Source: Amoebophrya sp. A120
Taxonomy: Eukaryota; Protista; Dinoflagellata
Length of the DNA stretch: 64,000 nt
Assembly: GCA_905178155.1 (NCBI GenBank)
Contig: CAJINV010000003.1
Location: 5,091,700 to 5,155,699 of the forward strand
Direction: 5' to 3'
Part shown: positions 1-64,000 of the stretch, piece by piece
How the letters are laid out: each line of letters begins with the position of its first letter
Numbering within the stretch: the first letter of the stretch is position 1
The notes under the pieces: generated by a model
Told to the model about the DNA's origin: nothing
Databases searched by the model: none
The model's input: the letters and a program-made list of their open reading frames with translations, nothing else
Program-made: the position numbers and the translations under genes

Positions 1-256
1 ATTCTGCACCTGCGGAACGTACTTTATTGTCATTGCGATGTATTTGCGATGATTCTTTTTCTTTCTCCTGTGCTGTAGCGGATTAGAAACACCTCATGAG
101 GGAGAAAAGCTCCCAGATTGATGAGTCTGACAAGAGCGGGGTAACAAAATAAAAAAAGAGGTCCTCGGGGGACCTCTTGTCCCCCCGGCCGGGCGGACAA
201 GAGGTCCCCTCGTTTTGCTGCCGGAGCGTCCGGCACGCGGAGTTCCCCCCCCCCCN
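1..256 (+). repeat. Identical copy of 7796-8050 (end of a PPR-like exon, intron, left arm of the MITE), ending at an N
   Basis: Matches 7796 onward base for base (offset 7795) until the poly-C run and the single N at 257. Confidence 0.9.
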
Positions 257-257
257 A

Positions 258-529
258 ATTTACGTAAATTGCTCGGGTCGTATCAATGACTTTCATATCT
301 TGCGCGAATTTCGGACGATCAGTGTCGTTCCATCATAAAAACCATTATCATCAATGTACGCACGTAGCATGCGCGCTATGTAAAAATAAAATGCTTCGAA
401 GAAACTTCAGTCAATAAGTCGAAAGCGAAAGCCTTGCTTGAATGTCTTCTTCCTGCTGCGTCCTGGCGGACGGGCTTGTTTCGATGCCATGGTGTTCTGT
501 GAGTCAGCGAAGGGACTTTTTTCCCGAAA
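258..529 (+). repeat. Duplicated segment A (copy of ~10380-10648)
   Basis: aatttacgtaaattgctcgggtcgtatcaatgac... matches 10380 onward. The first ~90 bp are identical, then small indels and substitutions appear. Confidence 0.85.
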
Positions 530-2883
530 TCATGTCAAGTGAAAACTCCAACCCGACGCTGCTCTAAAACTCGCACTGCGTGGCGGAGCAGCTGTCTTTT
601 GATGTTGCCGGGGGCCCTCAGTTTTGCTTCGGGACGAATTTCGGCGGCCTGGGCCGTGCCTGGCTTGTCCCCATATACGGCCGGGCGAACTGCGCCGACA
701 GTGGGGAGCGCCTCGGCGATCGCTTGCGCAGCGCGCTCGTTTGGTTTCGCGCAAATCGCGAGGGCGAGCATTGCCATGCCCTGCTTGCAGTTCTTGACGG
801 TCCCGACAGAAGTGACACGCCGGCGGCTCCGGTTCGTAGCACTGCGGCGATCTCCACAGAGTCGCCCGGCCCGGAGCTCCTGGGCGTTGCCATCTTCGTG
901 GACGGCGTGCGCCTCGCCCTCTCGACTCGCACGAGACGGGTCTATAGTTGTCTAGAGTTTTACGAAACTGCGGCCATTTTACTAGCCCTGACCAGGTTCA
1001 GCATCCTGCGGCGGGGGGAGACGGTCCCGGAACTTGTGGACAATTGGCCCGCACGGTGCGCGCGCCAGAACAGCGCCAGCCCCGCAGCGCCTTGCTGCGC
1101 CCTGGCTGGCAAGATTCGGGGCCGCAGGCCCCGCAGGCGACGAGCCCGGTGGCCGCGGGCATCTTGCAAAACTTCCCGCCCAGGATGAGACGTCTCGCCA
1201 GTTTTCCTGGCGCTGCTGCCCGGCTGCCCGCGGCCCCATTTGCAAGCATTCCGCGGGCCTTTTCGGACGGGAGGCGCGCCCCCGGGGCCTGTTGCGCCGG
1301 CCGGCGCGCGGCTTTGCACGGTCGGACGGGCCGCGGGCGGCCCCTTTGCGGGAGACGCGGGGCGGGCCCAAGGGCATGAGCCGGACCGCGATCGACCTGG
1401 AACCGCTCCGCCTACCGCAGTCTCTTCGGGAGCTACTCAAGTAGGCAGACGAAATTGGGTCCCTGCCTACCGGGGGCCTTTGCGGGGTTTTTAAACATCG
1501 CCCCCGGAGGTGGGGGGGGGGTATTCGGTCCCACAAAGCTGCTGGCGCTCCTACAGACTGGCTTTCCAAATTTGCTTCAGCTCCTGTTTCTAGTTTCCAA
1601 ACGTATCGGCTGGAATGAGGATGATGCGGAGACGGGCCGGCGCGGCGCCAGTCGCGCGAGCGTGGCCAACCCCCGAAGAGGTTTGGCCCAGTTGGCTCCT
1701 CGGGAACGGAAGGAGAAGGACTGGGATAAGGGCGGCAGGCTGCGCGCCCGCACCTTCACCGGCGGCAGGCACCGCGCCGGCAGCGGCGGAAATGCCCCAA
1801 GGGTAAGCCTTGCCACCCGGGGAAAGGGAGGCGCGGTATGAAATCGAGGCGGTCGGGTCCATGGGATTAGAGCACTGGAGGCCGAAACTATATCAGCCGA
1901 GCGACGATACGGGAAAAGGCAGGGAAATTGCGAGGGCCGGCCTTCAGTGCGGGGCCGGAGCGCCAGCGAGCCGATGTGCAGACGGGCGGCTGCCAAATTT
2001 GCCAACGACGCACGTGCCTCGCTCGAACGTAATGGCACCAGTGGCCGCATCGGGCGCCTGCCACCAAGCGGGAAGCGGCTTTCCTACCGGAAGGCGGGCG
2101 CCTGCGGTATTTCTGCCGAAGGGGCTGCGAACAGGTAGCGCGCAAATTGTTCGGACAAAGTGGCCTCGCTTTTGGCTACGCGTTGCGCTGCGACTTACCA
2201 CCGCGGCGGTGCCCCCTTATCCGGATCCTGCTCGCTGTCGCTTTGCGCGGCCTACAGAGCACGCGCATGCACTTCGCCCGTTGGGGACGGGCGCGGGTCG
2301 TGCTTTGATCTCGTCGGGCTGGCGCCTGTTCGAGCACGCTGCAGCGCTCGCGCACAGCGCCACTACGTAGCTCGCGTTCTAGAAGTCGGAGCGCTTGCCA
2401 CCCGCGCGCGGTCACCGACCATGTGCAAACTGTGTCGTAGTCCGCTTGCGTGAGCATTTTACTTATCGACCGATCGCAGAAATTAAGTGCAAACACAGCT
2501 CGCACTTCGTGGAGCATTTTTTTTTTTGATGTCGTAGTGGACAGGGCTGTTCTTACATCGACCACCAGCCGTTCGCTTTCTGTTTTGAGAGCCGAAGCAC
2601 GCGCGTGAATTCGCGATGCGATCCATTTGCTCCGGTTCGTGAAATTAGAAGTACATGAGGCTTTATGCCACAGCAGCAAGCGCAAAGGCATAGAGTAAGA
2701 TCACAGACCCTGTGGTTAACCACCCTGAAACTTTTTGCGCCGAGTGTACAGAGGCGAGCACAACATGTAGCAAGAAAATAGCACACACACTACGTACAAG
2801 GAGGAATTTATTCTTCGACCTAAGATTGTTGCGGAGTAAGTGCGATCATCTTCAGGTGAGCGCATGTTGTATCGTCATTTCTA

Positions 2884-5689
2884 ATGCCAGGAGTCGTGCC
2901 TGTGGCAAAAATGAGAATGCGGGCTCTCGTTCTTGCGTTTGTGTCCGTGGCGCTTCGCTTGCGCTGTTGCCTTGGATTTTCGTTGGACGAAAACGACATG
3001 CAGTTGCGCGAGGGTGAAGATGTGAACGCGGCCGTGGAGCGCGTGATGCAAAAAATGATGGTGGACCACCAGAAAACGAAACACAAAAAGCTTCACGAAA
3101 GGCGCCAAAAGATGCAGGAGGAGGATCGGTTTAAGCCGATCGCGAGGGCCGCGCCGCCAAAAGACGTGGTGGAAACGACACATCAAGGCGAACAAGACGA
3201 TGACGAGCTGGACGACGACGTGCAGCTGGACGAAGCGGGCACGAAAAATGCTGATGCCGCCGCGAGGGAGGACGAAGATGCCTCATTGTATACCCGGGCG
3301 ACAGCGTACGAGGAGAGTGGTGAGTACTTTCGCAACTACGAGCTCGCGGAGACGCACAAGATTATGGTAACGGATAAGTACCGGACGGACCAGTACCTGA
3401 AAGCGCTGCAGCGCGCCGGCGTGAAAGGCAAAATTGTGGTGGATTTCGGCTGCGGCAGCGGGGTGCTGAGTATCCTGGCAGCCCGACTCGGAGCGGACCA
3501 CACCTACTGCGTCGAGCGCTCCAGGGTTCGCGTGCAAGCAAAGCAGGTGATCGCGAAAAACGGGTACTTCCCATGGTTACTACACGCAGGCTTATTTTGT
3601 ACGAGCGACTAGCTTGCTTGTCGTGACAGTCCTGACGTTTTTCTACTCGCGAAAACTTCTACTGTGCCAAGCGCAGTAGAGGTATTCAGTGTGTGAATGC
3701 ATGTCTGTTCTGTATTAGTTCCTATCATGATCACGATCTATTGCCCAGATTCGCGGACCGCATCACGGTGGTGGCCAGCGTAAACGAGATCGAGCCGAAG
3801 TCTGCGGACGTGCTGGTGTCGGAGTGGATGGGGCATGGTCTACTGACGGATGTGGTGATCGGGGATTTTTTCGATGCCCGCGACCGGGTGCTCAAGGAGG
3901 ACACCGGGGTTCTGATCCCGTCCAAGGGCCGCATCTACGCGCAGCCGGTGAGCGATCCGGCCTGGTGGCGCGATAACGTGGCGTGGGGCACCGACAACGA
4001 CTACGGGATCGACTTTTCACCGCTCTCCCTCTACACGCGGTCGAACACCACCACCACGCCCATCCGGTTTGCCCATTTCGGCGTCTTCCAAAACCAGAAG
4101 TTCTACGGCGGGAAAAAGGCAGCGGTACAACTAGAGTGTTACAGAATGTTACCCCATCTGGTGCGCAGAATTCGAATTTTTGATATGTGTATTGTGACTT
4201 GTTTTGTAGTTCACCTTCATTGGTGCAAAAATCGGGAGCATGTCGTGGTTCAGCCGATGAACTTGTGCCAAGTTGTCCAAGCCTTTTCTGGGCTGCTTCC
4301 GCGCGTTGGATCCAAGCGATTCCGCGCAGCATTTTTCTATTGTGGTATGTACCATAAGTAGTACACGTCTCGTGGGAAAGATGCAGCAAATGCATCCGAG
4401 TTGTACTTCGACGCCACCCTTCTGTGCGCTGTTTGCAATGCTGGGTCTCAAACGGAAACAGATCTGCACGATCGACTTTGAAGCAGACAGCTACGACGCA
4501 GATTGGGAATGTGGTCGGCGTATCAAATGCAAAAATGTCTGGGTCTGGAAGAATGCAAGATTTGTCATGCGCATTTCTCATGACCCACGATGCCTGTAAT
4601 GCATGACCTAGCATCGCAGACTTTTAGAGGGCTTTCCGATGCACCTTCCGCATGAGAAATGCCCTGCCCGTGTAGCACAAACTGTGCCCCTCTTGCTGGT
4701 CATGCAATACAAATTTTTTTAGAGTCCAAAAACAGTTGGCCACTGGATTGTCCTTCATAGGCCGCCGAGAGATTCACTCGCCTCGCTCGATTTTTTTTGC
4801 TTCATCCTTCTCTTTTTGCTTTCCTTTTCCAAAAAACTATGCATGTAGGGATCGCACTTGACAAGATGGGCATCCGTCGCGGCGGGATCTCCCCGGGTTT
4901 GGTTTAGGTTTCAGGGTTTAGGGTTCCCCATTAGGGGGCCCCATTTTAGAGTCCAAAAACAGCATGACAAGTTGCAATCTTTCAGACCCAGACATTTTTA
5001 CATTTGATACGGCGCACCCGGCGGGAGCACAAGTTCCCGGAGCCGGTACCGGACGATTGGCACGGTTTTTTGATCACGTGGGATGTCACGCTCTACTCGG
5101 ACGTGACATTGGACACCTCCAACCCGACGCATTACACGCACTGGGGGCACTTGTTCTGGCCGCGACCACTGGACACGGACATTGGCAATGGGAAACTTGA
5201 GGACAAGCTTGAGCTGTCGGCATCGTTCAAATATGAAAACGGAACAGAACTCATGGTTTTGATACAACGCTTTTTTTCATTTCCGCGATCTACTTTATTC
5301 CACAGAAAGGACGCCTGTGCTCACCCGCCCCGGGTACTTACACGTACACCTGACACGACAACAAATTCTTTGCATAAAAGAGAGAAGTAGATTTTAAAAA
5401 AAATTCCACTGATGCTAGATGCAATCAAAATCATCGGGACCTATCTTGTCACCTCTATGACCAGCGGGCGAACCTCTATCACCACGACCTGCAATTCCGG
5501 TACTACTACCAGAACCACGGGGAGGAGGTGGTGCTGCGGGAGCCAGAATTTTCCGCGGACACGGTAGCGACCGAGGACGCTTTCCAGAACAAACGGCTCT
5601 ACACGGCCATGCTAGCTGCGAAGGCAAAAAAGCGAACAGAAGCCAAGCAAGACGCCATAGAAGGGAAAAAGAACAGAGTTGACCTGTAG
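2884..5689 (+). CDS. Type I protein arginine methyltransferase-like protein with N-terminal hydrophobic (signal-like) peptide
   Basis: Motifs YFRNY, HKIMVTDKYRT, VVDFGCGSGVLS (motif I), YCVE, DVLVSEWMG, RDRVLKE..GVLIPS and THW. Inferred exons 2884-3563, 3749-4124, 4462-4520, 5015-5255, 5465-5689 (GT-AG introns plus one TIR element). Ends ...KKNRVDL*. The start could be 2911. Confidence 0.8.
4521..5009. mobile_element. TIR intronic element (introner), family A, with nested insertion
   Basis: TIR tatcaaatgcaaaaatgtctgggtctggaa / ttcagacccagacatttttacatttgata. TSD cggcg at 4516-4520 and 5010-5014. Removal gives WECGRRTRREHKF in frame. Confidence 0.93.
4736..4943. other. 208-bp nested insertion with 19-bp direct repeat and telomere-like repeats
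   Basis: ttttagagtccaaaaacag occurs at 4717-4735 and 4944-4962. gggtttggtttaggtttcagggtttagggtt lies at 4895-4925. Removing the insert plus one repeat copy leaves 262 bp, the length of the sister element at 11415. Confidence 0.85.
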
Positions 5690-5766
5690 ACGACCGTTCA
5701 TGCGATCATGTCGCAATACATGAGCATCCTTTACTGAAGATGCCGATGTCGGCCTTCGCAGTACGT

Positions 5767-5987
5767 CGCACAGCGAGAATTTAGTTGAAGGGTCCTGCTA
5801 ATAATCCAAGTGTTAAACTGGGAGCCGCTACATCACGCTGCAATGTTCTGTGCGCCGCGTCACTGCTAGCCAAGTGAGTTTGTTTCATGTTGTGAAAACT
5901 TCGGTGTACTACGAAAAAGATCACTCGTGCAAGTACAACGTTCTCGTTCTAAAAAAAGTAGAGATCATAACTCACCGCTTCGCAGCT
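5767..5987 (+). repeat. Duplicated segment B (diverged copy of ~10665-10882)
   Basis: cgcacagcgagaattt...cgccgcgtcactgctagccaagtgagt...ataactcaccgcttcgcagct aligns with 10665-10882. Confidence 0.85.
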
Positions 5988-8428
5988 CTCAGGCTCCACC
6001 CAGCAAGCGCTCCTGCCACCTCGTTTCCGTTCTTGAATGCCGCGGGCGTGGTGCCCCCGACGGCCTTCAACCCGGCCAGTACTGCTTTCGGCGCTGCTCC
6101 GGCAGGGATGTACGGAGGTGGCGCTCCAGCGGCCCCAGGTGCTCCCAGAAGTAACATGTCTTCTGGGCAGCTGCAGCCGAAACAAGCGGCATTGATTGGC
6201 TCAACAGCATCTGGCTTCTACTTCCCACCAAGAACCATCTTCCGCAGCTACGGATCATCTGCATCAACACCAGCAATTCATGGCGAGCCAGCTGCAAGGT
6301 ACCACGGGTACAACAATGAATGGAAGCAATGACAGCAGCATGAGCGGCAATCCTTTCCAGGGATCTGTGGCGCTGACCAACAACGCGACTACTGCTGGCA
6401 CGATGCACAAAACCATTTCTGGTTCCATCGGCACGATGGGCTTGACCAAATCTGGTTTGGCAAACTACAACGCGAACCACTATCACCAGCACAACTCCCA
6501 CAACATGTTGCACGGTCAGCACGCGAACGGCTATGGAGCGACGAGCACATCCACTGGTGTGGAGGAGCAGCAACAAAGTACTAATTGTTTGGGCGGGCCG
6601 AACCCGAACAACCGCACTGCCACCGCGAGCGCAATGTTGACCGGAGGACCGTCTGCGGCCCCTCAGAGTGTTTCAGCAATGGCGATCGGAATGCTGAACA
6701 ATGCGGGACAGCATCAGCATCTCAGCTCGCAAATGCACATGCCGTCGTCGACGAATGAGAATACTTACGCCAGCCAGGATAAGATCATGATGCACCAGCA
6801 GCAAGATGGCAGCAAGTTACCCAACGGGAACGGTTCTCCGACGCAGCGCATAGAGCAGCATCTGGTCGCCCAGGATCGTGGTGCCAGCGCGCAGCAAATA
6901 ATGCAGGAAAAGTGGTACGAGGTGAAGCGGCGCAACTACCAGAACGACCCGGGTCCGGGTGTACCAGCCGAGCCGCACATGTTCATCGATCCGACCAAGC
7001 CTCGGAAGCAGTACTTTTTCTGTTTTATAGGATGCTCTCGACTGCCCTCCTCACGTCTGATAGATCGGAGTGTACTGAAGCGTTGCGACCCTGACGGGAG
7101 GTGACATTTTTTGTCATGGACAATAATAAATCATTTCTTTGCGACAAATGAAACAAATCGTATCAGGTTCGAGGATTATTATTACGACACGAAGCAGGAT
7201 TTCATTGACTACCCCAAAACCTTCGACTACATCATCAAGCACTACTCGAAGCGGATTAACTCCTACGGGATCGACGAGAAGCTGCTGAACGACGTGATTG
7301 TGCAGTTGATGAAGCCCCTGGAAACCGACCGCCCGTTCGAGGCCTTCAACCTGGTATGGCATTTTCTGAAGTGGTTGCGCCAGATGCAGGTGGAGATCAA
7401 AACCAAACTGTTCACCCTCATCATTCGCAGCTTCGAGAAGTGCCATGAACCGGCCAAGTACCATTGGGCAATGCTGGACATCTACAAGCGCTTGCCGGCG
7501 CGGAACTCGTATTACCTAGCTTGCTGGATGATTCTCGGCAGTTGTACTTGGGATGAAAAAACGATGACTACATTGTATGGATTTTTTTATTGTGACGAAT
7601 CGACGCTTTTGTCTTGCGTAAACAATGTACCCAAAACTATCCAGCCACGCTACCGCCGCGATGATCAAGGCGCATGGTGTAGCGCAGGATGTGGGACAGT
7701 GCGTGGAATACCTGAAACAGTACAAGATGTTGCCGAAGCACGATTCTAACAAGCGCTTCAACTTTGTCGTGTACCAGGCCGCTTTGGACGCTTCTATTCT
7801 GCACCTGCGGAACGTACTTTATTGTCATTGCGATGTATTTGCGATGATTCTTTTTCTTTCTCCTGTGCTGTAGCGGATTAGAAACACCTCATGAGGGAGA
7901 AAAGCTCCCAGATTGATGAGTCTGACAAGAGCGGGGTAACAAAATAAAAAAAGAGGTCCTCGGGGGACCTCTTGTCCCCCCGGCCGGGCGGACAAGAGGT
8001 CCCCTCGTTTTGCTGCCGGAGCGTCCGGCACGCGGAGTTCCCCCCCCCCCGTGTCGCCGCGTCGGATATTTCGGGCGAATCGGGGCGGGGACCTCTTGCC
8101 CCCCCCGTTGCGCAGAGAAATTGGCTATGTATTTGCTATACAGGACAAGAGGTCCCCACCGTTCGACCCGAAATGGCCGGCGCGGCGACACGGGGGGGGA
8201 ACTCTGCGAGCCGGCCGCTCTGGCAACAGAAGGGGGGGACCTCTTGTCCGTCCGGCCGGGGGGACAAGAGGTCCCCCGAGGACCTCTTTTTTTATTTTGT
8301 TACCCCGCTCCAAGACACAACAAATGTACTCCTTGAAAACAGAAACACCGTCGCTTGGAGGCCATGGCGCGGCGATTCATCTACGAGGAGTATGTGTCAC
8401 AGTGCGACTATGAAAACGAACGCTGGTG
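5988..8428 (+). CDS. PPR-like helical-repeat protein with Q/N/H-rich N-terminal region; 5' end unresolved, possibly truncated or frameshifted
   Basis: Inferred exons ~6196-7010, 7167-7508, 7645-7813 and 8343-~8425 (GT-AG). PPR-like segments KLFTLIIRSFEKC, NSHATAAMIKAHGVAQDVGQCVEYL and VVYQAALDAS. Apparent frame change near 6195 and no clear start codon. Confidence 0.5.
7929..8310. mobile_element. MITE with ~130-bp imperfect TIRs and 3-bp TSD, inside an intron
   Basis: Ends gagcggggtaacaaaataaaaaaagaggtcctc... and ...gaggacctcttttttattttgttaccccgctc. caa flanks both sides (7926-7928, 8311-8313). The motif ggacctcttgtcc/ggacaagaggtcc is reiterated internally. Confidence 0.88.
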
Positions 8429-9029
8429 ATCATTCTTGGTCTATCGCGATAATACTCTGGTTCACCATGCATGCTTTTTGTTATGCGAATGCGAAGCATC
8501 TGATGTGAGTCAGTGGCAGTGAATTACAGGCATGACAAAAAGAAGCGGGATGTGTGTTGTTGCGCTAAATCAAAACCGTATTCTACCCCTGGATACCCCC
8601 GAGCCGATGAGCCGGCGAAAGATCGACCCGACGCGCAACCCCCGGCAGACGCACCCGCACTTGTACTTACTACAATTACCATTCTTCGGACTAGCGACCA
8701 CCAACTTGTAAAAGTAGTATACTTTGTGAGAAAGAAGTTGCAAGATAGTTTTCATGCTGCTCATACAAACTGTCAATGTTTCAGAGCTCTCTTCGCTGCA
8801 GCCATGAATATCTGTGCGCGATTCGGCTTCTATGCTTCTGAGAGTCTTTTAGCATCATGTTGATAGTGCATTTGTTTTTGTGAGCAATAGATAATGTTCG
8901 AAGAATCTGGTGCAAGAGCAGTTGCGTATTGGGGTGAGGTTTCAGGGTTCTACATGCAATATTTGACTTTTTTTGTCCTGAGAAAGTGGCTCAGGATAGT
9001 ATTACTACCATGATCCCAGGAGCACGCCC

Positions 9030-9809
9030 ATGCAGCACAACTGCTCCTACAACAAAATCGCAGCACAACAACAAGCTTCGTATGGTGATTCGCAGCAGTG
9101 CAACTCCGGTACGGAAGACGCGGCTCACGGTGCTGGCCACGTGCAGGGGGCCGCGACTGGTCGTGCATCTGCGGTGGTCGTCCCCGTGCATCATTATCCG
9201 TGGCAAGAGCAGAGCGAAGTAGATCCAACCACAATGGTCGTGTCGGAGCAGCATGATGCAAGAGTGCAAGCCGAAGATCCGACCAAGAATTCGAACTCTA
9301 CTACAGACACCTCGGACCTTGGAGCAGGAGAACAACATCACGTTCTAGGTTCAACATCCTGTGAAAGAACTGGAACTTCCTCTACCTATGATACAGTGAA
9401 TGCACAGGGCGTCGACGTCGGCCCTTGTTCTAGTACAACTCGAAGAACCTTGCAACAGCAGCTGAAGTTCGTGCGGGACCAGATCCGAAAAGCTGACGCG
9501 AACAGGAAGGGCGCGGACGCAACGGCTAACCGGCTGCGTGATGAGTGTGAAGAAATGCTGGATACGATGGCGGAAACGAACGCGGAAATCAAACGCTTGA
9601 AGGACAAGCTAGCCGAGCTAGAAGACAAGAAGAAAAAGGACAACAAAACGTTTTGCGATTTGAATATGGAAATGCAGGACCAGGAAAAAACTGGCAGGAG
9701 AATCATGGAAAAGATGAACAACTACAAATTCGAAGAGCAGGAGCTGATGCGAAAAATAGATATCCTGGGGGAAAATCACCAACTAGTATTTAAGACCGCG
9801 GGCGGATGA
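9030..9809 (+). CDS. Hypothetical protein with C-terminal coiled coil
   Basis: 259-aa ORF with a low-complexity N-half and a heptad-like E/K-rich C-half (LRDECEEMLDTMAETNAEIKRLKDKLAELE). Start uncertain. Confidence 0.55.
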   Translation: MQHNCSYNKIAAQQQASYGDSQQCNSGTEDAAHGAGHVQGAATGRASAVVVPVHHYPWQEQSEVDPTTMVVSEQHDARVQAEDPTKNSNSTTDTSDLGAGEQHHVLGSTSCERTGTSSTYDTVNAQGVDVGPCSSTTRRTLQQQLKFVRDQIRKADANRKGADATANRLRDECEEMLDTMAETNAEIKRLKDKLAELEDKKKKDNKTFCDLNMEMQDQEKTGRRIMEKMNNYKFEEQELMRKIDILGENHQLVFKTAGG

Positions 9810-10379
9810 TCACGCATGCGATGTCGGCGCCACGGAGGTGGGAGGGTAAAAGTCACATTGATAATTTCAGATTTTCCGCTCATTTAGGTAGTGCGCTCTT
9901 GCATAGTAAGTACGAAACGTGAAACTGCATATTTTCAGTTGGAATGCACTACTGATTTCTGAGATTTGTTTCGACGAACTTACTAACCACAGGTACTGAC
10001 TGGAACTTTTTTTTCAGCGGTTTCGTGCGAGCCCCGAAGCGCCTGATAAAGGAAACCGCAGAGCAGCGACCTTGAGGAACTACGAGCTTTTCTTTTTTCA
10101 GTCGCCACCCGGAGGATGAGTACACATACCTGAAGCAAAGACCACACACAGTCGCAATGTAGAAGTTTAAGAAAGCGAAGTAGTACGCCGAGTTTGTAGT
10201 ACGAAATGATGAAATACAGATTGCAATGGACAAAAATGAACATAAAAGAAAGCAGCGTCTTACTGAGTAGTCTGGGGGTATTAATTGCGACAGCTGGAAG
10301 TTTCTTTGCCAAGCTCGTCGCATCTCGCTTGGCAGCAAAAGCTCAGTTTGGCGGTGTCTCGATCCGGGCAAGATTCCGG

Positions 10380-10882
10380 AATTTACGTAAATTGCTCGGG
10401 TCGTATCAATGACTTTCATATCTTGCGCGAATTTCGGACGATCAGTGTCGTTCCATCATAAAAACCATTATCATTTTCAATGTACGCACGTAGCGCTATG
10501 TAAAAATAAGATGCTTCTAAGAAACTTTACTCAATAGATCAAAAGCGAAAGCCTCGCTTGCTTTTTTTTTTCCTGCTGCGCCCTGGCGGACGGGCTTGAT
10601 TCGATGCCTTGGTGTTCTGTTAATCAGCGAAGGGAGTTTTGTCTCAAAAAGCAACTGAACCCAACGCACAGCAAGAATTTACTTGCAGGCTCCTGCTAAT
10701 GATCGAAGTGTTAGTGTGAGCCGCTACATAATCACGCTGCAATGTTTTGTGCGCCGCGTCACTGCTAGCCAAGTGAGTTCGTTTCATGTCGTGAAAACAA
10801 CTTCGGTGTACTATGAAAAATATCTTCACTCGTGCAACACCTTCGTTCTAGAAGAAGTAGAGATAACTCACCGTTTCGCAGC
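10380..10882 (+). repeat. Contiguous A+B segment whose upstream copy is split (258-529 and 5767-5987)
   Basis: Aligns directly with both upstream pieces; only ~17 bp separate A and B here. Confidence 0.8.
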
Positions 10883-11367
10883 TATTGCCTTGGCTCGTTT
10901 TCGGTTGTATTCGTTTTGCTAACCGTAAAGCTTCGCGTTACCCGTTCAACATGGATACTGATTGCCGTCTCGTCCACTTTTCTGTCGCACGATGGAGTAA
11001 GTAAGCTTCACACTCTCTGATTCGGTAAGAGCAACAAGTCTTGTGCTCCGCTTTTCGTTCGGTCCTTACTCGTGCTGATTTCATCGTTCTTTTCGTTGTG
11101 GCACGCTATGTTTTAGTCTTACGATGAAGGCGTTCTGTCCACAATGTCTCAATCGCATGGTGCGCAGGTGCTTTGTTGCATCCCCCGTTATTAAGGATTT
11201 ATTTTCTATCCCCCGTATAAAAACTATAACTAACATTTTTCTTCAGTGCCAGTTCACTACTATATCACAGCAAGACACGACCATTTCAGATCATTGCCTG
11301 TAGGATCACCATAGTAATAAGTCACAACTTACTTCAAATTCCATATCGCAAAAAGACATCGAAAAGC

Positions 11368-14300
11368 ATGTCGCAGACCGGAAAAAGGCAGCTGATTCAG
11401 GTGCACCAGTCGACTATCAAATGCAAAAATATCTTGGTCTGGAAGGATACAAGATTTGTCATGCATGTTTCTCATGACCCATGATGCTTGTGATGCATGA
11501 CCTAGCATCGCAGACATTTAGAGGGCTTCCTGATGCACCTTCCGCATGAGAAATTCCCTGTCCGGGTAGCACAAACTGCACCCCTCTTGCTGGTCATGCA
11601 ATACAAATTTTTTTACCGTCCAAGAACAGCATGACAAGTTGCATTCTTCCAGACCCAGACATTTTTACATTTGATATCGACGGTGAACCGGATCGCAAAG
11701 GACGGGCTGCGGCCCCGGGAGTGGATTTTCAACACCCGCACGCGGCTGTATCCTGAGCAAAAACGTCCACACCCCATAGTCAAGTTGGAAAATCAGCTAG
11801 ACAAATCCGCCAGCTTTGGTTGTTTCGCATGACAGGTTTGTCCTCGTAGTGTAATGCTGTTTAGCTAGTTCAGCAGCATCACAGACCTAACATATCGCGC
11901 TTATTAAAGCATCACAAATGCCAAAGCACAGCGAGAAAATGCTTGGCATGGGGCTCCGCACGAAAAACTTTTTTGGCATGCAGGTTTGCATGACAACTCG
12001 GGGCTGGGGGCGTTTTTACACAGGATAGGCTGCGCACCGGCATCTTCCAGGAGTACGTGCTGGACTACAAAATCCTCGACGTCTGCCTGGTTTTCAAGCA
12101 GACCCTGGAGCCCGGGCGGGTGGCGGAGGCGGTGGCGATTCTGTGCGCGTGGTACCCGATGCTGGCCGGGCGCGTCGAGTTCAGCCACGACGTGGCGGTG
12201 GCCGGCGCGAAGAAGTGGGTCACCCACAACGACAAGGGCTGCAGTCTGGTGTTGGCCACCATGGAGGGCATGGGCTACGCGGACCTGCACGACCACGACC
12301 GCACGATCGACCACCTTAACTTCTGCGACATCGAGACGGACATGCCCAACAAGATCCTTTCGGGCGTGGCCCCCGTGATGACGGTGCAGCTGACGAAGTT
12401 GCAGCGCGGCGGCTGCGTGCTCGGGATCGCCCTGTCCCACTGCGTGTGCGACCACGGCGGCCTGCAGCAGCTGCTCCAGGACTGGAGCAAGCTGTACCAG
12501 GACCCGCTCGCATTGATCATGCCCACGGCGAACGTCCCCGACTGCTACTTCAACGCGCCCTCCGGCGGCGAGATCCAGGCGCACATGCGCACCCTGGGGC
12601 TGATGCGGCTATCAAAAGGAAAAATCCCCCCTCCCCATATCGAAACGAAGTTTCTGATGCTGGATTTCCATACACAAATCAGATTTGTCTTGCAGTAGAG
12701 GACTGCAGGCATATGCCAAGCCTCATTCGAGAGGTTTTGACGTAGGCGCCTAGCATGACAAACGCGTATGCTCTTAGCCCAACAGCATCACAAACCGCCT
12801 GCAAAATGCGGAACGCTTTCTGGACTTGCCTTCTTGCAAGACAGACAGGATTTGAGGTCACAAATGCGCATCACAAATTTTCAGACGGGCACGCTTTCGA
12901 TATGGGGAGGGGGGTTTTTCCTTACGATAGCGACTGGAGCGCAACCTAAGCAACCAGCTGATCAAGGACGCCAAGGTGGGGCTCAGCCTGATCGGCCAGC
13001 GCCTGGCCTCCCACTGCCGCGAGCGCCCGGACCACGTCCGGCTGTCCTTCACGAAGTTTCAAAAAGACCTGTTGATCAACACGGCCGCGAACGACGAGGA
13101 GATCGACCACAGTGTCACCACCAACGAGGCCGTGCTGGTGTACATCTGGAACCTGATGCTGGACACCATCGAGTTTCCCATGGAGCAGCGGGAACACCTC
13201 GCGGTCATGATGTACGTGGACCCCAGGTCACGGGTCTCGGAAGCCGATGTGGGCAGCAGAGTATAGCGTTTGTTTGTACACTTAATTGAGACTGAGCTTG
13301 AGTTTTTGTTTTTGACCTATCACGAAATGAATTATCGTGATTGTCTGCATGCTGTTACTAGGTGAACAGCGCTAGTACGTGCATGCAGAAATCGCATTGC
13401 ACTGGCGTTGTACAGGTTTTCATCAATAATCGCGATGTCAATGGTGCCGGTAAAAAATCCAAAACCATAAATTTTAACAGACCTTCGGGAGCATCATAGC
13501 CGGGATTTCAGTTCCAGTCAACATGAGAGGGTCGCTCGGCACGGTAACGAGCAGCGTTCATTTTAGCAGTCGAAAGGCGCTGAGGACAGAGAAAATCGCC
13601 GCCAGTGTCAAGATGGAGGCTACTATCTTCCCCGAAAACGAGTCGGGTGAGGTCCTGTTCAACCCCCAGACCACAACAGAAAACAGCGGCTGCATCGGAG
13701 AGTGGTAAGAGCACAGCGGGGATCTCTGTTTTTTTTTGCTCGAAGAGTTAGTTTATTACATTGCCTAGTTATTGCGTTGTGCGCACCTCCACGGGTAGTA
13801 CAGGTAGAAGCGAGGGTAATATTAAGGTATCAAATTATGTACTCGTACCCAAGAATATTTGTTCCGCGGTAATATCTAAACAGGTTCTACGGCGCACCAC
13901 TGCTGGATTGGCAGCGAGGGACCAAGATGGCCACGTTTGGCGCGGACTTGGTGCGGTGCGAAGTGGGGTACTCCGGTGAGGTATCAAATGCAAAAATGTC
14001 TGGGTCTGGAAACTTGTAATGCTGCGTTGGGAACAGTGAATGCTCTGTAATGCACCACCAAGCATGAGAAATATCTGCGCTTCTTTGTGTTGCGTTTTTC
14101 GCATTACAAACTGCGTTTTTGCATGACAGGCAAAAGGGTCTCTTCTTAGACACGGATCGCAAACTTTTTGGTCATGCCAGACAAGCATGACAAATATCGC
14201 AATCTTCCAGGCCCAGACATTTTTGCAGTTCATATGAGGGTGTAAAGGTGTCTCCCCGGGTGGACGGCGGGTTGGACGTGTACTTGACACGCATGGACCG

Positions 14301-14463
14301 CCTCTACTTCAACGGGTGGCCAGAGACCTTGGCAAAGTACCCCTACAAAGGGGCGTTCGTCGACGAACTGAAGAAGAGGCACGATTCCTGGTGCCGAAAA
14401 ATCAAGCCGCCGCGACGAAGTGCGTTTAATTTTGCCATGGGGCTGATGGACGCCCAACAGTGA
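11368..14463 (+). CDS. BAHD/HXXXD CoA-dependent acyltransferase-like protein
   Basis: WYPMLAGRV, PVMTVQLTKLQRGGCVLGIALSHCVCDHGG (HXXXD) and an ATFG motif near the C-terminus. Inferred exons 11368-11414, 11682-11748, 12033-12609, 12935-13260, 13481-13704, 13884-13981, 14240-14463. All four TIR-element removals are in frame. Confidence 0.8.
11415..11676. mobile_element. TIR introner, family A (262 bp)
   Basis: TIR tatcaaatgcaaaaat... / ...atttttacatttgata. TSD tcgac. Removal gives VHQSTVNRI. Confidence 0.93.
11749..12027. mobile_element. TIR introner, family B (279 bp)
   Basis: TIR tatcctgagcaaaaacgtcc / gggcgtttttacacaggata. TSD ggctg. Removal gives TRLRTGIFQEYVLDY. Confidence 0.92.
12610..12929. 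mobile_element. TIR introner, family C (320 bp)
   Basis: TIR tatcaaaaggaaaaatcccccctccccatatcgaaa / tttcgatatggggagggggtttttccttacgata. TSD gcggc/gcgac (1 mismatch). Removal gives LMRLERNLSNQ. Confidence 0.88.
13982..14234. mobile_element. TIR introner, family A, second subfamily (253 bp)
   Basis: Left TIR tatcaaatgcaaaaatgtctgggtctggaa; right end slightly decayed (...tttgcagttcata). TSD tgagg. Removal gives GYSGEGVKVSP. Can be read as GT-AG intron 13981-14238. Confidence 0.9.
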
Positions 14464-15291
14464 GCAGGCCACATCGTCGACCGGGGCACGTGTCATCTTG
14501 AAGGGCGAGGTTTAGAAAAAATCATTTCACGAAACAATTCAGAAATCTGTCCCTGTTCGTTGTGGTTTGTTTACAACATCTCTTGTAGTGTTTCTCATTG
14601 CACTTTACAGTTGATCTCAGTTTTTACACACATTTTTATTGTTCCCCCACCGAATACTGCGGTAGATAGGATTTAGAGCAAATTTAGGTCTCGCATAATT
14701 CCACAATTTTCGAATTCCAAGCTATTCCCGTTACTGGATCTATATCCTAGTTCCTACCGACAAAGAGTTGACTCGTGATTCCTTCCGAATTTGGTACACT
14801 ACACGAGAATGTTATTCGAAGAAACTTTTTGCCCTCTGATCTTTGTTGCTTCTTTTCTGTGACCCTGGTTCCTTGCTGCTGTTCTTTCGTGCAAAAAAAT
14901 TCACGATACCAAGAAGCACCAGGTGGTGCGGTATGTGAGAGATTTTTTTGCCTCCAGCTTCAGGGGCAAGCGAGTCGAGAGAGAGAGTGAATGAAAGTCG
15001 ACAAAAAGTCCAAAATGGCAAATGTAGAAGCGCCTTCTGCTAATCTGGCCCTCTCCCTCGGGACGAGCTTGAAATAATACAAGATCGATTGAAAAAATTA
15101 TCAATGCGGCCAATGAGAATTTACTGAAGCCTCGAAAACTAGCGTAGACGCGGCGGCCAGCGAAGTTTTTTTCGGGCTGTAGTTTGGTGGTTGTGCCCGG
15201 GTTGGGCTGTATCGCATACACATTTTTTCAGTGCAAGTTCCGGAATAGAGTAGCCGCAATATATTAATTTGTTATCGACGCTCCTGCCAAC

Positions 15292-18200
15292 ATGGCGGCT
15301 GCCCGTGGTCTCTCGGAGCAGAACATTCGTATCTGTTGCCGCATCCGGCCGGTAACCATCGGGGAGCAGGAAGCGCAGTCGTCGACCGCGGTACAGCAGG
15401 AGGATGCGCGGAATCTGGTGCTGTACGATCCCCGGCACAAGGGCGTGTCCCGGCGCTTCCAGTTCGATCGCGTGTACTGTGAGGAGCACACGGAAACCAT
15501 CTTTCAGGAGGAGATCGCCCCGCACGTGCGGGGCCTGTTCGCCGGGAACCACCTCACCGTGTTCGCGCACGGGGCCTCCGGGTCCGGCAAAACCTTTACC
15601 ATGGAGGGGGTGGAACCGGATTGCCAGTACGGCGGCCTGGGAATCACTCCACAATCCGTGGCCATGATTTTCCACCACCTGGATTCCGGCGACGTCGCCC
15701 CGCAGGACTACGAAGTCCGATTCTCGCTGTATTCTTCGAGATTTGTAGGCCATAGGTTTATTTTACCTATCAACATCTGGCACTGGCACGAGTACGACTC
15801 TGGCTTTGCCTGACATTCTGGCAGCTTTGCCCGACAGTTAATATAGAAGGTGAATTATAAGACAGCCACAGCGGCTCTACTCCGACGAGTGCCGTCCTCT
15901 GCTCGGAATGATGCAGAGTGCAGCACCAGTATATCTCTAAATTATTACGTCGCTCCCCCGACCACCGCTAGTTGTACTTGATGACACCACAGGTATGAGA
16001 TTTACTGCGAGAAGGTGCGGGATCTGCTGCAGGACGTGGATCCGCAGAGCAAGGGGCGAGATAGCAAATACGACGTGACGGACCTGCCCATCCAGAAGGA
16101 CCTCGCGGGCTTCGAGATCATTCCGGACCTGACGGAAGTTATTGTGGAAAGCACAGAACAGTTCTGGCATCTGTACCAAAAACGCATTCGCCTGCGCAAG
16201 AAGGGCCGCACCCTGCTGAACGAGGAGTCCTCGCGGTCGCACGCGTTTTGCGTGCTGAAGGTGGTCAAAAAGCAGAAGGAGAACAAGGCCAATGCCCTGG
16301 CGCGCCGGCCGAGCGGCGCCTCCAGCATGACCTTCCACGAGCGCCCGCGCCCGCCGCAGACCGGGAGACTGTTCCTGGTGGACCTCGCGGGGTGCGAAGA
16401 CAACCGCATGTCGGGTAACAGCGGCATCCGCATGCTGGAGTCACAGGCGATCAACGATACCTATCTCGCCCTTGTCAAAGTCTTCCACGCGTTGAAACGC
16501 CGGCAGGGGCTCTCCGCCTTCTGCCGCGACGCGAAGTTGACCCGACTGCTGCGCGGTGCGCTGGAGTCGAAGGCGAGCCCCTGTCTAGTCATGATCACGG
16601 TATAGTACGAGCATGATGCGAGAATTGATGAAGTAGGATAATAAATTGCTGTGAGCTGGGTTCTTTCTTCAGCAGATCCACCTGTGGTCCTTTTATGTAA
16701 CGCATGATCTTCGGAATGGATTTTGATCCCCATCATGTCCCTTCCATCCTTCTCCTGAAAAACTCAAATTGTAGGTTTCGCCGTCCCGTTTTCGGTTTCA
16801 GGCAACACAGAACACATTTTCCTACCTGCAGTTGAACGGTGCGCCGCTCGGCGGAGCTGCGTCTTGCGCAGAGATTCCGGCGCTTCCCCTCGCCAATCTA
16901 AACGCGCCGCCGGCGCCGGCGAACCAGGTGCAGAAGAGCCACAGCTTTGTGCGCGAAGCTTTGTCAGCCCGAGGTCCGGAGAAGAAAAAAGACAGCTTTC
17001 AATTGAACCTGCCGCAGAACAACAGTAATCTCGTCCTCCAGAGACCGCCGTCGTACTCGGCGCGGAAGTTACCTCCGCCCTCCTCGGCACGGCCGGGCGG
17101 GCGCGGTACCCATCAGCGTGGTAGCGTGGACAGTTTGAAGGACGCGGCCGGAAGGGCGGCGTATTCGCTGGCTGGAGATCAGAACCGGATGAAGATGAAG
17201 CCCTTGTCCGCGCAGCCGTCGCGCCGGCACAGTTTCACAGTCGAGTCGGAGCCCAAGATTCTGCGTGGTGGAGGTGCCGCTCCGCGTTCGGCGGATGTCA
17301 GCATGTTATCGGAGACCAACGTGCGCCCGGGCGAAGTTGGTCCGGCGGACGACGCGGAAGACCTGGACGAGGACTGGAAGAATGCACGCAGAGTGGAGGT
17401 CGATGAATACGAGTCTTTCAACCTTGACAGCAAGAAACTGGATGAAGGAGCTGCAGGACAAGTGACTAAGGTGGCGCGAGAGGACTACGTTCTTGACAAG
17501 GGGAACAAGGAAACGAAACCCGGTCAACTACAGCAGCATCTTGCTCCTGTGCCTCCGTCAGCGCCAGGTCCTGCGGATGGAGCTCCTTCGCGCGGACCTT
17601 CTCCGCGCGCCAGGGCACAACTGTCGTCTTCCCCGCTGGTAAGTGTCGACTCCCCGCCTGGTCTTGTCGAGAGCAGCAGTCTGCAGATTGGTGAGAAAAG
17701 TGCAAGTAGCTCTTTTGGAGCAGAGCAGCCGAAGATGTTGAAAACAGCAGCGACAGCGGCAGCAGCAACAGCTCCAGGTAGAAGTCGTGAAAAACTTGTT
17801 TCTTCACCCGCAAAAGGCGACAGGACCGCGAAGAAACAATCCGGTTGTGCTCAACTTGAACAACCGGTCACGGCGCTGCCACAGGCGGTGGCAACAGGGA
17901 AGTCACAGCCGTCAAAGGTAAAAAGTAGTGCCACCTTGCAAAAACAAATGGGCCGTGGAGCGGTTGCTGCACCGTCCAATGGCGCCACAGAGGTTCTGGC
18001 GAAGAAAAGACCACTACATAGCAAGGTAAAGGCAGGTGGGACCAGCAGCCGTGATTTCAACAACGGCCCGTCTTCCCGCCCGACGTCCGCCGGCGTTGCC
18101 GCCTCCAGGCCAACGTCGGCGACTCAGCAGGCGAGCAGGCAGGCGGCGCAGGAGACGGGAAGTACGCAAGCCGCGGACAGTCGAGTGAGCACTGCCGCCG

Positions 18201-19063
18201 CAGCACCGACGCCGCGAAGCCCGCAGTCCCCCAACAAGATGAACTGGTCCATGGGGAACGTGCCTTCCAGGCCCAGCACGGCAGCACGGACACTTTCCCC
18301 GACGCAAATGGCCGGGCGCAAGCCGCTCGCCCCCGCCACAGCGGCGTCCAGTGGAACTACTGCACCGGAGCTAGCACCGCCTGCCGCGGGGGTTTCGGCC
18401 GCGGAGGGCGTTGGGCTGTCCGCCAGCTCGGGGGAGGCGAAAGCCCGAGCAAGACCAGCAACCGACTTGGTCCTCGTAGACCACCTATCGGAATCCGCAA
18501 CAGACAACGAGTCCTGTTCCCGCGGCGACGCGGAGCATCACAGCAGCGTACACAGCTCGGAGGCGTACAGCAGCTCCAACATTCCCAGCCCCGAGGAGAG
18601 CACCACTTCGTCGAACCACGGGGGCGACTCTGGAAATAAGCCTGAACTTCTGTCACACGACAAGAACGACCCGCCGTTTGTCCATCAAGAAGTGGGGGCA
18701 AGAGCCCCCGCGGAACAACAAAAAAACGCGAGCACGGCGACGGGTAGTGCCGACGACTTTTGGCGGGACAACGTCGTGAATGCAGTCCAGGAGAACCTGG
18801 TGGAGATCAGTAATTTGCGCACAAGGAACGCCGAGAAGAAGGGAGCTGGAGAAAGCGTCAAGGAGTTTCGCGCGAAGCAATCGAAGATCCGGCAACCGCA
18901 GCAGCACTTCAAGGCCGCCGTGGTTCCGGTTGCCGACGAGATTCGGAATGGCATGCGAAGCTGCCTGCGGCCACCCACCAATGTCCGCAAGAACAAGGAG
19001 GACCTGTCGACGTCGAAGATCGTACGAAACTATTTTCAACCACCCAATCCGGTGGACCTCTAG
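15292..19063 (+). CDS. N-terminal-motor kinesin, kinesin-10 (KIF22/Kid)-like, with long low-complexity tail
   Basis: RIRP, FQFDRVY, P-loop GASGSGKT, switch I SSRSH and switch II DLAGCEDNR..GN.G.RMLES.AIN (resembles kinesin-10). Exons 15292-15728, 15993-16599, 16775-19063, all GT-AG. Confidence 0.88.
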
Positions 19064-20568
19064 TAATGCAACAGGAATGTTGCCTTTTTGTGCGCAGCGA
19101 GGCCGCAAGCCCTTGATTAGCACAACCTGCATGGATGGCCACAGGCACCTTCTCGTTTGAAGTCGTACGGCCCAGCGCTTAATTGGTCCTATCTACCGAG
19201 TTGTCAACGATGTTCTCTCCCTGACGATTCATTGAGGCGTGTCGTATGTAGTGAGGTCACCGAACGGGTCTAACCAGGGAGTTTTTTTGACAGCTACCCT
19301 GAAAAACGACCGGCAGTTTGCAAGCGGCCGGAAGCGTTTTTTGACAAAAAAAGTCTTCAACTATCAAGCCTCCGGGGCTTTGCCAACAAACAAGCCCGGT
19401 CGAAAACTATCGATTCGCACTTGATAAAACGACGCAGGGGAGCCGGCAAAAGGGGCGCCCTTCTGAGGCGCCCACCGCCTTAGTTTCTGGCGATTTGGGG
19501 CGCCCAAAAAGGAGCGCGCAAAAAACGCGCCCAAAATCAGAACAGCGAAACAGCATGGCACGGCCGCGATTTCGGAGCATTTTGGGCGGCCGCGAAAGCG
19601 GCCGCCTTTTCGCCGGTTTCAGAGCCTGGGAAGCTTTGCAAAAAGCGCCGGCGAGAAAAATAAAAACCCAAAAGAGAAAAAGCGCGCCAAACGCGCAAAG
19701 CCAATCCGCATGCTATGGGCCCGATTTTTCTTCGCTTTTTGGGCGTCCCCGTTGGCGCCCGGATCGGCCCCATAGCATGGGGGCTGGCTTTCGGAAAGGA
19801 ATCGCGGAAATTTGCCAAAATTTGCGATGTTCACCAAGCGGCCGCCATACCGTGCGGCCTAACGTTACTCGGGGCGGTATGGCGAGCCCAGAAAAAGCAA
19901 AGCCGCGGCCAAGGCGACGGCCGGCAAGAAAACGCCCACGACCTCACTACCTCCGCCCCGGCGGCTTTATTTGGTACTTCTTACGTATCAGTTCTTTATT
20001 CCCTCAGTCTCAGATAACTTCTGCGTGCCTGCTCCTCTGCTGCCATCGTTTTGATCGTCGTTCACGTTTTTGTTCAAAATGTTTCCGTCTCGTGTGTCAC
20101 GTTCGCCCAGCTTCGTCGCCACTGTAATGAAAGTGTGTGTAATAAAATATGGCACAGAGTCTGCCCCTGAGACGTCGGCTCCCTCGGTATCGTTCTAATT
20201 GGTTCTACTTGCTGGCACGTCCCAGCTGCATCCGCAAGGTGAGCTATTTTCTATCTCCATGCCACTTTTGTCAGTCGTGATTTCGTGTAGGATTAGATGT
20301 TGTGACACTTTCGTGCATTTTTGACGCTCCGGTCATGTTCATTTTCGGTAAAAGCAGAATTTGAATTTCCCATGGATTTTTGGCCAGCCTCCTCACCAAT
20401 AAATCGACTTCGTAAGGTTTTTCCCCCTAATATCAATTATAGACTACGTCTGCATGCCAGAAGCAGTTTTTGAGTAGACTCGATTTTTACTAGTTGTCCC
20501 ACAAGAATTCGAAACAAGAGTTGTCTTAATGCAACAGCAATGCTAATAGCGATAGCCAGTGCTGTCTA

Positions 20569-21864
20569 GTGATGGCAGATCACGAGCACACGGACCCTGC
20601 CGCGCACGAAGCGGGCCCAACCGTGACCGTGCACACGGCGGATACGCCAGTGAACGGTTCGCGGCCGGGGAGTAAGTCGGGGTCCCCGTTTTCAGCCGAG
20701 AGTGTACTACTCCAGAGTCCGGCCACGCACGCCCGGCCGAGCCCATTGGTATCCCCGATGGGCGACACCATGTTTTCCCAGCTGGCGCAGCCGGCGACCC
20801 CGGTGAACCGCGTGTCGGCCACCGAGGCGCTCCGGAACCAAACCACCCTGTTCGGGATGCCGGACCGCACGCTGCTCACCCTGCACAAGTTCAACCGGAA
20901 CCCCACGCAGCGGTTTCAGATGACGCTCACCCTGGCGGACAATGGAAACCGCAGCACGGCCGGCGCCGAGGTCCACCTCGTTGTGGACTGCGACGAGGAG
21001 GGCAGTCCGGTGTCGCTGTTTTGCCAGCGGTTTAAAGAGCACTGCCTCAAGGTGCATGAGCAGTACAGCATCACGAAGCTGCAGCGCCGGCACTATTTGC
21101 AAGGGCGCGCGCGGGACTGGGCTTTCGAGAACGACGTCACGCGCGAACGGCTGGTGCAGTTCTACGAGGCGATGCGCAACGTGCCGATCTCTGAAATGAG
21201 TTTGGTCAACAACGACCACAACGACGGCCGGTTTCTGGACGTCGTCGAGAACGAAATAAACCTGACGGTGTACGTGAATGCAGGGAAAAAGGGGTCGTTA
21301 CCCGGTGTCGTGGATCCAAATGAACCGGGCGTCCGCGCCGGTCACTTGCGCCTGCTTCTGTGTTTGTCCGCGAGCGACCGACTGTTGCACGGAAAGGAGC
21401 CCGGCGGCGGGGAAAAAAAGCCTGTCGCCAACAGCAGCTCTGAGGAGGAAGGGACGGAAAAGGATTCGAACGAGGATCAGGAGGACGACGAGGGACGGCA
21501 GGCTGACGCCGGTGGTGTGGAGGACTTCAACAAAGCTGCGGGCCGCGATTCTGTCATGCCCGGATCGTCCTCTTTTTACACGCTAACTCCGGCGGAACAG
21601 GAGGCCAAAAGTGCGATGTTTCGGCGCCTGGCGCGAGAACAGCGGGCCATTCTGGAAGTCATCAAGCGCAACGACGCGGGTCGCGGCAGATTTGGAGAGC
21701 GCGAGTGGGCGGAGAAAGTGCGAGATTTCCCGAGGAAGTACAACCGAGAGCCTTGGGACCATATTCGCGACTGGCTCGGGGAGATATGCGACGAGGGCGA
21801 TTTCTATGCGGCGAAAGACAGAGCCTACGAAGAAAAGCTAGCGCGCAGGATGGCAAGCGAATGA
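20569..21864 (+). CDS. Hypothetical protein (431 aa)
   Basis: Long single ORF with GC3-rich codons, flanked by AT-richer DNA. No motif recognised. Confidence 0.7.
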   Translation: MMADHEHTDPAAHEAGPTVTVHTADTPVNGSRPGSKSGSPFSAESVLLQSPATHARPSPLVSPMGDTMFSQLAQPATPVNRVSATEALRNQTTLFGMPDRTLLTLHKFNRNPTQRFQMTLTLADNGNRSTAGAEVHLVVDCDEEGSPVSLFCQRFKEHCLKVHEQYSITKLQRRHYLQGRARDWAFENDVTRERLVQFYEAMRNVPISEMSLVNNDHNDGRFLDVVENEINLTVYVNAGKKGSLPGVVDPNEPGVRAGHLRLLLCLSASDRLLHGKEPGGGEKKPVANSSSEEEGTEKDSNEDQEDDEGRQADAGGVEDFNKAAGRDSVMPGSSSFYTLTPAEQEAKSAMFRRLAREQRAILEVIKRNDAGRGRFGEREWAEKVRDFPRKYNREPWDHIRDWLGEICDEGDFYAAKDRAYEEKLARRMASE

Positions 21865-22394
21865 AATAAACGGTTTTCGAGTAGTTCTAGCAGACTACAC
21901 GACTAGGGAGTAGACGTGTATAATGGGTAGGTACAGTATCTGTCTTTGACGCGAATATGAGTTCGTCTTGGCACGTTGAAAAATACTTGTGGGACGAATA
22001 CTTAATGATCGCCGTTTCGGTGATACGCGTTTCCGTTTTCCGTACAAATATCATTTCACTTTCTTCTATGCTAGCGGAAGTGATATCAACTGCACGTCGG
22101 TGTATGCGAAGTGATGCAACTTTTGGTCAGACTCTGATCACAAAAATGGTGTTCCATCACGCCACCACCGGGCGTAGCTACTGTGTTTCGCTTGAGAGAT
22201 AAAAATGTGAGGGAATTCAACAGAGCGGACAGTTGAAGTTTTTGTCGAGGTTTTCATGCCCCCGGTTCGACCAGTAGCATGCGGCCGAAGCCGATTCGAG
22301 TGAAAATGTACTAGAGGTTGAGAGGTCCTTGTTTGTAGTTCTTGCACCACAGCGTCTATTGTTGCGAGCGCTTCTTGCGGATCATACAAAAAAG

Positions 22395-23619
22395 ATGCCC
22401 GACACGACGGGGCGATGCGTTGTGGCATCATTGCTCTACTGCTGCATTGGCTTGTCCTTCGGTCTGCAGCCTGCGCAGGAGCAAGTCAAGTTTCACGCCG
22501 ATGGAGAAGTGACGGCAAAGGTCGGTGCAGTGCCGCAAGTACGAGCCGTCTCAAGAACCTCCGCGAGAACAACCCGGGTCGTGGGGGAGGAAGACAGTAG
22601 CGCGGCGGGGAACAAGAAGACCTCGCTTCCACCGAAAAATAAAGTATCGTCTACAACAAGAACTTCCAGTACACTGCAGAAAAGAGAGGACGATGAGGAG
22701 GGTGGCGAAGACGAAGGACACGCGGAGGACGGCGGGGAGGAGGAACATCACGAAGTCGAAGGAAGCGCCGGCGGGGACGAGGAGCACGACCATCATGAGG
22801 AAGGCGAGGAGCACGAAGAAGAGCACGGAGGGGAGGAGCATGATGACGCCGAATCTAAAGAACACGAAGACAAGCCTGCGGGGGAGGACAAAAAAGACGC
22901 CGGCACAGTAGAAGAACAACACACGGATCAGGATGCTGGCAAAGAAGTAGAGGAGGAGGGCGCAAAGGGGGAGGACGGCAAAGAGGCGGAGAAGCAGGAA
23001 ACTGCAGCGCATGAGGAGGGTGACGACGAGCATCACAATGAGGAAGCAGCAGAAGGCAACGTGAAGGAGGAGAGCCACGAAGCGAAGAACGACGAAGACG
23101 AGGGCACGAATCAGAAGGAACAGAAAACGCCCGAACCAATGTCGCATGACGCTGCAAGTTCGAAAGCGGCAGAAAAAAATTCGGCGCTGAAGGAATCGCT
23201 TATGGCCGACACAAAGGATAGTGTGCGCGCCAAAGCATTGGTATAGTACAGTGCGTTTGTATTGTTTTCTGATAATTTCTACCTCTTTCCTCGGCGAATG
23301 TGTCTAAGTAAGTACTATGTACAGCTAGCTATTCTTTCATAGTCAGAACTGCGATTGCAGAGCTTGAAAATTGAAATATCTACAGATCGATTGCATGTAC
23401 GCGCGGCGTGGAGAAGCCATCAAGAACATGGCCAACAAGTTTGACGACGTGACAGCGGGCCTGGCGGAGGACTTCGTCAAGGCCTACAAGGGCAATTTCC
23501 GTCGTGGAAATCTGCGAGGAACCGCACAAAAACACGAGGATGACCTCTGCGGGCAGCTGCTCGCCCAGCCCGAATCACAGGACATCCTTGACCGCATCAT
23601 GGCCAAGGCGAAGCGCTGA
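22395..23619 (+). CDS. Putative secreted acidic Glu/His-rich protein
   Basis: MPDTTGRCVVASLLYCCIGLSFG hydrophobic leader followed by a long E/D/H/G tract. GT-AG intron 23241-23385 joins ...KAL to IDCMY in frame. Confidence 0.7.
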
Positions 23620-24143
23620 CTTAGTGGAATGGGGTACATTGTCCGCCTAGTAGAATGTTGTGGCTCTCTAATGAGTTGACCGAGGGAAGGCGTGCCCGTC
23701 TCCTGGTCCACCTGTACGATTGGTTTTCAGAATGAACAACGCGATTTAACGAAGCGAAGTCGCCACATCTCCTCCTTGTGAATATGTAGAATATAATTAC
23801 GATCCGTGAGGCTTACAAGAAGCACTCTCACTGCAGAAGGCCGCTTCCGTTGCACAGAGCGGGAGCGCGTTTCACTATGTCTTTGTTTTTTTGTTTTCTG
23901 TCGGATCCTTCAGCCGGGCCCGGGCCTGTCCATCTGAAGTACGAAAGTAGAGACCTTGAGATTTTCGTTGAAATCAAAAAAAGAGACCTACGATCCTTGT
24001 TCTTTTCGGCGCGGTCCGTTCACGATCCTCAGCCTGTGATCTGATCCCTGTGCTGTCGTACTCACACAAAACACTATGCGGTGTGCTGTGTCTGAACGTG
24101 ACCACCGACTCGCCGCGCAATTTACGTATTGATAGCTGCGGAA

Positions 24144-27100
24144 ATGGCAGACCTATTGCTCGCCTCTGGCGAAGCGCACTCGCCAGGTTGCAGCTCAGCC
24201 GGCCTGGACCTGCTGGCAACTCTGGAGGCCATTGAACAGGTGCAGGGCGGCGCCGTGGAAACATCAATAGAGACGCAGAAACTTTACAAACGGCTGGCGG
24301 GAATCTTTGGGTCGCTCGACGTTCCTGAGCTGGCGTCCTACTATTCGGCATTGGCACTTACCACCGCACCGGCATCCGCCGAGGAAGTGGAGGGGCGCAA
24401 ATCAGCCCTCCGACGCTATCGCGGACAGTTGTACTCCTGGGGCGAGAACGAAAATGAATGCCTCGGACAAAACTGTACATGGTGCTTTCTATGTCGAAGT
24501 AGAAGATTTATTGGTCGTCTTCTAGTAGCAGCTCTGATTTATCCAGACCGACTTTTTTCTTCATAAAAGAATATGTTTTTCTGCAATGAAAAATCTATCA
24601 GGCGAAGCGAGTGGGGGCTCGTCCCCTAGCGTAAGCCCCAGTCGCACTCGTGCTGGCGGTACGGTGACGCGGCCGAAGGTGATAGAGTGGGTGCGCGATT
24701 TCGGCTTTCAGGATCTCGCATGCGGTTTATCGCATTGTGTTGCCGTCACAAACAATGGCGACGTCGTGGGCTGGGGCGGCAACAGCAGTCGGCAGCTGGG
24801 CGGGTTTCACGAGAAAGTTGTGCCCGTACCTCGGGCGATTCTGCTTGGCCAGAAAGTAGTAGCGGTCGCGTGCGGAGCCGGACACACCCTGTGTGTGACG
24901 GCGGGCGGACGCGCGTTTGGCTGCGGGCTGGCGCGGAATGGGCAGCTCGGCGTTTTCCTCGGCGACGAACCCTCCACCAGCACGACGGTGGACTTCCGAG
25001 AGCTCCCACACCCGAAAGCGCAGGACCGCGCGTGGTGGGGCGTGGCCTGCGGGTTTGCGCACTCTTTTTGTCTGGACTCCGAAAGAGACCTGTACGGCTG
25101 CGGGTGGAACGTGCACGGGCAAGTCGGCAGCCGAATCGGGGAACGCCAGACTCGCGCCGGCCCAATCATTGCTGCGCTGCAAAAAGTCGCCGAAGCCGTG
25201 ACGCACGTGGCCTGCGGCGGGGCGCACACGCTGGTAGTGTCCTCGTCCAGCCAAACGTCTACTTCCAACGAAGCGACCACGGCACAGCAAACAGTTCTGG
25301 CTTTCGGCTGCAACAGTTGCGGGCAGCTGGGGCTGTGGGACGAAGTGAGCGCCGTACGGATCATGCTGCGGGAGGTGAATCCGGTTCCCCAGCCGGTGCA
25401 GCTTCCACTCGCGCCGCCGGGAAATAACGCGGGGAGTCGTGTGCCGCGGCTGTCGTTGGTAAATTGCGGGGAGGAGTACAGTTTTGCCATCACAGAGTAC
25501 CGCGAAGTGTACGGCTGGGGGTTGAACAACGTGGGTCAGCTGTGCCTTCCCGCGCAGGCGCGACGGTCCAACGTCGTGATCGTGGTGGAGCGCACGGGGC
25601 CGTTAGGGCACCGGGAAATGCAGCCGGCCGCGGAAGCCGATGGCATCACGCGTCCGGTTCTGATTCCTGCCCTCACGGAAAAGCGCGTGGAATGGATCTG
25701 CTCGACGCAGGGGAAGTCGGTGGCTCTTACCGGCGACGGGACCGTGATCGAATGGGGTATGGATCCGCAACAGGTGCAAGCGGTTAAGTTTATGAACTTT
25801 CAGTCAGAACCTCGTTGTTTCTGCTGAGAGTAGTGAAGATGGCACGACCAAAATTTGATGTCCTGGGTTTGTTCACGGTTTCGAGTTCAAGAGTGTTGTG
25901 GCGCTTATGCCTATGAATGCATGACCAGGATCGAGAAAATGAATGAAATATTTCAACAGCAACGGCGCGTATCCCTGAACAAAGTGTTGAATGCGCGGGC
26001 CCAGCAGAGCTTTCCAAACGCTGGAAACTACGAACGCTTTGGTTGCCTCCACGATCCCAGCCCGGGCTGTGAGCGGGCAGACGCAAATGCGCTGACGAAG
26101 AATGCGCGGCTCGGAGAGGCGGAAATCCGGGACAGTTTTGGCGTGAATGCAGCTGACCTTGCGTACCGCCTCACCTCGTCGGTCGCTGAGCAGGAGGAGG
26201 TTTTCGGGCAGCTGCGGCCGGTGGTGGGTTGTTCCGCGCAATCCGTCGCACGAATCGTGTCCGGACGGAAGTATTTCTGCAGTCTCTTGCGCATGCCTTC
26301 AAGTGCGCATCTGCGATTGGAGGTTCGGGTAAACGACAACTTGCAGAGCGTCGCGGATGCTTCCTTGATGGACTACTACAGCACTCTCAGTGACGACGAA
26401 GCGGAAAGTGGAACGACGGCAGGGGTCGCTGCAAGCATCACATTCAAGCCCGGACGACGTGTGAAGGTGCGACTCGCACTAGATGAACACGCGCTTGAGG
26501 ATTGCGATTCGCCGCCGTCTCCGGTACTGTCTCCCTCGGCTAGGCAGCGAGGGGTGGCGGGAAGCGTCGAGCCCTCGTCGTCGTCATCCGCTTATTCGAC
26601 GCGAAAAAAATCCGTAAAGGAAGTGCTTGCGGGACAGCCGCTGCAGGTCTTCGTGATACAAAATGACAACAACTACGTTCCCCTGGCACGGTCCGCTTAC
26701 GACTTGTGGGAAGAGGAAATCATTGTGCGTCCTCCCGACGCTGGAATATACGACTTGCACTGTTGGTTGGCCGGTCAACCCATCAGTAACTCCCCGTTAT
26801 CGCTGCAGGTCGGAGTGGGCGACGTGAACTTCGACCGCTGCTCTTGCAGCCTGCGCGACTATCGCCGGGTGGCTGTGCACATGTGGACCCGTTTCCGTGT
26901 CACTTGCCGGGATGACTGCGGCAACCTGTGCTTCCTGCCGTCCTTTATACCCTCTTCGGCTGGAAATAACGCAACACAAGCCAACGGGCCGGGCTTTAAG
27001 ATTGTCTCGGTTGAGGGAGGAGGAAATAAAACACGCGAACTTGCATGGTGGACATCAGCGCCAGCCCCCAGCACTGGTGGAACAGCCATTGGTTCATCTC

Positions 27101-28713
27101 CCACGAAAAATCTTGCTCTTTCGCAGCACGACGACGTGCCAGGATACTTCGAAGTTACTTCCGCCGCGTACGGAACCTACCAGATCTCTGTCATGTTCAG
27201 CACGCAGGCGCGCCGCAAGGTGCAGGTCCTGCTCTCCGCTAGCTGTGATGCTGCGTTCAAAGTGTTGACGGAGGCCTGCGTAGACGTGACGGCAGGTGCC
27301 CCCTTCGCACCTGCGTGCGAACTCACGGTCGCGCACCCTCGTTCCGTAATCACGGGAGTTCCCTTTGACATGACGCTCGTGTTGCGGGACCGGGCAACCG
27401 AATACACCGACGTTTGGGCTCGCGGCAACGCTTCGCAGAACGAGGTGGCTCAACTGGATCATGAAGACGATGCTTGTGCTCTGCTTTCTCTGTACCTCTG
27501 GGGACCTGTCTTCAAGAACTTTGACATGATGGGTGCGAAAACTGATAAAAATTCTGTGCCGAACATGTTGACATCATCTGGCAAAAAATCCGAAGCAAGC
27601 AGTGCCTTCTCTACGGCAGGGCCGTCGTTTAAGTTGCCGCTCGATGAGGACGAAATAGCAATGGCGACCCTTCATCCTGACGCGGCCGCAAGAACCTCTG
27701 CTGCGGCGATCGATGTGGTAGTGGTCGCTTGGCCACAACCACTCGACAGGGGTAGCGGTAGTGGCGCCGGCGCATCATCTTCCAGCATGCAGTTTTACAA
27801 AAGTCCAGCAAAGGAGCACAGTACCCTGCATCTACAGGGCGAGGCCACGCAGGTGGGATGGTACGACGTCTGCCTTCGACCGCCTCCGGGCTTTGTAAGC
27901 GGATGTACTTCTTCTGATGCAACATATAGCTCCACCGCCAATTCATCGGCGGAAGCGACTGTTGGCAGGGTGTTCGTCGATCACGGGCCGCCGCATCCGT
28001 ACCGCTGCACCCTGTCCGGGTTTGAAACGTGCTTGTTCGAGAAGGATCTGCGGAAAAGCTTCGCACTTTCCGTTATCGACGCGCACGGCAATGCGTGCCG
28101 GCTCGGTGCGTCCAAGGCAGAGGTAGTGGTGGAAAGCTACCCGGCTATGGAAACCATTGCTCGCGGTACTGACGACGACGGCTTGCGCTTTCAAGTACAT
28201 CACTCCCGAGAAAATGATGTTGGGCAGGCGCCTGCAAACTATATCGGAGAAGCGGAAACAAGTGCGGCTGTGGTGAGTCATGCGAGTTACTCACTGGACG
28301 ATGTCCTGATTCCTAAAGCAGGAGAGTACCATATCCTGTGCCTCGTAGACGGGCAGCGCATCCTTGGCACGCCTTTTGTAATGGACGTTTTGGAGAATCC
28401 CGCGTTATTGCAACAAGGAGTGGAAAAAGCGGCGGCGCGCAGTCACGAACTCGAGGAGGAACGGATCGCAAAAGTAAACGAGGAAATTCAAACTCCCACG
28501 ATGGCAAAGCCTGCCGCACCGCTGTTTCCGGGTGGCAGCAAGGAGGCGCAGGGACCGCAGGACGCTGCAACGAAGGCTGCTCTGGTCCGCCAGCGCGCTT
28601 TGGAACGGCTGCGCAAGACGCAGAGCGAACTCCGCGCAAAAATCAAGAGGGAAAAGACGAAAAAAGAAAAGCGAGTCGGCGGCGGATTCCTCGTTAAATT
28701 TGAAAATCGCTGA
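24144..28713 (+). CDS. RCC1-repeat protein with C-terminal filamin/Ig-like segments and coiled coil
   Basis: RCC1 signatures LYSWGEN, ACGLSHCVAV, GWGGN..RQLG, VACGAGHTL, ACGFAHSF and ACGGAHTL. Filamin-like segments AGIYDLHCWLAGQPISNSPL and AGEYHILCLVDGQRILGTPF. Inferred introns 24475-24601 and 25783-25959. Confidence 0.8.
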
Positions 28714-29652
28714 ACTAATATCTTGCGCGAAGAACTTCCAAGTGGCGAAAAACCATAACCATGATCATTCGCATTTGAGCGAGCACTCACGCGCGAGTGC
28801 TGCGTGTGATTTCTCTACTATCGTGCTAAGAGGAGGACTTAGGCGTCATATGAGAAAACCTTCTTCGCTCCGACGATAGAACGTAGATTCGGTCGTAGAA
28901 TTTTTTTTTGTTTTCGGTATTGCTATGAAAATCGTAGAAGTCTTCGGTTTTTTTTTGCTCTTCCTGTAAAGCGACAGACGCGAAATGACACATCAATCTG
29001 TTTGCCTTGGAGCGAGGGAAAACGAGAAACGATGTCGCTTTTCTGTTTTTCAACTTCCAAAAATCGGATCTGCAAGTGCGACGTTTTTCTTTCCGTTGAG
29101 CGAGGTAGGTGCATGCACTGCACCAGAGTAGAGGGAGAAAAAATCGGCTAGAATTGTGCAGAGTGCAAATGCAAGACCTTGACTTTCTTGCTTCTCGTTG
29201 TCTAGTTTAAATACTGTGAATTTTAATTCATTTGGTTTGGCACAGGTTATTCGACCCATGAAGCCCAAAGAAGGTTGATATGTTTTTTAGTTTCTCTACT
29301 CTACACGCACGTACATAAACATTCTTCTCTCTACTTTTTGCATGGTTTTCTTGAATTCAAAATGTAGACCCTGCGAGTTCCAGTGGAACTGCGCAGCAAG
29401 TTTGTGCATAGCGACATCCTCGCTCCACCTTTTCTTTGTCATGTAAAAATTAGCTGAAGTCGAGGACACCGGTACGGAGTCGGAGGTGGCGGCGCCCAGA
29501 ACGAGCCAGCCGAAACCACGACCGCAGGGCGGGCCAAGATGCCGTTTGCGGTCGGGCATGAAGCACATTTGCTCCCCTGGAGGAGAAAAAGCACCAGGGT
29601 CGCCCACGGTGCTGGCGCACAATCTTCAACATGGACAGGGCGTTTAAAAATC

Positions 29653-32600
29653 ATGATGAAAATCGGTCGCATGGTGCTCGTATTTTTGATACATCTCCTG
29701 TTGCTGACGGGTTCTTTGTCTTTCGCGAATGCGCAGGACAGCGCGCCGGCCGCCGCCGTTGATGTCTCTTCTTCGTCGCAATACAGAGATCCAAGCCGAA
29801 TCGCCATCTGCAAGGAGGGCATGGAGGTGATGTGCGAATACCGAGATACCTCGCGCATGTCTCTCGTGGAAATCAAACGCAGCGCCGACGCCTCTGGGAT
29901 GATTGAGGTACGCTTGTTGAGAGAAGTAAATCGTCATCTCAGTTTATCTTTTATTCTTGTTTGATGTTTCTAGCTGTAATAAGAAAAGGCAACGGAAAGA
30001 GCGAGTTATTTTCATCTCTTCAACGTCCATCAATACAGGTCGAGTGGGTGTTTGACCGGCAGTTGTGCGATATTCCTGCGCAGGCGATGTGGTGCCGGGT
30101 GCGTCTTCTGGACTGCGACAAACCGATGGACGACTACAAGTACTTCCAGTGCACAGACTGGCTCCCAGACGGCGTTGCGGATGTCGCGACCGATCCGCCA
30201 GTGGATGACGCGAGCTACAGTTCGCCGAAATGGAACATGGCGGGCCAGGACAACGACTGGAAAAACAAGGATCTGCTGATTATTTTCGTCTGTCTGATAG
30301 TCGTCACGATCTCCGTGTTTGCGTTCTACCGGTTTTACCATCGCTACAAGCACTTTGGAAACTTCAAGGAACACCCCGAGGATCCGACGCACCCACAAGA
30401 GGCGCACTTGTTCAACGACCCCAGGACCAACGTGGACAGTCGCAATAGTACCTTCATGCGGAACTTTTTCAGTTTGAAGATGTCGCGGGAGCACGGCGTA
30501 ATCGATCCAGAGGCGCGGCAGCAGAAACTGAAGGAGCAAGAGCCGGAGAAGGAGGAGGAGGATTCCGCGGAGAACTTCCTGTTTTGCCTTTCCATTGTGT
30601 GTTGCTGTTTTATGACGCGGGAGAAACGCGCCATCTGGTGGAAGTGGGGCAAGACGCAGGAGGAGCTGAACGGCGAAACCGTGCTGGCCGAGCTGGAGCG
30701 CCAGGAGCGCGCCGAGATGCTGGGCGGCACGCGGTCGGCACTGCAGGCCTGGATCATCGAGCGGATGGAGGCGCGACGCAACGCAAGGAGAAACGGGACG
30801 GCTTCGCCAGGTGCGCCGGGGGACCGCGACGACTCCTCGCGCCGCCCTTCGATCTCCTCGTTCGGGTCGAGTATCCCCCCGGCCACGCGGAAGTGGGTGG
30901 GGAACTTGTTTAACAACAGTCAGGTCCGGTGGTTCTACAAAACCCGCGACGGGGGCCCCCGAGCGCAGCCGTACGCCTACGACTATTCGCAGAACAAGTC
31001 GCAGCTCGTCGACAAGGTTGCGCGCCAGCTTCCGCCCCGGCCGGCGGGAAACGTGCGCGTACTGAAGGGATTGTTGTCCTCGGACGCCTTTCACCGCCTG
31101 AAAAACTCCATCTCTCCCGAGAGAGACCACCCTACCCGCGGCGCCTCCCCTGGAGCAGGGGTAGATCATGACCCCTACCACTCCGTGCCCGTGTTCTCGC
31201 CCGTCGGGTCTCCCGCGGGCATGAAGGCAGGCGGCTCGCCACTGTCACCGACTACACGGGCAAAAGTCGTGGAGTCGGACCTGGTGGTGGAGGACATGAT
31301 GGCGACCCGGAAGGACCTTTTATTCTCCCCGACCGGGGCCAGCACGCCGCTCTCCTCGGGCGGCAGTCCCGAGGAGAAGCGCATGCGGGCTTTGGATCGG
31401 GCGGCCAAGGGCAAGATGTCGGGTAAGACGGTGCCGGGCAATTTGGACACGTTCGTGAGCAGCGACGTGACTTTCGACACGCGCGGGGGCTGGGTGTCGC
31501 CCGAGAACAGCGGCAGCGGCAAGTGGCGGGCCCGGAACACGTACCGGGTGGAGAAAATTCGGCACCAGCTGGAGGAGCGCGAGCTACGAAAGGAGCACAA
31601 GCGCGCGGCCTTCGAGGCGGAGGTGGAGCGCCAGCAGCACCTGGACGAGGAGCGGGAGCGCAACCGGGTCAACCTGAACCGCATGCGTCGCGAGCAGGCC
31701 AATGACGACATTGCAGATGTGTTCATGAAGCAAACCGCGGGGGGGTCGTTCAAGCGGCAGCAGGACCCGCACCACGCCGTGCTGCAGCAAGTGTACGGAC
31801 AGCCGTCGATCAGCAGTAGTCCACCGGTGTCGCCCACGACCGCCGGCGGGCGGTCCCCCTCCATTCAGGTCATACACGAGGACGAGGACCGGGAGCCCCT
31901 TACCGCGCTACAAGTTGCGAAGTTTCAGCTGGGCGTCGTGGAGTCTGCTGCGGAGCAGCCACCGAAGATGACCGTGCAGAAGGGGGATCGCATTTCGTTG
32001 CGCGCAGACGAAGACAAGAAATACGAGAAAATGCTACGGTTTGGGGAGCGGTCCCTACCGATCATCGACCGGGGAGGTCGCGCGGTCTGGGAGGTCGGCG
32101 ACCTCGCAGCCACGGTGCCCAAGAAAGCGGCCTGGGAGGACGCGGACGCACGAAAAATTGCCAGCATGGTGCTGCCGACCTACCTCGCACCGGTGAAAGA
32201 CCCGCGGCTGCTCCGTGCACCCACGGAGGATGAACTCTTCATGTACGAGAAGCACAACTACGCAGCTGCCAAGTATCAGCAGTACAAACAGGAGTCGTTC
32301 GCGCAGAAGGACCAGCCAAATTTGAAGGGGAAACGCAATTTGGCGGATGCCAAAGCCTTCCGCGAGGCTTTTGAATACCAGCACGTGTTCAAGAACATGA
32401 ACCCCTTCCACATGAAGCAGAACCGACCGGAGACCAGTCCGGTGAAGCAAGGCATGATTAAGCGCCAGCTGAAAAAGCTCACCAGCGAGGACAAGATGAA
32501 GCGCGACGGCGGGGAACAGTCGGATGTAGATTTCAGCATCAACACACGCGTAAACGACCCGCAAAGCATCCCTCGGAGGTGGCAGCGCGTGGAGGAAGAG

Positions 32601-32840
32601 GCGGCGCTGCACCACATCGGCGCAGCGAGGAATAAAGAGAAGCACCCGCGCCTAAAGCAGCTGAACGAGTTCGAGCGGGAATTCGGCAACGAAAGCGCCA
32701 ACCGCCCCAAGCGAGGTTTCGTGTGGCCCCGCCGCGCACCAGAATTACATGAATACGAACCCAGCTACGAGGACCAGTACCCGGACGACTACCAACCAAA
32801 CCTGTATGATGATCCCATACCCGACAATTACTTTAAATGA
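29653..32840 (+). CDS. Type I membrane-like protein with signal peptide, small Cys-containing ectodomain and long cytoplasmic tail
   Basis: MMKIGRMVLVFLIHLLLLTGSLSFANA leader, intron 29908-30038, TM segment LLIIFVCLIVVTISVFAFY and Cys cluster FCLSIVCCCF. Confidence 0.72.
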
Positions 32841-33536
32841 CGACGAAGGAGCGTCGTTCATGCCATGATCAAGTACAATCGGACTGTAAAAATGAACGAA
32901 GGCGAACCATGTTTCTGTTACATAGCATGTTACAAAAGCATAATTTGTAAAAGCACAAACATCTTCCATACCCAAGGTGTAAATACGGGACTGAAAATGG
33001 GCCTCCCGGACGCAAATCTTGGCACGGGAGGACCGTGCGCCGGTGTTCTTTGAAGTCTTGGGTGCTGAAAGATATTCGTGGTCGGTTTGATACTCTTCTT
33101 CGTTTCGCTCTATCTTCGTGTGTGAGTGTGAGGACGCAAATTGGCGAACATTTTGAATCTTACAGCAGAGTGCAATTGGGGCGAAGTTAGCGGGAATTCA
33201 GGGGAAAAGGCAGAGGACGGTAGGGGAAGGCGGCCTGCAGCTTTTTTTTCCAAAGGGGGTGCACTGCGAACGCGGTGCCAGAAAAAATCTCTTCGCTCTG
33301 GCACAATCGGAGTTTAGTTGCCGTATGGACGTGTATTTGCACTGCGGGAGTTTTGACTTCGACGGCTACAAAGAAATTAGAAAACAAGTAAATGGCGCGC
33401 ACAGGTACATGCTCCTGCAGCAGATAGAGTGGCAAGACCCACGGAGGGGTTAGTATCCGATCGTGGAGTGTATTTCGACCACGGAAGAGCGGGACCAGCG
33501 GTTGTGTCGCAACTGCTGCTCGGGAAACGTCGAACC

Positions 33537-36500
33537 ATGTCCGCGGTCTCCTCGGGTTTGCGCGAGGGTTACGATGTTGGGCAGTGGGGAAGTTGGCGGT
33601 CCCATTCCGTCTTGCTTCACGAAGCGGTCGCGGAGCTCAGTTGGGGCGAGAAGGCAGCGGCGCTGCTAGAGGTTTTCCGCCGCCACACCAAGACGAAGAA
33701 GGGCTATCTGTCCCGCACGGAATTTCACGATCTGCTGCGTCGGTACCCGTGCTGTGATGCCAATTACTTCGATACGTTTTTCGAGCTCTTCGACCGGAAC
33801 CAGGACGACTTTGTCAACGAGTCAGACTTTCTCGCCGGTATGCTCGCCGTTTCGCCGGGCACCCCGCACAAGGTGGGCCCGGAGTCCCCCGCGGGCCAGC
33901 TGCGCATGCAGTTCATTTTTCTGTACTACGACTACAATCGCAACGGCAAACTCGAGGTCGAGGAGCTACGACGCCTGATCGAGCACCTGTTGCGCATCCG
34001 CGGACAGTATCAACTGCAAAAGTGTCTGGGTCTGGAAGAATGCAACTTGTGATGCTGCATTTGGATGTCTAAAAAATTTGTGTTGCATGAGCAGCAAAGG
34101 GAGTGCAATTTTTGCTACGGGAAGAGGGCATTTGTCATGCGGAATAGGCATCAAGAAGGTCTCAAAAAATCTGTGATGCTAGGGCATGCACAACAGACAT
34201 CATGGCCCATGCAAAACGTGCATGACAAGTCTCAGAAATTTCCAGACCCAGACATTTTTACATTTGATAGACAGGATACGGCCTCTGCGGACCGCGACTC
34301 GCAGGCACTGCACGCACTGGGGACGGGCAACGAGGTGTTTGGGAACCAGTTCGGGTTCCACGCCTTTTTCGACGCCTCCGCACAGAAAATGCTGAATGGG
34401 ACTTCGCAGCTTCTGCGCACGCAGCGCTGCCTCGCCGAAGTGATTCGGCAAGCAGAGAGCTTCCACCAAAGCGGTCAGCACGAAGTGGTGGCAACCAAAG
34501 CGCTCTCCGCACTCCAGCGCGCGCCCGGCTCTCCGATCGGGATGCCGCGCGGCAAGCTGGGGGCGAGCGCCGTTGCTGGCTCGGTCTCCGCGCTGCAGGC
34601 TTCTTCACCCATATTGCCGCAGCCGGCAGCCCCGGAAACAGGCATTTCCGCGTCGGTGTCTGGAGGAGTACTGCGCGACGGGAAGGCGGGCGCCTCTCTT
34701 CTCGGTGCTTCCGCGGCATTAGCGGCTTCTGTGGATCACGTGGATGCTGGCAAGCAGGTTGCATCGACCTCTGATAGCCCACTTCTCGTATCATCGTCAG
34801 CTCGCGGCAAGCAAAGACCCGATGGCTCTGCTTCTGGTGGGGGGGCTTCTCAACTCATCTCGCAGGAGAGCACCCCGTCCGCCAGCTCCCGCACAGCTGC
34901 ACTGGATGTGGCACGCACGCAGCAGAAAACAACGCCAAGTACCACTACCAAGGCAGGACCAACATGTCCGATCGGCGGAGTGTCTACTAGTCCCTTGCTG
35001 CGGCGCCCCAATAGCCCCTTCAGCTTGGGAACAGCGGTGCTCATGCAGCAGCAATTGCAGGACCAGCAGCCGAGCGGCGCGCAAGGCATTGCAAAACAAA
35101 AGTTGCCTGGACAGCATCACGCTGCCACGACTTCGCCGACAAACAAACCGTTCGCATGGCAGGGCCAGCACAGCAATTACTTCGTCGAACCCGCCACGAA
35201 GTCAGCTGTTTGCCCGACCGAGTCGGCTCTTCAGCACGCGCTTGGTACAGGACAGCAGGGTGGCGGCAGCTCTAGCAGCACCTCGCCGCGCGGAGCCAGC
35301 GTGCGCGGCGTGCAATCCGTGGGCGGGGGAGGGCAAGGGCAAACAACTACTTCGGTTCTAGAAGACGACGACGGCCCCGTGTTGCGACAACCAAGTCACC
35401 AGCGACGGCAGCCGGCTTTTCACTGCTCTGTGGATACTTCACACCCACCTGGGAGCTTTGTCCACCGGAGGAGTACCGACCCCAATCAGTTCAACAAGCA
35501 CGCGGTCCGCGGAGCGCCCCCGCCCGCGTACAACTCACTTTCAGCAGATGATCCGGACAACGCGGTCTCGTGGAACACACCTGAGTACTTTTGGAAAGAA
35601 ACTGTGCTGCTTGCTATTTGATATCAGTCCATCAAAGTTGTATAAAAAGGAGAGCCTCGTCCTGCTATTGCTACAAGGCCGCAGCTTATGTCGCGTAGTG
35701 GGAGGGTGAACGAGTGGACAGGGGGGAAAGAAAAACGCCAGAGGATGGGCAAGGGAAAAGGTTTCTGAAGCAGGGCGGGGCCAAGCATCTGCGCCACTTC
35801 TTGTTGAAAGAACCAAGGCGGAGCGTCTTGGCGCCCGTGGTTCCCGTCGTTGTGCGAGCGCGAGGACCCCGCCCGCATTGGAAGCGCGCCCGAGGTTGCA
35901 GGCCTTAGGCCCGACAACGCAAAGGCAAAGCGCGGCAGCGGGCGGGCGCCAGTGAACGGGGGAAGGAAGCAGGAGAACACCCCGCGCCATGCGCGGCGCC
36001 TGCGCGTGACGCCCCGCNNNNNNNNNNNNNNNNNNNNNNNNNNNNNNNNNNNNNNNNNNNNNNNNNNNNNNNNNNNNNNNNNNNNNNNNNNNNNNNNNNN
36101 NNNNNNNNNNNNNNNNNNNNNNNNNNNNNNNNNNNNNNNNNNNNNNNNNNNNNNNNNNNNNNNNNNNNNNNNNNNNNNNNNNNNNNNNNNNNNNNNNNNN
36201 NNNNNNNNNNNNNNNNNNNNNNNNNNNNNNNNNNNNNNNNNNNNNNNNNNNNNNNNNNNNNNNNNNNNNNNNNNNNNNNNNNNNNNNNNNNNNNNNNNNN
36301 NNNNNNNNNNNNNNNNNNNNNNNNNNNNNNNNNNNNNNNNNNNNNNNNNNNNNNNNNNNNNNNNNNNNNNNNNNNNNNNNNNNNNNNNNNNNNNNNNNNN
36401 NNNNNNNNNNNNNNNNNNNNNNNNNNNNNNNNNNNNNNNNNNNNNNNNNNNNNNNNNNNNNNNNNNNNNNNNNNNNNNNNNNNNNNNNNNNNNNNNNNNN

Positions 36501-39500
36501 NNNNNNNNNNNNNNNNNNNNNNNNNNNNNNNNNNNNNNNNNNNNNNNNNNNNNNNNNNNNNNNNNNNNNNNNNNNNNNNNNNNNNNNNNNNNNNNNNNNN
36601 NNNNNNNNNNNNNNNNNNNNNNNNNNNNNNNNNNNNNNNNNNNNNNNNNNNNNNNNNNNNNNNNNNNNNNNNNNNNNNNNNNNNNNNNNNNNNNNNNNNN
36701 NNNNNNNNNNNNNNNNNNNNNNNNNNNNNNNNNNNNNNNNNNNNNNNNNNNNNNNNNNNNNNNNNNNNNNNNNNNNNNNNNNNNNNNNNNNNNNNNNNNN
36801 NNNNNNNNNNNNNNNNNNNNNNNNNNNNNNNNNNNNNNNNNNNNNNNNNNNNNNNNNNNNNNNNNNNNNNNNNNNNNNNNNNNNNNNNNNNNNNNNNNNN
36901 NNNNNNNNNNNNNNNNNNNNNNNNNNNNNNNNNNNNNNNNNNNNNNNNNNNNNNNNNNNNNNNNNNNNNNNNNNNNNNNNNNNNNNNNNNNNTGGCTTGC
37001 AAAATATTCCGACTTGCAAAATATTTCGACTTGCGAAATTTTTTGGCTGGCAAAATATTTCGACTTGCGAAATTTTCTGGCCTGCAAAATATTCCGACTT
37101 GCAAAATATTTCGACTTGCGAAATTTTTTGGCTGGCAAAATGTTTTGCGCTGCGAAATATTTCGAGGTGCGAAATATCTTGAGTTGTGAAATATTTTGCG
37201 TTGCAGAGTATTTCGCTTTGCGAAATATTTTAAGTGGCAAAACATTTCGCGTTGCAACATAGCCGGGAGCTGCTGGGCGATGGGAGCCGGGCGATGAAGG
37301 TCGGCAATCGAGCGATGGGAGTTGGGAACCCGTGCTTTCTGCTCTCCCCGTGCCGCCCGCTTTCAAAGCTGCAAAAACGGGGGAAGCGGTTTCTTCGGGG
37401 GGTTGATGTTGCGAAAAATTTTCTGGTCAGAATAGTTTCCGAGGGTGGAAAAAGATTCTGAGTTGCAAGATATTCCGACATCCAAAATATTTTGCCTCGC
37501 AAAGTATTAGTTTCGAAATATTTTGAGTTGCAAAATATTTTGCGTTGCAGAGTATTTTGATTCGCAAATTATTGCGAGTTGCAAAATATTTTGCGTCGCA
37601 AAATAGTCGGGCGATGGGCATTGGGCGATTGGAGTTGGGCGATGAAAGTTGGGAGCTGGGCGATGGGGATTGGGAAGTGGGCGATGAAAGTTGGGAGCTA
37701 GGCGATGGGAGTGGTGGCTAGTTTGGCGATGCGAATTGGGCGGTGGGCGGTGGGCGATTTCGCAAATCGCGAAACTTTTGGGACGTTTGAAAACTGTAAA
37801 AAAATTTTCGGCGTGGACGATTTTCCTCCCCGTCGCAAAATTTTAACTTCCGCAGCTCAGCAATAGGAGTTATATGCTTTGTTGCAGCTCTATTTTAGCT
37901 TGCCAGAATACTTATACTCAAACTCATCTAGAAGTTTCGTTTCCCTTTGTTCATCTACTGTAGGGCCATCGCGCTCCGGATCGTGCGGAAGGTGATGGAA
38001 CTGAGCAACGACCCAACGTTCGAGTGGCAAACGCGCCCCTCGCTGGTGACCGCGGAGGAGCTGATGGAGCTGTGCGACTCCGTGTTCGAGAAAATCTCGG
38101 AGGAGAACTCGCTTGTGCGTGTCGAGCTGCCCTGCCGCGTGTACGGGGACATCCACGGGTATGGAACTGTCAGGATCGAAATTGACAAAGTCGAAAAATT
38201 TGTGATGCATAAAATGCATGACGCGAAATACGTGTGTTGCAGAGCGGGCAAGTGAGGCCGATTGTGGGCCTGTTTGGGTTTATTGCTCGAGCTGCTAAAG
38301 CAGCATGAGAGAATCAGTCCTCTTTGCCTAAACAGCATTACAAACTGGATTTAGGCACCGCCAGAATTTGTGATGCGCCATTTAGAAACTGGGTTCGAAC
38401 TGGAATCCATTTTATGCATGACAAATCATTTCGCTTTTGTCAATTTCGATTCTGACACTTCCATAACGGGCAGCTGCCGGACTTGCTGCACTTCTTCAAC
38501 GCCTTCTCGTGGCCCGACAAGCGGCGGGGCGACATCTTTGCGATGAACTACATTTTCCTCGGGGACTTCGTGGACCGGGGCAATTACTCCGCCGACGTGG
38601 TCACTCTGCTGTTTGCGCTGAAAGTGCTCTACCCCAAGAAGATCTACCTCGTGCGCGGCAATCACGAGGACCGGTTGATGAACCAGAACTACGGATTTCT
38701 GCAGGATTGTCACTTCCTCTTCCCCGGCCCTGCTGTGGACACAGCAGGAGGTGGTGGGGAACAACTGCATGGAGAAGAGAAGGAAAACAATAACGCAACC
38801 GACGCCAGCAACGCGGAAGAAAACACCGTCGGGTAGAAACAAATAGTTGGGGTTGAAGATGCCTTGCCTTGTATACAGGCGGAAGTGCAGCTGCAAGGTT
38901 TTTTTGTTCGGACTCTCGCAAGAAGTAAAGAAATCGAAAAATATACGAATCAGGTTTCAGGTGTGGGAGCGCGTCAACGATGCGTTTGAATTTCTACCCA
39001 TCGCCGCACTGGTGGATGACCAGGTACTGTGCATCCACGGTGGAATCGGGGATTCGATCCACAGTTTGGACGACCTGCGCGACATCCCGAAGCCGATCAA
39101 GATCTCTCCCGAAATCACCGAGGAAACCACCCGGCAGGACAAAATCGTGTTGGACGCGCTTTGGTCGGACCCGACAGATAATGACTCCGTGCTGGGCGTC
39201 CACCTGTCCCCCCGGGGCCAAAACACCTGCCGCTTCGGCCCCGACCGGGTGCACGACTTCAATAAGCGGAACAACCTCAAGATGATCATTCGGGCTCACG
39301 AGTGCGTGCAGTATGGGTAAATAAAAGTGCTGGAAAATTTTGATGCTGCACATGAATGCAACTCTGATGTCCTACCAAGCGTTGTAATACCTAGATTGAT
39401 ACCAGCGCCGCGCCTTCATCTCTTTACGTAATAGATGTGTTGTTCGAAGTTTTCTTTAATATTTCCACTTCTTGGAGGACGTCGATGAAATCCATTCGCG

Positions 39501-39747
39501 TTTTTGTTCACATCATTACAGCTACGAGTACTTCGCAAACGGCCAGTTGTTGACCGTTTTTTCCGCCACGAACTACTGTAACCAGTACAATAACGACGGC
39601 AGCATGGTGGTGCTCATCAAGAATCCCGACGGTTCAGTCGCCGAGCACGCACAGGTAATTCGCTCGGGTGCCGCAGACACGGCCCACGGTTGGGCCCCGG
39701 AGCAGTACCGGGACCCATCGCCAATGCGAGGGAATTCTGCATGTTGA
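33537..39747 (+). CDS. EF-hand-containing PPP Ser/Thr phosphatase (EFPP-like; BSU/PPKL-type catalytic domain)
   Basis: EF-hands DRNQDDFVNESD and DYNRNGKLEVEE. Catalytic motifs GDIHGQ, GDFVDRG, RGNHE, HGG, LWSDP, RAHE and FSATNYC. Exons 33537-34007, 34275-35584, 37964-38159, 38471-38832, 38954-39316, 39522-39747. Confidence 0.88.
34008..34269. mobile_element. TIR introner, family A (262 bp), opposite orientation to the 11415 copy
   Basis: TSD gacag. Interior aligns with the reverse complement of 11415-11676. Removal gives RGQDTASAD. Confidence 0.92.
36018..36991. other. Assembly gap (N run) inside phosphatase intron 35585-37963
   Basis: Run of n bases. Confidence 0.99.
36992..37760. repeat. 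Two interleaved degenerate tandem arrays (gcaaaatatttcgactt-type and tgggcgatg-type)
   Basis: Many ~18-bp units with a near-palindromic aaatattt core at 36992-37260 and ~37400-37605. gggcgatg/ttgggag units at ~37265-37330 and ~37608-37760. Confidence 0.85.
38160..38465. mobile_element. TIR introner, family F (306 bp), splitting the GDIHGQ motif
   Basis: TIR tatggaactgtcaggatcgaaattgacaaa / tttgtcaatttcgattctgacacttccata. TSD acggg. Removal gives GDIHGQLPDLL. Confidence 0.95.
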
Positions 39748-41123
39748 TCGCCTCCATGTGGGGCGACGACAGCTGCGTTCGTGGTCCCGGCGCTCTTCGT
39801 TCTAAGTATAGGTAAGCCTAATCTTGCGAAAAGCGTTGGCATGACGGACGCCACAGCCATAGCATATCTACCTCATCGAAATTTTGCAGCTCGTGCTGTT
39901 CTCCCACTTTTGGTACCGCGGGCACGTCGGCGCATTCCTTTCCTTTTTGATACCACAAACGCTGACGCCGTTTCGTTTTTTTGTGGATGTGCCTCTTTAG
40001 TTTTTGTGTACTACTGATTCCGCTGCCGCCACTGCTTTGTTAATTGCTGGCTCCCGGAAGTACTTGATGTGCCGCCGCACCTGTTGACATTTTTGCATTG
40101 CCATTGTATTTGCATGTACATGCTTTTGGGTATTGCGCTGTCTGGGACCGACGAAATGCCAACGTTCTTTGATTCGAAGAGAACAACTATAAGCATGTCT
40201 GAGGCGCAAAAGGAACCGCATTTAAGAGCGTGATTACTAACGCACGTCATGATATACAACTACAGTAAAATAATATTTTAACGCGTTTGCAGTTGCAGGC
40301 CGCCCGCGGATACGTACATGTGTGTTTGCATTGTGTCATTGATATCGACAAAATTTCGGATTGGAAAGTAAGTAGCTGCGAAGAAGCAGATGTGCATGTG
40401 CTCGGTCCGTCGTGGTAACTCCTATGTCGTAGCCGCACTTGGCGTGAAAATCAAAATGTGCTGCCTTTGATACGTCGGTATGTACACGTGAAACAGCATT
40501 ATCGGTGCGTTCTTCCTGCAAGGAAGAGAACTGCTTTCGTGCAATGTCCGGTCGTTCACTTTTGAATCGTGCAAGAAAAAGGATGAGCGCAACGCTAGTA
40601 CCTCAAGTGATGATCTCTTCGTGATTTTGTCCTTCTGAAACCGAAAGAGCACCACCAGACAGGATTTCATTTTCCCCAGAAGAGTTTTGGAAAAGTGCCC
40701 GATCTAATCAGTAGTGTAGGCTACCCAGATAGTCTTGTCCCAACAATCAAGCTGCATTTTTGTCCTTCTCTTCGAGCAGCTCTTTATCATGCGTAAGACG
40801 ACATTATTTATGTAGTGTCCGCAATATTATTCTGCCTCACTTAACAAAAATAAACCTCTTCCCTCATCTCCCAGGTCGATAAGTGTAATGCTGTGGCGTC
40901 GGGCTTTTTGCGTGGACGCTCATGAACAAACGTGACCTGCTTTGTAACGCTTTCCATTGACCTGTTTTAGTTTTAGAGACCTTAGATTGATTAGAAAGAA
41001 TGCAGCATTTTCCTGTGCGCCGCACCCAACATGTTTACCCCTTTCTCGAGGCGGCATTTTTGGCGCATGATCCGGAGAAACAAATAACTGCATCAGCAAC
41101 GAACGCATAAGAGACGTAGCGTC

Positions 41124-44100
41124 ATGGTGACACAGAAACAAGAGCAAGCACCGTCAGTCGAGAAAAAGCCCGCGATTCCGCTGGGCCAGCTTCCGTGGGG
41201 AAGTTCGGAAGAAGAAGAAGGGCTGCAAAGTCATTCCGCCCGGGGCATGACGCTGCGGCAACATGAAGAGCAGGTCGAGGCAGAAGACAAAGCCGCACGG
41301 AAGCTGCAGGCTGTTCACCGGGGGAACAAAGACAGGCAGCGCGTGGAGCTGATGAAAGCCGGCGACGTGAGCCCGGCAGAGAGCGCGAATTCCGTGCACA
41401 GCGGGGTCTGGCATTTGTCGCACCAGCACGAGGAGCAGCGACTGGGGGCCGCTGCCACCAAGCTCCAGGCCGTGCACCGGGGCAATCAAGACCGGCAAAG
41501 GGTGGAGCTGATGAAGGCCGGGGATGTGAGCCCGGCGGAAAGTGTCGGATCCGGCCACAGCGGCGTTTGGCACATTTCGCACCGCCACGACGAGCAGCAG
41601 CGCGTCGAGGCGACTGCCGCAGTAAAGATCCAGGCCATCCACCGCGGTAACCAGGATCGCGCAGAGCTGGGCAAAAAGCACGATGCCGCAACGCGTATCC
41701 AGGCCGTACGCAAGGGGAACGTGGCACGCAACCAGGTCGATTTCATGAAGGCCGGAGCCTTCAGCGGAGCGGAGAGCGTGACTTCCCAGCACTCGGGGAT
41801 CTTCCACCTCGACCACCGGCACGAGGAGCAGACGCGCGCAGAGACCGCTGCAGCCCTGCAGATCCAAGCCCTGCATAGAGGAAACCGGGACCGAGAGGAC
41901 TTGCGACAGCAGCAAACCGCGGCGGCGCGCATTCAAGCGGTGCACCGCGGGAATGCAGTGCGCGCGGATATCCAGGAGCAGCATGAAGCCGCCAGCCGCA
42001 TACAGTCCGGGTTCTTTCGTAGCCGGAATATTAAAGATGCCACTGAAGCATCAGAAGCGAAGGGAACCGCTGGTCTGCGGAGAGATGAGCCGAGCGAGTC
42101 CGCCGATGAGATGGAGGTTCCGGACGAGGTGAAAATGGAAAGGTCGGACGCACCAACAACTGCGGAGCACGAGGCTGCGTCGAAAATCCAAGCCATCCAG
42201 CGCGGAAACGCGGCGCGGGCGGAGCTACAAGAGAAACAGGATGCCGCAGTACGAATACAAGCAGCGTACAAGGGCAATGTTGCCCGAGCGGAGCTCCTGG
42301 AACAGCACGAGGCTGCATCGAAGGTCCAGGCTGTGTACCGAGGTAACGCAGTGCGAGCTGAGATTCAGGAACAGCATGAAGCTGCAGCGAAGGTCCAGGC
42401 TGTGTACCGAGGTAACGCTGCGCGAACAGGCTTGCAGCAGCAGAAAGACTTTAGTGCCACTACCTCTAGGGTAAAGGCGGAGGCTCAAGTAGAGGGGACA
42501 CTTGCAGCGGATCCGGCGAACGAGGAGAAGCAGCAGGGCATGGTAGTGTCAAATATGCCCACCGGAAGCAGTGCGGAGCATGAGGCAGCCGTGAAAATTC
42601 AAGCAATACAGCGTGGAAACGCAGCGCGTGCAGACCTACAGGAGCAGCAAGATGCCGCAGTCAGGATACAGGCAGCGTACAAAGGTAACGTTGCGCGCGC
42701 TGAGATTCAGGAACAGCATGAAGCCGCAGCGAAGGTTCAGGCTGTCTACCGAGGTAATGCTACGCGCGATGAGATTCAGGAACAGCATGAAGCTGCAGCG
42801 AAGGTTCAGGCTGTGTACAAGGGTAATGTTGCCAGGGCCGAGCTTCAGGAGCAACACGAGGCAGCGGCAAAGATCCAGGTGGTCTACAAGGGGACCGCGG
42901 TGCGAGCGGATGTGCAGGAACAGCACGAGGCAGCCGAGAGGATTCAGGCGGTCTATAAGGGCAACGCAGTTCGTGCGGATTTACAGGAACAGCATGAAGC
43001 AGCCGCAAAAGTGCAAGCCGCGTATCGAGGGAATGCTGTCCGTGCGGAGCTGCAGCAAAAGCAGGCAGTTGTGGCTCAAGAGGCTCAACAAGAAGATTTA
43101 AGCGCACCGCAGTCGAGCATGCCGCTCGAAGAGAGTTCTGCTCTCCGAGAGCAGCACGATGCCGCTGCGAAAATTCAGGCTGTGTATAAGGGAAACGCCG
43201 TGCGTGCCGACCTGGGGGAACAGCACGAAGCTGCGTCGAAATTGCAGGCCGCGTATCGCGGAAATGTCGCCCGAGCCGAATTGGAAGAGCAACACGAAGC
43301 AGCCGCGAAGATTCAGGCCGTTTATAAGGGCAGCGCAGTGCGTGCGGATCTGCAGGAACAGCATGACGCAGCAGAAAAGATTCAGGCGGTGTACAAGGGA
43401 AATGTAGTGCGGGCGGACCTTCAAGAGCAGCACGAAGCCGCAGCGAAAGTGCAGGCGGTCTATAAGGGAAATCTTGCCCGAGCCGAGCTGCAGGAGCAAC
43501 ATGAGGCGGCCGCAAAGGTGCAAGCTGTTTTTAAGGGTAATGCCGCTCGAGCCGAGCTCTTGGAGCAGCATGAGGCCGCCGCGAAGGTGCAAGCGGTCTA
43601 TAAGGGTAATGTTGCTCGAGCCGAGCTTCAGCAGCAACATGACGCAGCAGAAAAGATTCAGGCTGTGTATAAGGGAAACGCAGCACGAGCGGAGCTTCAA
43701 GCGCAAGACGACGCTGCCGCGAAAATTCAAGCTGTGTACAAGGGGAGCGTCGCCCGTGCTGATCTGCAAGAACAACACGCTGCCGCCTCGATGATTCAAG
43801 CAGTATATAAGGGCAACGCTTTGCGTACCAATCTCGATGTTCGAATAAAAGATGGCGTGGTCACAGAGCGCCCCGTAAGTGAACAGAGGACACAGGCAGG
43901 CACTGATCCCGAGCAGGTGAGCCATCAAAATAGAGCCCTCAGCGAGCAGGACACTACATCACCAGCCTCAGCTTACTCAATAAGAGATCAGAGAATACGG
44001 AGAGGGGAGGGAGAAGCCCTCAGCGCAGAGGGGATCGATGACATGTCCGTGCGCGCGTCGGCGGCGGAAGCGGAAGAAGCCACTTCTTCAAAGGGCAGCC

Positions 44101-47027
44101 CGGGGCGGCGATTGGCCGTGGATGCGCCAGCGCCGCCCTCGGTGGTGGCCGTTGCGCGGGAGCACGAGCCGCTGCGTCAGGGGTCGCATCAGGCCGTCGC
44201 GGTCTCTTTTCCAAATTCCCCGGTGCTCCCGGACCGCGCAGTGGAGCCCGTGCCAGCGACGACTGGGATACTAAGCAAGACTCCACCTTCTCGAGCCGCC
44301 GATGCTGGGCGAGGGGATGGATCCAAAGAAGTTGCGGCAGCTAGGATACAGGCAGCGTATCGGGGAAAGCGATCGCGGGGTGGACGGCACCACCACGGTC
44401 GGAGGGCCCAGCAGCGCAGCCCGGAGGTTCACATCGACCTCTCGTCTCCTCCATTGGGGTCCAGAACTCCTGCAGGAGAGGCAGATGCCATGCTGTCCCC
44501 CAAGGCCTCGCCGGGGCATATGGCGTCCCCGCGGGCTGTGCACATCGCAGAACCGAATTCCCTGGATCCGAGTGCGACCGACGCGGAGGAGGAAGGCACC
44601 AAGGAGCAGCGCATGGCGGAGCAGCGCATTCTCCGGGATCGCATGTGCACGGCGGGGTTTGAGACCCCCGCGTTTTCGCGACCCAGTTTCCGCAGAGCCA
44701 GTCCCAGCTTCTCGGCCCGTCGCGCGCCAATCGGATTAGCAGACCGGAAAAGTAGAGCCGAGCTCGGTAAAACCGCTCTGGGAATACGACTGACGGCGGG
44801 ACCGGTATACTTCGTTTTTTTTTTCCCCTTATGATCGTTTCAATTTTTCACTCGTTCTTTTGGAAGAATAACAATCTAGAAGATAGATGCTTTCCGGGCG
44901 GAATCGTTTTGGTTGTCATCTGCGTCTGCCTTCGAAAACTCGACCTTCGTATAATTTCGATGTTGCCTTTATTCGAGTATGTGCTCCCCGCCCTGTGATC
45001 CTGTGCTGCTCCTCATGTCATGAGATTCTGACGCGAAAAGCACCATGCTTCGTTCGCTAAGGGCCAATTTGTAAAAATCGCCACACGTCGAACAACTTGA
45101 TTTCTTAGGGGGAGCCGCAGTTCCTGACCGCCCAGGAGTACGCCGACCGCGACGGCAACCGGCCCTTCGTCATCTACAAAAACACCTTGTTGCGGTACTT
45201 TTACTCGGCGGCGCGGTTCACGAGCACGATCCTGCAGCCGCGGACCTGGAGGATGATGTGGCGGTTCTTGCACTCGCTAGCCGAGCTGGACCAGGAGGAG
45301 TTCGCGCGCCTCGCGAACCGTTCGGCGTCCACCGCGACGCCGGCCCGCCAGCTGCTCTCGGTGTACGACATAAACGCGGGCGGCGCGAGCGGGGACGACG
45401 ACAAACTCGACTTCTACGCCCCGCCGGAGTACGTGGAGCAGGACGCGGAGCAGCAGCTGGCCGGGCTGATCCACCAGCTGACGGACATGCCCTGGCGGTA
45501 CTGCCTGGCCGTGGACATCGGGGGGTCCCGCACCAAGTTCAAGTTCGTGGACACGAACACGGACGAGGTGTGCCACCTGGCCAAGATGAACTCTCAGGAC
45601 CTGTGGGAGACCTACGACCCCGCCATCAGTCTGCGCGAATACCTCAGCAAGCGCATTTCCAGCGAGCAGCTGCGCGGGGTGGACCGCATCATCTTCAGCG
45701 TGCCGGGGACGATCGACATTTCGCAGGCCGTGCGCGCGGAGGAGATGACGGTGGTAAAGAACATGCCCGCGTTCTCCAGCACCTTCCGCGGCTTCGATTT
45801 CAAGGCACGCTTCAAACCCTACTTCCCGCAGGCCAAGGTGTCCGCCGTCTGCGACAATCTAGCCGCCGCCATCGGCTGTGCCGCAAAGTATCTGTTTTGT
45901 TTGCTATAATGAGGATTTTTTTATTTTGAAGCGGCGCGCATAAGTCTTTCATCGGGGGCCCGAGTAGTTCATCGATAATCAATGTATTGTGCATTTTGAT
46001 CATGTCGGTGCTGTGTCTCGACGAAGATGATGTCGAGCCATGTAGTGCTGTGTTTTGATCTTTCTCTTCGTTTGCTCCTCTTTTCAGGTACCCCAACGTG
46101 ACGCAAGGTCTGGTGCTTGTGCTAGGTACGGCTCCAGCCTGCGCCACTTTCAACCGCAAAGGCAACGAAGGGCTGGAAACCGGGATGTGGCAGAGTTGGG
46201 TGTGGTTCACGAAAATGTCCCTGAAAGACCCCTACGGGTACGCCGGCGGTGTGAAGATCCAGGACAACGGGAAGAAGATCGTGACCAATCCTCCGGACTT
46301 TGTCAAGATGCCCCACAAGCAGGCCAGGATACGGTTCGCGCTCGACAACCGAACCTGGCTGCGTCTGCAGGGCAAAGAGCCCACGCTCCCCGCGCACCAC
46401 CAAGGCAGTTTGTCCGTGGAGGAAGCGACGGTTATTTGGGTCGAGCGGTTGAAGGGTGCCCTCCGTGCGTTGGCGCAGAAATTTCACAGTTTCTACGGGC
46501 CGCCCGACGCCATTTTTGTGCTGGGTGGGAACAGTTTGCAGGTGCACGGCAAGTTTGACGAGATTCGGTACGACAACCCCGAGGTGCTGGAAAACGGGGT
46601 CGGGCGCCGGAGCAACCGGGGCGAGCACAAGACGTACGTGCCCGTCTTCACGTGCGCAACCGACGCGGAGCAGCAAGACACCACCATGGTGGGGCTGTTG
46701 CAAAGTAGTCGCTTCAAAGTGAAGCAGGTGTACTCCTCGGGATCGGACCCGCTCGACCGGGGATGGACCCGCGGGGGGGAAATCTACCACTGGGTGCTGC
46801 GGTCCTCGCCGCCGAAGACGTCCGGGCGAACCGGCTCGCAGGGCAGTGCCGCCGACGCCCGAGCCCGGGACGAGATTCTGGCGGGCGGTGGTTCTGAGCA
46901 CGACAACACGCTCAGCGCCGGCGTGCGGCACAGCCTCGCCCTCGCAGAGGCGGCGAGCGACGACCACGACCGGCTGCGCACCTCCATGATGAGACCAGAG
47001 GTCGAAACTGAGGAGGACACACTGTGA
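41124..47027 (+). CDS. Multi-IQ-motif protein joined to a C-terminal ROK/ASKHA-like kinase domain
   Basis: ~29 [IVL]QAxx[RK]G motifs, mostly at a 23-aa period. In-frame GT-AG introns 44805-45108 and 45888-46087 lead to AVDIGGSRTKF, SVPGTID, CDNLAAAIG and LVLGTAP. Confidence 0.72.
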
Positions 47028-47719
47028 CGCGCGATCACCCTGTTGCGATCTCCTGCCGGCTATCGTGCTGTCTGGCCACGGTGACATACACAACATATTG
47101 TTCTTGAACGACACGTAAAAATGTTGTCCATGACACGGAAAACTATAAAAATCTTGGTAGTTTCTGCCAGTTGCCTTCGACGACTGCGCGTCGCAAAGGC
47201 AAAAGTGCTGTGCGTCGCTGCGCTTCGCTCGTAAGCCAGTAGTCTCGCACTTTGATGTTCACTTTTCGACAACCTGGGGCTTTTTGGTTGGGTTGCTGCA
47301 ACTTTCAAATCGGCAATGAAAACAGTTCGGACTTTGCGATCGGTATGTTGGTTCGTCGAAAATCGTATGTGCTCCTTCGTTTGCCCGTTCACCTGGTGCC
47401 ACATTCGCCGGAATCGCCTTCGCAGTACTATCGGTGCTGGGAAATTAATGACATTTGTCGGGTCTGTCAAATCTGCCTACTTGTACGTTTCGGATTTTTC
47501 GGAAAGGTCGTTCTGGAAGTTCTCTTTCGGGGCAAATATTGAAAATTATTCCTTGAAAAGTTAAAGTACGTGTCGTCGGCTCGTGTCCGTAGAGCAATTT
47601 ATGTAAGGGATTCACCGTTTAATCATTCATCACTAGGGTCGTGACAAGTATCCTCCAGTTGCTTGAGAAGTTTGCCCGAGCGCTGCCGCGACTCGCAGGT
47701 GCGCAGCCGCGGTGCCAAG

Positions 47720-50700
47720 ATGAGTGCAGATGACAATCTCTGGGGCGCATGGCTGGATGTCCGCGATCGGGACATTGTGAAGGAGAATGCAGACGCGGCG
47801 TTTGGGCGGCCCCGGAGTGCGCCAAGCACGAAGACAGCGGCTACGCTGGCGCGCCCAAGCTCCGCCGCGGCATGGTTGCAGCGGAGGCAATCCGAGTTGC
47901 AGCGGCGCCGGGACGTCGCAGAATACACTGCCTCCCCGGGGGGCTCTCCGCTCCTCGGAGCGGAATACAATTACACGTCCGGTGGCAGCAGCAGCAGTAC
48001 GAATCCCAATCCGCAGCTGGCTGGTTCTTCTGCAACAACCGATGGACAACAAGTCGCAGCGCCGCGGGTGCAAAGTGCGACAGCACGTCCACCACATGGG
48101 CATTCAAGCCACCGAACCACAGGAGCTAGTACTGCCAACGGAGCAGACGAGGAAAATGTCCTGACTGCGCAACCACGCCCGAAGACGGCCATTGGGATTC
48201 CGTCTCGGTTTAAGGTGAACACACACCTGATAGACTTTTCGCGCAAGGGCTTGTCTCCCTCCTTCCGAACGGGCACCGGAGTAGGCGCAGGAGGAGCAAC
48301 AGCGAACAAAATCGGCAACGGCACCGGCCCGAGCCGCGGCGACGAAGACAACACGCCGCTGGGTGGGGCACGAGTTCTTGCGTCAAGAACCAGTGACCTT
48401 GCGGCAGCAGACGCGACCACCGCCAAACCGGCGATGTCGCCCATTGTTGAGGAATCGTCCATCCTCACTGCAGGGGAGGAAAATTTTTTGGAGAAGAAGC
48501 GCATTATGTGCGAGAAAAGTCCGAAAAAGAGTATTTTCTCGATGCTGAACATAGAGCCGGCCGCTGCGCAGCCTGAAGTCGTAGAAAAACCGAGCTCGTC
48601 GCCGGGAAATAAACAATCCATGCCGCGGACCCCAAGCCGGCTCCCCTCGTCGCCCTCGTCGTCACCTCTCGCCATTGCGCGCCAAGGCAGCACCGCGACC
48701 CTCGAGGTGGCCGCGGGTGAGAGCGGCGACGCGGACTCGGCGCAGCGGACCGCCGGGCCTCCCCGCAGCGCCAGCGCCTCGCCCTCGAAGCAAAAAAGCG
48801 GGGTCGAGTCGCCGCAGCAGATCATGGAGCGCTTGCAGAAGCGGTGGCGCGCGTACCTCGAGGGCATCGCCGCCGAAGAGGAGGCTCGGCAGCGCAAGGA
48901 GAACTGGAAGCGGCGCATGGCCGAGGTGGAGAGCAATCGGATGTCCGCACACGACCGTCAGAAGTTCTTCAACGAGATTCGGTACAAGGCGCAACAGGAC
49001 TCGCACTTCCACGGGCAGTATCAAATGTAAAAATGTCTGGGTCTGGAAGGTTGGAACTTGTGATGTGCATTTCACAACACAGAAAAATCTCTCATGCATA
49101 GGCGGCAAAAGGTGCCCATTTCCTGTCACCAAAATGGGGGATTTGTGATGCGGATTAAGCAATGCGGAAGCTTCTCGAAATCTGTGATGCTAGGGCTTCC
49201 ATGACAGGCATTCTGTGTCATGCAAAAACAGCATGACAAAAATCTGCATTCTTCCAGACCCAGACATTTTTACATTTGATAGGCAGTTCATTCTCGCGCA
49301 GGCCACGGAAATGCTGCACCAAAATATCAAATGTAAAGATGTCTGGGTCTGGAAGAATTCAGGTTTGTCATGCTTGTCCGGCATGGCTCTTAAATCTGTC
49401 ATGCACGTTACCCAAGCGCTCCGTTTTTCTGTGATGCAGCGGCGCAGTTTGTCATGCAGAATAGGCAACACCTAGGAACTCAGAAACTTGTCATGCTGAG
49501 CCAGCATTTGTAGCCTCATCATGAGACGCCACCCAGCATCACAAGTTTCCAGACCCAGACATTTTTGCATTTGATACAAAACGCGGAGCAACCACTGGAC
49601 GCCGCGCTGCGCTACCGGCTTCAAACCCTGCTCGAAAAGGCGGCTCAGGTCACCCACGGCGACAACGTGTCCGCACTGCTGCTGCTGGCTGCTCTTGAAG
49701 AAGAAGAGAAGAACTATACCAAGGCACGGCAACTGCACGCCACGATCGTCCAGAAAGCAAAGGAGGGAAACGAAATTGCGCTCACTTGCCTCGTGGAGGT
49801 TGCGGAGTTTCGGGAACGCCAAATACAACGCGACGCCGACAACCGCCGGAAACGCGCACGAAAAAAAAGCATGATGAAGGTTCTACTTCGTGTGTTGATA
49901 TATTCTGCTCCTGGAAACAAGTACAAGTAGAACAGCAAAGTACCAAATAAAAGCTTTGACCTTACTGATAGAATAGATGCTAGGACCGGATTGATTTTCC
50001 TATCCTGTCAATACTCTCGTTGCGGGTCGTACTCTTCGTTTGAAACTTACTTCTAGCCGCACTTACAGCTGCATAGCATAGAGTCAAAATCATGTTCAGG
50101 TTGTACCGAAGAAAAAATCGACAAATCGAGGGACAGCAAACGTCATCGCGGAGCTAGCGATGAAACGCGAGGAGGTTGAGCAGCCCATTCTGAAGTACAC
50201 GGTGCAGCAGGGCTTCCTCGAGCCCATGCGCAAGGCGCTGCTGCGACTGACCGCACAACACCCGTCCGACAAGCGGCATCTGGACAGCCTGAAGCGCAAG
50301 ATTGCGCAGGAAAAGGCAAAGGAAAACCGGGAGCATGCGCAATCTCTGGCCACGCTGAAGAAAATTTCGGGCGGTTTCTTCATGCAGGGCGCGGCAAAGA
50401 CCGACAACAGCGAAGTTTCACACATGGAGAAAATGCGGCTCAAGCTGCTACAGTCCACAAAGCTCGCGGTGGATGTGAATACCATGATGCAAAGCACCAG
50501 TTCCGTATCTAGGAAAAAACAACCATCCCCATCCATTTTATGCATGACAAACAGAGGACTGCGTGCATGCTTTGCATGACAAATTGGATGGGGATGGTTG
50601 TTTTTTTGTGGATATTCCGACGAGGAGAAGCGGCGAAGAGGCGCGCGAAAAAAGCCACTGGTAAGCGAGGACACCGTGGTGCAGTGGATTCCGCGCGAAT

Positions 50701-52917
50701 ACTATCAGAATGAGAAGGTGGCGTATCGAAGACAGATCGACCGCGGCTACGATGAGAAGTACAGTTTTTTACTGCAAATTTCTCACACGCATCGTTGCTA
50801 CAACGCCGGTTCGGTTGTGCTTGCAGCTCCGCCTCCCTCATGGGGTTTTGTAAGGTTTCTATAAGTAAAATTTTCTTGAACTTGATTTCATCTTCGCACG
50901 GCATTGATTTGTTCTCTCCACCGCGACAGGTTCGACCAGGAGGTAACACTGAATCATGCTGGCGTCATCACTTTTCACACGCGAATGGCCCGGGCAAACT
51001 TTGGACAGCAACGTATTACAGTGAAAAGTGCCCCCCACCCCCAAAGTTGCAAAAATTTGTGCTGCGAAGTTTCCAAATGAAAACTTTTTGTCATGCATGA
51101 AAGGAGGACGAATCTTTCTGATGCAGAGTCTAGTCGTGTTTCGCATCGCTTGCATGACAAGCACCGCTCTTCCTGGGATCTTTTGCAATACAAATTTTTG
51201 CTATTCACGATCGGAAATCTGTGATGCTGATACATGCAAGAGGGCGAATGTTTCATTTGGAAAGGTTTGCAATACAAATGCTTTCAAGTTCGGGGGTGGG
51301 GGCATTTTTCATTGTAATACAACGACGCCCACAAAAGAAAAAATCGCGAGGCCAGTCGCTGCTGAAGAAGGCGTCCACGCTATCCTATGTAAAAACGTAC
51401 CCACCCCATAGTTGTCATGCAATTCTGCATGCCAAAAAAGTAAAAGTTTCTCATGCGGAGCCCTATGAGAAGCATTTTCTATTCGTGTTTTGGAATTTGT
51501 GATGCTAGAATCAGTATGGTAGGCTAGCTCTGTAATGCTTCTGAGCTAGCGAAACAGGATTACACTACGAGGACAAACTTGTCATGCCAAACGACCAAAG
51601 CTGTGTGATTTGTCAAGCAGACTTGACTCTGGTGTGGGTACGTTTTTACTCAGGATACACGCAAATGCTCGCAACGGGGTACCTACACTTCGTATTTTTT
51701 TAGCTGCAGTGTTGTTTTCTCATTCTTTCGCACCATTTTTTCGCGGACCTGCTTTAATTTTTTAGTTGAGTCAGTCCATTTTCGTTTCACTCACATTCCG
51801 TGCCGACGCACACTGCGTACATGGAACAAATCGAAACAGTGCTTTGGTAGAAGATACTGCGGCAAACGTGCGCGACGGGCTAGATTCTCCGAAGGAGCCA
51901 CCGGAGGCCGGAAGGTTGCACGTGGAGCGTCCGCAGTCGACACTGATGAAACGACGACCGGACAGCGCGCCCTACCTGCGCACCTTGCACACATGGGACT
52001 CGAGTAAAGGTTTCGACGTTTTCTCGATGATGCACGGCAAATCCGAAGACTACAATCACGCCGTCCGAAGCGCCGCGACGCTCGTCAGTCGGCGGCACAA
52101 GCGCGCCGCCAAGCAATCCGCGAGTGTTTCGCCCGACGGCCGCAACAGTGAAACGTCGTCCCCCACCTTATCTCGCTCGCCCTCGGTGTCCCCCAAGCGT
52201 AGTGAAAAAGAAGAGCCAGGAGCTGCAGCACCAAAGGTCGTGGGATCGAGTTCCACTTCGAAGGAAAGCAACGCCATGACGCCGACTGTCCGCCGGGTTT
52301 ATTCTGTAAAGGAGAACTCATTCCGCTCGCTCTCTGCAAGTCCGTCAAAGCAACAAAAGGACAAGAAAGGTACAGACAATGTGATTGGTCGGGTGCGTGC
52401 TGTTTTGAGCTTCTGCTTCTTCCATTTTCTGAGAAAAATGAATGCATAGTTTTTATCGTCCGAAAGCTTGTTGCGCACTTATTACCTCGCATCGTGCTCA
52501 GAACTTCTTCTAAATGAGGAGCACGCGGCGACGGCTTATGTTGTCATCACCCGCGTGCCAGATGCGCAAGAGGATAGACATTTAGAAAAATATCGATCCT
52601 TGTAAATTTGCAACTACTCCACAGGCGAGCACCACCACGCCACGGGCCGCAGTTTGCTTGAGAGTAGCTTGAAGCTTGCGAAGCTACCGCCGAAGTTGGA
52701 TCCGGACGAAATAGATACCTACCCCGACCTGGATGTTGCGAAGCTGTTCCCCATAGAAACGAAGGTCCAAAACCACGATCCACGACGAGTTCGCCGTTCC
52801 TACGGCCTCGTTCCCACGGAAACGCCAGACCCTCCTGAGGACGACTTTGCGTTGCGAGCGCGACCACCAGAGCGGGCATCACCAGAGCACTGCTTCCGCA
52901 CTGCTGCCCAAAGCTGA
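47720..52917 (+). CDS. Large hypothetical protein interrupted by five TIR introners and four canonical introns
   Basis: Inferred exons 47720-49018, 49287-49324, 49582-49879, 50100-50505, 50620-50758, 50930-51013, 51325-51380, 51663-51678, 51840-52387 and ~52625-52917 join without stops. No domain recognised. Confidence 0.65.
49019..49281. mobile_element. TIR introner, family A (263 bp)
   Basis: TIR tatcaaatgtaaaaatgtctgggtctggaag / cttccagacccagacatttttacatttgata. TSD ggcag. Removal gives HGQFILAQ. Confidence 0.93.
49325..49576. mobile_element. TIR introner, family A, second subfamily (252 bp), opposite orientation to the 13982 copy
   Basis: TSD caaaa. Removal gives LHQNAEQPL. Interior aligns with the reverse complement of 13982-14234. 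Confidence 0.92.
50506..50614. mobile_element. Minimal TIR introner, family D (109 bp)
   Basis: TIR tatctaggaaaaaacaaccatccccatcca / tggatggggatggttgtttttttgtggata. TSD ttccg. Removal gives STSSDEEKR. Confidence 0.9.
51014..51319. mobile_element. TIR introner, family E (306 bp)
   Basis: TIR tattacagtgaaaagtgccccccacccc / ggggtgggggcatttttcattgtaata. TSD caacg. Removal gives FGQQRRPQKK. Confidence 0.9.
51381..51657. mobile_element. TIR introner, family B (277 bp), opposite orientation to the 11749 copy
   Basis: TIR tatcctatgtaaaaacgtaccca / tgggtacgtttttactcaggata. TSD cacgc. Interior aligns with the reverse complement of 11749-12027. Confidence 0.92.
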
Positions 52918-54084
52918 TTCAGCAAACACCCTCTCCGCGATCGGGTGTGTGGGGTGTCCTTTCGTCCTTCTCGTTTTTTTTTCACTTTCGTGATCTACAA
53001 GAGCCTCTCTCTATCGAGTAATTCCATGATAGCGCATTTGCTTTTTGTCCAAATTATACGTCGCTTTTCCATCCTCGAGACTGGTTCTGCGCAGCGAGCA
53101 GAGCAATCGTATTTTGCGAGTTGATTTTTTGCGATACGACTGCAGAATGTAGGTTTTTTGGCCTTCGTGCTGTGATCAAGACAAGTGAGCTAGTACGAAG
53201 ATGCAGCCTGCTCCTGTACTAAATTTGTGTTTTGTAGTCTCGTGCAGCCGACCAACGGTTCTAAATTTCCATGCAATAAATTGTTTGCCTATACTTACTT
53301 TGTCTTTGATGGTCCCCCAAGGGGCTTTGGATAGCGTGTTCATTTGGGTGCAACAACACTGCATTACTTATATCAATAACGTGCGGGCCTTGCATCCGAC
53401 CACCGACAAAGTTGTGTGATTGAGCGATCTATCAGCTTAGTCACTTTGAGAGGCAGTATGGCGTCAAGGCACCGCTTCGGCTATTGTCTCCGCACAAACG
53501 AGGGCTGAGTGTCGAAAACGTCTGAAAATCTTCTGTGGTACTAACTGAGAGGCATGCTCTGTAGACAGGACAAGCGGGAACGAGTGCAGCGCATCGTTCA
53601 GCGGGAATTGTGTTTTGAAGTTCTTTTGACCCGCATTGTGTGGTCTGCCCGCATTGTGTGGAACCTCAGTCGTTAGCTGCGCTTGTCGCTGCACTGAAAA
53701 ATACAAGCGTTTGGAAAAATTCGCGGGGCCGCACAGCAGCGAAGGAGCCAAGGAGTTGCGTCAAAGTACACGACCAAGTAGTGCGACGCATCCATCGATT
53801 GCACGGCAGAGACGAGCACTGTTGTCGCCCAAACTTCTCCGTCGGACGCTCCCTAAGAGGACATTGCGTAGTTCATCGGCTGCACCTGATGCTCTCACTC
53901 TTCGACACTGCTCAAGCACCGTTTTGATTCACAACCGGACCAAGAAGGCCGTGCGGCTTCGTCCCTGTGATTTAGATTAAAGCAGGGACCTGCTTCTCGT
54001 CGTGCACGGTACAACGGGAAGTGTGTGGCGGAAGATAAAAACTGTGGAAAAAGAACAAGCACCAGCACTGCAACTGGTACCAGG

Positions 54085-56969
54085 ATGGGGTGTGGCGTCA
54101 GCTCCAGCCAAAAGCCGGGCGACCTGCAGGTGCAGCAGTTGCGACGCCGACTAACGGTCGCACAGCTCGATAAGGTAGACGGACAGGAAAATGGCAATGA
54201 GGATGGCGCAGACGTCGAACGCGGTCTCTTGCAAAAGATATCGGATAAGAGTACTACAATTTATCTCAATCCATTATTTGCTAGCAAACAAAGACCACGA
54301 ACAAGATGGTGGTAGTTTATTCACCGAGCTGCACTATGAATGCGCGAATGCACGTATGCTCGGCAGCGTGCATTGATAATTACCTAGCGCGTGTTTTATT
54401 TCATTCGGGCAGCATCCATTGTAATCAATCCAACTCCGAGGTATCTTGGAAATCGCCGATGAATTGAGCAAAGTGCTAGACAATGCGGACAGCACAGAGT
54501 CACCGACAAAAAGTGCAAGCGGAAAGACACCGAAGAGGAGAGTCAGCATAGGTACTAAATCAATGATGAACGGACGATCTTTTTTGAAGCATCAGAGCGA
54601 AGACAAACTGGTTTTGCTGGGGAATGCAGCCGGTAGAGGTCCGCGCGCAGATGCCATATTACGGATTTTTCGAAAGGATGAACTATAGGGAGATGAAAAG
54701 CAACTACTGTGGTCACGACAGGCTCTGAGACAGACAAGAACGCCAACAAGCGACAGAGCTTCAAGAAGAAGGACGAGTACAGGATAGGAGACGACCTCGG
54801 CGAAGAAGAGATTCGTATCGGATACTCGTGCAGGAAAGGTTTGAAACCCGAGTCACCCAATCAGGATAGCTGGTTTGTCTTGCTGGTATAACTTCATATA
54901 GTCGATTTTTTGTTTTAGGATCGTCCCCTGCCGCGCCGGGGGTGTACATATTGGCTGTCGTTCCTGCCGCACCAACATCTACGGATGAAAAAAGAGCGTG
55001 AGGGACGGTCTGCGTGCTTCCTTATCGCGGTAGACAAAGAATTTGGTAGTTGCTGTGGATTTTGTAAAAAAGAATTCTGAAAAACATAAATCCCCAGCAA
55101 GAAAACGAACTTGGGATATACGGCGTTTTCGACGGCCATGGCGCTAAGGGGCACGATGTGAGCAATCTGGTGAAGTTGTACCTTCCCAAGCTCATCCTGA
55201 CCAGCGAAAAGTTTTCGGAAGCACCGGAGAGTGTGATGGTAAGTTGCTTCCATCGCATGCAGAACCTCATCCAGGCCCACGACCGCAAGGGCCTCCTGAA
55301 CGCCCAGCTCTCAGGGTGCACGTGCACCATCGTCGTTCACGACATGCGCGAGGACCGCCTCGTCGTTGCGCATGTGGGCGACTCGAGGGCAGTATTGGTC
55401 CGGAAAGAAGACGGGGGCGACAGGTCTTCAGTTCTTATCATTTGTTTTGCATGTCGTGCACGGTGCGGTTGTAACGATCTACTTTTGGCTTGTCACCTGC
55501 GGGTTCTTGGTTCATCTAATTACTCTGTGCGCTGGATCTGATGCACCATCGGTATCGGATATCATTGACTTTGATGATTTATGACAGGGTAATCGCTGAG
55601 GACTTGACCCGTGACCACAAACCCGACCTGAAGGAAGAACGAGCCTACATTGAGCGCAATGGTATGATGAAAGAAGTTTTTACTGCTTTCATCTTGAGTC
55701 GGTCGGGTGCCTCGTGCGTATGTACTTAGTAGAATACTTCTTCGCAAGTCAAACGATGAAGAATGCATCCTCCGCGGCGCTCAGATACTTTATACATAGA
55801 ATTTCACTGCATTATCGATCTGCAGGTGGTAGGGTAGCGTTTGACGGGTTCGCAAACCATCGTGTGTATGTGAAGAACGGAACCTACCCGGGTCTCAACA
55901 TGTCCCGCGCCCTCGGGGATCTCCTCGGGAGCACCAACGCGGGAATTAACAACACTCCCGAGGTGCGGGTGATCGACCTGCCCAGGAAGACGGGGGGTGC
56001 CCCCAATGGTTCAGCACTTTCTGCCGACGGCACCAGGGCCATTCTCCTGATCTGCTCCGACGGCGTTTGGGAATTCGTCTCCTCAAATCAAGCAAAAGAC
56101 TTCGTATTTTACTTTCTTCTGTGAAAAATCTCGCGTGGGCGTGGTCTAGTACTAATGGTTTGATGTTCGACAGGAATAGAACTACACGTACACGTCTTCA
56201 CGACGGACAACGTTTGATCACAATCTAACAGGCGATGCGGTTTGACGCAAGGCGTGCAAAGGATGCAGCCGAAACGCTGGCCAAGGAGTCTTGGGATCGC
56301 TGGATACATGAGTTATCGTGGAAGGCTTGAGGGCAGGAGAAACTGTTGTCTGGCCTTAATTGCTTTCTCTGAAATGCATGCTCTAGACTTGGACTACTTT
56401 TGCAACGAATTTTGAAATGACAAGTCTCCTTCTGCTAGGCATTGCCTACGCAGTAGGATCGGAACTCGAACTTGTTTTTTTCACAGCTTCAGAAAAGAGT
56501 GTCAGTTTCGGCAGAGCAAGTGTCAGCCAAATTTGACTTGCTCTCAAATTTTCCCAGAATACGAAGAGGGTGGCTGCGTGGTGGATGACATCTATCCTGT
56601 CGAAAAGCGACGATCCCACCCCAGACTTGTCATGCAGATTTGCATGCCCAGCAGCACGCGTCGTCTGACCCCCGATGGCAGTATAGTAATTTTCTAGCCG
56701 CTTTTCCTCGAGATTTGTCATGCTCTATTCAGCATAAGAAAGTGCGGCATGTGTGTATGATGCGGCTGAACTACCTCGGAACGACTGCCGTGCAGGTCCA
56801 AGTCAAACTTGTGTTAAAGTCACATAGTCTGTTTCTGCAGAGCCAAATACCTTGTCATGCAGCGAAGTTTCTGCATTTGTTTTGTTTAGCTGATTTTTAA
56901 ACATCTTTGCGGTGGAGTGGGTACGATTTCCGTCGCGATAACATTACCACATTGGTCATCTACATCTGA
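54085..56969 (+). CDS. PP2C/PPM-family protein phosphatase with predicted N-myristoylation/palmitoylation
   Basis: MGCGVSS start; motifs RKGLKPESPNQD, YGVFDGHG, SGCTC, AHVGDSRA, DHKP, GLNMSRALGD, ICSDGVWE and terminal VVDDITTLVIYI*. Multi-exon; the junction near 56310-56565 is unresolved. Confidence 0.85.
56593..56940. mobile_element. Diverged TIR introner (348 bp) splitting the PP2C DDIT motif
   Basis: Imperfect TIR tatcctgtcgaaaagcgacgatcccacccca / tggagtgggtacgatttccgtcgcgata. TSD acatc/acatt. Removal gives VVDDITTLV. Confidence 0.82.
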
Positions 56970-59123
56970 GGAATCTGAGGATTGTTGGAACAACAGTCAC
57001 TTGTAGGCCTTTCTAGTTACAAATTCAAATCCGATAAGAGAAGTATTCGACAATTTCTGCTTTTTGAAACGAATAGGGCAGGCAACACACCAGCCGCAAG
57101 TGCCGCAAGTCTTCGCGCTTTGTATGAATATAACAATGACGACCCGAGCGAGGCTTCTCCGTACTATGCCATCTTTATCTGTGTTGCCTCCTCCTTGTCG
57201 TTTACGATTGCCGACTGCGTATGATTAAATCAGTTTGCATCTAAATTTTCCCGCCTTCGCTTTACAACACTGAGCGCATCGGCCGCCATCAATCTGATGT
57301 CTGTGTGCGCGCGAGAGGGAAGAAGGCAAAGGTTGCAGCTTCTTTCTTCGCAAGTGCTCTGAGTCTGATGGTTGGCTTGGTGTGGTCAGTATCACCGATG
57401 GGTAGTACTCATGCAGTAATGACCTTTGATAATGATCGAATTTTTTAGAACCTCACTGTATTGCCACGGTGCCAGCTTCCTATTCCTTGCAATTGCGGCG
57501 TCCCTTACTCGCTTCTTTGCTTCTGCTTCATCCGAGAGCGGGGGAACAAAATCACTGTGCTTGGCAAACTAGTACATCCGTGCTTGTAAAGCTACCATCA
57601 CTTCTTGTTGTAAGCTAAGTCTAAGTTTCAAGTTTCGTTTCCTACTGTATCTTGCAGAATGAAGATTTGATCTATGTTTCTTTTGCTTGGAAAATTAATG
57701 TCAGTGACTCTGTTTCTTAACCGCGGGGAGTGAGAGGGAAGGTTTCAACTACACTCCACCGGCCACAAACTACGTCATGCTTCTACAGATATTCAAAAGT
57801 GCAACGAACCTGTCCGCGACAGCATTCCTCTACACTCTTGTTATTTGATGTCCTAAAACGTACGCCAAGATAATTTTTTAGCTTTGAAAACGGACTCCGG
57901 GCCAAACGCAAGTCAGTATTGCAGGACAGGAGCACCGACACCCACCCCATATATATAATTTAGCGGCTAGTTTTTTCACTACCACTACAAGCGCCGAGGC
58001 CCAGTAGAAGATTGATCCATATGAACTACATGTGGAAACCCGCCCCCGAAGATATGCTTACCGCATAATCGCTTTCTGCGGTGCGTCTTGTAAAGTCCAG
58101 GCCAAAACGAAAACAAGTCTTGGGGTGGACGTGGGTCGGCCGTTTCTCATGATTGCAAAAAAGGTTTTGCGGCCCGAAACAAATCGACTATAGCACAAAT
58201 GAATGTACACTACGTTGAAAAATGTACTGCCACTCACTCGTTGGAAAATTCACTCAAACAACAAATTCGAACGAGGTGCCCACGAAGAACAAGCTAGCGG
58301 CGCCGCATATTGACACGATGGGTTTTTCACGAGAAACTATTTTTTCGGATCGGGGAACCAGCGGGAGTCGCAAGAACATATTGGTATTGCGTACTACAGA
58401 CGATGCCCTGAGTGAGGAGGTAGACGTACCCTTGAAGAGGTTCATCACGGAGGCGTGGGCGTTCTAGAGCGTATCCACTTGCAAAATTATATGTATACGG
58501 CTGCAGTGCCGTGGTTCTTTGAGGCTTTTCAGGAGCGCACGCACTCACCGCCATCCAAAAGATGATCGTGAGCTGTAATATTAAGACCAAACGAGTGACT
58601 TTCAATGTTGTGGAGTTTGTAGAACGCAACGAAGTAAGTTTACACAAGAATGACGGGCCTATTTTCACCGTTTGGAAATCGTGGCCTCGTGGCACTGGGG
58701 GTCGTGCTCCAGCCCGAGTTGTCTCCGCTCGCGCAGGGTCGCCTGGGTGATGTGGAAGTGCAGGTCAATAGCGGAGCAGACACCGAAGCCTTCGATGCTG
58801 CAGTACCATTCAGAAAAGGCAAAGAAGCAAATGCAAGTGCTTGTCGTGTAGCCTTCAGCAAAACAGAATTGATGTATGGAGTGCTGAATGAATGGCCATG
58901 AGAGGCAATAAGTATTCATTCTCGGGCTATCGATGTATCATTTTTGCACTTAGCCAATTCCTTTTCGTTTGGTACCCGGACACCGACGCGTTTCTGGAGA
59001 CGTATCATAATAGAAACTGTTCCCGGTCCTACTCCTATCTATTTAGCTTGAAGATCCCGCGAAGGAGCGCTGCATCGCTCATATACGTCCTGCGACAGAA
59101 GTTGATGTGGTTGCGGCCCACTC

Positions 59124-62100
59124 GTGTATGAAAATCACAACAACGGGGCTGGTGAAGAAGGTGCGAAGATTGATAGTAGTTCATGTCTTGAGTGCGGGAA
59201 GGGGGACAGTTTTCACAAAAACAAGGGCCACAAGGAGGAGAACTGGCGAAGCTGGATCAGAGACAAATACGAGAACACCACCCACGCTTTTCGCGATAAA
59301 TTAAACCATACGAGGGAATACGTGACCGAAAAAGTCGAGAATACCACCCACGCTATGCGCGATAAATTAAACCATACGACGGAATACCTGACCGACATGA
59401 AGGAGAATACCACCCACGCTATTCGCGATAGATATCACGGTGTGACGGAATACATAAGCGAGGAACGCGCCCTCGTTACCATGAAGGTGCGACAGATTAC
59501 GGACGGCGTGAAGGCTCTTAACGAAAAGAGCAAGGACGTCAAGAGCTGGGCGAAAAACCTACGGAATCTGGTATTCTCCTTGCGTTGATCCTTTGTGTTT
59601 TTTCATTCTCCGGTTTTTCTCCCGTCAAAGTTCTGCAGATAGCGATGTGTAGTGTGCTGGTCCGAGTTTGGTGTTCGTTAAGATTTTTCATCTGATCGCA
59701 TGAGTAGGGACACCTCAGTGCTTTCCTTGGAAAAAGTTGTACGCAATGTCAACGGTTCGAGGTAGTGCTGTGCATTTGAATCTATTTGTCACTGTAGCTG
59801 GGCGTCATCAATCCGTCGAATTTCGCCGACTTCATGCCGAAAGGCGAAATCAATCTGGGCCATGGAATGGAGACCCTGCAGGGGTCCGATCTCCTGGGGA
59901 ACATGACCGAGTGGATGGGGAAGCACGTGCTGGGCGGAAGCGACGCGCACGGTGTATGCACCCCGAACATGGCACTGTACGGCCCCGAGGCGCCCCCGGC
60001 GCCGCAGGATGCCTGTGCGGCCGGGAACTACGATCCGGAACCACTGACGCGAGACGCCGTTTTCAAGGGCTTGAGAAGGGAGGTGACAAACAGGCCTCTG
60101 TATTACGCGCAGAATCCTACGGCGTTGGCGACGGAGCTTCTGGAGACTGAGTGCGACATCCACGCGGTACTATTCATTGCCAGAAAATAAAGTTCTTGAG
60201 GAGCAGGCACAGCCGCCGACACAGCCGCCGACACGATATGTAGGACATGTAGGCACGTTGCAAAGCATCTGCATGCAAGAGCCTACATATGCTGCATGTG
60301 TCGTGAACTTAAAATTTACTGCAGTGCCTACTTCTGTATTCGCCGGACCTGAGGGAGCGCGCATTCCTCCTCCCCCCCTCCGCCAGGGCGAGAGCCTCAC
60401 AACACGGGGCAAAAAAACTTCGGGCACGCCTCGTGTGCCCGCCGACTTGTCAACCCCCCCCCAAGCAGCACGGGGACCCCGGGGCCAACACATGGGGGGC
60501 CCGCAATCACCCCGATCATGCGACTCCCTGCGCGGAATGCGAAAAAAAAACAGCGCGGGCGCCCGCCCTCTTGGTCCCGCCCGCCCCCACATGTTACGGC
60601 GCGCCGGGTTCGCAGCGCGCCCATAGTTAGATAGCACGCGAATGGCTTCGGCCTCGTTGCGTACGCCTCTGCGCCTACTGCCGACCAGCCAACTGGCTGC
60701 CCCATGCATGCGAAGGCGCCACACGAAGAAGAGCCGCCGGGCGGTCGATTGTTGTGCGGCGAGACCGCCGGGGGCCCCCTCCACCCTTGCGTCGGGGTGC
60801 CCGCTCCCGTCCTCCGGAATTGGACCAACCTACCCCCCCCCCTTTCGCCTGGGCGAAAGGGGGTCCAATTGTTGCACAGCCTCTAAAGTTCTTGGGGAGC
60901 ACGCACAGCCGCCGACTCTGAAATTACACCCCGGCTGGACTTATGATTTTCCGCGGTCAATCTCAATGCCCTTGGTTGTTTTTATCCTGAACTTTCTCGG
61001 CTGTTTGGCACTGGCGGTAAACGGGCTCCGAGCCCAATCCGTTACCCTTGCAGAGGGGGAGACTGGGATAAGAAAAGCCGGGGGCTTGTTGTATTCCGTT
61101 GGGGTTTTTGAGCTCCCATAGGGCTTTTTGTGTCTGGCCTTTGCCAATTTTACGTTGCGAGAAAGGTCACGGATAAAACGACCAAGGTCGGAGCTATTTA
61201 GCGTCTTTGGCGCCATTGCTTGCGCGCTGTTTTGGGGCTGCTACGGATTTTCGTTATATCGCCTGCCTTGCAGGCTGAGGGAAACCTCCGGTCCCACATT
61301 ACGTAGCTCGCTGTGTTTTTTTTTTGGGCTTGGACTTATATTGCTTTCCCGCCTTCCAGGGCTCCGCAGCCTTTTCGATGGGGCATGTTGTCCCCCAAAT
61401 TCATCGCTGGGTCGCTTCGCTTCCTGCGGGTTCTTAGGGGTTGCTTCGGCGCGTGGCTCCTTCGGCGGTGGCGGGGTGCCCCATCGCGGGCGCTCATGCC
61501 CTTCCGGTGAAGACGGCTTCCCACTGGAAGCGGTGCCCCATCGCGGGCGCTCATGCCCTTCCGGTGAAGACGGCTTCCCACTGGAAGCCTACGATCATCC
61601 AAAGGATGATCTATCTCTGGCTGATTCTGTATAAAATAAAGTTCTTGAGGAGCAGGCACAGCCGCCGACACGAGTGTCATCCTGATCTCCATTTCATCTT
61701 CACTTGGTTCCAAAATAGGAGTCAGTAGGCACTTCTAAAAACAATTTGTATGCCTTGACAGACTTGGATGGCGTACCTGAAAGAGTCAGCAATGAATGAA
61801 GGCAGTGATGCGATATTTTTTCTCTGTTGCAACTGTACAGAAAGGAGAAAAGGAGGATCATGACAAGACTGCGTGCGCTGCCAAAAAGGGGACAGACGGC
61901 ACAGGCTGCTGCAAGTGGCTCTCGCTGTCACATGATGCCATGACGACCACCATCGGAAAAATCATGACCAAATTGACGACAATCGGCGATGCTTTGTCGA
62001 AGGGAGAGGGTACTCATTCTGATTTTCTTGTTCTCTGTGCGTAGGACAAGGATGGGCCGCGTGAAGTTGTTGATGAACTTAGGAGATTTGAAGTTGGATG

Positions 62101-62454
62101 TTGACGTCGTGGGGTTCTACTTTCCTCGAACAAGCGATTGACTCGATAGAGAAGAACGTTGCTGCATTTTTCCGAAGGCATATCGTTGTAAGTACTATGA
62201 GCTGTTGAACCCAATATACAGCGACGGAGGGACAGCTGTTCGAGGCCTTTAAGCTGGCCACCATGGTGTATGTTTACGCCGAACACGTCGGGCCGAGAGT
62301 CGCCGAGACCATGTTGAAGTTTGTCCTGATCATGACCCCGTTGGCGCCGGTTGCGGGCGTCGCGCAATGGATGTTTGAAGCGGTGGCCGAGCCTTTCATC
62401 GTGGAGTACGGGCGGAGGAATGCCCAGATCTTTGCGGAAACCGGCTCAGTGTGA
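59124..62454 (+). CDS. Hypothetical protein with 22-aa amphipathic repeats and Cys-rich segments; 5' exons unresolved
   Basis: ENTTHAxRDKLNHTxEY repeated 3 times. GT-AG introns 59571-59797 and 60167-61840 join in frame. Further exons run to 62454; upstream exons probably lie in 58300-58900. Confidence 0.55.
60184..61671. repeat. ~1.4-kb intronic insertion bounded by a 39-bp direct repeat
   Basis: aaaataaagttcttgaggagcaggcacagccgccgacac at 60184-60222 and 61633-61671, with a degenerate third copy at 60884-60916. Confidence 0.82.
61475..61588. repeat. Perfect 57-bp tandem duplication
   Basis: ggtgccccatcgcgggcgctcatgcccttccggtgaagacggcttcccactggaagc twice (61475-61531, 61532-61588). Confidence 0.95.
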
Positions 62455-63374
62455 GGCGGTTTCGTGGAACTTGATTCGGTTGTTTTAGACTTTTTCAACA
62501 AGCAAGAAAGCTACCATCAATCGGCTCTCTGGTCCTTCGATTAGTTGCTTTTGATTCGTAGTTTTCATTTTCTATCACTGGGTTCTTTGAGGCACGACGC
62601 TCGAACTTTTTCCCCGGAGGTAAGGGGCATGCAGGTGTAAACGAATGAAACAAAGAACCAATTTTATCGCACGAGATTCACAGAGATTGAGGTCGGGAGG
62701 ACCCGACGCAACCCATTTTAGGACATGTTTGTCGCACTCGATGATCTCGACAAACTACATGCTGCCTTGTACGATAGTGCGACAGATAGACGGAAGAAAT
62801 GGACGCCTCTCCAAGAGAGGAAGACTGGTCCTCTTCAGTGATACAGACACCAGACATCGTTTCACGGAAATCAATGCTCAGCAAACAGCATCGCGAACCA
62901 ACTACTCACAAGGGAGACAAAGTAAGACGGTCTGCGTTTTTTTGTCGTAGGACCGGTTGCGGCACTCGCTTCTGTGTTGTTCGTCTGAAGCGTGGATCCG
63001 AGACCATTCCGCATGATTTGTGTTGAATTGTCTTCGGTCATCGAAGGACGCTGGTTTTATCGCGGTATATTCGGGACGGACTGGAGAATGATGTTCAACG
63101 ATCTCGTGGCATGGGGAAGGACGTGCAAAAGATGACCACTCCTCAGCAACAGAGAGAAATTTTTTTAAGAATTTTACAAGAACCGGAGAAAGAAAGGCAC
63201 TTCATGTTCATTGGGATAAGGCTCGCCGATAACTACACCTTCGAGACGACCGCGACAGGTTGTATCCCAAGGAAATGTAGTAAGTAAGCGTGGCGAAGCC
63301 AGTTATGGGTTGCGCGAATCGAAAGGCCGAGAAGCACTACGCTTATGATGGGGTCCACCCCCCGGGCGTGGGTA

Positions 63375-64000
63375 GGAGCAAAGCCGATGCGAGGAAGGAT
63401 GATCCGGCCGACCAAAAAACTCAGTGGGCTCGCATTAGGGAAAGGGCGGCGGCCCGGACGAACTTGGAGGAAACGCATAAGAATGAAACACCGGGCGGCT
63501 CTGGAAGCGCCACAAAGGGAGCACGCGCTGCGGCAGCAGCCAGCCGTGAAACTCTCTACAGACTCCCGAGCTGTCCGCGTGCAGAGGACATTTTGACTCA
63601 CGTGTGTTGGGTGGATGGCGATTCGTTCGTAACCGCCGGCATCAACGGGGGCTGCTACCTGTACAACTTGGAGACCAGAAAGGAACGGAATTTCCAGGCT
63701 GCTATAAACAGAGCCTGCACAAAAGTGTACCCCTTATCATGTCCCGACGCGGGAGGGGCGAGAACCGTCGGCCCGGACTCGTCGGGCAGCGACGTGGACC
63801 GGCTTCTAACATGTGGCGCAGACGGATGTGTGAAGCTCTGGGATTTAGGAAAGCTTCGGCCCACCACATTGACACAGCACCGGATGACAGTCAATGATGC
63901 TGCCGTAAGAGGCCGCGGCGGGGGGCAGAATTGGAAGGTGCTCTCGGGAAGCCGCGATGCTGTTCTGAATCTGTCGGACGTTGCGACGCAACAGGTGCTC
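63375..64000 (+). CDS. WD40-repeat protein, partial (runs off the window; 5' end unresolved)
   Basis: An open frame not listed in the ORF track reads ILTHVCWVDGDSFVTAGINGGCYLYN, LLTCGADGCVKLWD and HRMTVNDAAV...VLSGSRDAVLNLSD. Confidence 0.72.

Follow-up and report, generated by a model that had tools for sequence, protein, structure and literature searches.

A fixed splice register and a shared TAY donor core in transposon-derived and ordinary introns of Amoebophrya sp. A120

Transposon-derived introns in the window analyzed here (64,000 nucleotides of Amoebophrya sp. A120, contig CAJINV010000003.1) are cut one base before a terminal TAT and four bases after the other end of the element wherever transcripts fix the cut, which gives them the form N-TAT..ATR-NNNN. 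Neither a G at +1 nor a final AG is needed for their removal. Ordinary introns of this host mostly begin with GTAY, and because the 5' cut of the introners lies one base before TAT, positions +2 to +4 read TAY in both classes; this TAY, not GTAT, is the signal that they share. That both classes are removed by one relaxed major spliceosome reading that core is the explanation we favor, at about even odds. RNA joints were taken from contigs of runs X1-X4, all from one sample, and part of them from 15 of 213 matches, so that counts of RNA-seen introns hold among the matches listed. Of 172 related elements, 149 have a perfect target-site duplication (TSD), and 113 elements could be oriented.

Among the matches listed, GTAY begins 16 of the 19 RNA-seen GT-AG introns and GTRAG only one, as the earlier note had proposed in describing host donors as GTAY rather than GTRAGT. 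All features given here lie on the forward strand, and ordinary introns end in CAG unless stated otherwise. The RNA-seen GTAY introns begin GTACTT (3564..3748, 7011..7166, 8663..9019, and 7814..8342, which contains a different MITE), GTACAA (4125..4461), GTATTA (7509..7644), GTATAG (13261..13480, and 16600..16774 ending in TAG), GTATTC (15729..15992, in a kinesin gene by Pfam), GTACCT (51679..51839, a contig joint), GTACTA (54251..54440, in a PP2C gene and ending in GAG, and 54552..54721), GTATAA (54886..55097), GTATGA (55662..55825), GTATTT (56104..56231) and GTACTC (62010..62221). The others are GTAAAA (9846..9992, 3' of a stop codon), GTAAGA (13705..13883, the sole GTRAG of this set) and GTCTTC (55424..55587). 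Position +3 is A in 18/19 and position +4 is a pyrimidine in 17/19 (C in 9/19), while G at +5 occurs in 2/19. The yeast donor consensus GUAUGU has G at +5, unlike the donors of the window. An A stands at -7 in 7/19, so there is no fixed branch adenosine at that position in ordinary introns.

Thirteen further ordinary introns were inferred from the reading frame, and with these GTAY accounts for 26/32. They begin GTATAG (23241..23385), GTACAT (24475..24601), GTACGC (29908..30038), GTACTT (35585..37963, ending in TAG and spanning an assembly gap), GTAGAA (38833..38953), GTAAAT (39317..39521), GTATAC (44805..45108, TAG), GTATCT (45888..46087, with an RNA contig piece beginning at 46088), GTTCTA (49880..50099), GTACAG (50759..50929 and 52370..52624), GTATTC (59571..59797, TAG) and GTACTA (60167..61840, containing repeats); for 49880, 50759 and 52370 the model exon length also equals the RNA contig gap. 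All 14 donors that the earlier note cited are present with the letters it gave. At least 8 of the 14 (3564, 4125, 7011, 7814, 13261, 15729, 16600, 51679) appear in RNA contigs as GT-AG joints, and the remaining six (23241 and 35585, beyond the stretches compared with RNA contigs, and 44805, 45888, 59571 and 60167, within them) each restore an open frame. Against a background of 41 GTAY among 254 intronic GT (0.16), the donor excess has p=1e-10, and 7 of the 10 RNA-seen donors outside that list are also GTAY (p=2e-4, with 62010 excluded).

The window holds 16 non-canonical introns, comprising 13 introners and three decayed introns. The introners and their duplications, as claimed earlier, are genuine: 11 have perfect 5-bp TSDs and two have one mismatch, and in 12/13 the inverted repeat reads TAT, seven variable nucleotides and then at least three A. 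RNA joints were seen for 4520..5013 (G-TAT..ATA-CGGC; element 4521-5009, perfect 5-bp TSD, joint 4515->5010 with six ambiguous registers), 51380..51661 (C-TAT..ATA-N4, a contig joint) and 56592..56944 (C-TAT..ATA-ACAT; TSD mismatch at position 5, joint 56587->56941, register 0-4). The other ten read N-TAT..ATA-N4, with the first base given in brackets. Terminal inverted repeats (TIRs), TSD and frame identify 11414..11680 (C), 11748..12031 (G) and 13981..14238 (G), and TIR and frame identify 12609..12933 (C, one TSD mismatch), all four with no RNA joint seen; TIR, TSD and frame likewise identify 34007..34273 (G) and 38159..38469 (G, in a metallophosphatase gene). For 49018..49285 (G), 49324..49580 (A), the short 50505..50618 (G) and 51013..51323 (G), TIR and TSD are joined by a model exon length equal to the RNA contig gap (1570 nt for the first two). 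The decayed introns are 5231..5463 (A-TAT..ATG-ACCA; joint 5229->5463 in four runs of one sample, register 3 or 4) and 8408..8599 (C-TAT..ATA-CCCC; joint 8407->8600 in three runs of one sample, register 4 or 5), both without TIR pairing, and the decayed introner 56313..56565 (T-TAT..ATA-CGAA; joint 56312->56566). The first bases of the six RNA-seen non-canonical introns are G, A, C, T, C and C, and GT...AG ends, present in all 19 ordinary RNA-seen introns, are absent from these six.

Four informative joints, in contigs of the one RNA sample, permit registers {4}, {4,5}, {3,4} and {0-4}, and register 4 alone is common to all. The joint 56312->56566 has no overlap letters and so fixes register 4 unambiguously, and the TSD mismatch at position 5 of 56592 excludes a cut at TAT itself; the RNA joints thus bear out the earlier proposal that the intron starts one base before TAT. 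Cutting one base before TAT and four past the far end removes the element plus 5 nt and so restores the mRNA. It was RNA joints, and not a motif search, that revealed the three decayed introns, and all of them retain TAT and ATR even though only 1-2 of the five TSD positions match; from intronic triplet frequencies the chance of such retention is ~1e-9. For elements in coding context, a single changed terminal base lies at the 3' end in six cases and at the 5' end in one (p=0.06), or seven against one when intron 5231 is included (p=0.035), a borderline asymmetry read from sequence with inferred orientations. All seven changed 3' ends retain A at -7. The likeness of the two classes stops at +4, as +5 is C or G in 113/113 oriented introners vs A or T in 16/19 ordinary introns. 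The earlier suggestion that the transposon terminus mimics the host donor holds for TAY at +2 to +4 and fails for GTAT, since G+1 is free.

A single relaxed major spliceosome serving both classes would read U+2, A+3 and Y+4, and its checks on G+1 and on the final AG would have been lost together. The two could be dropped jointly because these positions check each other in the known spliceosome structure, where A-2 pairs with the branch adenosine. In the same setting, G-1 pairs with G+1 and U6 A51 pairs with U+2 (10.1101/212811). The 3' cut would be measured four bases past the far end of the element, which in young elements the TIR stem would place beside the donor; in old elements the remaining ATR triplet would probably be read directly, possibly as a branch adenosine at -7. 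In Table S4 for A120, T stands at +2 in nine of the nine top non-canonical motifs, with G, C, A or T as the first base (PMC7789003). Nearly all spliceosome proteins and the U2, U4, U5 and U6 snRNAs were found in A120, whereas U1 snRNA and snRNP27 (Table S6) were not (PMC7789003); a search of the 64-kb window found no snRNA. A U at +4 has been associated with loss of SNRNP27K or METTL16 (PMC10581693), and the pyrimidine at +4 may follow from SNRNP27K loss, perhaps also from loss of U6 methylation; the supplement text of PMC7789003 makes no mention of METTL16. If TAY alone is read, a TAT-ended MITE would be spliced at any landing site, which would explain the spread of these elements through exons.

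Several observations weigh against the relaxed spliceosome, among them the divergence of the two classes from +5 onward and the lack of a fixed A at -7 in ordinary introns. A long TIR stem starting at +2 would mask TAT from U1 or U6 (TAT is predicted to pair with probability 0.87-1.0 in three young elements), so that recognition of TAT would have to precede stem formation, or the stem be unwound. TAT is also the transposase end, and its conservation in young elements needs no splicing. The link to +4 predicts U, yet C is found there in 9/19 donors; moreover, A25 repeats begin with TTA plus purines, so the +4 pyrimidine may not be general. We put forward only tentatively a bolder form, in which a spliceosome without the G+1 and AG checks would read U+2 A+3 Y+4 alone, take its branch adenosine from the transposon ATA at -7 and cut at a fixed distance; every MITE ending in TAT would then be a ready intron, and the host GTAY would have selected the ends of the invading transposon.

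The main rival is a separate machinery resembling that of Euglena, in which a protein would hold the paired TAT:ATA triplet and cut 1 nt upstream and 4 nt downstream of it, leaving the likeness to GTAY a coincidence; we rate this as somewhat unlikely. In its favor, the architecture matches the Euglena code 5'-N3CDG-/-CH'GN5-6 (PMC12501133), G+1 and AG are both dispensable, and the bases at +1 and -1 are uncorrelated (chi-square p=0.15, n=113). At least three contiguous possible pairs starting from +2:-5 occur in 16/16 non-canonical introns vs 1/19 ordinary RNA-seen introns, and +2 to +4 can pair with -5 to -7 in all 16. On the other hand, the pair is broken in 4/6 changed 3' termini in coding context, and changes favor the 3' side; these natural terminal variants are suggestive evidence against strict triplet pairing. 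No terminal triplet helix is predicted in four RNA-seen older introns, and chance would have to account for three bases that agree with the host donor at the correct offset.

An improbable alternative is that the TIR stem alone places both cuts, with no sequence read at either end. Strong end duplexes are present in 12/13 window introners (z -4.5 to -14.6), but splicing follows the common register in introns 5231 and 8408, whose end pairing is no better than that of shuffles (z +0.8 and +0.5), 56592 has z -1.0, and TAT is retained in three of three decayed introns. Long TIR pairing is not required for removal, because two spliced old introns without it still keep TAT and ATR. These introns, together with the terminal triplet that is not predicted to pair in the four older ones, weaken the earlier claim that the 3' site is set by TIR pairing.

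The model of the earlier note, in which insertion or survival favors TSDs ending in G so that G plus TAT recreates a GTAT donor, is very improbable. Its count of eight G-ending TSDs among 13 is correct and weakly significant (p=0.024 against an exon G of 0.314, uncorrected), and the window differs from the related contigs, possibly of another strain, at p=0.06; however, some base would reach 8/13 at any of the five TSD positions by chance in 19% of cases. G stands at TSD position 5 in 35/113 (31%) oriented related elements vs 32% flanking G (36.8 expected), and with rising confidence in orientation the counts run 35/113, 26/94 and 19/69 against flanking G of 32-34%. Free of orientation, G5 or C1 occurs in 77/149 (52%), where chance gives 51% and the model 72% (p=6e-8). 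Co-option of G from the TSD was thus refuted in the related contigs by the very enrichment test the note had named. Where a G start was expected, 5/6 RNA-seen non-canonical introns begin with A, C or T, the decayed ones among them, and Table S4 for A120 includes CT-AG at 2.6-3% and GT-TG at 1.3% (PMC7789003). A search for AG at the last two intron bases found no enrichment (8/113 vs 11.8 expected). Least probable of all, the non-canonical joints would be artefacts, produced either by reverse transcriptase jumping from one direct repeat to another or by DNA excision alleles, a reading left some room by contigs from one sample whose RNA nature (X1-X4) is guessed, but opposed by joint 56312->56566, which lacks repeat overlap, re-establishes a PP2C frame of 416 aa and shares a contig with six GT-AG joints, and by run X5, which is DNA-like, holds many introner copies (in addition to 139 loci) and has none of the listed spliced joints.

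In Amoebophrya, 65% of introns lack GT-AG, and PMC7789003 leaves open how they are excised, apparently in the absence of U1 snRNA. A fixed rule of the form N-TAT..ATR-N4, with a shared TAY core and a free first base, reduces this question to specific lariat and reporter tests and would help gene finders to set intron borders, while TSD G co-option can be discarded as a wrong lead. If true, a relaxed spliceosome would show how far the two end checks can loosen.

The introners of Amoebophrya sp. A120 are already published (Farhat et al. 2021, PMC7789003), and those of the window resemble them in the inverted repeat of TAT, 7 nt and AAA, short direct repeats, a length of ~250 nt, exonic insertion and co-oriented genes, as well as in being repeated genome-wide and removed without GT-AG. 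The published direct repeat of 3-5 nt at the exon/intron border (the text also describes a repeat of 4 nt preceding the 5' end) corresponds to a 5-bp TSD here. According to the Fig. 3 legend, splice sites vary in position with respect to the hairpin and the border is unknown, whereas RNA joints here fix N-TAT..ATR-N4; this register was not found in the portions of the PMC7789003 text that were covered, though the Fig. 3 logos and Figs S19-S25 may show part of it. Nonconventional introns of Euglena (PMC12501133) likewise carry complementary triplets at constant distances from the two splice sites, leave their terminal bases free, have a MITE-like origin and coexist with GT-AG introns. They differ in offsets (3 and 5-6 nt, vs 1 and 4 nt), in motif (CDG/CHG with a purine at the exon start, vs TAT/ATR) and in that their motif is unlike the host donor, and their authors favor a non-spliceosomal machinery. 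Fritillaria borealis also has introns that arose from transposons and carry TIR and TSD; a modified major spliceosome processes them, and reduced U6 m6A is linked to changed 5' sites; its ends are defined (AG-AC, AG-AT), U1 is present and U2AF is duplicated (PMC13326754, PMC11282704), whereas the first base and the last four bases are free in the window. In Symbiodinium microadriaticum, the TSD supplies introners with a co-opted 5' site, and a cut inside the TSD restores mRNA length, as here, but these introners recruit a splice dinucleotide (PMC9860276), whereas neither G nor AG is enriched in our elements. The +4U donor class (PMC10581693) shares A at +3 and a pyrimidine at +4 with the window, in a species where snRNP27 was not detected; that class has U at +4, whereas the window has C there as often as U, with G at +5 again rare (2/19).

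Ordinary introns in the window favor GTAY over the GTRAG consensus at their donors, as the earlier note had proposed. This was assessed with contigs (rather than reads) of runs X1-X4, one sample that is guessed to be RNA, aligned to positions 2800-16900 and 44500-62300; one listing of joints represents 15 of 213 rows. Among the joints listed, at least 19 are of the GT-AG type, of which 16/19 begin with GTAY and 1/19 with GTRAG, and all 14 donors cited in the earlier note are present in the sequence. Across the 19 RNA-seen introns, A occupies +3 in 18, C or T occupies +4 in 17 and G occupies +5 in 2; against a background of 41 GTAY in 254 intronic GT dinucleotides, the GTAY excess in these donors is pronounced (p = 1e-10). 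GTAY is likewise found in 7 of the 10 RNA-seen donors that had not been named before, and in 26/32 once 13 frame-placed introns are added. Length support is available for 3 of these 13, as the model exons between 49013 and 52623 total 1570 nt, which equals the contig gap. Donors near 11168, 25783 and 29665-29680, each with several in-frame choices, were left out of the counts. None of the spliced joints listed occurs in the DNA-like run X5. Run with donor weights left out, an ab initio intron finder recovered 22/32 window donors correctly, and on short related loci it returned GTAY in 9/29 calls (p = 0.03), a noisy result that is a hint at most. Acceptors of ordinary introns are mostly CAG without a pyrimidine tract, and a search of these introns for a fixed branch A, a polypyrimidine tract or end pairing revealed none.

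Gene modelling places 13 genes in the window, every one of them on the + strand, with products including a methyltransferase, a transferase, a kinesin, a metallophosphatase and a PP2C. It also contains 13 exonic inserts with terminal inverted repeats (TIRs) TAT...ATA and a 5-bp target site duplication (TSD). The TAT + 7 nt + AAA end described for A120 introners in PMC7789003 is present in 12/13 inserts, which makes Amoebophrya A120 or a close relative the likely host, and the window elements are members of these published introners. A 489-nt introner carries a few telomere-like TTTAGGG units at 4900-4925 and appears to include another, incomplete copy of its 3' half. A different MITE at 7929-8310, with a TIR starting GAGCGGGG and a 3-bp CAA duplication, is located in an ordinary intron rather than an exon. 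The sole match of raw RNA reads from run X8 is an introner end at 49019-49065 with a different flank, and this introner family is thus transcribed in another sample. The raw-read runs X8 and X9 yielded no junctions, their cover being limited to an introner end; no match was found in viral contigs, and an Rfam search of the window was negative.

Several further features were observed in the window. Positions 1-255 are identical to 7796-8050 and 257-351 to 10380-10474, separated by a single N at 256; the stretches 1-255 and 257-529 give the impression of a join made in assembly or of a gene copy that arose by duplication. Variant bases occur in the RNA contigs at 7356-7470 and 8373-8374. An 1800-aa frame at 41125-47027 combines a weak glucokinase-like domain with many 23-aa repeats, which by eye look like IQ motifs. 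Tandem repeats of 17 bp and shorter at 36993-37760 adjoin a 975-N gap, all within intron 35585-37963. A multi-copy repeat at 60181-61670, whose two ends carry near-identical 40-nt blocks, occupies an ordinary intron, and run X5 holds variant copies of it.

The splice register of non-canonical introns was derived from four informative joints, all from contigs of the one guessed-RNA sample. Since a perfect TSD permits six cuts, joints 4515->5010 and 51380 are uninformative. Joint 56312->56566 has zero overlap and gives T-TAT...ATA-CGAA; joint 8407->8600 allows registers 4 or 5, joint 5229->5463 allows registers 3 or 4, and joint 56587->56941 is compatible with registers 0-4 because at position 5 the mRNA has the base of the right-hand TSD copy. 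The only register common to all four is 4, with the cut one base before TAT and four bases after the far end (N-TAT...AT(A/G)-NNNN). Three of the introns concerned (named by start coordinate 5231, 8408 and 56313) were discovered from RNA alone, outside the 13 introners; their TSDs have decayed to 1-2/5 matches while TAT and ATR are retained (chance ~1e-9). Introns 5231 and 8408 both start TATGAAAACG and are possibly an old family, although blastn found no further similarity between them. Introners 11414, 11748, 12609 and 13981 show no RNA joint, cover being low there. Two joint rows were discarded as repeat artefacts: 14024->14100 (depth 2.8, within an introner) and 61474->61532 (a tandem repeat, seen in X5 too).

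The earlier note further held that a TSD ending in G, followed by TAT, rebuilds a GTAT donor. Position 5 of the TSD is G in 8/13 window introners, or 8/16 with the decayed introns, an excess with a chance frequency of 19% once positions and bases are counted. A metagenome contig scan uncovered at least 139 related loci (the 80 listed are all located on JACKZZ01 contigs), whose introners reach 97.6% identity to those of the window and possibly represent another strain. Among the matches listed, 172 distinct elements were found, 149 with a perfect TSD; orientation by a codon model trained on window genes retained 113, with 36 dropped for weak or non-coding scores. Among these listed elements, G occupies position 5 in 35/113, compared with 36.8 expected from codon position, and in 26/94 and 19/69 at stricter orientation cut-offs. 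An orientation-free count (G5 or C1) gives 77/149, where chance alone predicts 51% and the proposed model 72%; in these related contigs co-option of G from the TSD is refuted. AG at the intron end is found in 8/113 oriented elements of the loci listed, without enrichment, and no +1/-1 covariation was detected in introners (p = 0.15). Mimicry of the host donor by the terminus survives in part: the G is not supplied preferentially by the TSD, but TAY at +2..+4 is the motif common to ordinary and introner introns. At register 4, introners of the related loci lie between codons in 45/94 (p = 0.002). Their last exon base is G in 46/113 against 37 expected, weakly echoing the G at -1 in 11/19 ordinary donors.

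That TIR pairing sets the 3' site was also only partly upheld. End duplexes are strong in 12/13 introners (that of intron 56592 is weak), but introns 5231 and 8408 are spliced with no end duplex (z +0.8 and +0.5). The predicted pairing probability of the terminal triplet is near 0 in the four older introns seen to be spliced and reaches 0.87-1.0 in three that are young; together with 5231 and 8408, this argues that a long stem is not required. Among the related loci listed, nine candidate elements have a single changed terminal base, two of which were set aside as non-coding (an AT-rich false hit and a 5' TAC element). The remaining seven, of uncertain orientation, comprise six 3' changes (AGA, ATC, ATG, ACA, ATG, ATT) and one 5' change, a borderline imbalance from DNA only (p = 0.06), and all retain A at -7. 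This pattern points to stricter constraint on 5' TAY than on 3' ATA and makes A-7 a candidate for the branch point. Ordinary introns lack a fixed A at this position.

We favor, at about even odds, the explanation that one relaxed major spliceosome removes both intron classes. Against this stand a stem beginning at +2 that conceals the donor, a +5 position that is unlike between the two classes, and the role of TAT as a transposase end as well. The main rival, Euglena-like machinery that would read a paired triplet at fixed offsets (as outlined in PMC12501133), appears rather unlikely. For A120, PMC7789003 reports most spliceosome proteins and U2, U4, U5 and U6 as present and U1 snRNA and snRNP27 as not found; in yeasts, loss of SNRNP27K correlates with donors carrying U at +4 (PMC10581693). 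The Fig. 3 legend of PMC7789003 describes A120 introner splice sites as variable, with the border unknown. The open-access literature searched held no statement of a fixed register or shared TAY core; logos may be in Fig. 3 and Figs S14-S25 of that paper. Its Table S4 gives nine top non-canonical A120 motifs genome-wide, all with T second, while the first base can be G, C, A or T, in agreement with the free first base and T at +2 of the window joints. With a relaxed spliceosome, the G+1 and AG requirements would have been lost together and U+2 kept. The yeast P complex has pairings of G-1 with G+1, of A-2 with the branch A and of U6 A51 with U+2 (10.1101/212811), which would make such a joint loss coherent.

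Follow-up and report, generated by a model that had tools for sequence, protein, structure and literature searches.

Amoebophrya sp. A120 is known to carry 29,850 repeated introns in 1,954 families (Farhat 2021; PMC7789003). They were described there as about 240 nt long with non-canonical boundaries, with inverted repeats composed of TAT, seven variable bases and a run of at least three A, and with direct repeats of 3-5 nt, given as 5 bp in the legend of Fig. S19. The same paper compared them with MITEs and offered a hairpin-guided splicing model, the splicing itself being left unresolved. In a later classification (Gozashti 2025; PMC12130899), of which 57 of 58 A120 rows of one dataset were covered here, most A120 families were listed as TIR DNA elements of unassigned superfamily, and family 38, of about 808 bp and with Copia-like homology, carries the entry "5-bp TSD, TA/TA termini".

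The elements described here are published A120 introners, and the finding as such is already known. A sequence-only reading of the locus had overstated its novelty: the TAT start, the 5-bp repeats, the families, the MITE comparison and the hairpin splicing already stand in the passages of Farhat 2021 (PMC7789003) cited above, and the 5-bp TSD with TA/TA termini had been noted for family 38 (PMC12130899). A120 TIR families in the tables of Gozashti 2025 have the same lengths as here (106-350 bp), whereas the automated TSD calls for other families are 2-6 bp or none. Direct repeats are reported as variable in the text of Farhat 2021 and were uniformly 5 bp in our sample; that text describes neither a family-specific nor a shared internal signal, while a shared motif was found here. 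In the text searched of Farhat 2021, Gozashti 2025, PMC11453091 and PMC9860276, this motif, the clustering of insertions at 30-100 bp, the codon-phase bias and the explanation of the published boundaries by alignment were not found.

Elements of the window and the larger sample

The window is the whole analyzed stretch of 64,000 nucleotides from Amoebophrya sp. A120. All 13 elements named by the sequence-only reading were found at their starting positions, each with TAT at the start and ATA at the end. Using an exact 5-bp repeat and an arm score of at least 9 as cutoff, 11 TAT..ATA pairs were obtained, compared to a mean of 0.02 (maximum 1) in 50 block shuffles of the window, which defined the chance level. 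An inverted-repeat scan blind to TAT gave 11 pairs with an exact 5-bp flanking repeat, and all 11 begin with TAT. The claim of 5-bp TSDs everywhere held for 11 of the 13 elements, which have exact copies; the copies at 12610 and 56593 match in only 4 of 5 bases, the in-frame difference being synonymous in both. The elements are as follows, no strand being assigned to them:

4521..5009, introner, TIR type A, TSD CGGCG; in the methyltransferase gene (+)
11415..11676, introner, TIR type A, TSD TCGAC; in P0001
11749..12027, introner, TIR type B, TSD GGCTG; GC-AG register possible; in P0001
12610..12929, introner, TIR type C, imperfect TSD GCGGC/GCGAC; in P0001
13982..14234, introner, TIR type A (second family), TSD TGAGG; GT-AG register possible; in P0001
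34008..34269, introner, TIR type A, TSD GACAG; in P0005
38160..38465, introner, TIR type D, TSD ACGGG; in P0005
49019..49281, introner, TIR type A, TSD GGCAG; GC-AG register possible; in P0004
49325..49576, introner, TIR type A (second family), TSD CAAAA; in P0004
50506..50614, introner of 109 bp, TIR type E, TSD TTCCG; in P0004
51014..51319, introner, TIR type F, TSD CAACG; in P0004
51381..51657, introner, TIR type B, TSD CACGC; in P0004
56593..56940, introner, B-like TIR, imperfect TSD ACATC/ACATT; AT-AC register possible; in the PP2C-family gene

The host genes are the following:

3301..5216, plus strand, part of a methyltransferase gene (PrmA-like match on exon 3301-3564); holds 4521
11368..14463, plus strand, P0001, Transferase family (PF02458); 4 introners and 2 GT-AG introns
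33537..39747, plus strand, P0005, EF-hand and Ser/Thr phosphatase (PF00149); 2 introners and 3 GT-AG introns
47720..52917, plus strand, P0004, no Pfam family; 5 introners and 4 GT-AG-type introns
55131..56969, plus strand, part of a PP2C-family gene (PF00481 on exon 55131-55418); holds 56593

P0004 is an orphan of 1052 aa, with no other relative among the longer proteins searched. The 12 clustered window elements fall into 6 TIR types, in agreement with the at least six TIR sequences claimed. Multi-copy clusters include 12 of the 13 elements (4521 via its alignment to 11415), and 56593 was placed in none of the 30 largest clusters. An HMM search with the 12 largest families listed no further copies in the window, and Rfam gave no family there. 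The sequence logo of the element ends reads TAT[CG]; an A-run after TAT and seven variable bases was present at 12 of 13 left ends, 38160 being the exception. The elements are AT-richer (GC 0.40-0.47) than the window (GC 0.53). The 4521 element is a sister of 11415 plus a secondary insert of about 227 nt. This insert (window ~4722-4950) is flanked by a 19-nt direct repeat and contains TTTAGGG-like repeats, and the enlarged element still breaks an open frame.

Several other repeats were observed in the window. A separate MITE at 7929-8310, which resembles PIF/Harbinger, lies in an apparent ordinary intron; its inverted arms are 119 nt long and start GAGCGGGG, and its duplication of 3 bp reads CAA. 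The intergenic repeat at 19244-19727 is not a TAT element and shows 73% identity to a stretch in loci L049/L050. At 36992-37874 an AT-rich imperfect repeat array, matching the loci too, adjoins a 976-base N gap in a 2.4-kb intron of the phosphatase gene. Finally, about 1.45 kb at ~60185-61670, apparently intronic, is bounded by a repeat of about 35 nt with a third copy near 60886 and is possibly another mobile element.

For a larger sample the commonest terminal repeat was used in a scan that yielded at least 145 stretches, which gave 142 loci with a total of 621 kb. All 77 of the listed loci belong to one assembly, which may or may not share the strain of the window, and family counts are biased, the loci having been chosen around one TIR type. 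Loci and window together contained 358 short elements in 40 clusters, or 494 after homology search. Among 460 nearest TAT/ATA pairs, 304 had an exact adjacent repeat of 5 bp, while repeats of 2, 3 and 4 bp were found 41, 7 and 1 times; beside the 304 exact TSDs, 57 had one and 14 two mismatches. A reading-frame classifier, which called strand and frame correctly at all 13 window sites, placed 271 of 325 elements in coding sequence versus 424 of 898 random sites. Low-confidence elements were dropped in the analyses below, so that 256 exact-TSD elements of 372 classified, or 400-420 of 494, were kept. The largest family is oriented with the gene 44 times and against it 43 times. Terminal TAT/ATA bases were changed at 29 of 2,400 sites (1.2%, with ascertainment favouring a low rate), and of 26 copies that combine an altered terminal base with a perfect TSD, 24 nevertheless sit in coding sequence.

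In the non-overlapping loci, elements account for 21%; the highest densities are those of L065, with 22 elements in 12 kb, and of L072, with 23 in 10 kb. Four intact, high-scoring elements (L054 55-363, L018 2940-3262, L007 10802-11125 and L047 6665-6946) have flanks that share no repeat, as recombination between copies or assembly joins would produce.

Removal junctions and splice registers

Exon queries from P0001, P0004 and P0005 found deposited Amoebophrya sp. A120 proteins with 100% identity. At all 11 junctions in these genes the deposited protein corresponds to the element and one TSD taken out, and the deposited intron length equals the element plus 5. Taking out 4521 or 56593 plus one TSD also gave an open frame. 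In P0005 the 38160 element interrupts the GDIHGQ motif of the phosphatase domain; the motif is restored on removal, and GDIHGQL was present in 68 of 78 fetched proteins. The 56593 element sits in the last exon of the PP2C-family gene, where its excision yields VDDIT. Each of the 13 window elements contains stops in all three frames, so that conserved genes depend on having them taken out in frame. The A120 gene annotation was built from transcript alignments (Farhat 2021; PMC7789003), and the 11 junctions in these transcript-based models, with the published tables, are indirect support for removal at the RNA level.

When the junction was slid within the TSD, a GT-AG register was possible for 13982, GC-AG for 11749 and 49019, AT-AC for 56593 and none for the other nine elements, exactly as assigned before. 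Taken as a signal, these 4 of 13 canonical registers did not stand: in the larger sample canonical registers were found in 29 of 256 elements versus 27.1 expected, with 22 on the antisense strand, and AT-AC registers (12 of 256 versus 9.6 expected) were equally at chance. No base bias was seen at any TSD position, TSD composition being that of the exons. Arm conservation was alike at the 5' and 3' ends for positions 4-30; for positions 31-60 it was a little higher at the 5' end (uncorrected P 0.005). A G before TAT was considered as a donor signal and rejected: it precedes 8 of the 13 window elements, yet in the larger sample it was seen in 84 of 256, versus 76.6 expected.

Simulated removal of the element with one TSD, in which the junction was slid to the best per-base match with GT-AG or CT-AC, which is BLAT's junction rule, matched both published tables with r 0.98 and a distance of 0.09-0.10. 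No fixed register fits both intron ends in these tables. For family 2 of Gozashti 2025 (PMC12130899), 69% of starts are given as NT and 68% of ends as AN; all nine A120 pairs called "predominant" in Table S4 of Farhat 2021 were among the 15 commonest of the simulation. The published splice-site diversity is thus reproduced as aligner sliding inside the TSD. Since a perfect 5-bp repeat hides the cut, annotated boundaries are uninformative on the real cut, and the border position was already called unknown in the legend of Fig. 3 of Farhat 2021 (PMC7789003). For strain A25 all nine predominant boundaries in Table S4 of that paper are TT-NN, which would also follow from a junction at a TTA element end within the TSD. 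The sequence-only proposal of a precise, AG-independent removal leaving one TSD is supported by the deposited junctions, the chance-level registers and the simulation; for its structure-guided part the evidence is indirect.

TSD mismatches amounted to 2.9, 5.0 and 8.0% at codon positions 1, 2 and 3, or 3.9% at positions 1-2 versus 8.0% at position 3 (ratio 2.05, CI 1.4-2.9). This ratio fits one coding and one free copy, and, being twofold, it suggests that identity of the repeats is probably not needed. Polarisation of the mismatches, tried for locating the cut, gave no pattern. For a gene with TSD mismatches at positions 4 and 5 the representative-protein search returned an unspliced gene call and weak A25 relatives only, which set no bounds on the cut. 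About one in five elements, 12610 among them, has a mismatched TSD and would reveal the cut from existing RNA reads.

A shared motif, clustered insertion and mobilisation

With TIRs, a constant TSD length, no coding capacity and many copies, the elements have the features of MITEs, which supports the earlier description as non-autonomous TIR elements with one terminal signature. They share a short internal motif, T[GC]T[CGA][AT]TGC, found at 17.3 per kb in elements compared to 0.36 in shuffled sequence and 0.62 in the rest of the window; for the form TGT[CGA]ATGC the enrichment was 48-fold. Two or more copies were present in 346 of 358 elements, in 35 of 40 cluster representatives and in all 13 window elements. 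At 37 of the 80 ends of the cluster representatives the motif lies 30-48 bp from the end and faces inward. Of 140 same-orientation pairs, 24 had a spacing of 31-33 bp, with a peak at 31, versus a null mean of 3.7 (maximum 12). Phasing of 10.5 bp from the ends was modest (R 0.30). After masking of ends and motifs the interiors of the 20 largest clusters showed no alignment, and the motif ties most of these otherwise unalignable families together. Private change in the motif was 4.2% versus 8.9%. This conservation does not separate a transposase site from a splicing-factor site; the motif could equally serve a splicing factor, and motif pairs also extend the RNA stem. Either way it offers a starting point in the search for the transposase or splicing factor that is still missing.

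Subterminal transposase sites in TIR transposons would be expected to show such a layout, and the case for one mobilising lineage rests chiefly on it; the common lineage proposed from the sequence is in this way backed by a motif running across families. The motif likely binds one common transposase. We consider it fairly probable that one integrase-like transposase lineage binds the motif, whose inward-facing pairs are separated by three turns of DNA, and cuts with a 5-nt stagger. The suggested search for long transposase-coding copies gave none in the window or in the 621 kb of loci. No autonomous partner with the same ends was found among 14 longer pairs from loci and window, TAT/ATA pairs above 2 kb were rejected as chance pairings of separate elements, and viral contigs gave no match. 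The text of Farhat 2021 (PMC7789003) likewise reports no transposase in A120 and argues against transposase-mediated spread. The best lead to a candidate transposase would be the Copia-like family 38 of Gozashti 2025, with its TA/TA termini and 5-bp TSD.

Insertions were found to be clustered. In 66 non-overlapping loci 151 of 375 neighbour distances were 30-100 bp, compared to null means of 48, 65 and 75 (maximum 96), while 14 were below 30 bp versus 23-39 in the null. In the window the gap from 49019 to 49325 is 43 bp and that from 51014 to 51381 is 61 bp. Close neighbours were of the same family 11 times versus 19.2 by permutation (P 0.017), so that local hopping was rejected. Avoidance of the same TIR class among close neighbours was not significant (P 0.05-0.12), and same-TIR neighbours exist (49019/49325). 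Facing arms were as good as own arms in 18 of 162 close pairs. The distances form a single peak at 40-70 bp, and a nucleosome-repeat or 10-bp periodicity was discarded. For canonical introns, located with a rough intron finder, a deficit of elements was seen only under 30-45 nt. No target-site preference was found at base level, nor at dinucleotide level after correction. Of 400 TSDs, 169 begin at codon position 3 (169/120/111; P 7e-4), compared to 146/141/137 for random sites; given this bias, a cut behind TSD base 1 or 4 would fall in phase 0. Protein or chromatin on an existing element may attract mostly different-family insertions 30-100 bp away, a proposal we hold to be evenly balanced, and the clustering at this distance is a testable targeting rule.

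Proposed mechanism, rivals and related systems

In our reading the elements are non-autonomous TAT...ATA exon transposons with 5-bp TSDs and a shared putative transposase, and their RNA would be removed under guidance of the stem, leaving one target copy. This account as a whole has in our estimation somewhat more for it than against it. Its most probable step is that the two TIRs pair and bring the exon ends together, replacing GT/AG recognition, which we regard as likely. The 38160 element folds into one long hairpin (z -10.65); in 40 folded elements the terminal bases were paired in 26 and unpaired in 14. A folded family alignment with mixed orientations showed the terminal stem only and no covariation. 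As catalyst the resident U2/U5/U6 spliceosome core without U1 is slightly favoured. The cut may lie one base outside TAT, N|TAT, which would give +2 U and +3 A as in the GTA donors of this genome (the GT-AG introns of P0001, P0004 and P0005 mostly begin GTA); this position is a guess that may well fail, with weak hints in its favour from the 5' T, changed once versus seven changes at the 3' end (P 0.07), and from the codon-phase bias of the TSDs. More tentative still is a single system, in which an unclassified transposase derived from a Copia integrase binds the motif and nucleates adjacent insertions, while the excision machine measures from the stem base and reads no splice-site sequence. 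If such a stem-measuring machine exists, a single fixed cut underlies all of the published "variable splice sites".

The main rival to a spliceosomal core is a nuclease plus ligase that recognises the terminal stem and acts independently of the spliceosome, a route suggested for the nonconventional introns of euglenids; in that case the motif may be where this machinery binds. We regard it as rather unlikely. It agrees with the missing base preference at splice positions, the occurrence of both orientations and the lack of donor/acceptor asymmetry, with U1 not being detected in A120 (Farhat 2021; PMC7789003), and with the full-length circles in which euglenid introns with TIRs and TSD-like repeats exit (PMC11282704). 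However, A120 has a near-complete spliceosome and GT-AG introns in the same genes, the Fritillaria non-canonical transposon introns covered by the same source are spliceosomal (PMC11282704), and the motif spacing peak of 31 seems nearer to the pitch of B-DNA than to that of A-RNA. As for mobilisation, several unrelated transposases or RNA-based copying could have spread the families, with the motif selected for splicing only. No transposase was found in window, loci or, as reported there, by Farhat 2021, and the tables of Gozashti 2025 (PMC12130899) place A120 families in several classes; still, one TSD length, one terminus and one motif at fixed distances from the ends across unalignable families make this improbable.

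Two further explanations concern the product of removal. DNA-level (IES-like) removal, or a one-TSD junction created by a reverse-transcriptase jump across the hairpin with a different true product, appears very improbable to us. A hairpin with a short direct repeat is a known setting for this artefact (PMC8240250), but the elements are present in two assemblies (window and loci), their stops in all frames would still have to be removed in frame from conserved genes, and the free decay of one TSD copy argues against a repeat-dependent jump. An intron that extends one base beyond the element at either end (N-TAT...ATA-N), with an extra codon in the mRNA, is largely refuted and is given hardly any credence. 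It would explain the pairing of NT starts with AN ends in the published percentages. It fits none of the 11 deposited junctions, its simulation gave 100% NT/AN with a distance of 0.31-0.35 versus 0.09-0.10 for one-TSD removal, and non-wobble mismatches at TSD positions 2-4 were not lower than at 1 and 5 (3.6% versus 4.5%).

Compared to known systems, the preferred reading of stem-guided RNA removal departs from both U12-type introns and ciliate IESs. U12-type introns have the consensus RTATCC as 5' site, which N-TAT[CG] resembles, an AC or AG end and the snRNAs of the minor spliceosome. Ciliate IESs have TA boundaries and leave one TA after somatic DNA removal. A U12-type identity was rejected, AT-AC registers being at chance and U11, U12, U4atac and U6atac being reported absent from A120 (Farhat 2021; PMC7789003). 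A ciliate-type IES was rejected as well, the introner repeat being a variable 5-mer and the elements being present in both assemblies. The introners of Micromonas and Aureococcus (PMC9860276) are also MITE-derived exon introns with TIR and TSD; as described there they use canonical sites from TIR and TSD, whereas the A120 elements need none. Ginger2/TDD elements (Bao 2010; PMC2836005) share the TIRs, and TDD-4/5 the 5-bp TSD; they have an integrase-type transposase, Gypsy-integrase-like in Ginger elements, and the same type of mover may be supposed for the introners. They differ in that no transposase was seen in the window or loci for the introners, that Ginger ends read TGTNR versus TAT[CG] here, and that Ginger2 prefers RTATAY targets while the introners show no target preference. 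Euglenid nonconventional introns, as covered by PMC11282704, have in common with the A120 elements the non-canonical junctions, a TIR stem joining the ends, TSD-like repeats and a likely MITE origin; they belong to another lineage, have other end motifs, and their circular release has been shown.

What the first reader, a model, noticed from the sequence alone, without database searches (positions are those of the whole stretch)
11415..51657. The same introner occurs in both orientations in sense-strand genes
Seen: three reverse-complement pairs, 11415/34008 (both 262 bp), 13982/49325 (253/252 bp) and 11749/51381 (279/277 bp), all in + strand genes and all frame-restoring. Established: spliceosomal introns carry strand-specific signals (branch point, acceptor), and RNA-mediated intron spread preserves orientation. 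Inference: spread is by DNA transposition, and the removal signal is strand-symmetric (TIR stem plus two-way internal motifs).
Basis: partly seen in the sequence, partly recalled or inferred. Interest (0 to 1): 0.85.

Follow-up and report, generated by a model that had tools for sequence, protein, structure and literature searches.

The report
Transposon introns that work either way
Short DNA transposons sit inside the protein-coding genes of a parasitic dinoflagellate about equally often in both orientations and leave the messenger RNA without normal GT-AG signals (seen in RNA for one orientation, inferred for the other), likely because the cell reads only a few letters at their mirror-image ends; the elements are already published, but this even split and end rule were not found in print.

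Summary
All three pairs are one family in opposite orientations, interiors included (z 24, 9, 26). Each element has TAT..ATA ends, ~30-bp TIRs and a 5-bp target duplication, and sits in a + strand gene. They match the published introners of Amoebophrya sp. A120 (label of 100% protein hits), already classed as TIR DNA transposons. One RNA contig lacks five elements plus one duplication each, to the base. Forward copies are backed by a gapless ortholog and only indirect RNA. In 146 metagenome loci the orientation is even (78:74, strict calls), and the target supplies no splice site (GY..AG possible in 8 of 182, chance level), unlike Polarella and Aureococcus, where both orientations are known. 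Interiors are polar, and a decayed, motif-free copy is still removed, so 'two-way internal motifs' are not the signal. A post-hoc hint: the terminal TAT is conserved asymmetrically along the transcript (p 0.0003 to 0.06), which suggests a 5' N-U-A donor and a fixed A near the 3' end. Known kind, new property; mechanism open but testable.

The parts
11415..11676 (+). Introner, family F0, forward orientation; duplication TCGAC at 11410-11414 and 11677-11681
   Evidence: P0001 and ortholog P0002 gapless across it; no RNA cover of the junction
34008..34269 (-). Introner, family F0, reversed; duplication GACAG; in EF-hand/phosphatase gene
49019..49281 (-). Introner, family F0, reversed; duplication GGCAG
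   Evidence: absent from RNA contig X1 record 2; DNA contig runs into it
4521..5009 (+). Introner, family F0, forward, with an internal insert of about 210 nt; duplication CGGCG
   Evidence: host gene not confirmed by homology or RNA
13982..14234 (+). Introner, family F1, forward; duplication TGAGG
   Evidence: ortholog gapless; two RNA contigs stop matching at its edges and go on in other letters (indirect)
49325..49576 (-). Introner, family F1, reversed; duplication CAAAA (no GY start or AG end in any register)
   Evidence: absent from X1 record 2 by exact length
11749..12027 (+). Introner, family F4, forward; duplication GGCTG
   Evidence: ortholog gapless; no RNA cover
51381..51657 (-). 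Introner, family F4, reversed; duplication CACGC
   Evidence: RNA contig joins 51380 to 51663 (table 5c)
12610..12929 (+). Introner, family F5; duplication differs at position 4 (synonymous)
38160..38465 (+). Introner, family F6, inside the GDIHGQ phosphatase motif
50506..50614 (.). Short (109 nt) near-palindromic introner
   Evidence: absent from X1 record 2
51014..51319 (+). Introner, family F9
   Evidence: absent from X1 record 2
56314..56561 (.). Old, decayed introner: TAT..ATA kept, TIR 12/30, duplication copies much diverged, no internal motif
   Evidence: P0004 skips 253 nt; RNA contig length fits; orthologs read WIREEGG; keeping all five upstream letters gives a stop
56593..56940 (-). 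Decayed introner, F4-like; duplication differs at position 5, RNA carries the downstream letter
   Evidence: piece begins at 56941 with no other letter; orthologs end DDIT.LV.YI as in the excised reading
11368..14463 (+). Host gene, Transferase family (PF02458), four introners and two GT-AG introns
33537..39747 (+). Host gene, EF-hand plus calcineurin-like phosphatase
47635..53274 (+). Host transcript (1077-codon open frame, family not looked up), five introners and four GT-AG introns
54085..56970 (+). Host gene, PP2C phosphatase, two decayed introners

Best explanation
These are short non-coding TIR elements with a 5-bp target duplication that lie in coding sequence in both orientations about equally, likely spread as non-autonomous DNA transposons, and are removed from the mRNA together with one duplication copy (seen for reversed copies, inferred for forward ones), likely by a machinery that reads only the few terminal letters that the TIR makes the same either way round. 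Shown: anatomy, even orientation, no base preference in the target, exact removal in an RNA contig. Inferred: a transposase acting in trans (not found). Proposed mechanism, about 50% within this reading: a relaxed spliceosome cuts one letter before the element (intron start N-U-A-Y, the host's usual G-U-A-Y donor without the G), uses the A three letters from the element's 3' end as branch nucleophile, held close by the TIR pairing, and places the 3' cut by distance, four letters into the second duplication copy, with no AG.
For: Opposite-strand interiors. 241 of 308 candidates in the loci have an exact 5-bp duplication. Orientation to host gene: 78:74 of 152 strict calls; motif polarity 91:90, 40 neutral, of 221; F0 45:53. 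Strict coding calls: 152 of 262 when element+5 is removed, 58-63 when the frame is shifted, 16 for shuffles; flanks scored separately are in phase in 99 of 139 clear cases. Duplication copies differ less at 0-fold (29/815) than 4-fold sites (18/221), p 0.006. RNA contig of 3601 nt equals the five-element-free model exactly; DNA contigs run into the elements. GY..AG possible in 8 of 182, null 6.5%, antisense 8. Departures from TAT, positions 1-3: 5' end 0/1/11, 3' end 6/4/2 by host sense (p 0.0003), 3/2/4 vs 3/3/9 by element end (p 0.85). 8 of the 11 tolerated 5' variants are TAC; canonical donors are GTAY in 9 of 12 (one read after a 2-nt shift). Two decayed copies put position 5 of the upstream duplication inside the intron.
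Against: X1 is only guessed to be RNA (it does lack GT-AG introns) and X1-X4 are one sample. The terminal asymmetry is post hoc, rests on 24 variants, weakens to p 0.0018 with one low-margin CAT counted and to p 0.059 in the strictest 178. No G excess at the proposed +1 position (66 of 212), and no branch-site consensus around the fixed A across families. The exact register below 5 is not fixed by my data (flat likelihood). No G-U over A-C bias in the stem. Family F3 is biased (15:3 strict; 18:8, p 0.08). Strand calls in the loci are statistical (loose threshold passes 77 of 262 shuffles). No transposase seen.
Confidence: 0.7

Rival explanations
1. Same spread, but removal is by a non-spliceosomal cut-and-join activity guided by the closing hairpin and a short terminal code, as proposed for euglenid nonconventional introns; the excised piece would be a full circle or a linear RNA, not a lariat.
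For: No dependence on GT or AG at all: 41 of 182 copies offer neither in any register; no G excess at +1; both orientations fold into long stems joining the ends (z -9.4 and -5.9); U1 snRNA not detected in these strains (Farhat); Euglena uses a short paired code at fixed spacing (Nomura abstract; Mikina).
Against: A copy with 12 of 30 TIR matches is still removed; no G-U bias; a U-G wobble at the third pair is rare while the C-A mismatch is common, which points to sequence, not pairing; the tolerated 5' form mirrors the host's GTAY donor.
Confidence: 0.3
2. The elements are cut from DNA (as ciliate IESs are) or are polymorphic, so the RNA comes from element-free templates.
For: Precise loss of element plus one duplication is also what exact DNA excision gives; the tool's count of the joined form in other runs was not given.
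Against: In DNA run X5 single contigs at about 45x run from exon into the elements (44000-49043, 49552-50540, 51294-51408, 51632-58000); no joined form among the X5 joints shown (list cut). Decayed copies with diverged duplications are still removed.
Confidence: 0.04
3. Only one orientation is spliced; the other kills the gene, or the joined contigs are reverse-transcriptase jumps across hairpins between direct repeats.
For: Short direct repeats around a hairpin are the known setting for template switching (own knowledge); RNA support here is for reversed copies, and the gene with forward copies has thin cover.
Against: The transferase with three forward copies is intact and 63% identical and gapless to an ortholog at all four sites; the joined contig is the main form at depth 104 and lacks five elements at once; both orientations are equally common in coding frames; kept elements carry stops (3 of 221 tolerable).
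Confidence: 0.06
4. Spread by an RNA route (reverse splicing), orientation mixed later.
For: Farhat et al. found no transposase in A120 and argued against general transposase-driven spread; none seen here.
Against: Near-identical copies lie in opposite orientations (up to 97.8%); uniform 5-bp duplications and TIRs; Gozashti 2025 reports an A120 TIR family with an integrase-like ORF.
Confidence: 0.03

Closest known systems
Amoebophrya A120 introner elements (Farhat 2021, PMC7789003; Gozashti 2025, PMC12130899)
   Same: TAT + 7 variable + AAA inverted repeats, 3-5 nt direct repeats, ~250 nt, non-canonical ends, several per gene; classed as TIR DNA elements. These are those elements.
   Different: In the text I saw neither paper gives element orientation to the host gene, the lack of target bias, or a rule for the ends; Farhat leaves the border positions unknown.
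Polarella glacialis and Aureococcus introners (Roy preprint 10.1101/2020.10.14.339549, passages; Huff 2016 not held)
   Same: TIR/TSD elements that make introns in either orientation.
   Different: They recruit G[TCA] or AG from the duplication, need a particular target and are biased to one orientation; here the target is random, the ratio even and no canonical site is needed.
Euglenid nonconventional introns (Nomura 2025 abstract, PMC12501133; Mikina 2024 section 6)
   Same: Ends brought together by inverted repeats, TSD-like repeats, short code at fixed spacing from the junction, probable MITE origin.
   Different: Code is CAG/CTG with a purine at the exon start; excised as circles; unrelated lineage. 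Not tested here for circles.
Fritillaria borealis non-GT/AG introns (Mikina 2024; PMC13326754 passages)
   Same: MITE-derived introns handled by an adapted splicing machinery.
   Different: Specific ends (AG-AC, AG-AT) and an exonic TAC; U1 kept.
IS3EU-type DNA transposons (recalled, not from a call)
   Same: Termini recalled as TAY..RTA; here TAT with TAC as the commonest variant.
   Different: Duplication recalled as 6 bp, here 5; no transposase found.

Membership tests
Amoebophrya A120-type introner elements | Inverted repeat starting TAT, seven variable letters, then a run of A | tested here: met
   All six named copies and most family ends; F6-F8 ends lack the A run at that place
Amoebophrya A120-type introner elements | 3-5 nt direct repeat over the exon borders | tested here: met
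   5 bp in all six; 241 of 308 candidates in the loci
Amoebophrya A120-type introner elements | Removed from mRNA with non-canonical ends | tested here: met
   Five elements absent from one RNA contig; forward copies by homology
Amoebophrya A120-type introner elements | Host is this organism | tested here: met
   Three exons 100% identical to proteins that their sources label Amoebophrya sp. A120
MITE (non-autonomous TIR DNA transposon) | TIRs, fixed-length duplication, short, non-coding, many copies in families | tested here: met
MITE (non-autonomous TIR DNA transposon) | Cognate autonomous element or transposase | tested here: inconclusive
   No long ORF in seven long candidates; only 0.42 Mb of loci seen, no genome held
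Splice-site co-opting introners (Aureococcus/Polarella type) | One or both canonical splice sites taken from the duplication, hence target bias | tested here: not met
   GY..AG in 8 of 182, null 6.5%; no positional base bias
U2 spliceosomal intron | GY..AG ends | tested here: not met
U2 spliceosomal intron | Lariat through a branch adenosine | not testable with these tools
   Only a conserved A near the 3' end; no lariat reads
Euglenid nonconventional intron | CAG/CTG paired code | tested here: not met
   Ends are TAT..ATA
Euglenid nonconventional intron | Excised as full-length circle | not testable with these tools
   No raw reads of this strain
IS3EU (features recalled) | 6-bp duplication | tested here: not met
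   5 bp

The most novel reading that the evidence does not exclude
A universal intron cassette: a DNA transposon that becomes a precisely removed intron at any site and in either orientation, because the host's splicing machinery needs only N-U-A at the 5' end and one A three letters from the element's 3' end, with the 3' cut set by a fixed distance and no AG. This would be a splicing code with no exon-derived or terminal dinucleotide requirement, and would explain the missing U1.
Probability: 0.3. Interest if true: 0.85.

Novelty: new variant of a known kind. Interest (0 to 1): 0.5.

Why it matters
How Amoebophrya removes tens of thousands of non-canonical introns has been open since 2021. 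An even orientation ratio and a random target rule out signals in the interior and in the exon, and confine the code to the element's ends. The asymmetric conservation of the three terminal letters gives a specific, testable guess for the cut position and branch nucleotide. If right, it shows how a host can make any transposon insertion harmless, and offers a sequence-independent intron. The elements, their TIR-transposon nature and two-orientation introners as such are published, which caps the surprise.

Tried and rejected
No genome held, so no genome-wide count in this strain. Raw RNA runs X8 and X9 gave 129 and 2 reads, all partial on element ends, so no splicing efficiency or strand; no listed holder is on record as RNA. 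Junctions 11415 and 11749 had no cover. The viral collection was not searched. An apparent G excess at duplication position 5 in the window (8 of 12) vanished in the loci (66 of 212). A hint that both duplication copies are under coding constraint (25 of 46 mismatches synonymous) did not hold: 0-fold/4-fold ratio 0.44, not below the 0.5 expected for a fixed register (p 0.38). Register by mutation likelihood was flat. G-U versus A-C test of the stem was null. The 2.4-kb intron at 35586-37964 is GT-AG, not a long element. Long TIR pairs were separate or nested copies without ORFs. One search translated in the wrong frame; one search replaces it. No ortholog for the 34008 gene among 7988 scored candidates (weak). 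Two look-ups in earlier findings were empty. Rows dropped: 67 of 288 and 67 of 359 elements without a confident strand; 110 of 262 in the strict set; 68 of 207 ambiguous in the phase test.
Full report
Observation. The three pairs are at the stated places and lengths. On the opposite strand they align at 210/263, 189/260 and 225/285 columns, with scores 257, 144 and 275 against 39, 1 and -37 on the same strand. After cutting 50 nt from each end the interiors still match only reversed (z 24.4, 9.1, 26.2 against 1.6, 0.9, 1.5). The six interiors are not palindromes (self z at most 1.6), so orientation is a real property. Each copy begins TAT, ends ATA, has a TIR of about 30 bp and a 5-bp duplication. 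The window holds 14 such elements.

Host. Exons of three genes are 100% identical to proteins that their sources label Amoebophrya sp. A120: a transferase, an EF-hand phosphatase and a PP2C. Farhat 2021 (PMC7789003; abstract, sections 10-12 and 16, passages and supplement search seen) describes A120 introners with TAT + 7 + AAA repeats and 3-5 nt direct repeats, unknown border positions and no detected U1 snRNA. These are those elements.

Are they removed? Reversed copies: RNA contig X1 record 2 is 3601 nt, and the unlisted middle is 1041 nt. A model that drops 49019, 49325, 50506, 51014 and 51381, each with one duplication, plus the GT-AG introns gives 1041 and 3601 and a 1077-codon frame. 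The joint across 51381 is shown letter by letter (table 5c). DNA contigs of X5 run from exon into the elements. X1 is guessed to be RNA; it lacks GT-AG introns. Forward copies: the transferase holds 11415, 11749 and 13982; an ortholog at 63% identity aligns without a gap at all four element sites, and kept elements carry stops in all three frames. RNA cover is thin: one contig leaves the window at 13981 and goes on for 11 other letters, another starts at 14235 with one other letter; 11415 and 11749 have no cover. For 34008 only the annotated P0003 agrees. So removal is seen for one orientation and inferred for the other.

A larger sample. Whether it is the same strain is not shown. I called host strand with a codon model trained on the window; calls agree within loci in 230 of 243 pairs. 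The loose threshold passes 77 of 262 shuffles, the strict one 16; strict calls pass 152 of 262 with element+5 removed and 58-63 with shifted frames. Orientation is even: 78:74 strict (F0 22:31, F1 6:10, F4 8:6), F0 45:53, F1 15:24, F4 12:9 loose, motif polarity 91:90. F3 departs (15:3 strict). Flanks scored separately are in phase in 99 of 139 clear cases. Duplication copies differ less at 0-fold than 4-fold sites (29/815 vs 18/221, p 0.006), as expected in live genes; split by orientation the trend is the same way in both (p 0.08 and 0.01).

Where is the signal? Not in the target: no positional bias; a GY..AG reading is possible in 8 of 182 copies, against 6.5% for flank 5-mers and 8 antisense; 41 of 182 offer neither a GY start nor an AG end. 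Not in the interior: it is polar, and the GCATBACA motif (49 hits in 3974 nt of elements, 9 in 59 kb outside) runs mostly one way, as transposase-binding subterminal repeats do (inference). The old copy at 56314 has no motif and 12 of 30 TIR matches, yet 253 nt are skipped and orthologs read straight through. Both orientations fold into a stem joining the ends (z -9.4, -5.9), but G-U and A-C mismatches are equal (245:244), so selection on the RNA stem is not shown.

The ends. Among 302 copies, departures from TAT at positions 1, 2, 3 are 0, 1, 11 at the transcript's 5' end and 6, 4, 2 at its 3' end; exact p 0.0003, against 0.85 when sorted by element end. Counting one low-margin CAT gives 0.0018; the strictest 178 give 0/1/6 vs 4/3/2, p 0.059. 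Positions 4-30 are even (1262 vs 1184). This is post hoc. It suggests that the RNA needs U(A) at the start and the third-last A at the end. The tolerated start TAC mirrors host donors, GTAY in 9 of 12 RNA-supported introns. Two decayed copies show that position 5 of the upstream duplication is intronic: RNA carries the downstream letter at 56593, and the upstream letter would make a stop at 56314. That fits an intron starting N-U-A-Y but does not fix the register below 5, and there is no G excess at N (66 of 212).

Mechanism. Shown: TIR elements, 5-bp duplication, even orientation, random target, exact removal. Inferred: mobilisation in trans by an unseen transposase. Best guess for removal: relaxed spliceosome, donor N-U-A-Y, branch at the third-last A, 3' cut by distance. 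Main rival: a euglenid-like hairpin-guided cut and join. DNA excision and template switching are unlikely.

What is in print. Gozashti 2025 (PMC12130899; passages, and 22 of 58 A120 rows of one supplement) classes most of the A120 families seen, including ones of about 250-300 bp, as TIR DNA, and reports a TIR family with an integrase-like ORF. The Roy preprint (passages) reports either-orientation introners in Polarella, as in Aureococcus, recruiting splice sites from the duplication and biased to one orientation. Gozashti 2022 (passages) allowed for opposite orientation in its method. Huff 2016 was not held. Mikina 2024 (passages, section 6), Nomura 2025 (abstract), PMC12621601 and PMC13326754 (passages) cover euglenids, diplonemids and tunicates. 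Eight searches and word look-ups in Farhat's text and supplement found no statement on orientation or an end rule for Amoebophrya introners; subscription papers were not searched.

Verdict. Real, and more than chance. Known elements, known mode of spread, known phenomenon in other algae. New as far as I could search: an even ratio with no splice-site recruitment, and a candidate terminal code. Interest 0.5.

Noticed in passing
window 4717-4962: The 4521 element carries an insert of about 210 nt between two copies of a 19-nt direct repeat, with TTTAGGG-like repeats; looks like a repair or retroposed insert inside an introner.
   Followed up: partly
window 56593-56940: The annotated protein P0004 reads into this element and loses the PP2C end; the RNA contig and three orthologs support removal, so the public gene model is likely wrong.
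   Followed up: yes
window 36993-37605: Array of a ~17-nt near-palindromic unit next to a 975-N gap, inside a 2.4-kb GT-AG intron.
   Followed up: partly
window 7929-8310, 1-255, 7796-8050: A ~380-nt palindromic repeat of another kind (not TAT..ATA); 1-255 is 100% identical to 7796-8050, possibly an assembly overlap.
   Followed up: no
window 257-529, 5767-5987, 10380-10883: Dispersed repeats at 83-89% identity, unrelated to the introners.
   Followed up: no
window 41088-44834: 1248-codon open frame with a long degenerate tandem repeat, coiled-coil-like.
   Followed up: no
L052:3329-3608: An F4 copy flanked by an 8-nt instead of a 5-nt duplication.
   Followed up: no
L067:4551-5698, L059:3001-3972, L037:3315-3945: Introners split by 300-850 nt inserts, with both ends kept.
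   Followed up: partly
L001-L146, family F3: One family leans to one orientation (15:3 strict, 18:8 loose), unlike the others.
   Followed up: partly
L001-L146 and window: Elements favour coding sequence: 152 of 262 pass the strict coding test against 71 of 268 random positions; flank GC 55% vs 50%.
   Followed up: partly

Follow-up and report, generated by a model that had tools for sequence, protein, structure and literature searches.

Pairs of a shared internal motif in the introner families of Amoebophrya sp. A120 as probable binding sites of a common mobilising protein

Introduction

The introners of Amoebophrya have been described as elements with inverted repeats made of TAT, seven variable bases and AAA, with short direct repeats, non-canonical splicing, many families and hairpin potential (PMC7789003; PMC12130899, in the parts available to us). 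How they move and how they are spliced outside the GT-AG rule are both stated open questions in the available text of PMC7789003, according to which splice sites are variable, general mobilisation by a transposase is ruled out and no transposase was found in A120 by Farhat et al. In the available part of the 2025 dataset, at least 19 of 58 A120 family rows are assigned to superfamily 'Unknown', with target duplications (TSD) of 2-5 bp (PMC12130899). A preliminary description of a 64-kb stretch of the A120 genome, the whole of which we analysed and call the window, reported that elements with different terminal inverted repeats (TIR) carry the same internal motif, GCAT(G/C)ACA. What reads this motif, and at which step of the life of an introner?

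Results

Thirteen introners in the window

In the whole window, 13 TAT...ATA inverted-repeat elements with 5-bp TSD were found, 12 of them by a motif-blind search, E13 being placed by hand (Table 1). They are non-coding, 109-489 bp long, and bear TIR and a TSD that is perfect in 11/13 elements and matches at 4/5 positions in 2/13; a perfect 5-bp TSD was also present in 308 of 413 homology-found copies. The TIR arms and interiors had been described as differing between families. The arms do differ, but all ends have TAT-N7-AAA(A) in common, and several families align as collinear scaffolds in which the motifs occupy matching offsets. A second assembly, closely related to the first, yielded 370 elements from selected loci that total 540 kb; there, A occupies tip positions 11-13 at 88-95% of ends, a few families (E7 type) deviating. 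Families insert in both orientations, one TIR (TIR A) is common to different interiors, and taking out E4 with one TSD gives an open frame. The summed contig depth reached up to 884,226 on TIR A, against about 45 in the flanks, a value that is not a true copy number.

Short, non-coding, with TIR, TSD and high copy number, these elements have the characters of MITEs; with TAT, 7 variable nt and at least 3 A, a border direct repeat of 3-5 nt and non-GT-AG removal, they have those of Amoebophrya IE. The window elements are thus Amoebophrya introners, a class already known. One exon in the window encodes a sequence identical to a protein catalogued in the database under Amoebophrya sp. A120. No co-option of a target AG/GT was seen in the TSDs, whose composition is flat, and TIR A gave 0 matches with viral contigs. 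The raw-read run X9 covered one TIR with 134 partial reads and was uninformative on the window locus.

Table 1 Introners and aged non-canonical introns of the window, with same-strand motif sites and splice joints.
Feature	Position	Strand	Remarks
E1, family A with 227-bp internal insertion	4521..5009	.	5/5 TSD; direct pair 4563/4595; joint 4515->5010 skips 494 = length+5
Aged intron	5231..5463	+	starts N-TAT, ends ATG-NNNN; without motif; joint 5229->5463
Aged intron	8408..8599	+	TIR/TSD lost, two moderate motif sites remain; joint 8407->8600
E2, family A	11415..11676	.	pairs 11457/11489, 11598/11629
E3, family B	11749..12027	.	pairs 11796/11827, 11876/11909
E4, family C	12610..12929	.	4/5 TSD; pairs 12653/12686, 12753/12785, 12836/12868
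E5, second family-A interior	13982..14234	.	pair 14015/14046; frame open after removal
E6, family A, orientation opposite E1/E2	34008..34269	.	pair 34048/34079; frame open after removal
E7, family D, inside phosphatase gene	38160..38465	.	pairs 38201/38233, 38303/38335
E8, family A	49019..49281	.	three pairs; contig coordinates imply excision with one TSD
E9, second family-A interior	49325..49576	.	chain 49366/49397/49430; contig coordinates imply excision with one TSD
E10, minimal 109-bp element	50506..50614	.	one pair 50542/50574; excision inferred from contig coordinates
E11, family F	51014..51319	.	pairs 51058/51089, 51152/51185; excision inferred from contig coordinates
E12, family B, orientation opposite E3	51381..51657	.	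pairs 51498/51531, 51580/51611; 15-letter exon bridge in RNA-like contig
Aged intron	56313..56565	+	N-TAT...ATA-NNNN; without TSD, without motif; joint 56312->56566, both=0
E13, diverged B-like	56593..56940	.	4/5 TSD; three exact motif sites without an intact pair; joint 56587->56941 skips 353 = length+5

A shared motif arranged in pairs

GCAT(G/C)ACA occurs at 42 exact sites in the 13 elements (2-6 per element), compared with a mean of 0.64 and a maximum of 3 in 500 draws of a first-order Markov null. The shared array is therefore real, and the 109-bp element does keep the two copies attributed to it; the range first given went from the start of E2 to the end of E13 and left out E1 upstream. 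The full consensus is the 10-letter GCAT(G/C/T)ACARR. The top 8-mer common to 7/7 groups, GCATGACA, was found 27 times in element interiors versus 2 times in the 59.3 kb outside, and a PWM trained on the same elements gave 64 strong sites in their 3,726 nt. The motif had looked rare by eye in ordinary introns, and the 21 GT-AG introns (4,520 nt; joints were observed for 17, and the other 4 were deduced from contig coordinates) indeed contained 0 exact and 0 strong PWM sites. In the second assembly, 247 of 253 elements recovered without use of the motif carry it. Of 143 loci retrieved by the motif pattern, 140 came from one related assembly; the other three, metagenome loci from other assemblies, were without an element and were dropped. 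A literature search on the literal motif returned unrelated titles among the matches listed.

The unit of this array is a same-strand motif pair, 31-33 bp apart. Such pairs were present in 12/13 window elements and in 16/17 family consensuses (2.9 on average and at most 9 in 5,000 null draws), and the same-strand distances of the 253 motif-independent elements numbered 142 at 31-33 bp versus only 2 at 21-29. The spacing of a few tens of bp first reported was thus right in scale, but it is fixed rather than loose. Because of the common ancestry of the families and the close kinship of the second assembly, these spacings are not independent events. Matched with the next unit, the 27 consensus spacers agree at only 27%, so that the pairs are not recent tandem copies, and a tandem-duplication origin was rejected because spacers are unrelated between units. 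Between families, pair number and orientation are rearranged and the 31-33 bp spacing is kept.

The periodicity check proposed at the outset gave a peak of phase coherence at 10.25-10.5 bp, with -0.06 at 11. Between pairs the phasing is modest (p=0.008), a 9.5-bp period fitting equally well as 10.5, and family A often has a 39-bp spacing; both count against the reading that we prefer below. Measured from the element end, the first site facing inward is mostly found at 32-33, 40-44 or 52-55 bp; at 8/34 ends the first site faces outward, which also counts against that reading. In being repeated, conserved and set at constant distances from the ends, the sites resemble subterminal transposase-binding repeats; their binding by a transposase and their role in mobility are predicted.

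The motif changes less than its surroundings

The motif bases vary about three times less than the spacers, and motif identity (0.78-1.00) exceeded spacer identity (0.48-0.79) in 13/13 pairwise comparisons. Copy-specific changes affected about 3.7-4.2% of the core motif and 10.7% of the spacers, compared with 7.8% at TIR positions 15-30 and about 3% at tip A-tract positions 11-13; CpG was ruled out as the cause of the motif/spacer contrast. Common alleles were 7.5-fold fewer in the core than in the spacers, private alleles only about 2-fold.

The common protein-binding code that had been proposed, for a transposase on DNA or for an RNA factor, is supported by the enrichment of the motif, by its conservation relative to adjacent bases and by the constant spacing of the pairs; the DNA option is favoured and the RNA option disfavoured (see below), with a transposase as the presumed reader. 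On these sequence patterns, we consider it probable that a single mobilising protein, either a transposase or its dedicated partner, serves all these MITE-like introner families and binds the GCAT(G/C/T)ACARR pairs as double-stranded DNA.

A less likely explanation, which nevertheless survives best among the others, is that a DNA-binding or chromatin protein of the host occupies the pairs and acts after insertion (packaging, silencing or co-transcriptional loading of splicing factors), the host tolerating carriers. Strand symmetry and helical spacing would be explained equally well. Private changes in the motif are 0.39-0.58x those of conserved spacer columns and lowest in older-looking copies, which fits a host protein and counts against a mobilising one; the trend of a TSD-clock test has the same sign, but this test was underpowered (extra change of 0.06% in the core, CI -0.84 to 1.03, and 0.97% in spacers, CI -0.64 to 2.65). 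However, shared alleles are far more depleted than private ones, aged introns shed sites while splicing persists, the distances between sites and transposon tips are fixed, and strong sites are nearly absent elsewhere in the window (1/45 PWM hits outside elements scores >=13), all of which argue against a host function. The mobilising protein is so far only a candidate, a point in favour of the host explanation: no autonomous element or transposase was found in the approximately 0.5 Mb searched, and the 113 locus ORFs (from 196 of >=190 aa) gave no transposase/integrase Pfam match. Eleven TIR pairs >600 bp, considered as autonomous elements, resolved into fortuitous pairings, elements nested in one another or elements that had received insertions, and among 15 orphan ends the one read fully was an ordinary 150-bp element.

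Splicing does not depend on the motif in two aged introns

Seven of the 11 elements compared with RNA-like contigs (E1-E5 and E8-E13) were cut out precisely, two as direct joints and five from contig coordinates; these contigs are from one sample, and their RNA nature is guessed, none of the listed runs being recorded as RNA. For E2-E5 no joint was present among the rows listed, which is not evidence of retention. E1 is spliced despite its 227-bp insertion. Among three aged non-canonical introns, a small sample, two are spliced without the motif, both at a contig depth equal to that of neighbouring GT-AG joints. The TSD-less one at 56313..56565 places the cut at N-TAT...ATA-NNNN without ambiguity. 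Changes in the terminal TAT versus ATA showed no 5'/3' asymmetry (20 vs 21).

These data bear on the possibility that the motif is an RNA mark, a splicing enhancer or stem-building repeat, recruiting a non-canonical excision factor. A long terminal stem folds in the elements (E8, z=-9.1), the outermost sites face each other in many families and could lengthen it, GT-AG introns are without the motif, and U1 snRNA is undetected in these genomes according to the available text of PMC7789003. On the sense strand, however, motif orientation is even (342 vs 326, the strand being inferred from a codon model), the bias tested per family is significant in 0/12, and asymmetric families are found in both orientations. 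No RNA wobble selection was seen in the TIR stems (G-U 164 vs A-C 156), and the best period is 10.25-10.5, not 11. Both properties of an RNA splicing enhancer, strand-specific presence and need for excision, thus failed, and the lack of strand bias together with the two motif-free introns still spliced makes an RNA mark improbable. Although several families are collinear and TIR A has different interiors, a functionless relic of common ancestry or of an old tandem duplication is very improbable and largely refuted by a motif far better conserved than spacers in every comparison, by spacers unrelated between units, by a spacing kept despite rearranged pairs and by a contrast not due to CpG.

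Discussion

The preferred reading, a shared mobilising protein bound to the motif pairs, suggests the following mechanism. We infer that a dimer or two-domain protein would read the pair three helical turns apart, in phase with B-DNA, and that the TAT-N7-AAA tip, the putative site of cutting and of staggered 5-bp integration, would lie 3, 4 or 5 turns away from it. The TA...TA ends and the 5-bp TSD would suggest an integrase-like DDE enzyme. Lineages retaining their sites would continue to multiply, so that the motif would outlast spacers and TIR arms. Splicing would follow a separate code at the tips, with the 5' cut 1 nt before TAT and the 3' cut 4 nt after ATA, the element TAT likely replacing the +2..+4 letters (TAY) of the host GTAY donor.

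The shared site argues for the families being one system. A broader proposal, which we advance tentatively and judge somewhat less likely to hold than to fail, is that all TAT...ATA introner families of this lineage constitute a single transposon system within an integrase-like superfamily not yet described; the specificity of the system would lie in the TAT-N7-AAA tip and the helically phased site pairs, an RSS-like tip-spacer-site arrangement, and not in the TIR arms; the same tip would be the position-measured splice signal N-TAT...ATA-NNNN. With the tip doubling as splice signal, insertion in any sequence and in either orientation would make an instant intron. The shared spaced site can be used as bait for the mobilising protein and to search for autonomous elements, and the fixed cut geometry, if general, offers a testable rule replacing 'variable splice sites' and usable in gene annotation.

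The window elements resemble published Amoebophrya introners in TAT-N7-AAA ends, direct repeats, non-canonical splicing, many families and hairpin potential; the available parts of PMC7789003 and PMC12130899 describe no shared internal motif or spacing, whereas the window elements have both, and their constant 5-bp TSD and fixed cut differ from the published TSD calls of 2-5 bp and variable splice sites. In the Emigrant MITE, Lemi1 proteins bind subterminal repeats cooperatively, and similar binding is cited for mariner-like elements, Sleeping Beauty, pogo, CACTA and hAT (PMC1636448, available in part). Both systems have short internal repeats in both orientations beyond the TIR, the binding of the window sites being predicted by analogy. 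According to the same text, Emigrant repeats copy the 3' half of their own family TIR, whereas the introner site is not a TIR copy and is common to families with near-random TIR arms (0.34 identity); unlike in Emigrant, the introner sites fill the whole interior with pairing fixed at 31-33 bp.

The nonconventional introns of euglenids, an unrelated lineage, are likewise MITE-like and without GT-AG, their ends pairing at a constant offset from the cuts, and an internal paired motif goes unmentioned in the available text (PMC11282704); they pair +4..+6 with -8..-6, where introners pair +2..+4 (TAT) with -7..-5 (ATA). Finally, likenesses are offered by integrase-like DNA transposons (IS3EU/GingerRoot, IS481EU and Ginger2), among which TA...TA or TNT...AYA termini and little target-sequence preference occur (PMC10045372, PMC6839031). 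IS3EU/GingerRoot agrees in its TA...TA termini but has a TSD of 6 bp against the introner 5 bp (spliced skips equal length+5), and IS481EU agrees in its TNT...AYA termini but has a TSD of about 4/15/25 bp. Ginger2/TDD ends in TG...CA and not in TAT...ATA, whereas its 4-5 bp TSD would fit that of the introners.

Motif in the introner elements

The window elements E1-E13 were searched for without the motif, as TAT...ATA pairs with ends complementary at 14/20 positions or more. Twelve were recovered at 17-20 of 20 complementary positions, together with weaker matches (chance-level pairs, one 17-bp tandem array and two cross-pairings), and E13 was added by hand. All 13 carry a 5-bp target duplication (TSD), perfect in 11. 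The leading 8-mer common to all 7 groups, GCATGACA, occurred 27 times in elements and twice outside. The internal GCAT(G/C)ACA array of the preliminary description was confirmed by 42 exact sites in the elements (0.64 under the null), as was its rarity in ordinary introns, with no exact site in the 21 GT-AG introns of the window. PWM iteration led to GCAT(G/C/T)ACARR with a T-rich tail behind it. The elements contain 82 sites of this kind, and the 59 kb outside gave 45 matches, mostly weak.

One exon of the window shows complete identity to a database protein whose label reads Amoebophrya sp. A120, and the element ends agree with the published A120 introner element description (PMC7789003); the elements themselves are already known. 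Runs X3-X6, one sample, were taken as RNA by guess, yet their contigs join across GT-AG introns; they omit E1 and E13 by exactly length + 5. Record coordinates demand the same skip for E8-E12 (the predictions, 339 and 299 nt, both equal the observed values), whose removal yields a 954-codon open frame. In the DNA run X1, depth was about 45-fold in the flanks, and summed depth on the family A terminal repeat (TIR A) reached 884,226, which is not a count but suggests very many copies.

Positions of features in the window
Feature	Position	Observation
Aged non-canonical introns	5231-5463, 8408-8599, 56313-56565	Spliced joints, no TSD
E1 insertion, 227 bp	4717-4962	19-bp direct duplication at borders, TTTAGGG-like repeats within; E1 splicing stays exact
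E4, 113 nt omitted in low-depth contig	12663-12777	Probably reflects a copy at another locus with part of its interior deleted
TIR A linked in DNA contigs to E13/B-type subterminal sequence	49046-49053, 56621	Hints at modular recombination between TIR arms and interiors
GT-AG intron with 119-nt inverted repeat	7814-8342	Motif absent; possibly another element or assembly duplication, as for 1-255
Duplication	7796-8050, 1-255	Exact
Similar segments	257-529, 10380-10649	
Tandem array, 17 bp	37002-37712	Beside N gap, with short GGGCGATG repeats
Coding repeats, 69 bp	41931-43868	Within long exon, IQ-like by eye

Pair spacing in a second genome

Metagenome contigs were queried with a pattern joining a motif pair to the TAT-N7-AAA element end (tip), and at least 144 stretches matched; among the matches listed, 140 of 143 loci belong to one assembly. 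Those loci contain 370 non-overlapping elements, 253 of them without a match to the search pattern. With the PWM trained on the window, a strong site was found in 247 of these 253, at 13.75 strong sites per kb compared to 1.57 in the background, where 497 of 581 matches were clustered and are probably undetected elements. Interior homology recovered 88 further copies. Since 12/13 window elements have interior matches there at 75-99.6% identity, the second genome is that of a close relative, giving more loci and no phylogenetic independence.

The sites, previously placed a few tens of bp apart, are indeed repeated, and their spacing is sharper: same-strand distances in the 253 elements peaked at 31 (86 counts), 32 (37), 33 (19), 39 (34) and 82-86 bp, with 2 counts from 21 to 29 bp. 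A 31-33 bp direct pair was present in 16/17 family consensuses and 12/13 window elements, and the smallest family (109 bp) consists of two TIRs and one pair. Spacers matched the next unit at 27% (27 consensus pairs). Measured from the tip, the first site to read inward falls at 32-33, 40-44 or 52-55 bp, and an outward-reading site comes first at 8 of 34 family ends. The helix repeat is 10.5 bp in B-DNA and 11 bp in A-form; a design of tip, spacer and site would be analogous to an RSS. Overall phase coherence was highest at 10.25-10.5 bp; with pairs as rigid units, between-unit phasing was less marked, at 0.34 (p=0.008), and a period of 9.5 bp was equally good. At TIR positions 15-28, both ends of one family were 0.90 alike, compared with 0.34 for different families. 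Across loci L001-L143, TIR arms were self-complementary within families and near-random from one family to another; the left and right arms of the same copy covaried slightly (0.828 versus 0.816 shuffled).

Conservation of the motif

Motif identity exceeded spacer identity in 13/13 window comparisons, several nearly gap-free. In 284 copies selected without the pattern, copy-specific changes affected about 4% of core bases and 10.7% of spacers, so that the motif is kept better than neighbouring bases; TIR values were 14% at positions 4-10, about 3% at 11-13 and 7.8% at 15-30. Judged by this conservation, the motif is real and functional. Core depletion relative to spacers was 7.5-fold for common and about 2-fold for private alleles, and the stronger depletion of common alleles fits selection among transposing lineages. 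Private alleles, however, are still depleted in copies that look older, and the TSD clock does not separate the alternatives, so the motif may have a role after insertion. CpG spacer sites in L001-L143 changed faster where TSDs mismatch (16-19% versus 10-11%), suggesting methylation-driven decay after insertion.

Splice geometry and the probable function of the pair

We infer that the three TSD-less non-canonical introns are aged elements. Their joints start with N-TAT and end with ATA (or ATG) plus four bases; together with E13, these four informative junctions allow only a 5' cut 1 nt before TAT and a 3' cut 4 nt after ATA. Because canonical donors in the window are mostly GTAY (A at +3 and pyrimidine at +4, each in 19/21), the element TAT at +2 to +4 likely supplies the donor signal, the first base being free.

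The 'common protein-binding code' proposed earlier left a choice between a transposase on DNA and an RNA excision factor. On the sense strand inferred by a codon model (131/133 agreement with neighbouring elements), the motif counts in the two orientations were 342 and 326, with no significant bias in any of 12 families. Nothing in two of the aged introns exceeds a site score of 5.3, the third has two moderate sites, and all three are spliced. Orientation and motif-poor spliced introns argue against the RNA mark and favour the DNA option. TIR mismatches were G-U in 164 cases and A-C in 156. The pair is rather likely a double-stranded DNA site for one shared mobilising protein, which would sit on it a whole number of helical turns from the conserved tip, with integration staggered by 5 bp.

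Comparison with known systems

The TA...TA termini and TSD length provide a lead towards an integrase-like DDE enzyme. Membership tests placed the elements in none of the named transposon superfamilies, and a search of about 0.5 Mb revealed no autonomous element. The literature searched, which included PMC12130899, PMC9860276, PMC11282704, PMC12005148, PMC10045372 and PMC6839031, held, as far as its text was accessible, no description of the motif, its 31-33 bp pairing or the fixed cut, which are new relative to it; figures S19-S25 of PMC7789003, outside that text, may bear on the cut position. In MITEs, subterminal transposase-binding repeats are known (PMC1636448), and the conserved internal sites of the introner elements resemble them.

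What the first reader, a model, noticed from the sequence alone, without database searches (positions are those of the whole stretch)
38155..38470. Introner inside the invariant GDxHG metal-binding motif: best test of precise excision
Seen: the TSD acggg is the His-Gly codon sequence of GDIHGQ, no register gives GT-AG (best is GT...GG), and the rest of the phosphatase is intact. The 56593 element similarly splits PP2C DDIT. Established: these residues are essential for catalysis. Inference: excision must be nucleotide-exact, which argues against pseudogenisation or sloppy cryptic splicing.
Basis: partly seen in the sequence, partly recalled or inferred. Interest (0 to 1): 0.75.

Follow-up and report, generated by a model that had tools for sequence, protein, structure and literature searches.

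The report
Transposon intron cut exactly without GT-AG
A 306-base mobile element interrupts the active-site motif of a phosphatase gene of the marine parasite Amoebophrya A120 and is missing, to the base, from an assembled transcript; this kind of intron is already described in this genome, but decayed copies nearby suggest the cut likely falls at a fixed place, one base before and four bases after the element.

Summary
Confirmed. Window 38160-38465 is a 306-bp TAT...ATA element with 37-bp inverted ends and a perfect 5-bp duplication, ACGGG, inside the His-Gly codons of GDIHGQ; none of its 6 registers is GT-AG. A probable-RNA contig skips exactly 311 nt together with two GT-AG introns; a DNA-like run keeps the element. 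The spliced model equals the public Amoebophrya sp. A120 protein P0001, 975 of 975 residues. The class (A120 introner elements) is published (PMC7789003), so the site itself is already known. It is not the best test of the mechanism: a perfect duplication hides the cut position, and two in-frame cryptic GT-AG pairs would also keep GDIHG (not used by the contig). Better tests lie in the PP2C gene: a decayed element at 56314-56561 is cut uniquely at 56313-56565 (TT..AA), and the 56593 element keeps the right-hand copy's last base. Both fit intron = last duplication base + element + first four duplication bases, giving donors NTAT like host GTAY. One decisive case only. Likely machinery: a relaxed major spliceosome (inferred).

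The parts
38160..38465 (.). Non-autonomous DNA transposon (MITE-type introner element), TAT...ATA ends, 37-nt terminal inverted repeats, 3 copies of an internal motif shared with other elements; no ORF over 63 codons
   Evidence: many other copies in DNA-like run X1 diverge at 38159/38160 (13+33 contigs) and 38465/38466 (26+13)
38155..38159 (+). Left copy of the 5-bp target-site duplication ACGGG (His-Gly codons of GDIHG)
38466..38470 (+). Right copy of the duplication
38159..38469 (+). Non-canonical intron, 311 nt; length shown by RNA contig, the GT...GG register inferred from the PP2C elements
   Evidence: joint 38154>38466, 5 letters ambiguous; register
33537..39747 (+). Host gene: EF-hand PPP-family Ser/Thr phosphatase, 975 aa; exons 33537-34006, 34274-35584, 37964-38158, 38470-38832, 38954-39316, 39522-39747
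   Evidence: identical to P0001; Pfam Metallophos 653-898 and EF-hands; best solved relative BSU1, E 6.8e-75; last four exons on one RNA contig
34008..34269 (.). Second TAT...ATA element in the same gene, duplication GACAG
38833..38953 (+). Canonical GT-AG intron on the same transcript contig
39317..39521 (+). Canonical GT-AG intron on the same transcript contig
56313..56565 (+). PP2C non-canonical intron, TT...AA, 253 nt, junction unambiguous; contains decayed element 56314-56561 with duplication TGAGT against CGAAG; fixes the 4|1 register
   Evidence: joint 56312>56566, 0 letters ambiguous, in X3, X4, X5; record arithmetic closes; arm duplex -24.1 against -13.4 +/- 2.6, 0 of 300 shuffles
56593..56940 (.). 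PP2C element in the Ile codon of DDIT, duplication ACATC against ACATT; the transcript keeps the right-hand T, which excludes a cut at the element's first base
   Evidence: joint 56587>56941, 4 letters ambiguous; registers listed
54085..56970 (+). PP2C phosphatase gene, six GT-AG introns and two non-canonical introns (end coordinate approximate)

Best explanation
The insert is a non-autonomous DNA transposon that is absent, with exactly one copy of its 5-bp duplication, from the assembled phosphatase transcript, and it is likely removed from the pre-mRNA by the host's major spliceosome cutting at a fixed distance from the element's ends. Shown: the element, its duplication, the 311-nt skip, the intact protein. 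Shown at one PP2C element and compatible at a second: the 5' cut lies one base before the terminal TAT and the 3' cut four bases after the terminal ATA. Inferred: the same 4|1 register holds at 38159-38469 (GT...GG) and for the class; NTAT is read as the host's GTAY donor with a free first base; pairing of the inverted ends brings the ends together, and the acceptor is set by distance from the terminal ATA rather than by an AG. As 1 + 4 equals the duplication length, an insertion at any sequence would be removed without a scar. Odds: exact removal from RNA 0.93; 4|1 register general 0.75; spliceosome as the enzyme about 0.65.
For: RNA-guess run X4: one 1718-nt contig skips 311 nt plus two GT-AG introns, 0 differences; DNA-like run X1 shows no such joint and has unique-depth contigs running from both flanks 27-28 nt into the element. 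X3, X4, X5 (one sample): 56312>56566 with no ambiguity, 56587>56941 with 4; DNA-like X2 spans 51632-57400 unchanged; contig lengths close exactly, 782 of 782 and 103 of 103. At 56313 the cut is 1 nt from a GT and 1 nt from an AG; all three nearby GT-AG pairs shift the frame. At 38469 an AG lies 4 nt on and is not used. Canonical donors in the window: 9 of 10 GTA (p 2.5e-5), 8 of 10 GTAY (p 0.07); only register 4 gives xTAY, in 14 of 14 elements (the 14 were chosen for TAT ends, so the point is which register, not the count). Last duplication base is G in 8 of 14 (p 0.03, post hoc). Related copies lie in opposite orientations, so the signal is likely in the symmetric ends. PMC7789003 Table S4: all 9 predominant A120 site types have T at +2, all 9 in A25 begin TT; 83 of 89 spliceosomal proteins found. 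Polarella class 12 uses the same 4|1 geometry with GC-AG (bioRxiv 2020.10.14.339549).
Against: The runs are only guessed to be RNA. Contigs drop rare forms, so the error rate is unknown; 44 joint rows were not shown. The decayed 56314 element does not fold end to end at equilibrium (z -1.5; arm pairing about 0.01) and lacks the internal motif; the 56593 arms are not significant as a 30-nt duplex (50 of 300 shuffles). Published annotated sites are mixed and include many AG/AC ends (Dataset S2 of PMC12130899), which fits a mirrored register or aligner bias as well. [quoted passage not shown] Nothing here tests the enzyme. Two elements (11749, 49019) have a GC-AG option in another register.
Confidence: 0.55

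Rival explanations
1. Same exact RNA-level removal and fixed spacing, but by a separate, non-spliceosomal hairpin-guided nuclease and ligase, as proposed for Euglena nonconventional introns.
For: No fixed terminal dinucleotides; strong end-to-end hairpin in young copies; neighbouring GT and AG ignored; U1 not detected; Euglena uses fixed spacers of 3 and 5-6 nt around paired CAG/CTG, with circular products and unknown factors (PMC12501133).
Against: The observed register reproduces the host donor at +2 to +4; decayed elements with weak pairing are still cut exactly; tunicates handle non-GT-AG introns with a modified spliceosome (PMC13326754 abstract).
Confidence: 0.28
2. Exact net removal but a variable register: the machinery slides within the duplication, and the 56313 junction is a private, later-adapted case or reflects RNA editing of one base.
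For: [quoted passage not shown]
Against: At 56313 all three duplication differences fall on the intronic side of a 4|1 cut, and 56593 agrees; editing would need separate events at two sites; annotated mixtures are expected when a perfect duplication hides the cut.
Confidence: 0.12
3. The element is excised from DNA in the transcribing life stage (like ciliate internal eliminated sequences), so the RNA lacks it.
Against: Two DNA-like runs keep the elements with no skip joint listed; ordinary transposase excision would leave both duplication copies and a frameshift; the dividing stage gives rise to the spores, so excision would be inherited (recalled life cycle).
Confidence: 0.03
4. Insertion-inactivated gene or rescue by cryptic GT-AG splicing.
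For: Retention gives a stop; two in-frame cryptic GT-AG pairs keep GDIHG.
Against: The contig shows 311 nt, not 305, 284 or 315; all catalytic motifs intact; 71% identity over 440 aligned residues to the A25 orthologue.
Confidence: 0.02

Closest known systems
Introner elements (IEs) among the non-canonical introns of Amoebophrya sp. A120 (Farhat et al. 2021, PMC7789003; sections 10-12, 16, 32, 35, 36 and supplement part 3 read; figures not seen)
   Same: Same organism (P0001 named A120, 975 of 975 identical); inverted repeats starting TAT, 3-5-nt direct repeats, hairpin, non-GT-AG ends, RNA support, high copy number.
   Different: This copy lacks the A-run at about +11 of the published A120 motif. 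The paper leaves the border position unknown (Fig. 3 legend); here degenerate duplications point to a fixed 4|1 register.
Introner-like elements of Polarella glacialis, class 12 (bioRxiv 10.1101/2020.10.14.339549; passages read)
   Same: 5-nt duplication; donor made from the last duplication base plus the first base of the element; acceptor from inside the second copy; the same 4|1 split.
   Different: Polarella needs NNAGG so that GC-AG results; in A120 only 1 of 14 elements has a GT-AG register.
Euglena nonconventional introns (PMC12501133; abstract and sections 8, 12 read)
   Same: Short paired motifs at fixed, unequal distances from the cuts; no GT-AG; probable MITE origin.
   Different: Motif CAG/CTG with spacers 3 and 5-6 and a purine at the exon start, against TAT/ATA with 1 and 4; Euglena was tested genetically and gives circles; nothing of that is tested here.
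Fritillaria borealis non-canonical introns (PMC13326754 abstract; PMC11282704 section 6)
   Same: MITE-derived introns with inverted repeats and duplications, mostly non-GT-AG.
   Different: There the sites are a few fixed types (AG-AC, AG-AT) with a TAC target and duplicated U2AF; here the target sequence looks free.
IS3EU/GingerRoot DNA transposons (PMC10045372, passages read)
   Same: TA...TA termini.
   Different: 6-bp duplications there, 5-bp here; no transposase in the element or window to compare.

Membership tests
Amoebophrya A120 introner element | Intron supported by RNA with ends other than GT-AG | tested here: met
   311-nt joint in X4, no GT-AG register; the run is guessed to be RNA, and the same contig lacks two GT-AG introns
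Amoebophrya A120 introner element | Terminal inverted repeats able to form a hairpin | tested here: met
   37 nt; z -8.9
Amoebophrya A120 introner element | 3-5-nt direct repeat over the exon/intron borders | tested here: met
   ACGGG at both ends
Amoebophrya A120 introner element | Repeated in the genome | tested here: met
   964 contigs laid in X1, summed depth up to 71,032 on the element against 40-46 on the flanks (not a copy number), other flanks at both ends; no full-length second copy in the window
Amoebophrya A120 introner element | End motif TAT, seven loose bases, then at least three A | tested here: inconclusive
   TAT present at both ends; the A-run is absent at +11 in this copy but present in most other window elements
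Amoebophrya A120 introner element | Strain-specific position (empty in A25) | not testable with these tools
Major (U2-type) spliceosomal intron | GT/GC donor and AG acceptor | tested here: not met
   No GT-AG register at 38160; TT..AA at 56313
Major (U2-type) spliceosomal intron | Lariat with branch adenosine; dependence on snRNPs | not testable with these tools
   Only contigs held the locus; raw-read runs X9, X10 gave 0 and 7 partial reads
MITE / non-autonomous TIR transposon | Short, inverted ends, fixed duplication, no transposase | tested here: met
   11 of 12 strong elements have a perfect 5-bp duplication; longest stop-free frame 63 codons
IS3EU/GingerRoot superfamily | 6-bp duplication | tested here: not met
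   5 bp in all clear cases
Euglenid nonconventional intron | N3CDG...CH'GN5-6|R signature | tested here: not met
   Ends are N-TAT...ATA-N4
PPP-family phosphatase (host protein) | GDxHG, GDxVDRG, GNHE, HGG, RAHE motifs in a Metallophos domain | tested here: met
   75 of the top 80 homologues carry GDxHG, the other 5 align only downstream of it

The most novel reading that the evidence does not exclude
Amoebophrya A120 has a single hidden splicing code, N-TAT...ATA-NNNN: cuts are set one base before and four bases after the transposon ends, the spacers add up to the 5-bp duplication, and so tens of thousands of seemingly chaotic non-canonical introns are one class that is removed without a scar from any target sequence, by a spliceosome that has dropped both the +1 G and the terminal AG and may branch at the terminal ATA.
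Probability: 0.5. Interest if true: 0.75.

Novelty: already known. Interest (0 to 1): 0.45.

Why it matters
The site itself is an ordinary example of a published class and is already spliced out in the public gene model. What matters is the method it led to. How Amoebophrya removes more than 60% of its introns without GT-AG is open (PMC7789003), and perfect duplications hide the cut. Old copies with diverged duplications reveal it, so existing genome and RNA data can test one fixed rule across thousands of introns. If it holds, the reported variety of splice sites is largely an alignment ambiguity, part of the reported border editing may be misregistration, and the rule gives exact coordinates for lariat or circle tests that would separate a relaxed spliceosome from a new enzyme.

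Tried and rejected
No whole genome is held for this window, so no genome-wide count. No run is on record as RNA among the holders; X3-X6 are guessed. The metagenome scan returned 80 loci, best 78% identity; 12 of 12 checked read through the motif without an insert and none of the 80 matched the element, but these are distant relatives or probable transcripts and do not show an empty site in A25. The cryptic-site test was printed in the wrong frame and was redone; the first PPP model had a wrong start and was redone. A window-wide search for more decayed elements gave 166 candidate pairs; below the known elements the scores merge with chance (z about -4.6 to -2.6) and none was adopted; 56593 itself is not among the top 45. 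Elements 49019 and 49325 show no joint among the rows displayed: untested, not negative. A frame-openness test on both strands was uninformative. dN/dS was not computed (no A25 DNA). Assignment to a transposon superfamily failed; 19 of 58 A120 rows of Dataset S2 of PMC12130899 were read, most 'TIR DNA, unknown', and supplement files 13 and 14 were not searched. The Current Biology version of the Polarella paper is not held. Earlier scan notes on this genome or this sequence: none.

Full report
Observation. The insert is 38160-38465 (306 bp), begins TAT, ends ATA, has 37-nt inverted ends and is flanked by ACGGG on both sides. The duplication covers the last two bases of the His codon and the Gly codon of GDIHGQ. 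Removing the element with one copy takes out 311 nt in any of six registers, none GT-AG, one GT...GG. Retention, removal of the element alone, and the nearest GT-AG pair (38159-38473) all lead to a stop. The insert folds as one hairpin, z -8.9. A scan for TAT...ATA pairs gave 26 rows: 12 elements, 13 satellite pairs and 1 cross pair (the last 14 dropped), against 0-4 rows per control. With 56593 and 56314 the window holds 14; 42 of 49 hits of an internal motif lie in their 3,974 bases.

Host gene. A six-exon model from 33537 to 39747 gives 975 residues, identical to P0001, which NCBI labels Amoebophrya sp. A120. It has EF-hands and a Metallophos domain; the best solved relative is BSU1. Of the top 80 homologues 75 carry GDxHG, 69 as GDIHGQ; the other 5 align only downstream of the motif. 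The A25 orthologue is 71% identical over 440 aligned residues. So the public annotation already removes this element.

RNA test. Of 11 runs listed, none is on record as an RNA holder; four are guessed to be RNA. In X4 one 1718-nt contig covers 37964-40221 in four pieces with no other letters and no gaps, skipping 311, 121 and 205 nt; the last two are GT-AG introns, which marks the contig as spliced. X1 behaves as DNA: even depth through introns, contigs running from both flanks 27-28 nt into the element (short of the tool's 31-letter bridging mark), no 311-nt joint, and many other copies whose flanks diverge at the element's ends. X9 and X10 were no test. Its argument was not sufficient: two in-frame cryptic GT-AG pairs would keep GDIHG, and the contig uses neither.

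Where the cut falls. A perfect duplication hides this. In the PP2C gene (Pfam PP2C) three runs of one sample show six GT-AG introns and two others. The 56593 element has ACATC left and ACATT right; the transcript keeps the right-hand T, so the intron does not start at the element's first base. The second, 56313-56565, reads TT..AA with no ambiguity. It holds a decayed element, TAT at 56314 and ATA ending at 56561, whose arms pair better than 300 of 300 shuffles, while 0 of 10 canonical introns do (best 46 of 300); its duplication copies are TGAGT and CGAAG, and the transcript keeps left positions 1-4 and right position 5. The tool marks these joints 'between: not known' because the exon is short, but contig lengths close exactly: 782 of 782 in X3 and X4, 103 of 103 in X5. 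X2 spans both elements unchanged as DNA. A GT lies one base before this donor and AGs 8 before, 1 and 3 after the acceptor; all three pairings shift the frame and are not what the contigs show. Element 51381 is also removed with one copy (X3), and 50506, 51014 and 51381 together fit a 299-letter gap in X4 with 1 of 6 candidate GT-AG pairs for the intron between them.

Mechanism. Shown: exact removal in assembled transcripts; a 4|1 cut at one element, compatible at a second. Inferred: the same register at 38159-38469. It alone turns the element's TAT into positions +2 to +4 of the host donor, 9 of 10 GTA and 8 of 10 GTAY in this window, and G is the last duplication base in 8 of 14 (p 0.03, post hoc). 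Related copies lie in opposite orientations. I therefore favour a major spliceosome with a free +1 base and an acceptor set by distance from the terminal ATA, helped by pairing of the ends. Against: the decayed element is not predicted to pair end to end in the whole intron, U1 was not found, and no call tests the enzyme. The main rival is a Euglena-like separate system. In both, the spacers add up to a plausible duplication length (1+4 = 5 here, shown; 3+5 = 8 in Euglena, my inference from hAT elements, recalled, and repeated in unchecked scan notes).

Known work. PMC7789003 describes these elements in this genome: more than 60% non-canonical introns, 29,850 repeated ones in A120, TAT ends, 3-5-nt direct repeats, with the border position left unknown. 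Its Table S4 lists nine predominant A120 site types, all with T at +2, and nine for A25, all starting TT; this fits the register but is confounded by strand and aligner choice. Its figures S19-S23, which I could not see, may place the borders. PMC12130899 lists 58 A120 families with mixed annotated sites (19 rows read). Polarella class 12 has the 4|1 geometry with GC-AG. Two other Amoebophrya strains have canonical introns (PMC12005148 passages; PMC11453091 passages). Searches showed no paper stating a fixed register for A120; subscription journals are mostly not covered.

Verdict. Real feature, already known class, exact removal now shown in a probable-RNA contig. Interest 0.45, carried by the testable 4|1 rule rather than by this site.

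Noticed in passing
window 56313-56565: Unlisted decayed TAT...ATA element in PP2C, spliced TT..AA with GT and AG one base away; the best test of the register in this window.
   Followed up: yes
   Followed up: partly
window 4521-5009: Element carrying a nested insert of about 208 bp (4736-4943) between 19-bp direct repeats, with telomere-like TTTAGGG units.
   Followed up: no
window 7929-8310: A different inverted-repeat element with arms of about 119 nt and no TAT...ATA ends.
   Followed up: no
window 1-255 and 7796-8050; 257-351 and 10380-10474: Exact copies on either side of a single N at 256; possible assembly join.
   Followed up: no
window 55424-55587: Canonical GT-AG intron flanked by a 6-nt direct repeat in the same 4|1 geometry but without inverted ends; possibly a very old insertion.
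   Followed up: partly
window 35585-37963: Long canonical intron of the phosphatase holding a 975-N gap and a 17-bp satellite.
   Followed up: partly
window 13982-14234: The only one of 14 elements with a GT-AG register, and it is the 4|1 register.
   Followed up: partly
window 41931-43868: Coding tandem repeats of 69 bp (23 residues), IQ-motif-like by eye (label recalled).
   Followed up: no
window 50506-50614: Very short element (109 bp), almost all inverted repeat, sharing a 21-nt stretch with the 38160 element.
   Followed up: partly
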